Below the pieces are notes generated by a model that did no database searches, was not told the origin of the DNA, and worked only from the letters and a program-made list of their open reading frames with translations. A stretch of 64,000 bases of DNA from the NCBI RefSeq assembly GCF_037042905.1, contig NW_026974141.1, positions 12,958,001 to 13,022,000 of the forward strand. Direction: 5' to 3'. Positions 1 through 64,000 of this stretch are shown here, in pieces. Position numbers and translations under genes: made by a program. Origin of the DNA: Lytechinus pictus (Eukaryota). Each line of letters starts with the position of its first letter. Within the stretch, counting starts at the first letter, position 1.

Positions 1-904
1 GACAATATATATTTCTCCTAACTCTCATTTATAGTATAGCACTAAAGAATTCACTGAGGCATGCTAAACTCCTGATTGATCAATACATCTATTCATGCAA
101 ATCACCTGCTTTTCCCCCTAAGCTCTATTGTCAGATTTTCTACTTGATTGGTTCAGGCCTCTACTGGCTCCTAGCAAAGATAGACTGCCACCATGTTGAT
201 AAAAGTGCATCGTGACGGCTTTATTCAATCAAGATTATTACTTCCAAAATATCTTGATCCACTTTTACAATGAAAATTATGTTATTCATATCAGATTGTA
301 GTTGAGATATATGTAGGTAACTGTCATGAAACAAAATCAAGAACCTGTTTTGGGAGCAATGGAGAAAAATAATTCCACAAAAGACTATATATAATCCTGT
401 ATCCAAAAGCATTGATTTTATTTCTCAAGCTAATTTGGATTTAGCTCCTTTTGGAAGTGAACTAAAAATATGTGCAATCAATTTCAAAAGCTCAGGTATG
501 GAGCCAGTGGTTACATGTATGTGGTAATTTGCATGACATTTGATATTAGAAAAATTCCCTGTAAAAAAATCAACATGAAACATACAAACAAATGTCATAT
601 CACACCACCCATAACCTTTTTAATGATGTTTCTTAATATTTTGGAAAATCCAGGGGACAATTTCATTGAAAAGGACTTGTTGGACGTTTTGTCTGACAAA
701 TCTTTATTTATCCAACAGTTACCATGGTAACTGTGCTTCTCATATAGCCAATGAAAATCAAGGAAAGATGTCAGGTAACCAATGTTGATGAAACAATTCT
801 ATGCATACACATATGGGACCTCCTATGATAGATCAAAACAATTACCAATGATCGATTATATTCTGTTTAATCAAACTATTTATTTCTATTAACTTATTTT
901 CTAG

Positions 905-1069
905 GTTCTATGACATGAACCCCAAAGGCAAGGCCCGAGCCGGTAGGACCTTTGGCGGCGTGATGAAACAGCTTCCGGACGGGTTCACCAAGAGTACCTC
1001 AGTCCACTCCTACGGCCCCGCCCTGGACACCACCCAACAGCTGAGAGACCTCCACCCATATGTTGCAAG
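905..1069 (+). CDS. PPP1R32: Penultimate coding exon of PPP1R32/SAXO4 (IIIG9)-like ciliary microtubule protein
   Basis: ttttctag|GTTC acceptor and CAAG|gtaaga donor. Reads FYDMNPKGKARAGRTFGGVMKQLPDGFTKSTSVHSYGPALDTTQQLRDLHPYVA(R), resembling the vertebrate PPP1R32 C-terminus as I remember it (RF..NP.G..R.G...GG...Q...G; L..LHP.V.R). Confidence 0.75.
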
Positions 1070-1401
1070 GTAAGATACACTGCGAAAACATTGGTGTTGT
1101 AAATACACCACTGGTGTACATACAGGACTACACTAGTCAACTCCATGGTGTTTTTGTACACAGGTGCAGATTTGTGACGTTTCTATTCAACTGGGGGTGG
1201 GGCAACATTAGATTATTCCCCCTTACCAATAGACTCACCCTCCAAATCTCAGTCAGTGTAATTCAACACAAGAGAGTGTTATTGTAACACCTTCGGTTAC
1301 TACTTCAGTATCCTTTGTTGCAATATTTTCAAACTTTAGTGTGTGCAACTTTTCATTTAATTCCATCAACTGGTGTTTATCTCCAACACCCTAGTTCTTG
1401 T

Positions 1402-2070
1402 CGGCTGTATTCTCAAAAGAGGTTTCAATAAGCCAGTTCACGGTTAGCTCATGATCATCTTTTCTCTAATGACCTTTGTGATTTTTCATTAGGATAAGCA
1501 CTATCATTTTCAAATGTAGATGTTGCGTAAGCTTTACCTGTAGAGTATTCAAATTCTAAGAACAAAAGGCATATTGTATAGACCAGGTGACTAGAATAGT
1601 ACATCAGGGATAAAGTTTGGAAATCTGTTTTATTGTCTGCCTTTGGCACATTTGACTATTGTTTTGCTACTGTCTAATACCAGTGATTATGAAAGCTCTA
1701 TTTATTACTCTTTAGCTTGGATGTGATAAATTTTTTGAAAGGAATACATGAATAATCATCAAATCACAAATGCCTATGTCAGTGAATTTGAAAGCCACCT
1801 TCATGATTCTCTCCAATGACCTTTTTCTGCTCGTGCGCAGTTTACAACCGTGAACAGGCTTATTATACCATGGTACAAAACCATGGATTATACAGATTTC
1901 TCGTATTACCGCACTCCCCTTTAAGCGCCCTTTACCAGAAGCGTGCATTTCATTCAATTTTTCATTTTGTTTTAGATGAAAGGAGTATAATTATGTAATT
2001 AAAAATCTGCATAGTCCATGCTTTTGTACCATAGTACAATTGAAACCTCGACCTTTTGAGAATCTGGGCT
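1402..2070. mobile_element. Non-autonomous DNA transposon (Harbinger-like MITE family, long copy)
   Basis: Ends ggctgtattctcaaaagaggtttcaat ... ttgaaacctc..ttttgagaatctgggc; same family as 2531-2761. Confidence 0.55.
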
Positions 2071-2229
2071 CTAAGTGATTTCCTCAGAAGAGAAGAGACA
2101 TATTGTTACCTCTCTTTCCTTTTGGTCAACTGAAAGAAAGACAATAATTATTTTATGCTACTGCCATGATGTTGAATATAATTAACATTCACTCACTTTC
2201 ACGATAAATGTATCTTCTTCTCTTTATAG

Positions 2230-2332
2230 GAGCATCAAGGCCCGAGACGTCTTCTTCGATGACCACACCCACGATGCCAAGAAACATGTGACCATCAACC
2301 CAATCCCACAAGTCCTTGCGGCTTCCTGTTAA
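2230..2332 (+). CDS. PPP1R32: Terminal coding exon of PPP1R32/SAXO4-like gene
   Basis: Pyrimidine tract plus tag|G acceptor; phase-compatible with exon 905-1069. Reads SIKARDVFFDDHTHDAKKHVTINPIPQVLAASC then TAA at 2330-2332. Confidence 0.75.
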
Positions 2333-2473
2333 CTTCTGCCATCGTCAGTTGACATGTCCCATGATATAAATATTTGACCCCCCCTTAAAGATTTACATAT
2401 TTGACCCCCCCCCCTTTAATAGATATATTTAAAAAAAATTCTTCTTTGAATACATTAAGATTTGAAAAATGTG

Positions 2474-2479
2474 AATAAA
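2474..2479 (+). terminator. Candidate polyadenylation signal of PPP1R32-like gene
   Basis: First AATAAA after the stop codon; further AATAAA near 3102-3117. Confidence 0.35.
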
Positions 2480-2530
2480 AATATGTTATCATATGCCCCT
2501 ATTTCAGATAGCTTTTTAACACATACCTAT

Positions 2531-2761
2531 AGGCCTGTATTCTCAAAAGAGGTTTCAATCGTACCACGGCACACAACCATGGACTATACAGATTTCTTGT
2601 ACTTGATTACAATTATTTAATCAGGTCCGCTGAGAAAAATTCAATAATATGAGCACTTTTTGCAAAGGGCGCTAAAGAGAAGCTCGATAATATGAGAAAT
2701 CTGCATAAACCATGGTTTTGTACCACGGTACAATTGAAACCTCTTTTGAGAATGTGGGCCT
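2531..2761. mobile_element. MITE in PPP1R32-like 3' region
   Basis: TIR aggcctgtattctcaaaagaggtttcaat / attgaaacctcttttgagaatgtgggcct. Confidence 0.7.
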
Positions 2762-3958
2762 TGAAGTCAGAACTGCTTTGACAGTGTATTTCTGCAGGAG
2801 TCCCACTTAGCCTCTTTCCTTTTGTAATTCTCCCACTGTTCTATGTATGCTATAATGGAAGGATTAGAAAGATAAATAAGCTGAGCACGACTCCTGTTGG
2901 AAAACACAACCAACACAGAATCTGACTTTTATTAAGGTACCTTAAGAATTATATAACATTAAAGGTAAATTAAAACACTAAGTGCAACATAAAAGAAAGC
3001 ATAAATATTCTGAAGAAATTTGTATTGTATTTTTATTTTGTCATTTGGTTAAAGAGATTTTTTGGATGTCTTATCTGGGTGATATTTATAAAATGCAACT
3101 AAATAAATTCAAATAAAAAAAAAAATCTATTTTTTTTCAGTTTGAAAAGGCTAGAATAGACATGCTTTAAGATCAAACTGTGAACATAACTTCACCGTAA
3201 AAAGACACATTGAGATCAAATTTAAGAATATTTTGTGTACGCAACACTAATTTCTGGAGTTTTAATTGATTGAATATGAAAATTAAGTCGAGATACATAT
3301 TCCTTGCCAGAAAATATATTTTTTGCATTTAATAGTTATCATTTTCATTTGGACAGGTATTTGAATGATCGTGCATGCATTTAGACACCATATGAATGGT
3401 GTTTGCATATAATTTTAATGGTATTTAAATATCTGAATGGTAGTTAAATCATATGTATTTTTATCCATTTGTAAATTATCAAATGTATTTTGTTAATTTC
3501 TGATACCTATAGCTTTTCATTCAGAGGGCATTTTTTTTGTTTACAATATATGAAGTTTATGTTATGTTTATTTTTTGCTGCAAGATAGCTCTATATGTAA
3601 GCTGTTCAGTTGAATTTTGCATATAACTGAATTATTCTGTGAAAGAAGTGATAGTTGTAATGGTGCCAAAATTTTTGATGATTAATTTCATTTGGCATTA
3701 AGCTTTTAAATTTTTATGTTGGGGTTTGATATTTGATATTGTGGGTGTTTTCTTTTTACCTCCAAATAATAATTGGGAATTGATTTTCAATTGGAATGTG
3801 TGCTGGTTGAGGAATAGTGGAGTCGGAAAACTGATTATGTGCTGATGTGCTTTGAAATATTCTGGTAATCTCAAATCATTAATCAGTTTCATTATGGAAT
3901 GCTATGCAATTTCAAAATGTAGATATCTAAATTTTTTTTTTACTGAATTCTGTAATAT

Positions 3959-4250
3959 GGAGCGTTGTAGCCCAGTGGATTTGTCTCCGGACTTTGAAAC
4001 AGAAAGTCGTGGGTTCAAATCCCAGCCATTGCATAGTTTCCTTCAGCAAGAAATTCATGCACATTGTGCTGCACTCAACCCAGGTGAGGTGAATGGGTAC
4101 CTGGCAGGAATTTATTCCTTGAAATGCACCGAGTGCAGGAAGGCTGCTTGAGCTACAGCTGAGGTAATGATATCCAAGTCCTTTGGAAGCGCATAGAGAC
4201 ATTATTCATAAATGTGATATGCGCTATACAAGAACTGTCTATTATTATTA
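3959..4250 (+). mobile_element. tRNA-derived SINE
   Basis: A box tagcccagtgg, B box ggttcaaatcc, conserved core cccaggtgaggtgaatgggtacc, L2-like tail gcgctatacaag..(att)n; several close copies in the window. Confidence 0.9.
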
Positions 4251-5045
4251 TTGTTAATAGTACAACTATCGATAGCAATAATGTCAAGAATATAAGAAAT
4301 CAATGACATTTTTCCTTGTAGATATTTTAATGTATGGACACAAATCTTTTTTTTATTGGAATGGAAAATGGCACTTTTACAACTACAATCCTACTTATTG
4401 CAGGCAATAAGACTCATATTATGTTCAGCTCAATGTATCTATTGTTATTTAGATGTTTCTAAATTTACTTTGTAAATAGTCTTTATTTTGAGCAATAATG
4501 TATTCAGCAATCATACTCTTTCAATGCTGTAGTAGAATGCTACTTGAATTTTGGAAATGATTATGCATGCATTTACCAATCATGTAAAGTTATTCTAGTG
4601 TCCCTTTACACAAAATGTTTGGTGAATATGACTCTTTAAAAATCAATTGTAACTTGACTTTCAGCCAATTGAAATCATGCAGTGGGAACTTATGTTTGAT
4701 TTTTTGAGTTATGATTAAATCTACTGTTTTGTGCAAAGGGCCCCTGGTGGAAAGCTAATATTCTACCTTGTATTTGCACGAATGAAATACTTTAATACGT
4801 CTTCATCATCTATTTTTCTATCATGTTCATATTATATGCCATGAAATATTGTCATTGATGGCAATGTGATTATTTAAAGTGTGCCAGCTTGCTGTAATTT
4901 TTTGTAATGCAGAAATAATGAATAATAAAATTGTTTGGATGAAATGTAAAAGAATTCCTGATTGTCTTGGCAAATTCATCAAACTCGAGTATCTACTTGA
5001 GGCATTTTCAATGAGTATGTGTGGATACATGAAGTAGATGTAATC

Positions 5046-5330
5046 GAGCGTTGTGGCCCAGTGGATTAGTCTCCTGACTTTGAAACAGAGGGTCGAGGGT
5101 TCAAATCCCAGCCATGGCGTAGTTTGCTTCAGCAAGAAATTAATCCACATTGTGCTGCACTCAACCCAGATGAGGTGAATGGGTACCATATCAAGGAATT
5201 TATTCCTTGAAATGCCGTGCGCGTAAAAGCTGCTTGAGCTACAGCCAGGATAATAATATCCAAGTCCTTTGGAAGCGCATAGAGACGTTATTCATGTGTT
5301 ATGCGCTATACAAGTACTGACTATTGTTAT
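5046..5330 (+). mobile_element. tRNA-derived SINE (same family)
   Basis: Colinear with 3959-4250. Confidence 0.9.
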
Positions 5331-5520
5331 GGAATGAATTGTGGGTGCGTGCGGGTTGGCAGTAAGTATGGACATGGAAAGATGTGTGTATGAGCATGTT
5401 ATGTTAATATTATAATAATAATGGATATATAGAGGCGCCATAGCGTGTACAATGTATGAATAATATTTTAAATTTGCAATAATAACCACAATCAGTCATT
5501 CAAGATAAAAAAGGGAAATT

Positions 5521-5835
5521 AATCAGGAAAAAATGTCTTCAGGGAAGATCTGAAGCCAAGAATACTGGAAGCATTTCTTATTGGAAGAGGGATGGCATTC
5601 CAAGTCTTGGCAGCTACTACAGCAAAACGTTTTTTCGGTAGAGAAGAGTTTCGACAAGGGAATGCAAAGTCTGCATGTGTCAGTGATTGAACGAAGATTA
5701 CGAGAGGGTGTGTATACTTTGATGGTATTATTAAGATATTCAGGTGCTAATTGATTCAGAGTTTTGTATACATATAAACAGACTTTAAACTGAATATGTT
5801 GGAGTTCCTTAAGTAGGGGTGTCGTATGAGTTCGG
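5521..5835 (-). mobile_element. Degenerate L2-clade LINE 3' fragment
   Basis: Translates HTTPLLKEL..IQFKVCLYVYKTLNQLAPEYL...YTPSRNLRS, then frameshifted AKTWNAIPLPIR; typical L2 ORF2 C-terminus. Confidence 0.8.
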
Positions 5836-5869
5836 GATCCAGAGCCAAAAATGTTGCTTTGTATGTTCA

Positions 5870-6450
5870 AGAGTGGATGTGTATACCTTATTTCAATTAT
5901 GATAATGGGTATGTGTGTGGGAGAGGGATGTGGGAAGATATAAACATGGGTGAGTGGCATTAATGGGTTATGCTAGTTTCTGTAAATTTCAAGGTATGGG
6001 TGGGTATATGTGTTTGGTGTGCTTGAGTAGATGTATGAAAGAATGGGGGGGGGGGGTATTTAGGAGAGACACAGAAGGATGTGAAGATAAACACAAGGGT
6101 GTGTGATTTCTTGGGTGGGTTGTGTGGGTGAATGTGTGGGAATGCCTATTTGAGTGTGGGGGTGTCGAAGGAAGGCTGTAAGACAATAGACAATAATTGT
6201 GAATGTTTATGGGTGGATGTGTGTATGCCTTTTGGAGTAGTGTGTGTGGAGGGGTGTACTTGATGGTGTGCTTGTGAGAGTGTGGGAGGGATATGGAAGG
6301 ATGCTCTTTAAAACAGGAGGTACATCTGTGTGTGTGTGTGTGTGGGTGGATATACTAAAATGGGTGAGCAGGGTGTGAGGGGAGGACTGGTTGTAAAATG
6401 TGGGTGTGTATTTTCATGAGTGGGTGTGTATACAGTGTGCGGGGGGGGGA
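5870..6450. repeat. Low-complexity GT/G-rich tract
   Basis: Degenerate (gt)n and gggtgtgt runs. Confidence 0.7.
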
Positions 6451-7101
6451 GGAGTTGCAGTTTTCAAAACATACAAAATAACAAGAAGTCTAAAATTATC
6501 TTTGGCATTTTTTTTATTAATTAATCAGCTGTACAAATATAGTAAAGTGAATACATAATTTACAACAATAAAATCTTACACATTTTCAATTTATTGCTAA
6601 TCATAAATTTACATAGTCATTAGATTGGTACATAGTGCAAGATATAAAGTACTATTTAATGAGCAAAAATAAGAGAAAATACAATTTATGAGTTGCAAGA
6701 AGTAATCTATCCAACACATTAAAAATAATTCAATAATAAATCCCCTACGGTGATCTGCACAAAGTATAACGATTCTTTCAAAATAATCAATGGATGTGAA
6801 AATTCACTGACTTGTTAAACTGAATTTCAAACACCACAAAATAGGACAGTAATAAGAGACTATGCTTTTTTTACTACTAGAATTTTCCATGAAACAATTG
6901 ACATCTCATCAACATTTTCCATATCATGTCATTGGCGGATCCAAGGGGGGGGGGGTAGGGGGTGCACACCCCTATATATTTTGCGAATTGCCCAATGAAT
7001 ATAGCTAAATCTAAAAAAAATTGTCATTTAGTGTAGTAGGTTTCACGGTACAGCATGTTTCTTTTTGGGGCAATCGTCGGTCCTGAAAAGGACCACCCAA
7101 A

Positions 7102-7141
7102 CTCGACGTTTCGACAAGTGTGTTCTTGTCGTCTTCAGAAG
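7102..7141 (-). ncRNA. Minimal type I hammerhead ribozyme motif (PLE-associated)
   Basis: Minus strand: ctt CTGAAGA c GACAAG aacaca CTTGTC GAAAC GTC gag. Conserved core, 6-bp stem II, minimal stem III, GUC site, weak 3-bp stem I. Confidence 0.6.
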
Positions 7142-7203
7142 AAAAAAGATACATGGTGTACCGTGAAACCTACTACACTATTCTTCTTCCTCATGGAAAC
7201 CAG

Positions 7204-7703
7204 GGCCCCGTCTTACAAAGAGTTACAATTGATCCAATCAATCGTAACTCTTTGGAAATCCATCAGTGTCATAAATTTTCTACAGGAAATTTGCAAATGT
7301 TCTTTATAAACAAAGGAGAACACACCAAATTGTCAAGTACTGTAATCAGTGAATTTATGGATATACATTCATATGTAGAAAAAATTTTGAGCCAACATGC
7401 ATTTTATATGTTGACTTTGCTGGCTTTCCATAGTTGCAATTGATTGGATCAATCACAACCCTTACAACATCTTACAAAGAGTTACAATTGATCCAATCAA
7501 TCGTAACTCTATGGAAATCCATCATTGTCATAATTTTTTCTATAGGAAATTGGCACAAAGTCCTTTGTAAACAAAGAGAAGCACATTGAATTTTCAAGAA
7601 AACAATGAATGCATGAATATACATGCATAATACATGTTGATGTTGCTGGCCGTCCATAGTTGCTATTGATCACATCAATCGTAACTCTTTGCAAGACGGG
7701 GCC
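7204..7703. mobile_element. PIF/Harbinger-like MITE (head-to-tail dimer), CAG TSD
   Basis: TIR ggccccgtcttacaaagagttac / gtaactctttgcaagacggggcc; CAG at 7201-7203 and 7704-7706; left end repeated internally at about 7470. Confidence 0.85.
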
Positions 7704-8436
7704 CAGAAGTTACATCATTCGTCTCTACGGGGAGCAGACGACGAGAACACACTTGTCGAAACGTCGAGTTTGGGTGGTCCTTTTCAGGACCAACAATTGC
7801 CAAAAAAAAGATACACGGTGTACCGTGAAACCTACTACACTATTCTTCTTCGCCATGGAAACCTTCAGAAATTACTAATTGTCATTTGCCCTCTTATTTC
7901 AAAATCCTGGTTCTGCTACTGCACTATGTTACATTTTTTTCATTCTGATGTTGACATATTTTCACCATCCATTTCTTTTAATACCATATATGGCATAAAC
8001 TGATGCGGTCATTTGAAATTACAAAGCGCATGAAGTGGTGAAAATAACAAATGAGAGTAGAGAATAAGAATAATCATTTTCTTTCACAAATAACAAATCA
8101 TGAATAATATCATGTGGTATTCATAACTTCTAAAGTACTGTGTGTTCGTATGCATAAGAAAAATTGATATTTTAAAGCATTCTGTCATTTATGATTACAC
8201 TGACGATTGGCTAAAATGTTTTGTAATTTATAAATTTGAAGAATTTTCTACTTTTGCAACTATCACAATTCTGAGGGTATACAGTTTTCTTGTCCATTCT
8301 TCTCCCTATCACTTTTCTTGAATCACTTCATTTTTGGTTTCTATTAATTAAATCCAAGATTATTTCAGCACAGACTTCCTATGTAAGTTGTAAAGCATTT
8401 ATCCAACAACCTAATGGTATAGGTGAAGAAGTCTTA

Positions 8437-8826
8437 TACCCCTTTCATAAACCCAATAAAACATATCCTCCAATTAGCCGCCTAAGAGTAATGCGGATAA
8501 TTCAATAAAAATTGCGTTCACAAACTCCATAAATTATTTTTACGAGCGCCCGTCCTGAAAAAGGCGGATAATCGTCATGACAACTGGACACGCCCCCTCC
8601 AATGCGGTTGTGTTGGAAAAGGGTGACCTTGTGACCGCACCATGGCAATTATCCGCATTATTTGAAAATACGTTCATAAACTCAAAATCTTGTCCCGATG
8701 CCGCTATTATGCGGATAATAGCAGCATCAGAATAATGCGGATAACTCTTGTCCTCCTCTGATTTTACGACCAAATTATGCTGCTATTAGTCCATAATTGT
8801 GTTTTATTGGGTTTATGAAAGGGGTA
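8437..8826. mobile_element. PIF/Harbinger-like MITE, TTA TSD
   Basis: 27-bp perfect TIR tacccctttcataaacccaataaaaca; TTA on both sides. Confidence 0.9.
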
Positions 8827-10304
8827 TTAGTACATTACTTTGAATTAAAAAAAAACTCAAATGACATGGTAATCAAATTGATACCTTTTCATTCCCTTTC
8901 ACCTCTCCTCAAATGTAACACAACTTTAGTACATTAAATGAACATGTACTGTGTATATGTGCAGTTTGTGCTCAAAATACAAGTACAAATACATGTAAAC
9001 ATGATACACTCAATATCAAAATGTTCCAACAACATATGTGAATACTTTCTACCTAAATTCTATTGCATAAGGAAGTATATTCTTTTTAAATATATAAATC
9101 TCTATACTAAAATTTGCAAGTAGGGTGACTAATTCGAGTTATCCTCACTTGCAGGTTTTTTCTCTTTATAATAAGCTAGTACGTAGTGTATATAAATTAG
9201 TACTGTGTTAAATAGAATATGTCAATGGAAATACACTTCCCAAAATTTTGTATATTACCAAATTACCAACATAATACTAAATATTAACATAAAACCTGAG
9301 AAATATGAGACAGGGGGTCTGAAATTAAAAAAGTTTGCCAATTTTATTCATTTGAATTTGAATTATGGTACATGTTAGTGAGAGTTCTCATATGAAACAG
9401 AATAATTAATTGCAATAATGAATTGTTTTTGCTATATTTGAATTATATAGAGAACATATGAGATAAAACCACTAACAGATAGACAATAAAGCATTTCAAT
9501 TGTGCAATATTTGAACAATCTTTTGTATTGTCAAAACTTTTGTAATTCGGCTTTATGCCACGATCAAAGTTTTATCTAAATAAACAATTATTTATGTTGA
9601 TCGTTGTTGACATGGGATTCTAATATGATTCTAATTTTTTTACATGCAAGACGAAATAAAATCATTAGATAATTACTTAGTAATTCAAATGATCATTCTT
9701 AATTTGGAAATTTCGTTCATATGCAAAGTATCAAGAGGTGATTCATTTTTACAAAAATCAATAATTAAAAACATTTTTCAATTCCTACTCCCAATGATAG
9801 AAAATAGAATAGTAGTGTAGAAAATAACATTTAGACGTTTTTATATTTAAATAGTACTACCGAGTATGAAGAAAATAGGTATATATAATTTGATCATTAT
9901 ACAATCTCTCATTAAATATCAATATGAATTACTTGATTTAATTTTGTATATGAAATACTCTCACTGAATCCACTTTGAATTTCATAACTGAGTGTAGTGT
10001 ATGCAAATAAGGCATAATTAATAAAAGGATAATTACTATTGAATAATCCCATATCAAATACAAATTGAAAATTCATCAATAAGAATAAGTAACAAATATA
10101 ACGCATATTTAGCAGGGGCCGCGGAATGGTTTTCAAAGTGGGGGGAGGGGGCTGAGCCAAAAAATTTTTGGGGGGCTGACCATGCAAAAAATCACAATCA
10201 TATGGTCATTTTTACGTTTTTGTACGCGGATTTGGAAAAAAGCAGGGGGGTTGAAGCCCCCCTACGGCCCCTGTTCAGTTTTGACATTTAGAAAATGACA
10301 CTAT

Positions 10305-10603
10305 GGCCTGTATTCTGAAGTCAGGTTTAACTTAGACCACAGTTTAACTGTGTTAAAATTATGGGAGGCCAAAAGTTCAAAAATTCTGTTTATATTGTAT
10401 ATTTCTTACGTTTACTATTGTGTTTCCTTTTACTTTCATTATGAAGAAAAATACTTCGGTTATTATTCCCAGACAAATATGAACAATTTGGATGTCATAT
10501 GAGTTAATGAATTGTTAGGGATTTGTGTTCCTATTGGCTCTCCATAGTTAAACTACAACTTTAAACCAGGGTTTGATTTAAACCCGAGTTCAGAATACAG
10601 GCC
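10305..10603. mobile_element. Harbinger-like MITE, TAT TSD
   Basis: TIR ggcctgtattctgaa / ttcagaatacaggcc; tat flanks. Confidence 0.8.
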
Positions 10604-10761
10604 TATGTGTATAATCCTTTCCCTGGTCAGCTAATTTGCACACAAAAACAATAAACATACTGCGTTTATCCATTGTATTTGAAAGCTACAATTCGTGTTC
10701 AAAAACATATCACTATTTTCATGTTGTACCATTCACCACAGGAAAAAAATCAACTGATTTA

Positions 10762-10918
10762 TACCTCGGTCACATTTGCTCTACGGCGAGCCAAAAACAG
10801 CCGTTTTATTCATTTTTATTCAAACCACCTACATGTATATGTACCTGGTACAAAAAATGTTAAAACGGCTGTTTTCGACTCGCCATACAGCCGCCGTAAA
10901 GCAAATGTGACCGAGATA
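10762..10918. mobile_element. Short MITE
   Basis: TIR tacctcggtcacatttgctctacggcg / cgccgtaaagcaaatgtgaccgagata. Confidence 0.75.
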
Positions 10919-11354
10919 TAAATAATCCATGACATTATACATGTAATTCTATAATTGCATCTAATTGATAATGTACTGACTCAAATTCCATACTCCTTGG
11001 GGTAAAATAGTTGATAAATTATAGTACTACGCCCATGAAGTATAAGTGAAAACACAAATATGAATACCCCGGGATGAATACCAACAAAACTTGACAGATG
11101 TGATTAATAAGACCATTTTGAATTAGAAGATATCAATAACCATGAATAAGAACGTTAAATAGTTTTTACAATATTACAGAAACAATATAAATAATAGCTA
11201 CAAAATATTAATAAGTGTGAAAATGACTTTACCCCCAAATTGGGAGTACTCAGTGAATATGCATCAATGGACATGCATGTAATTCTTGTTTGCTTGGTTA
11301 TGCAAAAACAGAAAATAATCTGTAAGCATGTTTATAGTCTAGAGCTGGACGTTA

Positions 11355-11503
11355 GTAGTTATTGGTTTGGAAAACCCTACACTCACACACACACCAATAC
11401 ATCAGTCGTCTCTCTTTTCACCTTTAGTAGGAGAAGGTCAAAAGAGAGAGGACTGGTGTATTGGTGTGTGATTGAGTGTAGGGTTTTCCAAACAAATAAC
11501 TAC
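11355..11503. repeat. Near-perfect palindrome (about 68-bp arms)
   Basis: gtagttattggtttggaaaaccctacactca...cacctt, short loop, aaggtc...tgagtgtagggttttccaaacaaataactac. Confidence 0.85.
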
Positions 11504-11637
11504 CCGTTTCATAAAGGACTTGCAACTGTTGTAACTTTGCCATTATGGCAACTACCATGGTAACCTTGATTTTGATTGGCTGCTGAGCCCTGATGCCATG
11601 GTAGTTGCCATAATGACAGTCCTTTATGAAACAGGCT
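11504..11637. mobile_element. Short palindromic MITE (family also at about 46601-46729)
   Basis: ccgtttcataaaggac ... gtcctttatgaaacagg with an internal ccatggtaac inverted repeat. Confidence 0.65.
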
Positions 11638-12634
11638 CCTGACCTATATCTCCACCTTGGATACAATTTTTTTTTAATGTAAAAAAAAAAGAAGAAACAA
11701 TTTATTTCAGACGAAAAATACTTGAAGGCACTTCGGATTCAAGTTTTGATTTCCTATAAGGCATGCTGTAATCATCACACTCTATGCATGTAGCTCTCCG
11801 AAATACAAACACTCCCATATTCAAAGGGTTAAATGTTTACTTGTCATTTATCAGTGATTTGCTTTTCATAACTGATTGGCAATTAACCAAAAATCTGTGC
11901 AACAACTTTTAGCAGGAATCCTGCAGTCAAGGGGCTAAGCATGTTTCACAACGACTTTCCCGTACACCTCATTAGGAGGCGCTGCACCAGCCCGAGTTTG
12001 CTCAATCTCGAGATTTAAGCCCGAACTGCCCTCTTCGCGATTTATCTCGAGATTCAAGAAACCACATCTCCACCAGCGCAAGAAGAGCAATTAATGCTCG
12101 AGCGAGGCATCTATGCATTATGGTCTGACGCCATGAAAAAATGATCCCGACTGCAAATTAGCGGGATAATTCGTAAATAGCATGCTATTTTGCAGATAAT
12201 CCTAAGTTGGCTTTGTTTGTTAGTTTGTTTGTTTTATTTCCGTCATAAAAAATACATAACAATATATAAACAAGAGATACAAGGAGTAACATACACATAC
12301 ATAATGAAATAAATTCTAAACATTGATTGAAAAAAGAAAAGAAAAAAAAAAAATGATTGATTGAAACATGTTAAGAAAGTTAAAAGATCAAACTTAAGAC
12401 AGGAGACGGTTGGATAACCCATATTCAGCTGCACCAATTATATGTGCGGCTGGTCTTCCATGGGGACCAAGTAAAAAGAGAGTCATAGGGAGCGGAAAAT
12501 GAGAACAGAAAAGAAAAGACAAAAGAGGGAAATGAAGGAAGAAAGAAAAGGAAAGGAGAGAGAAAAAAAAAATCACTATCAGTTTGCTTACTCCTACCCC
12601 ACTACCCCACCCCCCCCCCCAAAAAAAAAAGAAA

Positions 12635-15600
12635 TCAATGTCTCAAATGTGACAACGCTGATCTAAAAGAATTTAAGGTCATACAATTACGAATATTATT
12701 TGGGATACTGTTAAACAACTTAGTCCCCCTATAGAAAAATGTGCGTTTGCAATAATTAGTTCTGGGTTTGGGGAGGCACAAATTATTTTTTCGAAAATGG
12801 TAAGGTCTTGAGGTGTAAAATATGTATTTTGTTAGATATTTGGGAGCCAAATCATGGAGGATCTTAAACATCATTGTTTGAATATGAAAGTTTTGCCTAG
12901 ACTTCAGGGTTTGCCATTCCATTATTTCATGAATTGAGTCAATAGAAACATGTGACCGATTATTAATATTAAGGATAATTCTACCAGCTCTATTTTGCAA
13001 CTTTTGTAGCTGATCTGTATATTTGTCATAGGAAGATTGCCATATTACATCAGCATAATCCAAGTTGGGTAGTATAACGCTCTGATAGATAATTTTCAAA
13101 CTATTCCTATTGATAAATTTACTTAATCTACGGAGGAACGAGATCATTCGACCCACCTTTTCACTTAAGTGGTTAACATGAACATCCCATTTCAGTTCTG
13201 AATCAATATACACACCCAAGTATTTCAGCGAAGATACTTGTTTGATGGTATGACCATCAATTCTTAAATCTAATCCATTGTGTTTTTTTAGCATATGTCT
13301 ATTTCCAAAAAGCATGCACATTGTTTTGTCATAATTAATTTTAAGTCTATTCATGTCCATCCATCTATCAAGAATGAGCAACTCTCTATTTAACGTTGAT
13401 TGAACTACGTGGGGATCTTTATGAGAAAAGTAAATCACAGTGTCATCTGCATAGAGATGGATGTTGCATGACTTGAAAATAGTAGGTAAATCATTAATAA
13501 AAATTATAAAAAGCAGCGGACCTAGTATCGATCCTTGAGGAACCCCTTGCTTGATTGGTAATTCTTCAGAGTTGCAGTTATGAATACATGTTACAATTTT
13601 TCTGTCTGAAAGGTAGCTATGAAACCAGTTCAAATTCGTTTCTTTAATCCCAGCTCTTTTAAGTTTTTCAAGTAGACATTGAATGTTAACCATATCAAAA
13701 GCTTTTTGGAGGTCAATGAAGACCGCACCAGTGTATTTTCCATCATCAAGATCTATTAACCAATCATCCGTGACTTTGATTAGGGCGGTTGAGGTAGAAT
13801 GTTTAGGACGGAAGCCTGATTGGTCCAAAGTGATAATGTTATTACAATTTAAATGTTGTACGAGCTGTTTATGGATTAATCTTTCAAGAACCTTCGATAA
13901 ACAAGAAAGAATAGAAATCGGTCTGTAGTTATTAGGATTTGATCGATCACCTTTTTTGTGTAACGGAATAACTTTGGCAATTTTCCATTTCTTTGGAAAG
14001 ACACCTTGAACGATGGATTCATTCATAAGATAGCTAACTGGACGTATAATTTCATTTATGGACATTTTTAGGATATGAATGGGTATTCCGTCTAAACCCA
14101 CGGATTTCTTATTTTTTAGTTGTAGTACTTCTTTCAATATATCATTTTGACTTACAGTACAAAGTTTCAATGGATGTTCAACTGCCATACCAGTAACGCT
14201 TTCATCATGCACTAAGTCATTTTCTGTCGCAGAGGCCAGGTTCAACAAATTACCTATATTTGCAAAATATTGATTAAATTGGTTGGCCATGGTTTGACTT
14301 TGACTGGATTGAGGTGGAGACGAAGAAATGTTCTTGGGTAACAAAGAAGATAATGTTTTCCATGAATTATTCGAATTTTTATCTTTGGTTAGTTGTTCTG
14401 TATAATAATCTTTCTTAGCCTTTTTGATCAGAGATGATACTTTATTCTTTAATACACGATAATCTTTCCAAAAATTCTCATTTTTGGTTTTGATAGCCTT
14501 TGTTTTAGCCATGTCTCTTTTCTTCATTGCTTGAAATATACTTTCGTTTATCCATGGTGATTGCATTTTTCGAACCCTCTTTGTCTTAAGAGGCATATGT
14601 GTATTTACAACTTCTAGGAACAGCTTTTCAAATTTATCAGTAGCTTTATCGATATCATTTTCCGACTCAACCTCAATCCAGTTTTGCTGAGTTAAATCAG
14701 ACTTGTACTTATTGATATCAACATCTTTCAATTTCCTGTAGGTACAATACTTGACACCAGAATGAGTATGATGGGATTTCCAAACGAGATAGCTCATCGA
14801 ATGGTCACTAACACCATTATGTATGACACCAGAGGACTTAATCATAGAACTATTGTTAGTTAGCATGTGATCAATAAGAGAGGCAGATTGACTTGTAACT
14901 CTGGTACATTCAGTAGTATTGACAAAAGATAATGAGAATACGTTGTTAATCTGCTTATATCGTCTCGTGGTACAATCGTCAACCTCTTTCAATATATCAA
15001 GATTGATATCACCCATGATAATAAGATGACAGTCTAGAGTTTCCGAATATTCCAAAAAGTTTTCATAATGGTTCAAAATATCAGACTTAGAATTCGGCGG
15101 TCGATACCAATTTAAGAGCATTATTGGTTTAGAATTTTTTATATTTATGACAACAGGTATGGCTTCAAAATCTGACATAGGAGAATCCTCAATTATACTA
15201 AACTTTACACTTTCATGAATATAAAATGAAACACCGCCGCCTAACCTATTCCTATCTTTACGAACAATGTTGTAATGTGAAACTTCTATTTCATTATCAG
15301 TTATGGACGCATCAAGTCTCGTTTCATTGAGAGCAAGTAAATGTATGTCATTACAACTCAAGATAGTGCGTATCTCATCGATATGTTTATAAAGACTCAC
15401 TACATTCAACTGAGTAAATTTAATTCCTTTACCTGAAAGGCACGAGTAAATAAAGTCACATGTAAGAGAATCGTTACATTGGGCAGATCCATGCTTACCA
15501 TGAACATCATTAGCCTTACCGGTTACATCAATATCAAAGTCAAAGAATGGCAAATTTTGCATAATACACCTAGGGCATTCCCAGTTATTAAAATGATGGG

Positions 15601-15736
15601 ATACATTATTGTACAAGTTCAGTGGTACGCCGGCACAAGATATATGTACCCATTTGTCACACGAAGTGCACAAAAGACCTTTATGATTTCTCTTAACGGC
15701 TAACTTACATAAAGCACATGGATATTGTACAACCAT
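12635..15736 (-). CDS. LINE ORF2: PHD-type zinc finger, APE endonuclease and reverse transcriptase (1033 aa)
   Basis: CxxC..CxxCxxxxHxxC..WxCxxC; LNETRL, GDINLD, SDH (APE); YRPISIL, QSGFR, DLQKAFD, GVPQGSILGPLLF, YADD, YLG (RT); no stops. Confidence 0.97.
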   Translation of the reverse strand: MVVQYPCALCKLAVKRNHKGLLCTSCDKWVHISCAGVPLNLYNNVSHHFNNWECPRCIMQNLPFFDFDIDVTGKANDVHGKHGSAQCNDSLTCDFIYSCLSGKGIKFTQLNVVSLYKHIDEIRTILSCNDIHLLALNETRLDASITDNEIEVSHYNIVRKDRNRLGGGVSFYIHESVKFSIIEDSPMSDFEAIPVVINIKNSKPIMLLNWYRPPNSKSDILNHYENFLEYSETLDCHLIIMGDINLDILKEVDDCTTRRYKQINNVFSLSFVNTTECTRVTSQSASLIDHMLTNNSSMIKSSGVIHNGVSDHSMSYLVWKSHHTHSGVKYCTYRKLKDVDINKYKSDLTQQNWIEVESENDIDKATDKFEKLFLEVVNTHMPLKTKRVRKMQSPWINESIFQAMKKRDMAKTKAIKTKNENFWKDYRVLKNKVSSLIKKAKKDYYTEQLTKDKNSNNSWKTLSSLLPKNISSSPPQSSQSQTMANQFNQYFANIGNLLNLASATENDLVHDESVTGMAVEHPLKLCTVSQNDILKEVLQLKNKKSVGLDGIPIHILKMSINEIIRPVSYLMNESIVQGVFPKKWKIAKVIPLHKKGDRSNPNNYRPISILSCLSKVLERLIHKQLVQHLNCNNIITLDQSGFRPKHSTSTALIKVTDDWLIDLDDGKYTGAVFIDLQKAFDMVNIQCLLEKLKRAGIKETNLNWFHSYLSDRKIVTCIHNCNSEELPIKQGVPQGSILGPLLFIIFINDLPTIFKSCNIHLYADDTVIYFSHKDPHVVQSTLNRELLILDRWMDMNRLKINYDKTMCMLFGNRHMLKKHNGLDLRIDGHTIKQVSSLKYLGVYIDSELKWDVHVNHLSEKVGRMISFLRRLSKFINRNSLKIIYQSVILPNLDYADVIWQSSYDKYTDQLQKLQNRAGRIILNINNRSHVSIDSIHEIMEWQTLKSRQNFHIQTMMFKILHDLAPKYLTKYIFYTSRPYHFRKNNLCLPKPRTNYCKRTFFYRGTKLFNSIPNNIRNCMTLNSFRSALSHLRH

Positions 15737-15761
15737 TTAATATAACGGTATCGAGACCGAG

Positions 15762-15827
<66 letters not shown>
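15762..15827. repeat. 66-nt A homopolymer (poly-U on LINE sense strand) 25 nt upstream of the ORF2 ATG
   Basis: Seen directly. Confidence 0.9.
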
Positions 15828-15829
<2 letters not shown>

Positions 15830-16099
15830 AATGAAAATAAGTTTTTTTTTAAAAGAACTAATACAAATACGGCTTGCAATAGATATGATAAATATGTTAA
15901 TGAAGTGAGTTAATTTTGTTATTTTATAAGACTATACTCCTGTACGTTGGCCTTATTACGATTACCCGTTGATAATTAATTGTTTATTCAAATTGTTTAA
16001 CAGTGCTATCAATCAAAAGGCTAAAGTAAAGAATTTAACTTAGAGAACCGTAATATTGCTGATACATAGGGAGTAAGCATTCACATTTCACCTTGTGTT

Positions 16100-16810
16100 A
16101 ACATTGTGGATCCGTTTACGGGTAGCATCAACTACAAGGAAGATTAAGACCATTGTGTGTTCTAATAAGTTACCATAACATCTATTGGATAATAAAGGTA
16201 TAAGCTCTCTGCTAGGAAAGTCATATATAGAGTTCCAAATACAAAGGCCAAGAACATGGGTCAAAGTACTGACGGATCTTTTCAGGATGTAGAACTTGTA
16301 GTTGGAGAGAGAGTTGATTAGGATGTCAGAAAAATCATCAGAGCGATTCAAATTAACACCAACCATTCTTTAAATTGTGGATCCACTAGCATGCGTCAAC
16401 AAAGAAAAAGATTAAGACTATATTGTGTGTCCTAATAAGTTAAAATAACATCAATTGGATAATCTGAAGGTAGAAGCTCCATGCCAGCAAAGTCATTGAG
16501 AAAATCACTTGTCAAAGGCCAATAACATAGGTCAAAGTACTGACGGATCTTTTCAGGATGTAGAGCTTGTAGTTGGAGAGTGAGTTGATTAGGATGTCAG
16601 AAAAATCATCAGAGCGATTCAAATTAACACCAACCATTCTTTAAATTGTGGATCCACTTGCATGCGTCAAAGAAAAAGATTAAGACTATATTGTGTGTCC
16701 TAATAAGTTAAAATAACATCAATTGGATAATCTGAAGGTAGAAGCTCCATGCCAGCAAAGTCATTGAGAAAATCACTTGTCAAAGGCCAATAACATAGGT
16801 CAAAGTACTT
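16100..16810. repeat. Tandem repeat of about 271 bp (about 2.6 copies) in the LINE inter-ORF spacer
   Basis: ttgtggatcc recurs at about 16104, 16375 and 16646; copies 2 and 3 nearly identical. Confidence 0.9.
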
Positions 16811-16838
16811 TCAGATATTTTCAGGGTTTGTTAAGGGT

Positions 16839-17579
16839 TCACAATTTTTTCAGATCCGCTTTGGACACAATGGTTACACGGCGATCATCATTAGTGCGTA
16901 CGTGAATTCTGCCATCTTGTGTCCAAATATTTTTCACTGTTTGTTTATGTTTTGATTTGATTTCCCAGAAAAGTTCCCCTCTCTGTTTTGTTAAGCTTTC
17001 CTGGATGAATATCTGGGGTCCCTGTTGGTTCCTCAGCATCTTTCTGGCGTGGTATATATGATCACGTATAGAATAGTTTGTGAATTTCACAATAATTCCT
17101 CTCGGTTTTCCTTTCCTTGCACCTAGCCTATGACACCTGTCAATATCGTGGTCACTGATCATGACATTCAGTTTCTCTTCACATAATTTTGAGACAAGTG
17201 TTGTCGTATTTTCGTCATCATGTTCAGCTATACCATGAAATACAAGACAATTGCGTCTTGAATATTGCTCAGACTCGTCTTGTTTCTGTTTCATACTCTC
17301 TATCTCCTTCTCTAATTGTTCAATCTTGTCGTCTCTCTCTGCTAAATCAAAGTCCATTCTTGCTTTAATGTTCTCTGCCACTTTCTGTGTTATAGTGACC
17401 GAAATTTCCTCAATCAACTTATCTCTTACCTTATTAATAAGGGTATCGAGAAGTTCCTGATTCTCCTCTAAAGCTTTTGACACTTCCGTATGAATGTCAT
17501 ATTCAAGATTGCTTGAAGAATTTTCTTCGGCATGTCCACGTCGAGTCTGCCTCCCCGCGTTTGGTGTAGATTTCCCCAT
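16839..17579 (-). CDS. LINE ORF1 (coiled coil, RRM-like and C-terminal domain; 246 aa)
   Basis: Heptad-rich segment, EQYSRRNCLVFHGIAE, IDRCHRLG, PRGIIVKF, IFIQESLT, WTQDGRI motifs. Confidence 0.92.
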   Translation of the reverse strand: MGKSTPNAGRQTRRGHAEENSSSNLEYDIHTEVSKALEENQELLDTLINKVRDKLIEEISVTITQKVAENIKARMDFDLAERDDKIEQLEKEIESMKQKQDESEQYSRRNCLVFHGIAEHDDENTTTLVSKLCEEKLNVMISDHDIDRCHRLGARKGKPRGIIVKFTNYSIRDHIYHARKMLRNQQGPQIFIQESLTKQRGELFWEIKSKHKQTVKNIWTQDGRIHVRTNDDRRVTIVSKADLKKL

Positions 17580-18246
17580 AATATATGTAGACGTTACCGT
17601 ACTTGACGGCCGTAAAGATCAATTGAGAGTACAACTATTGGGGAAACAATCCTAGGTAGATTTCATTTGGCAAAACATTTTTTTGGGATTACAATCTCAA
17701 GAATAATCTAGCAAACTATCGCGATGATTGCGTCTCCATAACAAATAATCTAGAGATTGTTCCGAGCGGGATAATTTGCCGTAACAGAAATAGCACAATT
17801 ATTCGAAAACTTGGGCTGGTGCATACGGCCCTATGGTTTTGTCTACGAGGAAATGTAAGGAATATCGATGAAAAGGATTTCTGCAGGGAAATACACACCT
17901 CTATCTTTTGGTAAGGTTTCATATGGTTAATGCACTGTATGTAATTCAATTGTCTGACATGACATGAAGATTGCATTTTAGTCGGAATGGTATTTGGACA
18001 GACCCATTTTAGAGTAAGAATAAAACATGATGGTCCTGCGTTGGTTGCGGTTGGATGTAAGCGAGACAAAATAATTTTACCTGTAGGTCTTTGTCAAGAA
18101 ATGATGAATTCATTACATGGACAGGATCATATTAATGCAATGCGAATCACACAAAGTGTAAAAATAAAAGCACTTAAATAAATTGTTCATTTTCTGATAA
18201 GCCCTGAGGGCCAAACTTAGATTTTGTCTCCCTATACATTGTTTCA

Positions 18247-18639
18247 TATAGAGTACCTAAGTGATGACATCACAAAAAACCTTTTTTTTTTGCATTTCAG
18301 CGTTTTTGATACCATATTTTGGTAGCGCAGGATGAAAAAACCCCACTACCGAAATTCGGTGAGAATCGGTCTATGGGGGCCTGAAATATGACCTCATGAA
18401 TACATAATTAGCCCCATTGAAGTCAATGTATTATTGGCCTGGTTCCTAACTTTTAGAACCAGGCCAATAATACAGGTCTACTTATGTATTCTTGAGGTCA
18501 TATCTCTGGCCCCCATGGACCGATTCTCACCAAATTTTGGTAGTGGGGGTTTTTCAACATGCGCTATCAAAATAAGGTATCAAAAATGCTGAAATGAAAA
18601 AAAAGCTTTTATGTGACATCATCACTTTGGTAATCTATA
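18247..18639. mobile_element. Foldback element / MITE with inverted arms of about 160 bp
   Basis: tatagagtacctaagtgatgacatcac... / ...gtgacatcatcactttggtaatctata; arms pair along most of their length. Confidence 0.85.
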
Positions 18640-18984
18640 GTTGTTTTATATACTCGTCTTCTCATTTTTAAAGTACATGTATATATTCCTAAAATATATT
18701 TAGGCATTGAAAAGGTTACTGACAACATTCTGCATATCTGAAAGGTGCAAGGTCCAGTTTACACAATCCATAATATCAATAGAATGCATCATTAAGGATG
18801 TTTACCATTGTAATCTTTTTCTCCTGTGTACACAAATCAAGTGACTGCTGCTGCTGATGTCAGTATTGTACTAAAGTAATTGACTATAAATTTAAACACA
18901 TAAGTATTGGAAATATTTGTAAGAGTATCATTATTATTATTAAAATTTCTCACAAAAATTTTGTTAAATCCTTCTGAATCTCTG

Positions 18985-19349
18985 TCATAGAACATCTAAG
19001 GAGATAGTCTTTGCCTCTCCTTGCCGCTGAGGTGAACTATGTGAACTACCCGACGTCAACGTCGACGACGACACCGTATCCAAACTCCTCCTCCTCCTCG
19101 GAATGACCACCGGCGACCCTCCTTTGACCCCTAGGTCATCTCCATACGGTGGAAGACTTGATCCGATGGGCAGAGTATAGCTCTTTCTTGATTTTTCGCT
19201 GTGGTTCTCGTACAGCCCTGGTCGGAGGGAAGCGAAGAGGGCTTCGTCGTCGATGTCGTCATCGGCATCAGGACTGACGGGGAGGTACTCGGTGTAGCCG
19301 TGACCTAGCTTGGCCTCAGGGAGGTATGGCTGGGTAGCAGAGGTTCCCA
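18985..19349 (-). CDS. DAGLA: DAGLA terminal coding exon
   Basis: ccttcag|TG acceptor, phase 1 matching the upstream exon; GTSATQPYLPEAK...KTISLDVL then TGA; GC-rich coding-like composition. Confidence 0.8.
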
Positions 19350-22300
19350 CTGAAGGTTATAGAGAATTTCAAAAGAATTATAACTGATAGGCTTACAATT
19401 TAAAGATAAATACCGGTTGTGGTAATGATCTAGAAATGAGTTCAAACAGAATCCAAATAAAAGTACCATCCAAGTGTTAGGATATATGTGCCAAATAGCT
19501 TTGGAAGAAAATGTGTAGCTGATGAGTAAAATAAGCACAGAATTCCAAGCAATATATTAATACACTGTCCCACACATGTTTTCCTGTGTTAGTGATCATC
19601 TGAATTATCGGTTTTGAGCTAAGATTTCATGATTTCACAAAGATATAGATATATGACAATTTGTTGACAATTAACCTTGATTGAAATAATTTTTCCTGCA
19701 ACAACTTTGTTTTATAATCTACCTTTTACAAAACCTTATATATACATATATCTCATTTAATCGGGATAGGATGTGATCGGACCTCTGATAGAATTGAGTT
19801 ATTATATCAATGGCTCTGAATGCAGTGATCCATATTATGAAAATTATTTATATTATGTAATCATTCAAAGTAATTCTTCATTTTTGTGCACTGCACATTG
19901 CTCTAATTTTTATACGGTAAAACAAATCAAACCAATGATACTTGGAAGATATAATTGGTCAAAATATTTTTCAAATTTAAACACTTTCACTTGATAAGCA
20001 GCAAAATGTGGACTTGGTGATTGTTTAAAGGTTAAGCAAAAGTTTGTAATAAAGAATCAAAACATATAATACTACTAATAATATCAATAATAAATCATTT
20101 ATAATGGGCCTAGTTCTTTGTAACTAGACATGGTAAAAATGTCACCACAATCATTCATAACAAATGTGAAATAAAATCTTCAAGGCCTGCAGGACATATA
20201 ATCTAAATCATTTCCTTAATAGTTTAAAGCTATTACGAACTAAACTTGTTATTTAATATTATTTCATTGCACACCATTCAAAATGAAACTTTCAGGTTAT
20301 CATCCCAAATGGATAAAATATAGGTCAGAAAAAAGGACCACAAGCTTCTTAAATCTAGTATTCTAATTATTTGAACCTAGGCCAGGCCGACTCATTTCAC
20401 TGGGATTTTTTAATAGCTAAGATACTAGTTATTAGTTATTTAAGCATCCATTAGAAAAAAAGAAGGTTTAAACTGTATCTAAAATCCTTTTCTGCTCTCA
20501 GCTGAAGAAATTTCAAATGAACGCTTTGAGAACTTCATAATTTTTTCCTTTCTAGAGAAAGTGTACCACCATTGAGATAAAATTGTTAAAATGTTTGAAG
20601 CATTTTGTCCTACCTACTTTTTGTCTAATTCCAGAGGATATTATTGTAAATAAAATTTTATCACAATGGACTTAAATACATTTTATTTCATAGTTAATGT
20701 TAAACTATAGCTCTAGTTAAAATATGCTTTAAAATTCTTACATGGTGGTAGCCTATACTACAAGTAAATTGGCAAAGGGGGGGGGGGGACTCAAACTTTT
20801 TGTGATACTAATATTTCATTAATAACAAACTATACTACCTATTTTGTTAATCATTGCCATATATGTATTACTAAGTATACCATTTGGTTTCATTATTGAA
20901 ATTTTATTTCGGAAGGGGGGAGGGGTTTACACCATCCATTTTACCACCATTTTACACTATCCTATTTATTTTCTGAATAAAGGTAAGAGTAAAATGCATG
21001 ATATAATCAAGTAAATATTAGAAGTCAGAGTCTCAAAACAACCCTTGGAGACAGACACTTGACAAGGCAATTAAATATAAGAATTTTATTTCAATGTTGT
21101 TTTTTTCAAATCAATATTTTACTTTGGGGGAAATTTGAATAGAATACTTAGCCTATTTAACGTTAAGCACCCAATTCTATCAGTCATGCATCTTATCAAT
21201 GGCAAGTTACAAGTTCCTTCTATTAGCTACTATAATACCTCAGCCCATGAAATCTCTTTGGATGAGAGAAACAAATTGTAATGGTCCATTCAAATGTTTT
21301 TGATAAAAACAAGTTTGATAAAAAAAAACATATGGGACCCAAAGCATGCATGATATGAAGTCTACAGTGTACACTGATGATGTCACACTGAAAAACACAA
21401 TCAAATCAAATTCCATGCATAGATATTCATAATGAATGCGTCACAATAAATATTAACTGAATCATACATATTAAATAAATACACAATGAATTCAAACTTT
21501 TTACCCTTCTTCGTATCTGTTTGAAAGAGGATGAAATTCAATGTAAAATAAAAATGTGATTCATGCAAACACAGCATGCAGGTCTCCACAAAAATAAATA
21601 ATGAATCACAAACCTTCCAAGAACTTTTCTAATATTTTCTATTAAAGTCACAAGAACCAATGTGTTCATATCCCTATGTTTATTAATAAGTAATTTAAGC
21701 AGGTACGATGAAGACTGCAAAACTTGACTTTGCATAAATCAAATAACAACACAAGTGAAAGCATGGTCATATGCAGCGGTGGGGGGGGGGCAGGGCAGTG
21801 GCCCCCCAGAAATTTTGAAAATTTACATTTTTTTACTGAAAATTTTAACAAAAGTCACCAAGAGTACATGTATGCGCCAAATCCTTCAATTTAACTTCAC
21901 AAAATGCCCCAATGACAAGCTTGGTCGCTTCGCTCCCTCAAAATTCTTTCGAAAAAGTTTATGCATGCTGCCCCCCAGTGATTTTTTTTTTGTACAGCCA
22001 TGAGTGGAAGCAAATTTTCTGAACAAATTATACAAAGTAATTTATATCTAAATTTCGCCTAAGCTGGACAAATGTCTGTGGTACCAAGAAAGATTCAACT
22101 GTATGACCTCATTTAGGAAACTTCCACATATCAGGGGGAAGGGACACTTAGTGTTGTCAAAAATGAACCCACACGATGTATTAAGGACTACCTCCAAGTT
22201 AACGCACGTGAACCAACTTTATTTCTTTATTCAAATATTGAGATAAGAAATATAATATTAAATAAATTTAGAAATTCCATTTTGCATCATGCAGTAACCC

Positions 22301-23707
22301 TTATGAAACCTCTAAAAGCATCTAGACATATGCATGCATTATGGATAAACCCAAAACACAGTCCTCGATAAATGGTATAAACTATAATGTTATTTCAGTA
22401 TATTTCAGTATGACAAATTAGGGGAATGATATTAAAATAAGGATATATGATTTTTTTTTAAACATATTTGTGGGATTTCAACTCAATGTGATACGTCAAA
22501 GTGCAGATAAAACTATGGGACAATCTACCAAATATGAGTGTAGGAACATGTATTGAGTCACACCAAAAATGTGAAATGTGATATAATACGCAGTTGTATG
22601 ATATCATATGACATCATAAGTATGGCATGCACTAACAATTCAAAACCACAACATGTACATTCCGAAATCTATTCAAGAATTCTTACATAAACTTCATAGC
22701 CTGCAAGAACGGCAAAGTAGAAAACGTGGAGGAGAAGAAACGCAGATGATTTCAAAGCGAAGATCAAGAAAAGCAACATACATTAAACAGAAATTGCATT
22801 CTAAAAGCACTCTAGGATTCAAAGATTTTAATTCCATCGCCCCCCTAATCTCCGGCTTTGGTCGATCTTTGATTAATTCAGAATGCATTGCTTTTAGAAG
22901 GTCAAAATTGAAAATTCAATCAGTAAGTCTTGTGCATATAGTTGGAAAGCAATTACCTTTGCTCCATTTCATACTAGTTTGAATGAAAAAATATAAACAA
23001 AACAAATCACTATATGTCTTTTTCATAAACAAAGTAGCAAACATTTGTTGCATCATTAAAAAAGAAAAATAACGATGAAATAACATTTCGACTCAGCTAA
23101 GCACATTTCAGTAATGAGAAATATTTATTTTATATTTTTCAAATGGAGGCAAAAACCCATAAAGTCAAAAAGACATTCATTTCTTTGGGGAAAACAGGCA
23201 TGAAATTATTTGTGAAATCATAAAAACAAGATGCATCAATTCAGTGCTCAATAAAAAAAATTCCAATGGAAAAAGTGGAAAAAATTCTGAAATGCATGGT
23301 CATTAATGAATATCAATCACATATTTTGCCATGAATGATTTCTTAAATATGAAAAAATACATTTTTTATAATATCTTTCATTAAATATTATTCATCTATG
23401 CATTACGTAATAACCTGACATCTATATAGTGGAAGCTAACTTGACAAGACTTCACTCTACAGTACATTGCCCAAGATCAGTCGGCCTGGGAGAGTGTGTT
23501 TCATGAAGCAAATAAGGAGTGATTTTTCACCGATTAAGTTGCTCTGAGCCAATCAGATGCCAGGATTTCAGTAGCTTAATAACAATTGTATTTGAATCAT
23601 GAAACACTCCCCAGATGCACATCCTAGGAAGAATGAGAAACAGTATAACTTAAACAATTTCCAGTTGACCAGTTCTACATTTGAAGTTGATAAGAAAATT
23701 CACTCAC

Positions 23708-24304
23708 CATTGGATTGTGGTCTTGAGGAGAGGGGTGAATCCGTGCCCCCCTCGCTACCGGTATTAGGATCCAGATCCATCCCATCATAGGTTAACGTGT
23801 ACCTGTCATCCGCGGAGGTCCGCCCCTTCACGTTACCCTCTTCGTCAAACATATGACTGTTACCCCCACGGAATAAACTCCAAGGTCCGACTAACGGTGG
23901 TGACGTCTTAACGGGCGCCTCAACCTTGTTGTCATGGTTACACGGCATTGATTCAATGGTAGCTGTAGTCCTTATAGCATTTGGTTTCTCTGAGTCGTCC
24001 CCGGAATCTTCGGTATTTTTATTCAAGGTCGATTCGGACTCGTTCGTGACATAGTAGCAGTATCCCTCATCTTTGGTGGTTGGGGACGTCTCGAAGCGGT
24101 TGAGAACGGAAGAGTAGCTGGTGGAGGAGATGGAAGACCTTACGGATTCCGTCTCCGTGTAGGATTCGCTGCTGGCCAGTGGGGCTAGACGCTCGTGCGC
24201 TGCAGCGCCCTCGCTTGAAAAGTTTGAGGCAAGGTTCGTAAGAGTTGTTTTGGGCCATTCGTTTTGGGAATTAGTTCTTAGTTTATCATCAGGAATAGAC
24301 TGTT
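23708..24304 (-). CDS. DAGLA: DAGLA C-tail exon (Ser/acidic-rich)
   Basis: Open frame EQSIPDDKL...RPQSN; strong donor ATG|gtgagt; acceptor aagcag| (NAGNAG, less certain); phase 1-1. Confidence 0.75.
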
Positions 24305-25189
24305 CTGCTTCGTCAATCAGCATCCATTGGTTTCCAGAAACACAAGATCCAGGCAGGGACAATGTTATTACCATGTTCAGAAGAGGATGATCCCATAGAA
24401 AATAACCAGGATAGAATCAATGAAAAAAAAATGATAATAAAGAAACATGAATAAAATATTATTAACATAAAGAAATTACAAGGTTTCGAATGAGCTAGGA
24501 TGACTTTTGCCAACTGCATTATTGTATCACATCATTTGAAAGGAAGGTTAATTTTCATATAGGCTGTATCTCACCAACAAAGATTTCACCGCAACATCTC
24601 CCATTTTTGTTCAAAGTAAGTCTCTGAGATGTCTCTGCGACAAAAATGGTTTGAGCTCTCACAAAGGGTGAACTTGCAGGAGACTAATCAGAGACGTCTA
24701 CAAGCCGAACATCAATCAGCTTTCTTGAAAATCTTGGGGAAGTCACCAGTAGTCTCCTGTAGTTGCAGCGATGTCTCAGAAACAAAATTGGAGATGTGCC
24801 AGACAACAGTCTCAGTTCTTATTAGATCAGTAACAGATCAGTTCTGGTACCTCCATACCCAAGGTTTGAGGCAAGAATGGCACATGCTCTTTCGGCAATG
24901 AGGAGAGACTCAAGGATACTAGAGTGTCACTGGATTTTAAGGTTTCAGGCCCAAAACTATACCTTGTCAGCATTTCAGTATCAGATTGCAAAGAAATCCC
25001 TATCACTTTTTGAATGGAGAATTGTTCCAATACCTATGTACCTTGAGGCTTGCTCTTACGGCACTGAGTTGTCATAAGATTCAACGTTTCAGGTCCAAAT
25101 TCAGGTACCAAATTGCAAAACGGAATCACTATTAACTAAAAAATGGAGATCAGTTATGAAACATATACGTGAGACAAGAACGTCACCTG

Positions 25190-25945
25190 GGGTGGTATTT
25201 TGGAACACTGTCATAACTTTTGTCATAAATTTTGTCATTTCTCTCAAAGATGTGACACCGCTATGATTGTCACAAATCGGTATTCTGAACATTGTCTTTT
25301 CCCTGTCATATCTCTATAAGTTTCCGCCCATCTTTTCGGAAGCAAACCAATAAAAATCATTGTTAGTTCCCAGTGGGAGCCATTCTAGCCAATAGGAAGG
25401 CCCCGTGGCAGGTACGGTGTATCCCCGATACAGTTGCTGGCACCGTGCAACTACGCGAATATCGATGCGCTTAATTACAAAGAGAGACAGGGAGCTGTGA
25501 GGGATTTTAGAGGAGAAGTAGACAAAGAAAGAAAACAGAGAAAAACAGGAGGAATTAATATGTAGGGCCTAACTAATTGTAGCATGAAAATATAATATTG
25601 AAAATGTTCATGGATGATGAGTGAAACTAATACCACAAGCTAATCTAAATAATATCATTATATGCTTGTTATTCAGTCGGCAGGGTATTGAAATATTTGG
25701 TACTAAAAGATATGACAAAATTTATGACTGCTACCCCTGTCATAACTTTTGTCATTTATTTTGCTTGTATAAAAGGATTGCGCGCATTTAAAGCCGTGTA
25801 TTTTTGGAGCGCGCTAAAGTTAGAAGAGACGAAATTTATGACAATTTTTGTGACAAAAGTTATGACATCCACCAGAATACCGATTTTGTCATATCTCTGA
25901 GAAAAGATAAAATATGGAGAAAAGACAATGTTCAGAATACCGCCC
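25190..25945. mobile_element. PIF/Harbinger-like non-autonomous element, CTG TSD
   Basis: TIR gggtggtattttggaacactgtc / gacaatgttcagaataccgccc; CTG flanks; subterminal tgtcataa repeats. Confidence 0.8.
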
Positions 25946-26077
25946 CTGTTCTTCCAGCATTGAAGGGAGACTCAAAGGCACTCAGTCTTCATTTAATTCT
26001 AAGTTTTCTGGCCTAAATTCAGTTGTCAGAATTCCCTATCACCTTTGGAATGGAGATCAGTTTTAAGCTCTACATAC

Positions 26078-26228
26078 CTGAGGATTGCGACAAGAACGGC
26101 ACCTGCTCTTCTGGGGTTGAGGGTAGACCTGAAGGCAATAGGTTGTTGTTGGATTCTGAAGCTTTGTTTCCCCATCCTCTGGTAGGTGAGGATTTGTTGG
26201 AAGACCCTGATGATTTGGAAGGAGAATC
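26078..26228 (-). CDS. DAGLA: DAGLA C-tail exon
   Basis: ctccag|GAT and CAG|gtatgt; DSPSKSSG...VPFLSQSS; phase 0-1. Confidence 0.8.
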
Positions 26229-26969
26229 CTGGAGATTTGTGGAAAGAGGAAAAAAAGAGAAAATGGAAATAATCAAGGATTTCAGACAAGAAAAGTGATC
26301 TTTGTATATATGTTTACGGGAACCAGTTAGTTCTCGGCACTCCTCAGTTTGTTCATCAATGTGAAGAGGATCATTTAATCTTCTTGGGGTTTGGAGAAGT
26401 TAGGCTGGGTGGGTCAGCAGATGGCCTGTCAGGCCAATCTATGCCCTAAATAGTCTCTGGCAGCGTGGTCAGGGAATACTGGCAGCTGATACAAGGTTGG
26501 TAGTCCTTGCCTTCCTAGCCTGTCTGTGTTCTACAGACACTGCAGTCCTGTTGGCCTCGCATATTTTGGCACCGTCATGAATAGCTGTTCACAAGACCCA
26601 ATACCACTATGCCACTATGACAGAGATATATTATTTAAAAAAAGGTCCCATATATAAGGTATAAGACCTGCCCAGGAGTATACGTAGGTAAACTCTAACC
26701 ATAAACCATATTTAGAGGAAGCAAAATGATCTTCAAAACTAGGTGTTTCGAAAAGAGGCTGAGTTAAACTGACCAGTCCATCGGGGACCAACAGATGGAC
26801 TACGAGTCGCAAACGGACAAAACAAAACGGCCATGTCCACACAACAATACATAAATCTAGATGAGGAAATATATGTCTTAAAGTGGTCTTTAGTAACACT
26901 GAATTTCTTATGTACTTTTTAGGTTCAGCGGTTCCCGGCCTCCACAGAAAAATCATTGACTTTCCCCGG

Positions 26970-27135
26970 TAAAAAATAATATATATTGACTCGGCACTAA
27001 AACCACAGAGAAAACTTCACACCTAGTTACCAAGAATGCGTTCAGCATTTTCATTTATTTGAATGCAGGATAAAAGAGCATTGCTGATTAAATGCCCTGC
27101 TCACGGGCATAGGTGCCTCAGCCGGGGATCGAACC
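26970..27135 (-). mobile_element. 5'-truncated tRNA-derived SINE starting at the intron donor
   Basis: ggttcgatccc B box followed by cccgtgagcagggcattt, ending in an AT-rich tail. Confidence 0.5.
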
Positions 27136-27138
27136 TAC

Positions 27139-27327
27139 CTGGAAATGTACAGTGTGAGCGCCCTCTCTTGTTGATCTCGCTGGTTTCATCTGCAGGTATG
27201 ATGAATGAGATGACGATGAAGAAGGTGGTTGGTTGAACTCTTGACTTGGGGATGGGGGACTCATGGGGGCCCTCCCGACCTGCGACCAGCGCTTTGGTAG
27301 ACCGTGTCTCTTCCCGTACTCCATGCA
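27139..27327 (-). CDS. DAGLA: DAGLA exon (start of C-tail)
   Basis: tctttag|TGC and CAG|gtaggt; CMEYGKRHG...TVHFQ; 189 nt, phase 0-0. Confidence 0.85.
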
Positions 27328-27459
27328 CTAAAGAGAGATATAAATACATTAATGACATAACAGAATACTAGACAGTAATCTGGACGCAGACCGGTGATTA
27401 ATTTCCACACAAATACATCACAGGCCTTTTCTGCCGTCATAGTCAAAACTATACACTGA

Positions 27460-28050
27460 CAGCAAGATCTAGACTAGTTACTACACCGTGTTTAGAGCTC
27501 TCATTACACTTTGGGACAGATGATCCTTGGTTAAATGATGACACCACAGATTAGTCAAACAATAAACACTTTTATACTCTAAGTTGGTGTTTTCTGCCTT
27601 ACCAGTCCAAAGAAGTAATTGAGACTAAGATCTAGGTCTTGGACCATGTACAGGCCTTGTCTAGAGCTCTCATGACACCCTCCCAGTAGGTAACCCTTGA
27701 ATTATCTCTTCATGACTTCTTACATCAATCAAATAATACACTTTTTAATATCATTTTCTTCCTTACTACTCTTGACTAGTAACTGAGACCAAGACATAGA
27801 TCTTGGACCAGATACGGACCTTGTCTAGAGCTCTCATGACACCACCTGGTAGATAATCCTTGGTGAATTATCTCTTGATTACCTCATACATCAATAAAAT
27901 CATACAAGTTTTACACCATTACATGACCTTTTCTACCTTACTAAACATCTAAACTAATAATTTAGAACAAAACTTGGTCTGGACCATATACAGACCTTGT
28001 CCAAGGCTGTCATGACACCTCCTGGGAGATGATCCTTGATGATTACCGGT
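27460..28050 (-). repeat. Degenerate tandem repeat of about 170 bp made of the 3' end of the catalytic-His exon plus its donor (4 copies including the exon)
   Basis: Exon-end equivalents at 27996, 27820, 27656 and 27487. Confidence 0.8.
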
Positions 28051-28122
28051 GAAATCAGAACCTCACTGAAATCCTCGAGGTCTCTCCAGATACCATAGTA
28101 AGCACAATCTTTCTTACTGATA
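27996..28122 (-). CDS. DAGLA: DAGLA exon with catalytic His (KDHLP)
   Basis: cccacccag|T and AAG|gtctgt; ISKKDCAYYGIWRDLEDFSEVLISPVIIKDHLPGGVMTALDK; phase 2-0. Confidence 0.92.
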
Positions 28123-28813
28123 CTGGGTGGGAAGAGAGATACATGGAAATATTACTAGAGGGTAATAACTTAAAATTCTTTTGAGCGCCTCGTGAGCGAC
28201 GTTACGATGGTATGATATTGATGTGACAGAAAATGTGCAGAACGGTGAAAATCTATGGTGTATTGCACTTTAAGACAATTTCCATTGTTGAATTGGCTGG
28301 CTACCCAAGATTACAAGCAGAGTCAACATCAAGCATCTGGTTTGCACAATATAGTGTCAGATTTTCAGTCACTTCCTCATTGTTTTTCTCAGTGTATCAA
28401 TCAGGCCTTTCTAAAAATAGATATTCAAATTTAGGATTAGATTTATATTTTTCAACGAGATGGGGATATTTGCTTTGCAATGATGGAATGTATAATCATA
28501 TATATGTAAAATCATCAATCAATTCTACACTGTGAACTAAAAAAAATGTATCCTCTTTTTAGACTTAATGGTGGCAGCGGTGGGATCGACCTTATATTTT
28601 CACTGACAAATTTGCTCTGAGCCAATCAGATGCAAGGATTTCAGTAGCTTTTAACAGTTTTCAGAGAAAATCGCTGACTAGTTGTTTCATGAAATGCTCC
28701 TCAGATGTTCACGTGGATGACCTAACATTTGCTCCTGCCATAAATGCTGGTGTCATAATCATTTCTTTTTAGAGGTAGAAATTGTGATGCAAGTACTTTT
28801 ATCAGCTACTTAC

Positions 28814-29028
28814 CCCTCTCTCTTGTGGTTATTCCTGACGATCTGCAGCACCCTCCCTGGTAGGTAGAGGGGGCTGTGCGTCGACAGCACCAGGGCGTGG
28901 TTTGTGGGATGGAAGGCTTTGTCGAGTCGACACGGAAACGGAGACGGCGTGTCCACATCTTCGACGGGGGCCAGGTTTTTGGAGTGAACGGTGCAGCAGC
29001 ATAGGAGCTCACCCATTATAACCCTCCA
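28814..29028 (-). CDS. DAGLA: DAGLA exon (regulatory loop, PLYLPGR)
   Basis: accag|TGG and GG|gtaagt; WRVIMG...SPLYLPGRVLQIVRNNHKRE; phase 0-2. Confidence 0.93.
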
Positions 29029-29311
29029 CTGGTTCGAAGGAAAAATATATGTACAGTAGATGAGTGATAAGCAAGCTAACATAAATGAAATATAAATACC
29101 TTTTAACTTCATATACCACTCTTCAATTCTGAAATTGAATAATGATTAAAGATTCCTTCTTACCTAGTCTCCCTTTCCTATGACTTTGTTCAATGTTATT
29201 GGAGCTGTCAAGCCAAATCCTCAAGGATATTATGCAACAGCAGTTTCCATTTTTACTCATGTCATGTTTTTCATCTATATCATTTTAATAAACTTGTATT
29301 TCCATCAATGT

Positions 29312-29611
29312 GGAGCGTTGTGGCCCAGTGGATTAGTCTTCTGACTTTGAAACAGAGGGTCGTGGGTTCGAATCCCAGCCATGGCGTAATTTCCTTGAGC
29401 AAGGAATTCATCCACGTTGTGCTGCTCTCAACCCAGTTGAGATGAATGGGTACCTGGCAGGAATTTGTTCCTTGAAATGCCACCGCGCTGTATAAGGCTG
29501 TGGGGCTAAAGCCAGGGTAATAATATCCAAGTGCTTTGGAAGCGCATAGGGACGTTATGACATAATGCGATATGCGCTATACAAGAACTGCGTTATTATT
29601 TTTATTATTAT
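29312..29611 (+). mobile_element. tRNA-derived SINE
   Basis: Same family as 3959-4250; perfect B box ggttcgaatcc. Confidence 0.9.
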
Positions 29612-29704
29612 TTTGATTGTTATGATTGTACATACTGATTTTTCTATTTCTGTATGGAATCTAATTGAACTGAATTGATATCTAAAAATGGTTGAGGAAT
29701 TTAC

Positions 29705-29846
29705 TTTGGGATCTCTGCACATCTTGATGCAGTTAAGAAGATCAGCCCTGAGGAACTCCATCTGAGAGAGACCTATCCTAGCAACAACATCCTTGCCGAC
29801 TACTAGAGAGGTTACAAACTCAGCAGCATACTCAGATGATTCCTTG
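29705..29846 (-). CDS. DAGLA: DAGLA exon with catalytic Asp (GKDVVAR)
   Basis: tttcag|C and AAA|gtaaat; KESSEYAAEFVTSLVVGKDVVARIGLSQMEFLRADLLNCIKMCRDPK; phase 2-0. Confidence 0.93.
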
Positions 29847-29935
29847 CTGAAAGAATAAAATCAAAATGAAAAATAAATCATCATCAGCAGCATCATCAGG
29901 GTCAACATCACCATCACCACTATTAATATCGTAAT

Positions 29936-30097
29936 NNNNNNNNNNNNNNNNNNNNNNNNNNNNNNNNNNNNNNNNNNNNNNNNNNNNNNNNNNNNNNNNN
30001 NNNNNNNNNNNNNNNNNNNNNNNNNNNNNNNNNNNNNNNNNNNNNNNNNNNNNNNNNNNNNNNNNNNNNNNNNNNNNNNNNNNNNNNNNNNNNNNNN
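29936..30097. other. Assembly gap
   Basis: Run of N. Confidence 1.
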
Positions 30098-30451
30098 GAA
30101 ATGGCGAAATGGGAAAAAACATTTGATATGTAATAGGGACTAATGGTGGAATGTATTCTATTCTTTCTCCTCATTTTGTACATATCTTATCTTTTTCATG
30201 TGTATATATAATTTTCGTTTACTTTTAGGTAACATGTACAGTATCATATTTTATCTATTTTGTTATTTTCCATAGTTAATTATGATTATTTCATTATTTA
30301 ATTTGTCAATATTAGTATTTATGCTCTCTTCTTTGTTTATATCCGAATGTGTCACCATGTTTTATATTTGTGTTTGTTTACGAAGGGCCCCAACGAAAAC
30401 CAGCTTGTAGCTGATTGGGCTACACTTCTTTTAAATATTTGAAATAAATAA

Positions 30452-30547
30452 ATCATAATCATCATCATCATCATCATCACCACCACCACCACCACCACCA
30501 CCATCATCATCACCATCATTATCACCACCACCATCATCATCATCATC
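30452..30547. repeat. Compound (CAT)n/(CAC)n microsatellite
   Basis: Seen directly. Confidence 0.95.
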
Positions 30548-30555
30548 CTACTCAC

Positions 30556-30698
30556 CATAGTAATCCTCCAGGAGGAGAGTAGGCATAAACTTTGAGTGAG
30601 GGATAATCTGGTCGTAGCATGATACCCAAGATGGCCGCCGTACCGGCTCCCAATGAATGGCCAACCAACAGCAATTCATAATTTTGCGTTCCCCTTGC
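30556..30698 (-). CDS. DAGLA: DAGLA exon with nucleophile Ser (GHSLG)
   Basis: ttttatag|GCA and TG|gtgagt; [47 protein letters not shown]; phase 0-2. Confidence 0.96.
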
Positions 30699-31128
30699 CT
30701 ATAAAAGTTGTTAAAACAAGAATATACAGATGTTCTTATTTCAATCAAAAGGAAACTTTGCCAAAATCAACATCCTCAATTATATGTAAAAAGAAAAATC
30801 AGAAATGAGGAAAATCAAAGATTATTATTTTCTTACTTACAAACCTGACAGTCAGCAAGCATAGCCGTTACATAAGTTTTAAGAAATTCTTGTTTGAGTG
30901 ACCAAGGCCATTAAATACACCTATTAAAACAATTTGAAGTTAAATAATTTTGTGATGAAGAAAAATAAACATACATTACAATAATGTCATAACTAGAAAA
31001 TATTGAGCAAACTTCTTACCAATACATATTGATTAATACATATTGTAAGATATATTTCAATTATCATCTAAATTAATCATCTTAAATGTTTTATAATGTT
31101 CAAAACGAGAGTTAAATGTCAATCTTAC

Positions 31129-31209
31129 CTCATCTGATGTGAAAGCTTGGTGTAGTAACATATCATCTATCAATCTTCTCTTGATATAGTTAGCTGCTTC
31201 AACCATACC
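31129..31209 (-). CDS. DAGLA: DAGLA exon
   Basis: tgccag|GGT and GAG|gtaaga; GMVEAANYIKRRLIDDMLLHQAFTSDE; phase 0-0. Confidence 0.93.
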
Positions 31210-31699
31210 CTGGCAAAAACAATGAAATTCAATAAGATTTCAAAATCAGATGGATTCTTTTTATAGATCATCCAGAACAATAAGTAAATAATTCAATCAG
31301 TATATTCTAGTTTTGCGTGATGCATCATCATATGGAACAATCTCTCCAAAGAGAAGGGGGTTCAAATTCTCCCTCAGATGAAAAGATCTTATGTGTAGTC
31401 TTGTTACGTATTCCAATGGCCAGGGTAATAATGATCAAAGTTAAAAGCACTATATAGAAACATTGTATTAAGCATTTCATAAATGTAATTCTCATTGGGC
31501 CTACTGGCAGTTTTACCCACTCCAAAACTTTATCTTACAAGATACACATAATTCAAAATTCCATAAATCAAAAAGTCACCTATTAAAGTCGACACAATTT
31601 TTCAGACTAGATTATGCAAAGCATGTGTTATTTGCATCTTTCAAGTCAAATTTCTTTTAAGTCAAACAGATATCTCTGGTCCCAAAGAGATTTGACTTG

Positions 31700-32163
31700 G
31701 GGCCTTTTCACACATGAATCTTGAATCATTGTAATAATGATTGCAATTCATCTTTAGAATCATCGGACCTTTCACTCACTCGCAAATTGTGATTTGAAAT
31801 CAAATTCCCGAGCGAAGGCGGTATGTGTCCTTGGTGACCTGTCAATCAAAGCACTGCATCGCAAATGCAAGCTACGATGAGTGCATGACAATTGTATTAT
31901 CTACGGAATTGCTTGAAAGGTCACGTAAGCTCCTCCCCCCAAAAGATGTTTTGGAGGTCAAGCCTTTCACACGGAAAATTCGTACAGTAATTTGAGTGAA
32001 ACTTAACTTGAATTCACCTCCGGAGTAGAAATTGAATTTCGTGATTGTGATTAGCATTCATGATTCCAGTTTGGTTTCACACGTGCTAAAAATTTGTCAT
32101 TAGCCTTATTTTTCACTGGAATCATCATTCAAATTACGATTTTTTTTACTGTGTGAAAGGGCG
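31700..32163. mobile_element. Harbinger-like MITE
   Basis: ggccttttcacaca ... tgtgtgaaagggc termini. Confidence 0.55.
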
Positions 32164-32253
32164 GTAAGGCAGATTATTCTGCACAATGTGTCTTTTGTAA
32201 ATTTGAACGGTGCACATTCACATCTCAACCCACACTACCACTCCCAAGCTTAC

Positions 32254-32415
32254 CTTATGGCCTTGGTATGGTGATGATTCATCTTGACTGGAGATAGGGC
32301 TTGTGTCTGCACTCAAGTCTGTCACTATGTCAGCAACAGACAGCGTACCCCTGATAGAAACGACCACTCGACTTCTTTCGTGATCAAGAGCAACGAAGAA
32401 CGGCGTCTCCCACAC
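32254..32415 (-). CDS. DAGLA: DAGLA exon (start of lipase class 3 core)
   Basis: cttcag|GTG and AAG|gtaagc; VWETPFFVALDHERSRVVVSIRGTLS...QGHK; phase 0-0. Confidence 0.96.
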
Positions 32416-32908
32416 CTGAAGATCAAATAGACAAAAAAATGCCAAAATTGATCCTATTGCCTCCTCAAATTTACAATTGATCTGATCAACCTCAACTGTA
32501 TGGAAATCCATCAATGTCATCATTTTCTTTTCAGGAAATTTCCCAAACGTCCTTTGTATACCAAGGGAAGCACACTCAATTTTCAAGAAAACAATGTATG
32601 CATTAATATACAGCATATCTAAAAGAAAAATTGAACAAAGACGCATTTTAGATGTTGATGTTGTGGGCTTTCCATAGTTGTGGTTGATCAGATCAATCAC
32701 AACTCTTTGTAAGACGGGGCCCTTTTGTTGGAAGACTGAAATTCTCATTTTAACAAGCGTCTAAAAGGAAAATTCAATATGTTACAAAGTTTGATAGGGA
32801 TTATAGGGAAATGCACTCCCATTTTTCTAAAAGATGGAATGTTCAGGGTATCTATTTTAGCACCTAAGAAATGGTCACCAGTCATGTGTAAAGCCATGTA
32901 TAACTTAA

Positions 32909-33505
32909 AGGGATACTCCAGGCTGAAAATATTTATATCTAAATAAATAGGGTAAAATTCACAGAGCAAAATGCTGAAAATTTCATCAGAATCTGATAAC
33001 AAATAATGAAGATATTGAAATTCAAAGTTTAGCAATATTTTGTGAAAACAGTTATATGCATGTCATCATTAATATTCATTAGGTGGGCTGATGTCACATC
33101 CCCACTTTCCTTTTTCTTATGTTATTTCATGAAATCATAATTATTTCATTTTTTCACACACGTGTAAATGATGTGTCTCCATTATAATGAAACAAGTTGC
33201 AGCAATAAATAAATAATGCACTTAATCAGTTTTCAATCCAATTGTTTTAGTTCTTGGTAATTTTTTTTTTAATAAACCTTATTTCATATAATATAAAATA
33301 CAAAAGAACAAGTGGGGATATGACATCATCAGCCCACCTAATGAATATTCATGAAGACATGCCTAGAACTGTTTGACTGGAATAATGCAAATATTTAGAT
33401 AACTTTCTTATTTTTTATCCGATCTTGATCAAATTTTCAGCATTTTGCTTTGTGAATTTTACTCTATTTATTGAGATATGAATATCTTCAGCCCGGAGTA
33501 TCTCT
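32909..33505. mobile_element. Kolobok-like non-autonomous element, TTAA TSD
   Basis: ttaa|agggatactccaggctgaa ... ttcagcccggagtatctct|ttaa; long inverted arms. Confidence 0.85.
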
Positions 33506-34089
33506 TTAAAAGCAGCTTCATGAAATGGCCCCTTGGATATATAACAACTAAAGCTGAAAAGCTGAATGCGAGGTGATGCATAAATGGATTATTGGCACTG
33601 TGTGAATCAACCAATCACGATGAAGCATGTGAATGGCTAACCAATCATCTGCAGGAACCAATTTATTCATTGAGGCATCAAAAATTAGGAGTGAATATTC
33701 AAAACAAAGTAAAATTTATGCTACACAAAGTAAAAGTAAAACAAGATGCAAAATATCATTTTTAACTTGATGCTAATAATGGTTAATCAAGGTGCTCTTT
33801 TGTATAAAAAACAAGATTTATAAGGACAATTTGATATCCTTTGGCAAGGATATTATATAAATTGTTAAACTTTTATTTCATTCATCCTTTGATTTTGCTT
33901 AAAATGTGAACAAAAGAAAATGAAAAATAAATCCAAACAATAACTCCTTTCTGCACTGTAAGGCAATGAATCTAAGTACTGTAGAGATTTGAAACTTTCA
34001 CTATCTCTTTAAGAAACCTCAGGGGGCTACATAAGTATGAACGGCATAAAAAAATTCCACTATTCTTCATAATCTTTCCTTATGAATCC

Positions 34090-34265
34090 GGGTGGGTGTT
34101 TCATAAAGCTGTTCGTAAGATAAGAGCAACATTAAGAACGACTGGTGATCCTTTCTTTTGGTAAATGGGATACACCATTGGAGATGGTTTAGCGCGTAAG
34201 AAAGGTTCACCAGTCGTTCTTAAAGTCGCTCTTAACTTACGAACAGCTTTATGAAATGGCCCCCC
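34090..34265. mobile_element. Short MITE
   Basis: tttcataaagctgttcgtaag / cttacgaacagctttatgaaa inverted termini. Confidence 0.8.
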
Positions 34266-34398
34266 GCATATGTTCAAGACTCTATTTCAATTTTCATTTT
34301 AAAACAGAAATGGAATGGTTGCTTAGAGAACAATAATGCACAAATGATATTATGCTCATGAAAGGATGTGCCAAAAACGATATTCAGCAAAAAATATT

Positions 34399-34825
34399 AG
34401 CCCGAATTCACGAAGGTGGTTTTGAAAACCCACGGTTGAGTCCATGGTTTATGCAGATTTACTGGATAAATTACGCTTATTTTACCGCGTATATTAAAAA
34501 ATGTCCAATGCTGATGCACGCTTTTGTCACAGTACGCCAAATTGAAGCCTGTTGCCGTGGTTATCCATGTTATTTTATTCATGAGTCCACTATTTGAATT
34601 AATAAGTCCACTCTCTAAACAGAGGACTCATGAATAGAATAGCGTATCTAACCATGGTAACAGGCGTCCATTTGGCGCACTGTGACAAAAGCGGGCATCA
34701 CAATTGGACATTTTATATACACACCCACCCGATACGCGCCAAATTAAGCGTAATTTATACAGGAAATCTGCATAAACCATGGATTCAACCATGGGTTTTC
34801 AAAACTACCTTTGTGAATTCGGGCC
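34399..34825. mobile_element. Palindromic MITE
   Basis: gcccgaattcacgaaggtggttttgaaaaccc / gggttttcaaaactacctttgtgaattcgggc. Confidence 0.85.
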
Positions 34826-37800
34826 ATTGTGTCTCAACATTTTACAAAGACTTGGTAAAATTTGTTAATCCTTTCTTAATTCAAATTGCACCCCACCCCA
34901 AAAAAAATAATAACATTAGAATATTTTACTAAATTTTCATGATCACATCATAGAAAAAATGTGGACCATATAAGGGGTAACCAAAACTTTTGTAATATGG
35001 GTCAGAACAATCATCTTTGTTACTGTTTCTGTTATCATTGCTACCATCATTCATCCTAACTCATGCATAAAATAACATTATATATATCAGCAAAATAATT
35101 GTGTGAGTTAGTAGCCTTGGTTATGGTTGTAAAAAGGCATTGTGAAAACTTCTAAGTCAAAGCCATTCAAATCTGTGCAATAATGAACTCAAGATCTCAT
35201 ATTAATTAATGATAACTTGTTAAAATAACATAAAAGATTACTCTTTCATTGTATGAAATGTCCATGAAATTAACTAGAACATCTACTCTCTTCATTAAAA
35301 CTTGATGATGAAAAAATTATTTCAGTGTTACCACCTCATTACTATATGTAAATACATGGTGAAAGGTCCCTTACAGATCAAAAGCAATTTTCGTACAGAT
35401 TTGTCTTTTTCTTGGTGTAAACCTCTGAGTATTCCCAGATATCCAGATAATTATTACGCTTCATAACTACCAATTCGGGACTACATATTAACCCTTAACT
35501 TGACCTTGGAAAAAACACTTCAAGATCACCATGCATTATAATTTCAACCATTGCACCTCAAAGCAGTCAATATCAATGCATATCCCATGATATGTAGATG
35601 ATAGCACATATTACCCCATAGGCCTTGTGGTGCACCAGCTCATGCCGATGTACATTGAAGCAGTCATCATTGCAGCAGTCGTAACTGTTAAAAACCGTGC
35701 CGTCTAAGCGTTAGAATGCAGTTGTTACTGCACGAGTTAGTGTCGTGGCGTGCGGCAAACCGTGCATTGATATATAACACAGATCATTTTACCTTTGAAG
35801 TAGACGTTCGTTTCGCAATCTTTGTCGTCATGCGAGGTTGTCTAACTACCTTACGTGCATGCTACATGACAAATCACAACACAGATAACTGGTCATACGA
35901 TTATGATAGGTTATAAATATTGAATATCATATCATTTGTATAGAAATCAGAAGGGCATTAATCTCGCGCTTTTTGCAAAAACTTACCATAGAACTGCAAT
36001 ATATGTGACTACTTGTTAGATAAAAAGATGGCAATTTTTCTATTTCTTTAAAGACTCTGAAACTACAGAGGCAATGTATCAGATAACTGTTGAAAGATTT
36101 TATATGTACATGATAAATCATTTTTTCTGGGGTCGCGGGCAAGTGGGTTTATAAAATGATAAAATCCCTTGTCTTTTAGAAACACATGGAGAAATTTTGT
36201 GCTATGTATCAAAGAAACGCTTGTTAGCTGATGCCAATTTTTTTTTCTCCCATCAAAGTTTTAAAAGTAAAATTTCGATGAAAAAGTCATAACCCAGATA
36301 ATAAATTTCAACAGAAATCAATGCCCTTCTTTTTTCAAACAGACTTTCTGTTTAGTGATGAATTACTGAAATACACAAAAATGTATGCTAGTAAACACTT
36401 AAAAAACATCAAGCTATAAAACAAATATATATGGGATATTCTATTATAAAACATGTATCCATTAACTAAGATCCTCTGTGATATGAAATTGCATAATTTG
36501 ATTTTTAAAAATCATTATTTCAAAAATTTTGATGAATTCTTCACTTTAATTTTGAGTCATTTTGGAATGATTTTAGTGCAAAATTATGTCCCTTGTAATT
36601 GCAATAGTTTAACACCATCTTGTGTTTTACTCTCACTCATTGTGTGGCTATGTGTGGTTCAATTCTTGACTCATCTACTTGTCTAACATTCAAAATTTAC
36701 AGATTGACATCTATCTTCCCAGACCCCCTTTCACTTAATACAGAACCACCCGAATCCTAACGCCAATTGCTAAACTTCAGATTGATATTTGGTTCCAATT
36801 CGATCCTATTTCGTAAAACTTGTCATCAAGTTAATATGTGACATATTTGCTATTAACTACTCAAATTACATGGCTTCAGTATTACATAACAAGATATTGT
36901 GCCTTGATGATGATAAGACAAATGTAAGTTTTATGGTAAGATCATAGATTAATGAGGATTATTAATCATAAGAACTGCTAGAAATCTCTGACAAATGGGT
37001 TTTGGGCCAATCATAATGCTTCCTACTTCATAACAGTAGCTTGTAACATGCCATTGATAACAAGCTTATGATGAAAAGGGGACCTTTACATCTTCTTGCA
37101 TGTATCCCAACACTGCCACCATTGCTTATGGACTTTATTATCAATAACTGTTGGAAATATATGACAATGGTGCTGTTGTCCAATCAAATTGCAGGATTTC
37201 ATTAGCTTATGACAGTTGTTTGTAACTTGCAATTGATAACAAGCTTTATGAAACAGGGCCCTTTATATCTTCTTGCACATATCCCACCGCTGCCACCATT
37301 ACTGACACCAGAGCGGTGTTTCACTTATGAGTGATTTTCTCTGACAAATTTGTGCTCAGCCAATCAGATGCAAGGATTTCAGTAGCTTATAACAACTATA
37401 TATGACAAATATGTGAATGAAACACTCACAGGATGTCCATTTGAGAATAAACTGAACTCTTTTAACATGGCAAAAACCAAAGTCATAGCCACACAATGAA
37501 GTAGAGATTACATGATAATGTGAAACACCCTAAAATTAAAGTAATATGAATTGCAAAATAATGTTTCCGTTATGGATGAAATTACACCAAATTAAAAGTG
37601 AAAGAAAATTTATTGACCCTTGAGTGCTCACTAGTTACCTTATAAATTGTCCCACTTGTTTAAAATGTGCAACATTGTGAGTGTTTATCTGTGTTTAATG
37701 TTTATTTTCAATACAGTATGCTGTGTGTACATGATCTTTTGTAATAAGTAATACATGTATATATGTGGTATATAGTGGTGGTATATTGTGGAGGAAAAAA

Positions 37801-40620
37801 ATATCAATTTTAGGGATATATATGAAAATATTGAATATTAGACCTATATGTGTGATATAGGCCTACATTTAAATCACAGTGACACAATGTCAACGTAACA
37901 TGCAATATCAGATTTTGTGTACTAAAAAAATATATCAATTACAAAAAACATTACCTCAAACACTTGACTCAGTAAATGTCTAAATACATGTATGCATTAT
38001 TATTTCATATCATATTTTTCTCTTTGAAACTGAATATAAGTAATATGTGTAGGGATAATAATGCAAGGCATTGAGCATACACATTAACCACACATTGTAT
38101 CCGTACTGATGGTTCGATCAGAAACCGAACCTGCTTTCAAAACAAAATTTTCAACTGATTGTATAAATAATCAAACAATAAAATATTTAGGAGATTTCAA
38201 AACTAGGAGAAAGGGTGGAAGGATCTTAACTGCCATCCAGTTCTCCTGTGTAATTTTGTTTATTTATTTGTAATCAAAATAATAACTTTTGTTTCAGGTT
38301 TTAAAACCAATGTTGGTTTTCAACACTAAAGTTTTAATTACCCTCTTCAAGAGTGGATTGGTTTTGCTTGTAAGTTACTCAGAGAACATACTCTGACAAA
38401 CATTTATTATATAAAAGTTAGTTTTACCTTAGTTACAAGCAAACACAAAATACTCATTCTGAAAAAAAAGAAAACCATATAGTGCATCAATACCATCATT
38501 CAAGTTATGAAAATATTTTAGCTTGCAAACCACTCTTTCAATCATAACATATTTACCTGTCACCAGAGTGGAATATCCCCAGAACACAAAAGCACAAACC
38601 CACACTGAGGTTACCGCTGGACTATTCTACTCCACTCACAGGGGGAAAAACACTCTAACAAACACAGGGAGGGAAAAGCAAGAAAATATTAAAGAGCACT
38701 GCAGAAGCAAATCCAACCGTACAACGTCAAAAGGGGGCAAGTGACAAATGGTGATGTTTTCTGTAAATGAACAAATTGTACCTATTATCAATACTGATGT
38801 CAATGCAATATCATATTGGTTTGCCTGACATATCTCTGAGCAGAATGAGTATTCATGAAAAGAAAATTGTCAAGAAAAAGAATACAAAATGACAAATATG
38901 AAAATATCAACTCAAATATTCTAATTTGTCACTTGCTCCATTTGGCATTGTATTGCAGAAAGGTATAGAATAGACTAGTTCGCAAGCTCGTTGCCATCGA
39001 GGATTCAACTGATGAAAATAGAAAAGCAGTACAGAAATTCTACAAGGCAGGCAGAGTTCAGGGAGATATTTGTGTGTAAAACACCACACAATATCAAGCA
39101 AGTTAATAAAGAAGCAAAAGGGAAATAGATGCCCTAAAAGAATTGCACAATGTTTTGGATGGGTGCATAGGCTGTCCACATACGCGTATTACATCATGCC
39201 TCCGAAATATGATGAGCATAACATGTCGATCAATGTTAATGTCATGTAATGTTAACTTCAAACGTCATTCAGGCAAAATATCAAGCGCTGTCACATATTT
39301 TTGGGGTTGAGATAAAAGTTCTAAAATGAAGCGGAATGATAAGCATGCAAAAGTAAAGGGCAAAGCGAAGCAACAATGCAGAGCAATCTTCAACTACGAT
39401 AGATTCTGCTATGATGGGCATAGCTCATGCAAAGACTATCCAAGCAAAGCTGTAAAGTGATATCAGATTAAAGGGAAGTCCAATCAACTTAAATAAATTT
39501 ACATAAACCAGAAAAAAATGTCTGAAACCAATCAACCAAATAAAAAAAAAAAGCAATTTAATCTGTTTAAAACTTACAGTGGCAACTCTATTATCTCATT
39601 TCATATCAGTTTGATTTCAATGATTGAACATTTAATATTCTATGATTTTCTTACATCTTTTTCATGACAAAATATTAATTCAAACTCATTTCACACTGGA
39701 GGATATGTAAAAAGAGGCTATTTGTGGAATAAGTTGTTGTTGTTTTTTTAATTATAGAAATAGTATTCTATTATTCATGATCTATTTAACTTAATGAATC
39801 GCAGTAAAATTTTTCAATAATTCTTCTCATATTAACTACATTATTTCAATTTTACCTTTGAACACAAGTCTACAAAAACCTAATAAATATGTAGCCAGAA
39901 AATTTTGATTCCTCACTTCCTTTAAAAAGGTCATATCAGGGGTGCCACTAAAAATTGAATTTAAGAAAGATGAAAAACCATCTAAAATGAGCCATTTTTG
40001 CTCAAAATAAGTTCAAAATGAATTTTGACTCAAGTTTGCAGAGTTGAGTCTCTTTTGCTTGTTAATCAAATTGGACTTTCTCTTTAAACCTTGAAATCGA
40101 AAGCTTCAAATCACGCAACACTCCAACACTCGGAAACTAGATACTGGTAGTAATACGAGAGTGAAGAAAAAAGCCAGGCAGCTGGAGAATATGGCATAGA
40201 AATGTCCACTTCAAATTGGCATATTAAACATAACCAAAACAACCAACAAGTTACAGAAATAGCAAAGCTTATGCTATAGTGAAAAGTAGATGGGGAGGGC
40301 CGGAGGGGACGGCAGTCGAGAGAGGGGGATGGGGGCGGTAGTAGAGAGAGGGAGGGGGGCATTAAACTGTTATGTATGACTTCATTGTTGACTGTAATAT
40401 GAAACGTAGGTTGTTTTCCTGGCATTTTACTGACATTATAGCAAAGATACTTTTCCCCCATATATATATATGTATGCAGTGACTGTGAGAATTTTAATAA
40501 TTTACATATTACAACTAAAGCTTATGTCATTAAAAGTGATTGAAAAAAAGAACTTCTTCTTTGATGTACTCCAGTTCTTGAAGTCATGCATAACATGAAA
40601 CAGATTGATACAGGGGGAGA

Positions 40621-40844
40621 NNNNNNNNNNNNNNNNNNNNNNNNNNNNNNNNNNNNNNNNNNNNNNNNNNNNNNNNNNNNNNNNNNNNNNNNNNNNNNNN
40701 NNNNNNNNNNNNNNNNNNNNNNNNNNNNNNNNNNNNNNNNNNNNNNNNNNNNNNNNNNNNNNNNNNNNNNNNNNNNNNNNNNNNNNNNNNNNNNNNNNNN
40801 NNNNNNNNNNNNNNNNNNNNNNNNNNNNNNNNNNNNNNNNNNNN
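40621..40844. other. Assembly gap
   Basis: Run of N. Confidence 1.
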
Positions 40845-41703
40845 AGAATGAGAGGGGGGGGGAGAGGGGTCCTCAAACACACTGACCAACCCAATTTAAT
40901 ATCGTGTGTACAATGTTCTTCCTAAACTAGATTCAACTGTTATAGGAATAGGAAAGATAACTCTCCATATTTTTGCAACCAAAAAAAACAATATTTTTCA
41001 TACTAATCTATCAATTTTTTAAAACTAAAATGAATAAATTTATGAACACCTAAAATGCATTATTGCTCAGAAAAAATGTTTTTTTGCAATAAGCATATTT
41101 TCTATAAATTATAATCTAAGAAGTCCAATAAGATATACATATATATCTTTTTATTACTTTTTATTAAACTGATCTTGAAATCATGCAAGAACATCAAATT
41201 CTTCTTCATGAAAATGAATATATTCCTATGTCTAGGAGACATTATGATCTGTCATGCGACAAATTACAACCCATAAAGAATGTCTAAAGATACTTGTATC
41301 AACAACAGATGATGAAAGTGCTTCTAATCTGATGTGTTGATTGACTCAATATTAATTAAAAAACTATTATTGTTATTATTATTTACTAATAGACAAGAAC
41401 TCTAACATGTAAATGATGATGTACATGTATTTATGGACAACAGTTACATGTCCATCACTGACATAAATACTAGTGATTTGCTTTTGTTCTACTGGATTTC
41501 AAAACTAAACTGAAAACTAATGGACAAATTATTAAGTTCTAATTAATTCTATATTTTGTTCTAAAGACATAGATTTTTCTTTTTAACAAAAGAATGGGGA
41601 TATATAATGTAAGTGTTATGTATTCAACAGAGATGACTCTCTATGTTGTAGGTGGACACAAGTGGGTTTAATAGTTTCCATACAAAAAATGAGGGGTTGC
41701 GTT

Positions 41704-41860
41704 AGGGGAGGGGAGGGGGAAGGCAAGGAGAGGGGAGGGGATGGCAAGAGGAGGGGGAGGCAAGGGGAGGGGAGGGGAAGGGGAGGGGAAGGGGAGGAGA
41801 GGGCAAGGAGACACAGGGCTTGAAGTGGGCAGGGAGAAGGGGGAAGGGGGGAGAGAAGGG
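41704..41860. repeat. G/A-rich (GGGGA)n tract; polypyrimidine on the DAGLA pre-mRNA
   Basis: Seen directly. Confidence 0.85.
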
Positions 41861-42404
41861 GATTTCTAAGAAACATTTGTGACAGAAGGACAACAAGAAT
41901 CAAAACTTGCAAGCATGCCATGCAACAAAACTGAAAGGCAAAAAATGAGACTACAAAATGAAAATAAAGATTGGAGGAAGAGAGAAAAAAAATAATAAAA
42001 TAGCATACCAGGTTTTCTGACTGTGACAGGCTTGATACACTCCCAGCTGATAAAACATCAGAATCACAACAAGCTTGGCTGCAAGGGGAAAGAGAGGGAG
42101 GCAAGCAAGAACAAAAACGACCACCACAAGACAATAAACCATCATCAAAGACATCGGAAGACCCCAACGACCCCGCGTCAAAGGTCATCATGCGGTCATC
42201 CATCTCCTCTTGGAACGAGAGGCTCGTCGTGAGGCAGATGCCTGATTCCGGGGTCTCGGCATCAAGCAGGGTTTTATCACCCCTGGAATTTGGAACGTCC
42301 CTCTTCAAGCCCCCCTTTTCGTTGGTCCGCCCAACCAGGACCAAGCCCTCGGTATCTAACCCATAGCTTTCGGTGACAGAGGAGTCCTCTTTATTGCTAC
42401 TGAC

Positions 42405-42555
42405 CGAGACATGGAATGTTGCGTAGATGATGTCGTTGTTGCTCAGGCCGGACATCTTCTTCAGGGCGGCAAAGTTGCACATGCAGCAGTTGTCGGCATC
42501 CGGGTCGGACGTCTCGTCTAGGTGGTAGTGACGTCTTCTTTTAAAACAACAGCAT
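42405..42555 (-). CDS. DAGLA: DAGLA exon (Cys-rich insert), short form
   Basis: cctcag|A and TCG|gtcagt; CCCFKRRRHYHLDETSDPDADNCCMCNFAALKKMSGLSNNDIIYATFHVS; phase 2-0. An alternative donor at 42009 is possible. Confidence 0.9.
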
Positions 42556-43306
42556 CTGAGGAACGAAAGGATAAGAACAAGCTGGTTGAATGAAATATCA
42601 GAGTAACAGTTGATTAATTCTTGCAGTCAACATTTATGCCTCTGCCACTGCCAGACCAAAAATATATCATAATCATATATTACATTTATGCATATTAATA
42701 AACACAAACAGTTGACTCTTTAATTAAAAAGGTGGGATCATTACTGCTGTAACCCTAGTAACAAGACTCAATTTAGTGCACTTTGAAAAGAATATTATTA
42801 TTATTATTTATTTGGCCATAAAAAACATGCAAAAATTTTACAATGTTATTACCAAAAAAAAATTGAAATTGAATAATTAAATATGGATAAGTAGAAACGA
42901 AAGAGAAGAAGAATAGAGTAAGAAAATTGTTTATCCATGGGCCAGGGCTCGCAAAAGTAAATTTCAGTACTATTGCCCAGAGGCATGCGAGCCCTCATGA
43001 AAAACCCATTGAGAGAGTATTGCACATTCTGGTATATAAAATTACACATTATTGAAATTCAAATAAAACATATTCAACAAACATTATTAACAAGTATGTA
43101 ACACCAGGCAAGATAAAAGAAATAAAGAGGGGTATTGGGTAGAATTTGAACACCCATGCCGGACTGACTAAAGAATATGCGTAAAGAAAAATGCGTGCAT
43201 TTATCAATGGATACTCTCTCAATATACGCATCAAATTAAGTGTAATCAATGCAAGAAATCTGCAGAATCCACAGTTTCAAACTAAAAATTTAAAGCCACC
43301 TTTGTG

Positions 43307-43610
43307 AATAATAATAATAAACAGTTCTTGTATAGCGCATATCACATTATGAATTATGTCTCTATGCGCCTCCAAAGGACTTGGATATTATTACCCCAGC
43401 TGTAGCTTGACAGCCATAATTACTAAGATTACAGCGCACACACATTTCAAGGAATAAATTCCTGCCAGGTACCCATTCACCTCACCTGGGTTGAGTGCAG
43501 CACAATGTGGATGAATTACTTACGGAAGGAAACTACGCCATGGCTGGGATTTGAACCCACGACCGTCTGTTTCAAAGTCCGCAGACTTATCCACTGGGCC
43601 ACAACGCTCC
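43307..43610 (-). mobile_element. tRNA-derived SINE
   Basis: Reverse complement of the 3959 family. Confidence 0.9.
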
Positions 43611-43642
43611 ATTTGGGCCAAAGAGCTGTTGGTAAGACTTAC

Positions 43643-43767
43643 CGGCATTCTCTTGTCATTGTACAGCATCCTTCAGCACCGTAGACCATCACATAGCCCT
43701 TCCAACCATAGGATGCAGCAGCAAACTTGAAATAATAATGAAGCTCTTCAAACAGATCCATGTCCTC
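43643..43767 (-). CDS. DAGLA: DAGLA exon
   Basis: tttcag|GAG and CG|gtaagt; EDMDLFEELHYYFKFAAASYGWKGYVMVYGAEGCCTMTREC; phase 0-2. Confidence 0.93.
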
Positions 43768-43956
43768 CTGAAATATCAACAGGGTAGAATGAAAAGTGAA
43801 TTCAAAGATGCTTCTATCGATCAGCTCACAAAAAGGGTAGGTATTCATAAAAGGGCCACCCATTTATAATGACCACATTCTCTAAAGACTATCCACATCC
43901 TTCTTCTCAGACAAAAGGAACATTAAAAGTTATCTCTAAAGACCACCCTTCAATTT

Positions 43957-44765
43957 GGACCATTGCCAATAAGAAACGACTCATCTTGACAACCAGTCTA
44001 TAAGGACCCATACCACCCATCAATAAGGGCTACCCTTCTACAAGGACCAGTGGCCAATAAGGAACCACCCATCTTGACAACCAGTCTACAAGGACCCATA
44101 CCACCCATCAATAAGGGCTACCCTTCTACAAGGACAATTGCCCAATAAGGAACCACCCATCATGACAACCGGTCTACAAGGACCCATACCACCCATCAAT
44201 AAGGGCTACCCTTCTACAAGGACCAGTGGCCAATAAGGAACCACCCATCTTGACAACCGGTCTACAAGGACCCATACCACCCATCAATAAGGGCTACCCT
44301 TCTACAAGGATCATTGCCCAATAAGGAACAACCCATCTTGGCAACCGGTCTACAAGGACCCATACCACCCATCAATAAGGGCTACCCTTCTACAAGGACC
44401 ATTGCCCAATAAGGAACAACCCATCTTGGCAACCAGTCTATAAGGACCCATACCCACCATCAATAAGGGCCACCCTTCTACAAGGACCAGTGGCCAATAA
44501 GGAATAACCCATCTTGACAACCAGTCTACAAGGACCCATACCACCCATCAATAAGGGCCACCCTTCTACAAGGACCATTGCCCAATAAGGAACAACCCAT
44601 CTTGACAACCAGTCTACAAGGACCAATACTACCCATCAATAAGGGACACCCTTCTACAAGGACCATTGCCCAATAAGGAATAACCCATCTTGACAACCAG
44701 TCTACAAGGACCCATACCACCCATCAATAAGGGCTACCCTTCTACAAGGATCATTTGCAATAAGG
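43957..44765. repeat. 88-bp minisatellite, about 9 copies
   Basis: Equivalent unit positions at 44041, 44129 and 44217; degenerate aaggacc sub-repeats on both flanks. Confidence 0.95.
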
Positions 44766-45302
44766 AGTTGCCCATGTAATGAGACAACCCTCCATCAGTA
44801 AGGACCAACCTTCCAGGAAGACTACCATTCCATAAAAACCATTTGCCAATAAGGAACCGTCCAATGACTAAGACAACCTGTCCATGAGGATCATTCCCAC
44901 CCTTCTATTGGGACCATCCTAAAATGACCATCTGCCCATTTAATAGGACTACTAGTCCAGAAGTAAAAGTACCGCTCTACTATGCAAACCACCTGTCAAT
45001 GAGGGCAATCCACCATTCAGGACCTATATGTCGAGTTTTACAAAATAAAGATTAATCAACAATTTCAAATTGGTAGTTTAATACAAACTTTATGAGGTAA
45101 TCAAACTACACCAGGAAAATAAATGATTGTCATGAGTGGAGTCCTACATACCGTTCATTACACTTATTATCAAAGGCCTGTTGCAAGCTACTACAAGAAG
45201 CAATATAGTAAAATTGTGGCATTTAATTGGCTGAGGGATAGATTTTCAGAATTTGCCATTGATCATAAGGTTTGTGAAAGAGAGACAAGGGGTTAAACAT
45301 AC

Positions 45303-45515
45303 AGATTTATGGAAGTCCAGGAACTTGGTCTCAGGTGTTACAGCAACACCTGACAAGAACTTGAAGACACTGTTCTGAGGCGAGTTCTCTATGGCTCTTC
45401 TCCGTTGCTTCTGCTCTTCCCTGAGGAGCATAAGACCCGCCAGGACGTCGGTGGGAACGACGTCCAGGTCTCGAAAGAACTCGGAGAAGAGGATGGCAAT
45501 GTCTGAAAAGGCACT
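45303..45515 (-). CDS. DAGLA: DAGLA exon
   Basis: gaacag|AGT and TCT|gtatgt; SAFSDIAILFSEFFRDLDVVPTDVLAGLMLLREEQ...FLSGVAVTPETKFLDFHKS; phase 0-0. Confidence 0.95.
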
Positions 45516-46795
45516 CTGTTCAGGAAGAAGGGGAAAGAATTCGGTGTTTAAATCTTACTGAGAGTTAAATCAGAAGGGATCAGGTATCTTAATGAACACC
45601 AAGACCCAATAATAAATAATAATACTACATATGATTTATATAGCCTCTTTTCCATTTTGATTAAATGCTCAAGTTTACAAGTGGTTTTGAATTTGTAGTC
45701 TTAAGCCGTAGTTTGTACAGAATTCATGTACTACTTATGCATAATTCAGCACATATCTTGAGAAAAGAACTAATAATGAATGCACTCTTTTATAACAGCA
45801 GGCTAAATTGATGCTTGTTACTATGGTGAGAGCATTAATTAACTCACTGTTTTTATTTAATGGGAACATGGTTTATGTTACTTAATTCACATGAATAGTT
45901 CGCAATACTTTTGGTTGCTGTTAAAAAAAAGGTATATGTAAGCTTTCATTATTGGACGTTTCTCAATAAACATACTGAATTAAACATCATTAATGCATGA
46001 AATCTACATAAAATATGGTTTATGAATCAAAACCACCTTTGTAAATTTGGGGTCCATGTCTATAGTATCAAGATTGCCAAATACCCTTCCCATATTAGAA
46101 TGCATTGAAGTAGAAGAGGATGATCTGAATTTCAAAATATAGGATCAGCGGGAGAACTACCAATCCCTCCTCAGGAATACATACATGTATGATGATTAGG
46201 AAAACCCCACTGTAACCCACTGAAGATCACTGTAAATGTTCTATTTACTCCATTTAATAGTGCACATACTATTTTGAATGGGAATTGGTTGAACTGGATG
46301 AGAAGATACTTAATAATGAAATGTACTATAATGATTTGTGGAATATGAATATGAATAAATAAATAAACAAATATATTGCATGTATCTGCAGGTAAATCTT
46401 CATTAAATCTGCATAAGTAGAATTTAATGAGGTCTTGTTCAGTTATTTGACAAAGCACAGCATTTTTTTGGGGGAAGTATTCAGATATCATGAGACAGAT
46501 CACCACTTTCACTTACATTTCGTTGACTTTGAACACAAATATACGGTTCAGTTTTATTGCTGAGTTTTGCCACGTGTGAACAAGCATTAAAGGGGCACAG
46601 GGGGGGCCCGCTTTATAAAGACTTTATGGCAGCTACCATGGTAACGGGGCTCAGCAGTCCATCACAATCAACGTATCCATGGTAGTTACATAAATAACAA
46701 TTACATCTCCTTGTGAAACCAGGGCCCCTGAATCCAATAAAACTGGATCGGCGGACAATCGGCAAACCCTGGAGGCGAAGGTATCAATGACTTAC

Positions 46796-46880
46796 ATCTT
46801 GTGTTTCTCCCGAGGAGGTGCAGCAGAACCAGAATCTCAACCTCTTATCCCAGTTCTGTTCATACTTGGCACGAGTTCTC
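46796..46880 (-). CDS. DAGLA: DAGLA exon
   Basis: tttccag|G and GAT|gtaagt; RTRAKYEQNWDKRLRFWFCCTSSGETQD; phase 2-0. Confidence 0.9.
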
Positions 46881-47029
46881 CTGGAAAGGGGAGAATGAAA
46901 AAAGTTCATTGACTGTTACCCGAGTGTGACACAAGTCCAGTTCACATTGGAGTAAATGATCATGTTCATAAGGACTTGCTTAGAATAGATACTTGAAAAA
47001 AAACCTTCTGTTATAGGGGTCTGAGAGTT

Positions 47030-47341
47030 AATAATGATGATAATGATAGCTAGTTTTTATATAGCGTTTTTCCCAGAATGGCTCAAAGCGCTTAACAGCA
47101 TATTATTACCCCGGTCATTGAATTCATTTTCAATCCCACACGAAAAGTGCACAATTTCCACTCCCTGGGGAGCATTCCTTGCATTCATCACAGCCTCATA
47201 ATGGTGCTGGCATCCTACCGGGTACCCAATTAGCACCTGGGTCGAGTGTGGCAAAGTGTGGATAAACGCCTAGACCGCGGTGGGATTCGAACACATGACC
47301 CTCTGTTTACAAGGCGAGTCAGAACGACTACACCACGGCTC
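47030..47341 (-). mobile_element. tRNA-derived SINE, second family
   Basis: gagccgtggtgtagtcg...gttcgaatccc head, shared cccaggtg..gggtacc core, gcgctatataa tail. Confidence 0.8.
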
Positions 47342-48579
47342 TTCGTCTTAATTGAGAGTTGAGAGGAATTGTCTCGTTGAATATCTTGGCATTCATAATA
47401 TTATGTTTACATGCACTGTGATTTCTATTCTAGTAATAGGCTAATAATTATCATAGTAATGATAAAAAAATAAGTTCTAACAAATCAGAAATACATCTAA
47501 CACTTGACAGACATAATAGCCCAGTCATCGGATTCTGGCTTTGCCAAAATACAATGTGCAAACTTTCTCCATTCCTTACGGGGTCTTCCAGTAAGAGTTT
47601 TCATGCTAAAATGCTACAAAGTATATACTACATTACCCTTTTCTTCTTACTGGGCACCCATTCAACACCTGGGTGGAGAGTGGCAAGGTATGGATTGATG
47701 CCTTGCCACAGGACACTAGGCACCAGTGGGATTCGAACAGACCACCCTCTAATTACAAAGCAAGAGCTAGAACCATCACTAAACTGTTTTTCTTTCTTAA
47801 AATCAGTGAAAAAGATGGCATGTTGAATCTGAGAAATGTCAGAAAAAATCTTGGAATCGAACCGGTTATATACCACTTCTGCCCAACAAGAATTCCTACA
47901 TTATGTATTTTTATTTTCATCATGACCAAAGTAGCTGCCAGCCAAGCAGTACATGTAGATGACAGCTTCAAATTCCAAAACATGGTTCAAAGATTTTTTT
48001 TCTGACTGATTTTCCAGATCGAACCTTACGTGATCTATTTCACTGGATGCAAGCCAGGAATATCTTCACATTAAAAACAAGTTTGTCCACCACTTCAAGA
48101 TTGATTTTCATAAGCAGTTTTTGCTGGTACAACATGACAATAAGAATGTAAGAAATTTCAATGATTTGATCTTTAAGGTCGCAGTAGAAATGCGAACCGA
48201 CTCAACACCTAACACCTGGGAGCACACCCAGTCCATGCCCCCCCCCCCCATTTAAAGAGCCATCACAAATATTTAGCGGAATATATGTTGTGCATACACG
48301 CAGAACCTTTTTCGTTCATCAGGACCTTCCTGTTTTTTGTTGCTTGTCATTTTTTTCCTGACATGAATCGCCATCAATTGGAGGTGAAGACCTTTTTTGT
48401 GGCGGGGGGGGGGGGTTGGCTTGTTAATTTTTTTTTCTGTACAAAAATCCCCCCCCCCTTGGAAAATCGTGGATCCACCCCTGCAACACCTCAAGTACAC
48501 TCTAAAAACATAAAAGGCGAAAAGGGATAATGAAGGGTGGAACAGGGCCAATAAGTGACAGTGTTTTTCACCCTTATTA

Positions 48580-48977
48580 GGCCGTGTTTATGCTTCCACT
48601 TTTCAGGCCAGAATCAACGTTTCCATACGTGATTAGTCCAAAACACGGTTGAGTCCATGCTTACTTTCATTTAAACGACGTTTCAAAACGCCGATCGGCA
48701 GCTCACAAAAAGGTGCGTTTGTAAGCGTAGTTTTGCCAGAATCAGGCTTTCTGGGGAAGTATAAACAGAACCACGATCGTAAACGTGTTTAAATGACGTC
48801 GTTTGTTACATGCTTCCGGTGAGATGAAAATCCGCAGGCAAATACAGTCGCATTGCTCCAAGGTCCCATGTTACCTCCACGGAATTACCACTCCCAGAAC
48901 CACGTTTACGATCGGCATTTTGAAACAACATTTGAAAATGCTGATTCTGTCCTCGCAATGGAAGCATAAACACACCC
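48580..48977. mobile_element. Harbinger-like MITE (TTA TSD) nested in an older acactctaaaaa-ended element (about 48496-49055)
   Basis: ggccgtgtttatgcttcca / tggaagcataaacacaccc; TTA flanks. Confidence 0.8.
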
Positions 48978-49212
48978 TTATTAAAAACACCGTCACTCCT
49001 CTGCCATTTTAAAGGGTGATTTACCCCTTTCCATCCTTTCATTTTTAAGAGGGTACCTGCATGTCTGGGTTAAATATCCAAGGACGAATCGACATACATC
49101 ATCAAGCATTGTATTTACATAACTGCAAGGTGTTCGGCGATCTAATAACAGGCCTTTCCTCTCAAAGCTGAGAAGTTGCAGGCATTCTTGTTGTCAGCTG
49201 TATGTACAGCAA

Positions 49213-50140
49213 CAGTGGTGCTAAAAACTTAGTGAGCCCCATTAGAAATTAACAATTAAAATAAAATCAAATTCTGCCATCTTTTAGATATTTAATTGTA
49301 AAGTCAGGTGATAAAATATTACATTCAATACAGTTTGTTTCTCTGGGCTTGCCAGACATTGTAGTGTTGTTGTCTCCCGGGGGGGCCACTTTCATTGACG
49401 AGTGGATACCATGCACGACCACGGGGTCTTGAAAAGCACCCTAAACACGTATTTTCCATATTCTAAAAATGCACCCCTTAACAAGTATTGACGTGTGAAA
49501 CCCTACCCTTAACAAGTATTGGAAACAAATACTATTGGCAAGTATTCCCAGAACTGAGCCCCTAAACAAGTACAGCGATGTATTTCCATATTCTGAAAAT
49601 GCACCCCTTAACAAGTATTGGAAACAAAAACGATACTCTTAGTAAGTATTCCCTGAAATGAACCCCTAAACAAGTACAGAGATATTTAATTGTTATGTCA
49701 CGCGTCCGTCGGTCGTCTGTTTTACCTTTAGACACCATTATTTTGGTTTATAACGGCCCCACCTTCCACACCTCGCGCAAATCGGACTCTAAACACGTAG
49801 TGTTGGGGCAAAAAGGACATCCTTTATAAAACATTTTGATTTTGTTTTATCATCCCCGCATATTTGACCCTAAACACGTATATTTTTCCGAGCGAAATAG
49901 ATACCCTTTTTTCAATATTTTTGTGTTTTTGACACCCTTATCACGTTACGTATGTAACGTGCCCTATCTTGAAAAAGACATCCTTTTTACGTGTTTTTTT
50001 GGTCGCGCATGGTATCCACTCGTCAATGTAAGTGGCCCCCCGGGTGTTGTCTACATTCAACGCTCAGCATGAAGGAGTGCATTTCTGGTGGGGTTCACCA
50101 AGAAATTACCTTGGGTTCGCTCACTTTTTTAGCACCACTG
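49213..50140. mobile_element. Tc1/mariner-like MITE carrying a nested element
   Basis: cagtggtgctaaaaa / tttttagcaccactg|ta. Confidence 0.75.
49376..50044. mobile_element. Non-autonomous DNA transposon with CCCGGG termini and 8-bp TSD
   Basis: TIR cccgggggggccactttcattgacgagtggataccatgc; TSD tgttgtct at 49368-49375 and 50045-50052. Confidence 0.88.
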
Positions 50141-51905
50141 TATAAGCCGTATGGACAAATTTTCCTGGTGCAAAGATATGCAAACATATTAGAAAACAAG
50201 CAGGTGAAGTTTTAAATGGGAACAAGAACATATATTCCCATTTTCAAAACATAAATTGAAGAATCGGGGGAGGGGGTTCACAAAGATTTAAGTGTCACTA
50301 TAACTGCACTTAAATTACCAGTTATGTATGGTAAATAACGCACCACCACATTGGTCTATTCAAGCGGATAAGATGCACTCTATATCGCATATCAATCGAT
50401 GAGATTATGTATGAAACATCATGTGAACACTGGCACAGAAACACAACTCTTTGTGAAATTAAATAATAGGAAAATCACCTGATTTTTATCCCTCTGTTAT
50501 TACATTCTTGCCTTTACTATACTATAGGGGATGAGGAATACTTAGAAGAGACAAAGGGACTGCTTTTAGTTTTACTACATATTTATCACTTATTATCTGT
50601 TGATCAGCTGTACTTTTTCTAAAGCAAACTAATAATGTGTATGCTGCTTTTTTATTTGTTCTTATTTATTTTTATTTTTAAATTACTTCTATTGTTTATA
50701 TGTGATTTGTTACACAAAATCATGAAAACTCAATTAAAAAAAAAAAAAAAAACTCTTGGTGAAATACCCCCTGATCACTTCTTTAAGAGGATCTAATGGA
50801 TAAGATTCAATAAGAATGTAATGCATCTATCTTTTGGATGACAAATTACAAATTTACAGCGATAGTCAAAAGAAATAAACTGACTCCTTCACACAATAAC
50901 CACTTTTTTTACCGGTAACTTTACAGCTAGCCAGGGAAAGTAAAGAGCATGTCAAACTATTTTTAAACACAAGGGCTAAGGTATTTTTTGTGTGTGAATG
51001 TATTCAACTTTGTGTAAGCAAAATGGGCCATATTTCAGTCTTATAGTATGGTATAATTTTTTTCCTATGTGAAAGATCCCATTCATTTTTCAGTTCTTTA
51101 TAGACCAAGTGATCTTTTTAAGTGCTTTGTCAGTATTGACTGTTACAAGCTACTGAAATCCTTGCATCTGATTGGCTGAGAGCAAGGTAGGTTCATGAAA
51201 AGCTACCCTACCCGAAATCCAATACATGTATGCACGAATAGTTCATTCACCGTAGAAAGCTAGATGCACATGAAATCTATCCCATCCGTTTTCCACCCAC
51301 TTAACCACGCTCCCGCCCCATTATCTGTTCACATAGCAATCAATTAACATGGTGTTGAGGTATCACTGATATGGAGAAACTGGGTTGCTTTGATTGAATG
51401 GACCACGTTAAGGTGTGACAAAGTAGTTTGCTACGGCGATTTCTCTAGTTCGACTGCCTTTGCACATTACCAGGATCCATAACGCTTAGCGATTGATTGC
51501 AATGCATATGATTATTTAGCATTGTTAAAAACAAAAAGGATTTCTTGAAATCTTGGAATCAAGATTAATGATCAAATGATAACAGAAAAGGCCATGCACA
51601 CCTTTATAATCTTTTGCTAAATCAGCCCCTTTAGGGTCTACAGAGATTTAGGATGATTTGGGGGCATATGGGACATTAGTGCTGTTATCGATAACCTCTT
51701 TATCGCTAGTCCTGTCGATAATCGCATGTTTTTTGCCACTTAGCGATATCGATAACCTTTCTCTTAATCGCTAGAGGGTATTCATTTGTCTCGCAATCTA
51801 CTCTGGTCAACAAAGAAATTCGTGATCACTCTCGCAAAAAGTGTTCACTAGCTTTCTAGGAAATTCGTGATCACTCTCGCAAAAAGTGTTCACTAACTTA
51901 CAAGT

Positions 51906-51946
51906 TCACAAGCTTTCGAGTGCCTCTGCAACTTTTTATCAAGTGA
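51906..51946 (-). ncRNA. Minimal hammerhead ribozyme variant (U3-A8 core) in Penelope pLTR
   Basis: TCAC TTGATAA aa agttgc agag gcact c GAAA GC TT GTGA: stem I TCAC/GTGA, imperfect stem II, palindromic AAGCTT stem III. Confidence 0.55.
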
Positions 51947-51972
51947 CGAAAATTATCTGATACGGTAGTCAA

Positions 51973-52110
51973 TTTATACCAATCCCCAGGACCGTACGCA
52001 CGAACGCGGGGACAATAGGTGGGCACTGATCCGTTATGTGATTGGTCGGGCGTATATGCAAATAAGCCGGAGGTATATGCAAATACGCCGCGAGTCGGCA
52101 ATATGCAAAT
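51973..52110 (-). promoter_or_regulatory. Putative pLTR promoter: three octamers, CCAAT box and TATA box
   Basis: ATGCAAAT at 52056, 52077 and 52103; CCAAT (minus) 52041-52045; TATAAA (minus) 51973-51978. Confidence 0.5.
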
Positions 52111-52131
52111 AAGACAAAATTGGCGGGCTCG

Positions 52132-52540
52132 CTAGTTTCCCGTGGGTGGGGGTTGAATAGCTGAGCGGTCCCTCGCTCGGTCGGGTCGGCGTGCACTGCC
52201 AGGTAAGGGGGTATTGTGCTGTCGGATGGTTCGCATCCAGAAATTGGGGATGTCGATCCCGCTGTCTCTGTTGAAGTTGTTAGGACAAAGACGTATACTA
52301 ATAGCCTCCTTAATCCTGCGTGTATACCAATGTCTTTCTTTGGCAACGCAATGTACACCCTTCCAATCTGGGTGGTGTTGCTTCTCCCAAGCATGTTCTG
52401 CCACCGCGGATGTGTCGATTGGCTGTAATCGAACATCGCGCTTGTGTTCAGAAATGCGTTCAATTATCGGTCGGGCTGTTTCACAGATGTAAGACCCGTC
52501 ACATCCCTGGCAAGGAATGTTGTATACTACGCCATCACGT
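52132..52540 (-). pseudogene. Penelope GIY-YIG endonuclease domain, open frame without ATG
   Basis: RDGVVYNIPCQGCDGSYICETARPIIERISEHKRDVR...SAVAEHAWEKQHHPDW...RRIKEAISIR...NFNRDSG. Confidence 0.88.
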
Positions 52541-54001
52541 CTGTGATCACGTCCTTGTTGACCATAGTAGATTGCGAGACAAATGAATACCCTCTTGCGA
52601 TTATTTCATTCCGCAATAATGAACCTATTTAGTATTAACCTTTCTCTTGTTGTCGATAATACCAAAGATACTACAAGGGGAAGATCGGAGAGTACATAGA
52701 CGTGTAATGAAACGCTCGGGAAGAGCGCCCCACAGCGTTAATAACGACCTTTTTTTACCTTTACTTATCGCGAGATGGTTGTGTACAAAACATGAGGGAA
52801 ATGGTGAAGGAATAGACGATTTTTACATTTTAGAAATTTTTTCATTCAATTTTTTTTCTTAAATCAAAGATGAATATATTTCAGAGGTTTCTGGGTAAAA
52901 AAAGGTGGAATTATTCCTATGCGCCACCCTTGAGCCCTCTCCAAAATCCCCTCTCTCATTTCCCCCATATGTTTTATACACAGTCGGGTGCCGATATGCG
53001 AAGGTTTACTTACTCAACGCTGTTGGGCGCCCTTCCCCATAAGCATTTATCGAGCATTTGGGAGCGTTTCAAAAAAATTGCTGAGGTGTTCGATCTTCCC
53101 CTTGTAGTATCTTTGATAATACCCGCTATTGTGTATGGACATGACAGTGATTTTCTGTGATCACGGAAAACGCGTTACTGGTTCAGTGGCAGATACAAAT
53201 TTCGACCAGCGTGAGTATTGTGACATCGCTATATGCATAAAACATGCATGTTGATCATGTTCTTTTGTTGATAGTTATCGATATCGGTAAGATATTTTTA
53301 GCGAAATGTGGACAGAGATTTTTCTTACCGGTAACAGCACTATGGGACATATGCCTCCAACTTTCTTTGCCAGGATAACAAAGGGGGCTTCACTCACACT
53401 AAGCTTTCATTACGATGCAGTTATTACCACATTTTACTTTAGAATCATAAGATTGAAGGGTTCACATAACTACAAAACCTGATAAATGAATGACAATAAA
53501 AAAATGCATTTCGGGCAATGCATTATCTATAGTACATGTAAACCCCCTCCCCCCTCCTACAGTTGTGCCACAACGTTCTGATCTGACAAAGAATTGAGCC
53601 ATGTTAACAATGGTTTAACTTTGAAATCCTGGAAAAAATCTTTTCTTTGATCACAACGCTCACGCACCAGTGTCCCCACTAATGAAGTCTCCAATTATCC
53701 CTTCTATTCCCAGAATAACCCTCTCTCACTGGCTAACTGGTTTTGTGATATTTGTTGAACTGCTTTGTAGACATACTGGTTCAATCTTGGACTTCATTAG
53801 TTCTTCCTCATGACATTTCATTACAAGTAATTCACTTTGATAAAAGATCCCTTGCTTCTAATCCGTTATTACGAAAGCTTTCAGACGTGTCTTTAGCGCA
53901 TTATTGCAGTAACATTATATTTCTTTGATCAGAAAGATTCCACATGGCTGTCCCTCACTAACAAAATGCATTCTCTAAAATGCCTCTTCAACCTACTGTT
54001 A

Positions 54002-54450
54002 GACCCTGTTCTCACTACCTTCCTAAAACTAGATTAGTGGAAACTAGATTAGTGGAAACTAGTTTAGGTGAAACTGGTTTAACGTGTAATGAGAATGGTT
54101 AAAGCAGTCATTGAAGCGATCTTCCAAGCCGGTTCAGAAAACCACCTCGCGATGTAGTTTTCAAGATCGCTTTGCCTTGTTAAACTGGTTTTAGCGTGAG
54201 GACACAACCATTCTTCAAGAAGCAATCTTCTGACATTTTGACGCGCTACTCCACACACTGTTGGTGTCACCAGAAACCTGTCACCCCACCGAGAACGCTC
54301 CCGTAGCAACAAGACCGCTTTATTGTGAAGTGGTTTTGAAAACCACCTTCTGGTAATCAGGTGAGAATGCTAGCAAGGCAATCTTCCAAACTGGTTTCCT
54401 GGACCGGTTTCCAGGAAACTTGTTTTAGAAAGTATAGTGAGAATGGGGTC
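54002..54450. mobile_element. Harbinger-like MITE, TTA TSD
   Basis: gaccctgttctcacta / tagtgagaatggggtc; TTA flanks. Confidence 0.85.
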
Positions 54451-55657
54451 TTAGATCTCTCTCACTGGCTAATTGGTCTTTGCGATATATGTTGACCTGA
54501 TTTTATACATCTATTGGTTTGATCTTGACCTTTATTTACTCCTTCCCATGACATCTCATTACAAGTACTTAACACAGATACAAATCTGTAGCTTCTAATC
54601 AATTATTAGGAAAGCTTTCAGACGAGTACTCAGTGCTATAACAGCACTATATAGATTAAAAAATACATGTAAATCACTTAATAAGTTCATGTGATTGGTG
54701 TGATCTGTGTTGAAAAAGATAGTCCCTTCAACCTTCTCTTTGATTACAGTTCCGGCACCACTGTCCTTCACTGGTGAAATCTTCCAAATGCAACTTTAGT
54801 TGCAAACCGCCTCGATCACAAGCTAAAAACATCAGTTGATTATTTCCGTATTAACACCGCCCTGAAACATATCCTTCGGGATAGGTTCCTGAAGTTACGC
54901 GCATGCGCAGTACGGTCTGATAAGCAAGCAAGATGCGAGATCCAAAATCGCTAGCTCAGCAGCCACCCACGGCACCCGCCACCAACTGCCAAAGTACCCG
55001 CGACCTTGGGAAAATCCCTGTGAAAGTTCTCGTAATATTGACAAGTACCTAAGTTAGTGGATACCAGTATTTTCTTTTGGGGAGATTACACATAATTTGC
55101 TTTCACCCTGCCAGAATAACTGGAAATGACAAACTTAGAGGTGGTCTGAAACCACCTTTTCATACCAGAATATATATCCTCTCTCTTGCTGGCTATCTGG
55201 CCTTTGCAATATTTGTTGTACTGATTTTGTAGATTTATCGGTTTGATCCTGGACTTCATTAGTCCTTTACTGGCATGACATCTCATTATAGATACTTAAT
55301 TCAGATATAAATTGATGGCTTCTCAACCATCATTAAGATAAATTTCAGACAATTATTTAGAGTTATTGTAATGACACTAGATAACCGTCCATCAGTTTTG
55401 TCTTTTATTATATAATTTCTTCTTTGTTACATTATGCCTTGAGTACTCAGTAGAGTGGATTTGTGCGTCATTAATGATATATTGTATCAATTTATATGAA
55501 TAATTACTGTTAGAATTATGATTATTTAGGATAATTATTCATTGACCAGGAGTGAAGACATGAGGAAGTATGAAAGAACTGATGAAGCTTGCTTGCAGCC
55601 TCACACCAGGCATAACAAAACCGGTAAAGTTTCATAATTGTGAAAAATATTCTTCTC

Positions 55658-55943
55658 ATAATAATGTCCATTTATATAGCACAGTTACTATGTGCATATA
55701 CTCAACTGCGCTTTGATTCTTGGTATCATATTATCACCCCGGCTGTAGCTGAGCCGCCATTTTAATTGGCGCTAAAGCATTCAAGGAATAAATCCTACCG
55801 GGTACCCATTCACCTCACCTGGGTCGAGTGCAGCAAAATGTGGATAAATTTCTTGCCAAAGGAAATTACGCCATGGCTGGGATTCGAAACCCACGACCCT
55901 CTGTTTCAAAGTCCGGAGACTAATCCACTGGGCTACAACGCTC
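55658..55943 (-). mobile_element. tRNA-derived SINE
   Basis: Reverse complement of the 3959 family. Confidence 0.88.
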
Positions 55944-57664
55944 AACGCTCATCACATATAATGATAATATTCATGAAGCGCAAAGATGCTCAGGTTGCTT
56001 CAGAAAAGAAATATGATAATAAATAAGAAGTAATATATGATCAAATATCAAGTTAGAGTAAGTTTGGAATTGAAGAAAGTGCATTATTATGAGGCTTTTT
56101 AAATTTAAGAACATTAGCCATTTGACTGCTGATTTGTAACTTAGGGTGTGTTCAAAGCAACATGAATCACGATTGAAAACTCAATTACAAAACACAGAAC
56201 ACAAACACGATCAGCAGTGCACTGTTCAGTGTAGAAAATATCAAGCTAAATAATTTGTCGATCGTCTTTAAATGTCCGGCTTTCGTTAGTGCGCAGTTTG
56301 ACCCATCACAAGAAAGGTCAATTCTGGCACCTGCTTGTGTAGGCTCCCACTACGAGAGGAAATTTAAAGACATTTCAAAACTCAATTGTGTTCAATGTTG
56401 CATTCGCGATGCTGGAGGTCGTAAAATCTGAGCTGATTGCATTTACAAATTATGCATCTTTTCTGACGTTTAAATTTTCCTCAGAATCAAGATTTGAAAG
56501 ATGTTACTTTCACGCCCTGGAATGGAGGACATTGAACACTCCCTTTGTTTCTCATTTTATCTGCGTTCTGTAATCAAATTTTCAATCATGATTCATGTTG
56601 CCGTTTAAATTTGGAAACCCACATCAAACACACCATTATTCTTTAGGGGAGGGGCTGCAACTTGCGTATTTGATTTCTCTAAAGTATGTAAAGTAACTGA
56701 ACGGTTCCCACCCTCATGCAACGATCACCACAGTGCTCACATTACACGTGTGAACAACCCCTCTGAAATGGAACAAAACACTTTCAATGTCAATACAAAT
56801 TTCTCTTAATGCCAATATTAATTCTAAAGACAAATAATGACCGCACTTAGCCTAAATGGAATAAATCATTGTAAGTGGCCTGCATGTGGAAGTGGATGTC
56901 AATTACGCCTGATAATACAGGATCTTTACTAAGAATGCAATTAATTCCAAATGCCATGATGAGCATCTAAATTCCAGAAGGGGATACCACTTTCTTAATT
57001 AGATGTGTTCGTGTTACACAGGAATGACCAGAAGTCACCACATAACCCTTAAGAATGTCCAAATTGTCATAATTTGTTTGTACTAGTGGTTGAACATTTA
57101 GAAATTTCAAAGCAAAAAATTATATCATGAGGGGTCTAACTAAAGATTTGCAAGAAAATGTGAGAGGAATAGCAGCTGATCTTGTTCATGGTTATTTTAA
57201 TGGACATTAAGCAAGACTGTACACATTCTGTTAAATTATATTAATCATCCTTTAGCTTTACAACTGATTCTAAAATTAAAAGTTAAAATATGACAGTCTT
57301 GTGTGAACCGAGCTCTTAGATTTAGGACTTCAATGGCAAATTAAACCTGTATCACTTCTAAACTTAAAATTTGACACTTTTGTGTGAGCTAAATTACTAG
57401 ATTAATACAATACAATGTTTGATAGTGCATGATCTTTAAACTTAAAATATGGCAATCTCGTGTGAACCAAGCTACTAGATTAGGACATCAACGGTCAATT
57501 AAACCTGCATGTAGCCTATCTTCATGGGCGGTTGATCATGCAAATAAAATGGCCTTAGCTCAATGAATATTGACATTGATGATTGGATAAACAGGACCGA
57601 ATCCGTCATCCATGGGTGAAGATATCTAGTGATAATTAAGGGAGAGTGGTAGGATGTGATTACT

Positions 57665-58148
57665 AGGTGCTTTCACACCGCCTCGAAGTTCGTCAGTCCC
57701 AGGTATTCTCTGATCGGGAAATTTACCCGATCAGAAAATACCAGGTAATATTGGCGATGTGAAAGCAAGTTACGCGCAATCTCCCCGAAAGAAAATACCC
57801 ACTAAATAGTAGGTACTTGTCAAAATTACGAGAACTTTCGCGGGGATTTTTCCAAGGTCGTAGGTACATGTATTTTGGCAATGTGAAAGCAATGTACAGG
57901 AACTATTAGCCCAGTGTGTAGTTGGGCGCGGGCGCCATGGGTGGCTGCTGAGCTAGTGATTTTGAATCTCATGCCTCGCTTGCTTATCAGACCATACTGC
58001 GCATGATCATAACTTCGGGAACTTATCCCGAAGGGTATGTTTCAGGACGGTGTGAATGCAGGGATAATTAATGGGTATTATTTAGCCTAAAAAGGTTCTC
58101 GTTAATTTAACAGGGATTCTTATGATCGGGGCGGTTTGAAACCACCTG
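57665..58148. mobile_element. MITE (related deleted copy in opposite orientation at about 54800-55150)
   Basis: aggtgctttcacaccgcctcga / tcggggcggtttgaaaccacct; internal sequence shared with 54800-55080. Confidence 0.75.
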
Positions 58149-58326
58149 ATGATACAAAGCAGGGCCAGTATTGGATTCATCACTTTATAGCATTTGACTT
58201 CTGCAAGCCAAAATGTAAGCCAAAATTCTTATGAAGAACCCATTGTGATGTCACATTGTTGTTGCTTAATTAATAACATGCAAGTATTATCCTGTTGCAC
58301 CAAAAACAATACTTTATAATTATGCC

Positions 58327-58585
58327 GGGCGTCGTGGTCTATTGGTTACGACTATCATCTTTCAATCAGAGGGAGGTGGGTCCAAATCCCAGCCATGGCG
58401 TGTTTTCTTTCAGCAAGAAATTTACCCACATTGTGCTGCACTCGACCCAGGTGAGGTGAATGGGTACCTGGTAGATCTATTCCTTGATGTTTAAGCGCCT
58501 ATGTGGGTGGCTCAGCTACGGCAAGGGTGATAATATGATTCCAAGTATCAAGTGCAGTATAAGGACCATGTTATTATTATTATTA
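58327..58585 (+). mobile_element. tRNA-derived SINE (diverged)
   Basis: Head plus cccaggtgaggtgaatgggtacc core plus (tta)n tail. Confidence 0.8.
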
Positions 58586-61500
58586 TGTGCAGCTCATGAT
58601 GACTGCGCAAAACACCCCTACCTGCCTATAAGGTTTCCAAGTTATTTGACCTATTATGTCTCCTTGAGATGTATCTTGAATGTAAGGTAAAATTTATGAA
58701 TTGAATATCAAAATTGGCTAGATATCTCATCTGACCAATTTCTAAGTAAAATACTTTCACTAAGTAAAAACACAAAGTAAAAATACCTTTTTTTTCTTAA
58801 GTATTAAACAGACGTCTGGTCCAGTATATTAACAGCTCATCCATTGATTTAATTTGAATATACAGTTGATTCTTTTGCAATTATTCAGCAGCTCCTTAAA
58901 AAAAATGCATTCAATATTTTTAGCCTTACGAGAAAAAACAGCACGACTCAATACCCTACCCTTAAACCAATATTTAAGAAAGGTCAAGAAAATATCCGAT
59001 ATATATTGCTTTTCTAATATGAACTGACATCTGGAAGCCGTATTGACATCATTGTGCATCATTGCTTTGATTTTTTTCTTTTGTGACAGGTTCATAAAGA
59101 CGATCTTGAATGGAAGCTCATAACGCTCAATGGCTGAGGGCAATTTTGAAGACAGAATTCGAACAACTCTTGCAAGCAAACAAGAAAGCCTTGTCATTCT
59201 GTTTTCTGGTTCATTTATTGAGGATTTCTACGATCATAATAGATTTGAAGTGGAAAGAAAATGAATGTAACATCTGAAGGTTTCCATGTTGAAAAGAAGA
59301 GAGAAGTGGTTTCACGGTACAATATGACAAATGATCATAAAAAATGAGCACATTATATTTGATTACTTACAAATAAAAAAAGGCAGGGCAATTTTCCTCA
59401 TCAGGCATCCACTAGGAGATCTTTATTCAATTGCAACTAAAAAATCAAGCATAAGTTTCTGGCTGAAAATCAATGCAAGCTTGATTGCAAATCTTTCTGC
59501 AATTTGGGTTAGGGGAGGGCAACAACTGGGGCAACAAAAATATGCTCAAAGTTTAAAAAGCATGCCTTAAGAAAATTAAGTAAATGCTCAAAAATTTTAC
59601 CATGTTCTTGAAATGAAATTGATTAATTTGGTAAGCACTTGCTTGAGATTTTTGTAACTGTTTTATACAAAGTGGTGCAAAATAAAATGGTTTTCAAATC
59701 ACCCATTGTAAGTAGCATGGCCATTGATAGGAAAATAAAAATTCACAGCTTGGGTCAGTGTTCAGTCATGACCATCAAGATATTAATAGCCAGTTCTGAT
59801 GCCCCCATTAAAATGTCATGAGTCCACCGGACCAGCGGGGGTTCCATGTGGAGAAGATAATTGGTTTTAAACTTCCAACTCGGGTAGATGTGGTCCACGT
59901 TGTTAGCAGAAATTGACGGGTTAATAAAATGTATTTCAATACCTTCGTTAAACAGCTCAACTGAAAGTCTACTTTAAACTAAGATGGGATAAATAAAAGA
60001 AAATAAAGAGGAAAGGGGCAATTAAATTTTGAGCAAATTTCCAATTCAAACTGGGTTCAGGGATAGGAATTTCATTGTGAATAGTCAATGAAAAATCCAC
60101 TTTGTGGCATATCTAAAGATTTTGTTCCATCATTGAAGTAAACTCTGAGATTTTGATTCCTCCAAAGCACTTTTCTATTTCCATGTCAATCAAATGTATT
60201 GTTCTGACTAGTATGACCAAATTAGGGGGAAATTCTATCTTCTGGGATAAAACAAAGGAAACAAATATGTTTTTTTCTCTTGAGAAATTATTTCCCTCAA
60301 AGCACAATATTGTCAATGATAGAGCTAAATTCATGTATTTCAAATATTGACCGAAATCAATTTTTTTGCTATAAGTTCCAGCTATAGTGTAATGAGATAG
60401 ATATCTAGTCCTGATCCGAGCTCTCTGTATCTCAAAATAAAGCACATGTTTTCATGTCAAAGAAGACAATTCTTTTGTGTTTCATCCATGGCAGCCATGA
60501 CATTTGATTTTCTAATCACACAGCAGATTATCACACTGCTTTTTTTTATAAACTGAAGGTTTTGACACAACAATAGCGATAAAATATTTCCTGTTTAATT
60601 CAAAGAAAATGTTGATCAAAACTTTAACAGTCAAGTCAATGGCTCACCACATCATAGCCGCATCATGCTGTTTTAACGTGGTAAACCACACGGACCACAT
60701 ACTGTGTTATGGAATGTTGTCGTCAGGTTACTTTAATACACAGATTGTAGTATTACATCCCTGATGCACACAAAATAAAAATGTCTCAAAATAACTTCTG
60801 CAAATGAGGTATGAAGGGTATATGAACTAAAAATGACTTATTCATGATGTGTACATTCATACAAAATCGAAATACGGGTTTGGCAACTTTCAACTGGCAC
60901 TATGCATGTATGATGACTGTGAAATCACATTTGATTATTTAAGGTTCATTTTACACATACATGTATCTGTAAAATTTATCATTTGAAAGAAGATATGAAA
61001 CTAGTAACTACATGGGATTTTTATTTTCTTGGAAAGGTCATGATTATAACCATCTGTGTAAAATTGTATGCACATGCACAATGATAAGAACCTTTCTTTA
61101 GACAATGTTTGAGTATAAGACGAGTCAGGATTTGATAAAAATTATTTGAAAAAAATCAGACACACATCAGAAGTAGATATGAACATAGTCTTTGTATGCA
61201 TCATTTCGCAAAAAGACGGTTACTATTGCTCAGAAAATGTAGTAAATATAAATAAATATATAGACCTAAATAGTGTGCAAAATAGCACATACAAGAACAA
61301 TGAGTAAAATGAAAGAAAAGTAATGATTTAAAAGATTCCAAATAACAGAGTTACAATACAATATAAAACATTAAAATGTGCGTTAAACATATTCTGAAAA
61401 AAAGGATTGTTCAAAAGAAACTTGTGAATCAGAGGGTCATGTGTTCACATCCCTTCATGCCACAAACATCCTTTGTCATCAAGGCATCAATTCACACTTG

Positions 61501-61636
61501 GCGACTCTCCACCCAGGTGTTGAATGGATACCCGGTAGGATGTTAACATCAATATTGTTGGATTAGCAATAGAGGGTATATACTGTTCGTTGCTGGTACA
61601 CTCCTCAGGGAGTGGAGATTGTGCATATACACTGTA

Positions 61637-62455
61637 CAGTGCGTCCCAGAAAAAACGAAACCGAGATTAAGCAATGATTTATCATAACTTAATCATAAAT
61701 ACAATAGACGAATGACCTACCAATTTAAAGCTTAGAATCTCCTCTTTCATCTGATATTACTTTGATTATTCCTCATTCACGCATGAGTGAGCAAAAACAA
61801 TTTGAAGAAAGGATACCAAAAACTCATTTGGCGGGGGGTATCTGAATTTCAAAAAGAAAATCATAGCCTAAAAAGTTCAATATCTGCTCTTTTATTTGAT
61901 ACTTTAATCACAGAAAATAGTCAAGAAGTAAAAAAGTTATGTTCCCTCGAAACAATGCTTGTATTTCCATAATTTCATTAAATAAACGTGTTTTCACCGG
62001 TTTCCCACAGAAGCTATCGCATGGTTAACAAAAGACTTAATGCATGGCTGATCGTCAACAAAACAGAGTGTCGAATGAGTTTGAATGCAAGCCTGTAAAA
62101 CCTCTTCATTTTATGAAATTATTGAAATTCAAGCCTTATTTCAAATAGCAAGAACTTTGTTATTTCTTGACCATTTTCTGTAATTGAGGTATCAAATTAA
62201 AGAGCAGATATTTATCTTTTTAAAAATGTGGTTTTCTTTTTGAAACCTAGATACAGCCCGCCACGTGACTTTTTGGTATCCCCTCTTCAAATTGTTTTTG
62301 CTCACTCATGCGTGAATGAGAAATAATCTAAGTAATTTCAGATGAAAGAGGAGATTCTAAGCTTTACAATGGTAGGTCATTTGTTTATTGTATTTGCGAT
62401 TAAGTTATGATAAATCATCGATAAATCTCGGTTTCGTTTTTTGTGGGACGCACTG
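61637..62455. mobile_element. Tc1/mariner-like MITE with long TIRs and TA TSD, inserted in an old SINE (about 61425-62570)
   Basis: ta|cagtgcgtcccagaaaaaacgaaaccgagatt ... aatctcggtttcgttttttgtgggacgcactg|ta. Confidence 0.92.
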
Positions 62456-62933
62456 TATAGGGGACAGCCAAAATCTGATGATCGGGGTAATAGTAAATAC
62501 TATACCAGTAAGTGCTCAGAGATGTCATTCTGATTTGATGAGCACTATAGACAACTGAAACATATTTATTATCATTATCATTTCATAAGATGACAATTTC
62601 TAATGATACAATTGGTTGCATATGTACATAACTGGTCATTTATTTGACCAAGAGTAGATTTACTAATAACCAATGGTGAGCAGTCAATGGTAAAGTATAA
62701 TGACCGGTCATGGTTTTGAGATGACGATGGTTTATCAAATACGGATCCACATCACCATCTTATAAAACTAATAATGCACATCATTCCGCTTGGGCATTAG
62801 AATAATTACCTTTTCAACAGTCCAAATGCCCTCAGCTATGCCTCAGGCATTTTAGAACTGTTCCAAGGGTATAGTTGTGTGTATAATTCTTACTATTGCC
62901 CTAGATGATGTGTAATATTTTCATTTTACTTAC

Positions 62934-63096
62934 AGCTCCCTCTGTTCGTTTCTCTCGACCCTGCTCGCCGTTCTTTTGATGTTTTTCTCCTTCTCTGTCT
63001 TTTTTAATTTGACGAAGCTCTTCCCCACTCCATCCCACACACACCACGTTAGAACACAGAGGGCTAGAAGTACTATAAAATGGAATATAATAAGGC
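62934..63096 (-). CDS. DAGLA: DAGLA exon encoding TM4
   Basis: ttttcacag|GC and CT|gtaagt; (G)LIIFHFIVLLALCVLTWCVWDGVGKSFVKLKK...QRE. The phase 2 end joins exon 46880 across a 16-kb intron. Confidence 0.9.
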
Positions 63097-63545
63097 CTGT
63101 GAAAAAGAAACAAAAAAAGAAAGAATCATGAATGGGTGAAAAGAAAATTCCTAAACTAAGGAATGAGCTTGATATTTTTTTGCCCAAAAAAGAGAGCTGG
63201 ATATTACTATAAAATACTATATTGTAATATTAGATATAGAAAACAAAAGAACATCACAATGTATTATGATGGTGGAGCAATATGTTATACCAATATCTTA
63301 ATTTCAAAACTCCTATTATACTTGAAATAACACTTCAAGCCCCCCACAAAAGAAGTTGAATATCATGACCCTTTTGTGGAAGCACTTTCTCTCTAAAAAA
63401 TATGACAACTCCCCCCCCCCACACACACAAAAAAAAAGTGTTATCACAATTCTGACCCCCTCCCCCCTCCCTCAAGTAAGTTGGTGGAAAACGAATCTCC
63501 TTTAAACTAGATCCAAATGAACTCCAGGTTGAGTTTCCCTTTAAG

Positions 63546-63948
63546 AGTGAAAATTCTTTCCCATGAAATTATGTTGGGTCTTGTACCTGTAAACTGGGTT
63601 ACACCTAATGGCATATTCATTACGCCTCCAATCACATTCATTACACTTTTGTATTCGGCGGGCGCCTCTGCATACATCCCAGATCAGACTTTAATCTGTG
63701 CTACAGTCAATTGGTAGAAGACCCCATTCACATTGTAAAGATAAAAGTGAAAATTCTTTCCTATGAAAGTGTGTCAAGTCTTGTACCTGTAAACCAGATA
63801 ACACCTAGTGGCATATTCATTACGCCTCCAATCACATTCATTACACTTTTGTATTCGGTGGCGCCTTCGCATCCATCCCACATCAGACATTAATCTGTGC
63901 TACAGTCAAATGGTAGAAGACCCCATTCACATTGTAAGGATAAAAATT
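63546..63948. repeat. Tandem duplication of about 201 bp (2 copies)
   Basis: agtgaaaattctttcc at 63546 and 63747; colinear. Confidence 0.9.
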
Positions 63949-64000
63949 CACAATTATGACGCATGATAATACAGTAGAGTACGCAGGGGGTGTTACAGGG

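What the first reader, a model, noticed from the sequence alone, without database searches (positions are those of the whole stretch)
19350..42404. Candidate microexon/cassette splicing programme concentrated in two DAGLA introns
Seen: the strongest unexplained splice-site pairs fall in two introns. One is the 10-kb intron just before the lipase core (alternative donor 42009, 15-nt exon 38640, pair at 35615-35861). The other is the last intron (14-nt exon 22687, 12-nt exon 21505). Most match the phase of their intron. Known: neural microexons in bilaterians depend on SRRM3/4-type eMIC proteins (UGC in the pyrimidine tract) and Rbfox (UGCAUG), and DAGLA makes the endocannabinoid 2-AG at synapses. 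Inference: this invertebrate DAGLA may be diversified combinatorially at the membrane-to-catalytic hinge and at the C-tail. I know of no description of this.
Basis: partly seen in the sequence, partly recalled or inferred. Interest (0 to 1): 0.75.

Follow-up and report, generated by a model that had tools for sequence, protein, structure and literature searches.

The report
Sea-urchin DAGLA alternative-splicing hotspots

Summary
The window is Lytechinus pictus; the minus-strand gene matches RefSeq DAGLA-like XP_063970812.1 at about 100%. All five named splice-site pairs exist, but such pairs are no commoner on the sense strand than on the antisense strand (8 each), so sequence alone proves nothing.

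Supported:
- The 396-nt extension (42404-42009) is open and under purifying selection (dN/dS 0.16). It is exactly the X1/X2 isoform difference in two sea stars and a sea cucumber.
- The 35861 acceptor belongs to a real 69-nt cassette (35861-35793), annotated in three urchin species.
- The 14-nt exon (22700-22687) gives the alternative tail of L. variegatus XP_041453260.1. Its splice sites are kept in Strongylocentrotus and Diadema.

New: a 17-nt exon (22973-22957) carrying a stop codon, spliced between the last two exons in one RNA contig.

Rejected:
- The 15-nt exon: no acceptor in S. purpuratus, no donor in the second L. pictus copy.
- The 89-nt second cassette.

Unresolved: the 12-nt exon.

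UGCAUG is enriched in the last intron (8 against 1.9 expected). Neural, eMIC or Rbfox control is untested.

Earlier scan notes cover this window only, not other DNA.

The parts
42405..42555 (-). Constitutive part of the exon before the hinge intron; it ends ...ATFHVS at the proximal donor (GT at 42404-42403)
   Evidence: Sequence. 100% match to XP_063970812.1 residues 156-207. dN/dS 0.03 against S. purpuratus.
42009..42404 (-). Optional 396-nt (132-codon) exon extension ending at the distal donor CTG|GTATGC, phase 0 like the proximal donor
   Evidence: Open frame. dN/dS 0.16 with dS 0.48 against S. purpuratus. Present in L. pictus XP_063971191.1 and in long isoforms of all five echinoderm classes; it is the exact X1/X2 difference in Patiria and Acanthaster and the X2/X3 difference in Apostichopus. 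Conserved motifs across classes.
40621..40844 (.). Assembly gap inside the hinge intron
   Evidence: Run of N. No annotated coding residue is missing. Not filled or looked up.
38640..38654 (-). 15-nt candidate exon (SVFPP): rejected
   Evidence: The acceptor AG is absent in S. purpuratus. The donor GT is lost, and 4 nt are inserted, in the second L. pictus copy. No annotated protein carries SVFPP.
38530..38710 (.). Conserved non-coding island of about 180 nt that holds the 15-nt candidate at its upstream edge; function unknown
   Evidence: 86% identity over 186 nt to S. purpuratus, against a 62-70% background. Single-copy apart from the second gene copy. No Rfam match. No unusual folding (z 0.05 and -1.04).
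35793..35861 (-). 69-nt in-frame cassette exon (23 aa, HARKVV...STSK): acceptor tag|CATGCA, donor AAG|GTAAAA
   Evidence: Its translation is in S. purpuratus XP_030849967.1 and L. variegatus XP_041453260.1, and is identical in the older L. pictus model XP_054774730.1. Both splice sites are conserved in S. purpuratus, in a conservation peak at 35897-35803.
35850..35861 (-). Possible 12-nt form of the cassette (HARK) using an internal donor AAG|GTAGTT
   Evidence: Diadema setosum XP_072164751.1 has HARK only, from a 12-nt exon in L006. The internal GT is conserved in L. pictus and S. purpuratus. Its use in Lytechinus was not shown.
35615..35703 (-). 89-nt second cassette candidate: not supported
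   Evidence: Neither the acceptor AG nor the donor GT is conserved in S. purpuratus. It is in no annotated protein, and 89 nt is not a multiple of three.
32152..32415 (-). Lipase-core exon after the hinge intron (starts VWETPFF; the low-coordinate end is approximate)
   Evidence: Acceptor ttcag|GTGTGG. Protein mapping.
23708..24323 (-). Penultimate coding exon, ending ...SRPQSN plus one base (phase 1)
   Evidence: RNA-contig joints start at 23708.
22957..22973 (-). 17-nt microexon (ctag|TATGAAATGGAGCAAAG|GTAATT). Read in phase it gives V then TGA, so the protein ends ...QSNV and lacks the last 122 residues
   Evidence: In run X1, a 496-nt contig joins 23708 to the last exon through 15 extra letters plus the two letters AG (tables 5c and 8). 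The letters match this site with one mismatch and match the second L. pictus copy exactly. The AG, the GT, the 17-nt length and the stop are conserved in S. purpuratus.
22687..22700 (-). 14-nt frame-shifting microexon. It replaces the last 122 residues by GYEVYWEPLLPSHTSLRPS
   Evidence: L. variegatus XP_041453260.1 ends ...QSNGYEVYWEPLLTSDTSLRPS. The 23-mer from CAG to GTAAGA has 1 change in S. purpuratus and 2 in Diadema setosum. It sits in one of only two conservation peaks of the intron, 22740-22648. UGC lies directly before the AG.
22626..22631 (-). UGCAUG 56 nt downstream of the 14-nt exon
   Evidence: The motif also lies roughly 65-70 nt downstream in S. purpuratus and about 105 nt downstream in Diadema.
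21505..21516 (-). 12-nt candidate exon (in frame, DTKK): unresolved
   Evidence: The AG and GT are kept in S. purpuratus, but the exon there reads D I stop, and identity is at background level. It is in no annotated protein and no joint was listed. Its start matches the annotated 22-nt tail-switching microexon of Antedon with a single 1-nt deletion; 1 of 300 shuffles gave such a match.
21385..21436 (-). Conserved intronic element that contains UGCAUG
   Evidence: 37 of 39 nt are identical to S. purpuratus. It is the second conservation peak of the last intron.
18985..19349 (-). Last coding exon (122 aa tail with the conserved PEAKLGHGYTEY motif, plus the stop codon)
   Evidence: The canonical joint 23708|19349 is seen in contigs of runs X2 and X7.

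Best explanation
The hinge intron and the last intron of this sea-urchin DAGLA gene are genuine, evolutionarily old hotspots of alternative splicing.

At the hinge, the transcript can take one of several paths.
- It can splice from the proximal donor (42404). This gives the short form, FHVS|VWETPFF.
- It can run on to the distal donor (42009). This adds a conserved 132-residue acidic and cysteine-rich segment.
- It can include a cassette at 35861. This adds 23 residues, and possibly only 4 through an internal donor.

In the last intron, a 14-nt or a 17-nt microexon can be included.
- The 14-nt exon shifts the frame and gives a 19-residue substitute tail.
- The 17-nt exon brings a stop codon at once.
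- Both remove the conserved 122-residue tail coded by the final exon.
- Both stops lie in or within 12 nt of the last exon, so nonsense-mediated decay is not expected (general rule, inferred).

Shown here: the sites, their conservation, their presence in annotated proteins, and one spliced RNA contig. Inferred: that the variants change the anchoring or regulation of the enzyme, and that an Rbfox-like factor binding UGCAUG (and perhaps an eMIC-type factor for the 14-nt exon) controls the choice.

The 15-nt and 89-nt candidates are not exons. The 12-nt candidate is undecided.
For: Identity of the gene:
- The window's exons match L. pictus XP_063970812.1 at about 100%. That protein carries Pfam Lipase_3.

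Hinge intron:
- Three junction forms occur in annotated echinoderm proteins.
- The Patiria, Acanthaster and Apostichopus isoform pairs differ exactly by the extension. Apostichopus X1/X2 differ by a 15-aa cassette in the same intron.
- The extension has dN/dS 0.16, like the neighbouring tail exon at 0.15.
- Motifs in the extension are shared by all five echinoderm classes.
- The cassette is annotated in three urchin species, and its splice sites are conserved.

Last intron:
- The L. variegatus protein tail equals the predicted 14-nt frame-shift product.
- The 14-nt exon and its splice sites are kept in Strongylocentrotus and Diadema.
- The 17-nt exon is spliced in a contig of run X1. Canonical joints are seen in X2 and X7.
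- No retrocopy in the genome could mimic this contig.
- Antedon isoform X2 gets its short tail from a 22-nt microexon in the same intron.

Conservation and motifs:
- Peaks at 85% or more between L. pictus and S. purpuratus in 14 kb of intron fall only on or beside these elements.
- UGCAUG occurs 8 times in the last intron, against 1.9 expected (0 of 200 simulations reached 8). S. purpuratus also has 8 in its 3-kb intron. The nine short constitutive introns between the two have none.
Against: - Direct RNA evidence is thin. It is one contig in one run for the 17-nt exon, and that contig fits the second gene copy or haplotype better than the window (15 of 19 variant positions).
- No joint was listed for the 14-nt or 12-nt exon in the four runs laid. 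Contigs drop rare forms, and 11 joints were not shown.
- Support for the 14-nt exon, the cassette and the extension comes from automatic RefSeq models, whose read support I could not see.
- The hinge intron was not tested with reads, because only one call was allowed.
- The window's own annotated protein uses neither alternative.
- The cassette shows weak protein-level constraint (dN/dS 0.61 on 23 codons).
- Tissue specificity and the trans-acting factors are untested. Genome searches for the SRRM_C and Fox-1_C domains were blank but uninformative.
Confidence: 0.72

Rival explanations
1. The events are real but are not a protein-diversifying programme. The frame-shifting and stop-carrying microexons, and perhaps the cassette, would be low-level or regulatory unproductive splicing. 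They would lower the amount of full-length enzyme rather than make variants with their own function.
For: Both well-supported last-intron microexons destroy the reading frame. The 12-nt candidate reads as a stop in S. purpuratus. The cassette has dN/dS 0.61. The substitute tail after the 14-nt exon is simply the +1 frame of the last exon.
Against: The stops lie in or 12 nt before the last exon, where decay is not expected (general rule, inferred). The peptide coded by the 14-nt exon is kept as G-Y/F-E-V/F-Y in three urchin lineages. In run X1 the 17-nt form was the assembled path. A crinoid makes an equivalent short tail with a different microexon, which points to selection for the tail-less protein.
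Confidence: 0.18
2. The named sites are chance AG..GT pairs, and the conserved islands around them are transcriptional enhancers or other non-splicing elements. On this reading the annotated variants are prediction artefacts.
For: Short pairs are as common on the antisense strand, 8 against 8. The island around the 15-nt candidate is conserved although the candidate's own splice sites are not. No joint for the 14-nt exon was listed.
Against: For the 14-nt exon the conservation peak is centred on the exon, and the AG, the GT and the 14-nt length are kept over three lineages. Its predicted product is an annotated protein end. The extension shows codon-level selection. A spliced contig proves microexon use in this intron.
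Confidence: 0.06
3. The window's gene is a silent or redundant duplicate. On this reading the splicing variants belong only to the second copy on the same chromosome, at 2.57 Mb.
For: The RNA contigs of runs X1 and X2 agree with the second copy at 15 of 19 variant positions. The long-form L. pictus protein XP_063971191.1 fits the second copy better.
Against: In the window all splice sites and open frames are intact. The extension differs from the long-form protein at one residue. The two loci are 91-93% alike in introns and may be haplotypes of one gene in a very polymorphic species. Some contigs carry no differences from the window (contig 5).
Confidence: 0.1

Closest known systems
RefSeq isoforms of echinoderm DAGLA-like genes (Patiria miniata X1/X2, Acanthaster planci X1/X2, Apostichopus japonicus X1-X3, Antedon mediterranea X1/X2, L. 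variegatus XP_041453260.1, S. purpuratus XP_030849967.1)
   Same: They use the same two introns. They show the same 117-134-residue hinge extension, a cassette in the hinge intron, and a short alternative tail made by a frame-shifting microexon in the last intron.
   Different: These are automatic annotations and are not described in any paper I could find. The window's own gene is annotated with a single product. No protein retrieved here ends as the 17-nt exon would predict. The cassettes and microexons differ in sequence between classes.
Bilaterian neural microexon programme (SRRM3/SRRM4 eMIC domain; Irimia 2014 and Torres-Mendez 2019, as cited in PMC12992808)
   Same: The exons are 12-17 nt long with strongly conserved flanks. 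UGC lies directly before the 3' splice site of the 14-nt exon. The host gene acts at synapses in vertebrates.
   Different: The well-supported microexons here shift the frame or carry a stop, whereas that programme is mostly frame-preserving (my knowledge). The 17-nt exon has no UGC nearby. Neural inclusion and eMIC dependence are untested.
Rbfox-regulated alternative exons (UGCAUG downstream enhances inclusion; my knowledge)
   Same: UGCAUG is enriched about fourfold in the last intron of two species. It lies within about 55-105 nt downstream of the 14-nt exon in three urchin lineages.
   Different: This is motif evidence only. No binding, expression or perturbation data exist.
Mammalian DAGL-alpha C-terminal tail as a scaffold-binding and regulatory region (Homer PPXXF motif, ankyrin-G binding; PMC9356056)
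   Same: The long C-terminal tail follows the catalytic domain, and it is the part that the urchin microexons remove or replace.
   Different: No PPXXF motif is present in the echinoderm proteins checked. The echinoderm tail has its own conserved motif (PEAKLG.GYT.Y). Splicing-based removal of the tail is not something I know to be described for mammals.
Insect inaE / DAGL isoforms
   Same: RefSeq lists short (about 700-785 aa) and long (about 1000-1330 aa) isoforms of the insect orthologue. I recall that two inaE products with different C-termini were reported by Leung et al. 2008 (from memory, not checked here).
   Different: Whether the insect length differences lie in the tail was not checked here. 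Whether the insect variants arise from microexons, or at a homologous intron, was not examined either.

Membership tests
sn-1 diacylglycerol lipase alpha (DAGLA) gene | Lipase_3 catalytic domain and orthology to annotated DAGLA | tested here: met
   The window's exons are about 100% identical to L. pictus XP_063970812.1 'diacylglycerol lipase-alpha-like'. That protein carries PF01764, and its best hits are DAGLA of many animals. Single exons alone gave no Pfam hit.
Alternative 5' splice site (exon extension) | Two donors in the same phase, with the stretch between them behaving as coding sequence and present or absent in isoforms | tested here: met
   Both donors are phase 0, with 132 open codons between them. 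dN/dS is 0.16. Isoform pairs in three other species differ by exactly this segment. Use of the distal donor by the window's own copy was not shown with reads.
Microexon (30 nt or less) alternative splicing | A short exon flanked by AG and GT and joined to both neighbouring exons in RNA | tested here: met
   The 17-nt exon sits in a spliced contig of run X1. The 14-nt exon is supported only through an annotated protein end and conservation. The 15-nt candidate fails. The 12-nt candidate is undecided.
eMIC (SRRM3/4)-dependent neural microexon | UGC motif close upstream of the 3' splice site | tested here: inconclusive
   Present and conserved for the 14-nt exon: cttgcag in L. pictus and S. purpuratus, and ctgcgacccacag in Diadema. 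Absent for the 17-nt exon and the cassette.
eMIC (SRRM3/4)-dependent neural microexon | Neural-specific inclusion that depends on an eMIC-domain protein | not testable with these tools
   The runs are coded with no tissue given. The genome search for SRRM_C found nothing, in a tool built for exon-free genomes, so this is uninformative.
eMIC (SRRM3/4)-dependent neural microexon | Frame-preserving insertion into a protein surface (typical, not absolute; my knowledge) | tested here: not met
   The 14-nt exon shifts the frame and the 17-nt exon carries a stop. Only the unproven 12-nt candidate and the 12/69-nt cassette keep the frame.
Rbfox-regulated exon | Conserved UGCAUG in the flanking intron, enriched over background | tested here: met
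   There are 8 sense copies against 1.9 expected (0 of 200 simulations reached 8), and 8 in the S. purpuratus intron. The motif lies within about 55-105 nt downstream of the 14-nt exon in three lineages. Dependence on Rbfox itself is not testable here (one search is uninformative).
Recursive splice site / RS-exon (considered for the 15-nt candidate) | A conserved 3' splice site directly followed by a 5' splice site | tested here: not met
   The AG is missing in S. purpuratus, and the GT is missing in the second L. pictus copy.

The most novel reading that the evidence does not exclude
Echinoderm DAGLA may carry a two-switch splicing programme that is more than 450 million years old. One switch adds a conserved acidic and cysteine-rich hinge module. 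The other uses different frame-shifting microexons in different classes (14 and 17 nt in urchins, 22 nt in a crinoid, with the urchin 12-nt site as a possible relic of the latter) to delete the conserved C-tail. On this reading the choice is made in neurons by Rbfox-type and eMIC-type factors, and it sets where and how 2-AG is made.
Probability: 0.2. Interest if true: 0.65.

Novelty: new member of a known kind. Interest (0 to 1): 0.42.

Why it matters
DAGL-alpha makes the main endocannabinoid, 2-AG. In mammals it is positioned through its C-terminal tail (PMC9356056).

The evidence here suggests that echinoderms can switch that tail off, and can add a conserved hinge module, by splicing. The exons involved are kept across deep echinoid splits, and an equivalent switch exists in a crinoid. 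That gives a concrete and testable handle on how an invertebrate deuterostome tunes this enzyme. L. pictus is a tractable genetic model (my knowledge).

It also provides a small test set for whether Rbfox-type and eMIC-type control of microexons operates in echinoderms.

In practical terms, the current L. pictus annotation of this gene lists one product. It misses at least the 17-nt exon, and probably the 14-nt exon, the cassette and the long form.

The result also shows how unreliable splice-site pairs are on their own. Two of the five sites picked were false, and one real exon was missed.

Tried and rejected
- 15-nt exon (38654-38640): rejected. The acceptor is absent in S. purpuratus. The donor is destroyed, and the length changed, in the second L. 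pictus copy.
- Reading the surrounding conserved island as a longer exon: the substitutions are mostly non-synonymous in the open frame (my reading), so this was rejected.
- Reading the same island as a structured RNA: no Rfam hit, and folding z-scores of 0.05 and -1.04.
- 89-nt second cassette (35703-35615): rejected, because neither splice site is conserved.
- Search for short database proteins that carry the tail junction: blank. Fragments are filed under full-length cluster representatives, so this is uninformative.
- Fetching the chromosome copy of S. purpuratus and the L. variegatus locus: the gene ranges exceed 100 kb, so no DNA was returned.
- SRRM_C and Fox-1_C searches of the genome: blank, and the controls were blank too, so no conclusion follows.
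- 14-nt and 17-nt exons in sea stars and the crinoid: not found. The 17-nt exon was not found in Diadema either.
- PPXXF Homer motif: absent from the echinoderm proteins checked.

Full report
**What the window is.**
- The gene lies on the minus strand. Stop-free stretches and mapping of database proteins place 16 coding exons between 63097 and 18985.
- The exons are about 100% identical to Lytechinus pictus XP_063970812.1 (929 aa, 'diacylglycerol lipase-alpha-like', Pfam Lipase_3). So the window is L. pictus.
- It sits at about 12.96 Mb of a 17.2-Mb contig. A second copy or haplotype lies at 2.57 Mb on the same contig, 91-93% identical in introns.
- The exon before the hinge intron runs 42555-42405. 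The lipase-core exon starts at 32415.
- The last intron is 23707-19350, phase 1.

**The observation.**
- Each of the five named splice-site pairs is present as described.
- A rough weight-matrix scan of my own shows that they are the best short pairs in their introns.
- Over the whole window the gene strand has no more such pairs than the opposite strand: 8 outside known exon ends against 8. The pairs alone are therefore not evidence.
- Both assembly gaps are intronic. No annotated residue is missing.

**The distal donor at 42009.**
- A search of 1.8 billion representative proteins with the 182 residues from 42554 to 42009 found proteins that run through the proximal donor.
- In annotated proteins the junction FHVS|VWETPFF occurs in three forms.
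  - Short form: the window's own product, and Patiria X2.
  - Long form, with an extra 115-140 residues: L. pictus XP_063971191.1, a metaclust entry matching the S. purpuratus sequence, Diadema antillarum, Amphiura, Patiria X1, Antedon.
  - Cassette form, with a 23-residue insert.
- The X1/X2 pairs of Patiria and Acanthaster, and X2/X3 of Apostichopus, differ by exactly this extension.
- Against S. purpuratus (locus L001) the extension has dN/dS 0.16 at dS 0.48. The next large exon has 0.15.
- Two motifs and a cysteine cluster in the extension are shared by all five echinoderm classes.
- This is a real, old, optional coding segment. It is not a microexon.

**The cassette at 35861.**
- The 23-residue insert of S. 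purpuratus XP_030849967.1 and L. variegatus XP_041453260.1 is the translation of 35861-35793.
- The older L. pictus model XP_054774730.1 carries it letter for letter.
- The acceptor and the donor AAG|GTAAAA are conserved in S. purpuratus.
- Diadema setosum uses only the first 12 nt (HARK), from a 12-nt exon. The matching internal GT is present in Lytechinus.

**The 15-nt candidate.**
- It lies at the edge of a 180-nt island that is 86% identical to S. purpuratus.
- S. purpuratus has no AG at the candidate's acceptor.
- The second L. pictus copy has CT instead of the donor GT, plus a 4-nt insertion.
- No protein contains SVFPP.
- The island itself is single-copy. It is not a known or obviously structured RNA. 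It remains unexplained.

**The last intron: RNA evidence.** I used the single read-laying run here.
- Contigs of runs X2 and X7 show the canonical joint.
- A contig of X1 carries 15 extra letters between the exons, and its match runs two letters (AG) past the last exon's start. Together these make a 17-nt insert.
- The insert corresponds to ctag|TATGAAATGGAGCAAAG|GTAATT at 22973-22957, with one mismatch. It matches the second copy exactly.
- Read in phase, the insert gives V and then TGA.
- The AG, the GT, the length and the stop are conserved in S. purpuratus.
- The genome holds no intron-less copy that could mimic this contig.

**The 14-nt exon.**
- L. variegatus XP_041453260.1 ends ...QSNGYEVYWEPLLTSDTSLRPS. 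That is what inclusion of 22700-22687 predicts.
- The exon with its splice sites has 1 change in 23 nt in S. purpuratus and 2 in Diadema setosum. The rest of the intron aligns at 62-65% or not at all.
- It is one of only two conservation peaks in the intron.
- No joint for it was listed in the four runs. Contigs show presence only, and some joints were not displayed.

**The 12-nt candidate.**
- S. purpuratus keeps the splice sites, but the exon there reads D, I, stop.
- No protein carries the insert.
- Its first letters match the annotated 22-nt microexon that gives Antedon isoform X2 its short tail, with a single 1-nt deletion. One of 300 shuffles gave such a match. This was a post hoc test.
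- I leave it open.

**Regulation.**
- UGCAUG occurs 8 times in the last intron, against 1.9 expected, and 8 times in the shorter S. purpuratus intron.
- It is absent from the nine short introns between the two hotspots.
- One copy follows the 14-nt exon in all three urchin lineages. Another sits in the second conservation peak.
- UGC directly precedes the 14-nt exon.
- This fits Rbfox-type, and possibly eMIC-type, control (PMC12992808 for the latter), but it is motif evidence only.

**Comparison and novelty.**
- I found no paper on DAGLA microexons or on sea-urchin DAGL splicing.
- Most of the events already stand in RefSeq models of sister species.
- The kind of mechanism is well known. This is a new, partly unannotated member of it.
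- Earlier notes of this scan concern only this window.

Noticed in passing
window 38530-38710: A single-copy intronic island about 180 nt long, 86% identical to S. purpuratus. That is better conserved than the coding exons at the nucleotide level. It has no conserved splice-site pair, no coding signature, no Rfam match and no unusual folding. Its function is unknown.
   Followed up: partly
G000 C21:2554824-2575914 (loci L003, L004, L010): A second copy of the DAGLA gene lies 10 Mb away on the same contig, 91-93% identical in introns. RNA contigs agree with it at 15 of 19 variant positions. It may be a retained haplotype rather than a paralogue. An older RefSeq model (XP_054774730.1, 'low quality') looks like a chimaera with duplicated lipase exons.
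   Followed up: partly
window 12638-17618, minus strand: A LINE-type retrotransposon lies just downstream of the gene. It has a 1033-aa ORF with PHD finger, endonuclease and reverse transcriptase domains, preceded by a 259-aa ORF with a baculovirus-FP-like domain.
   Followed up: partly
window 23539-23578 and 19499-19681: Two short intronic stretches have very high summed contig depth in all four runs (up to about 19,000 and 4,600), with many loose ends. The second lies inside a repeat found on many contigs of the genome. The first looks like a short, abundantly transcribed repeat.
   Followed up: no
window 41700-41880, minus strand: A long C/T-rich tract lies just downstream of the distal donor. 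The same kind of tract follows the donor in S. purpuratus, and a conservation peak (41939-41884) adjoins it. It could be a binding platform for a pyrimidine-tract protein that influences donor choice.
   Followed up: no
window 3930-4205, 4830-5291, 29283-29576 (minus); 43427-43681, 55766-56026, 58270-58491 (plus): Six or more copies of a short interspersed repeat, recognisable by a shared pseudo-translation (...VPIHL.WVECSTMW.NFL.KE.TPWLGFEP...HWATTL).
   Followed up: no
L009 about 36769-36790 (Antedon mediterranea): The short tail of crinoid isoform X2 (DNEEACRI) comes from a 22-nt microexon in the last intron. The exon itself contains GCAUGC.
   Followed up: partly
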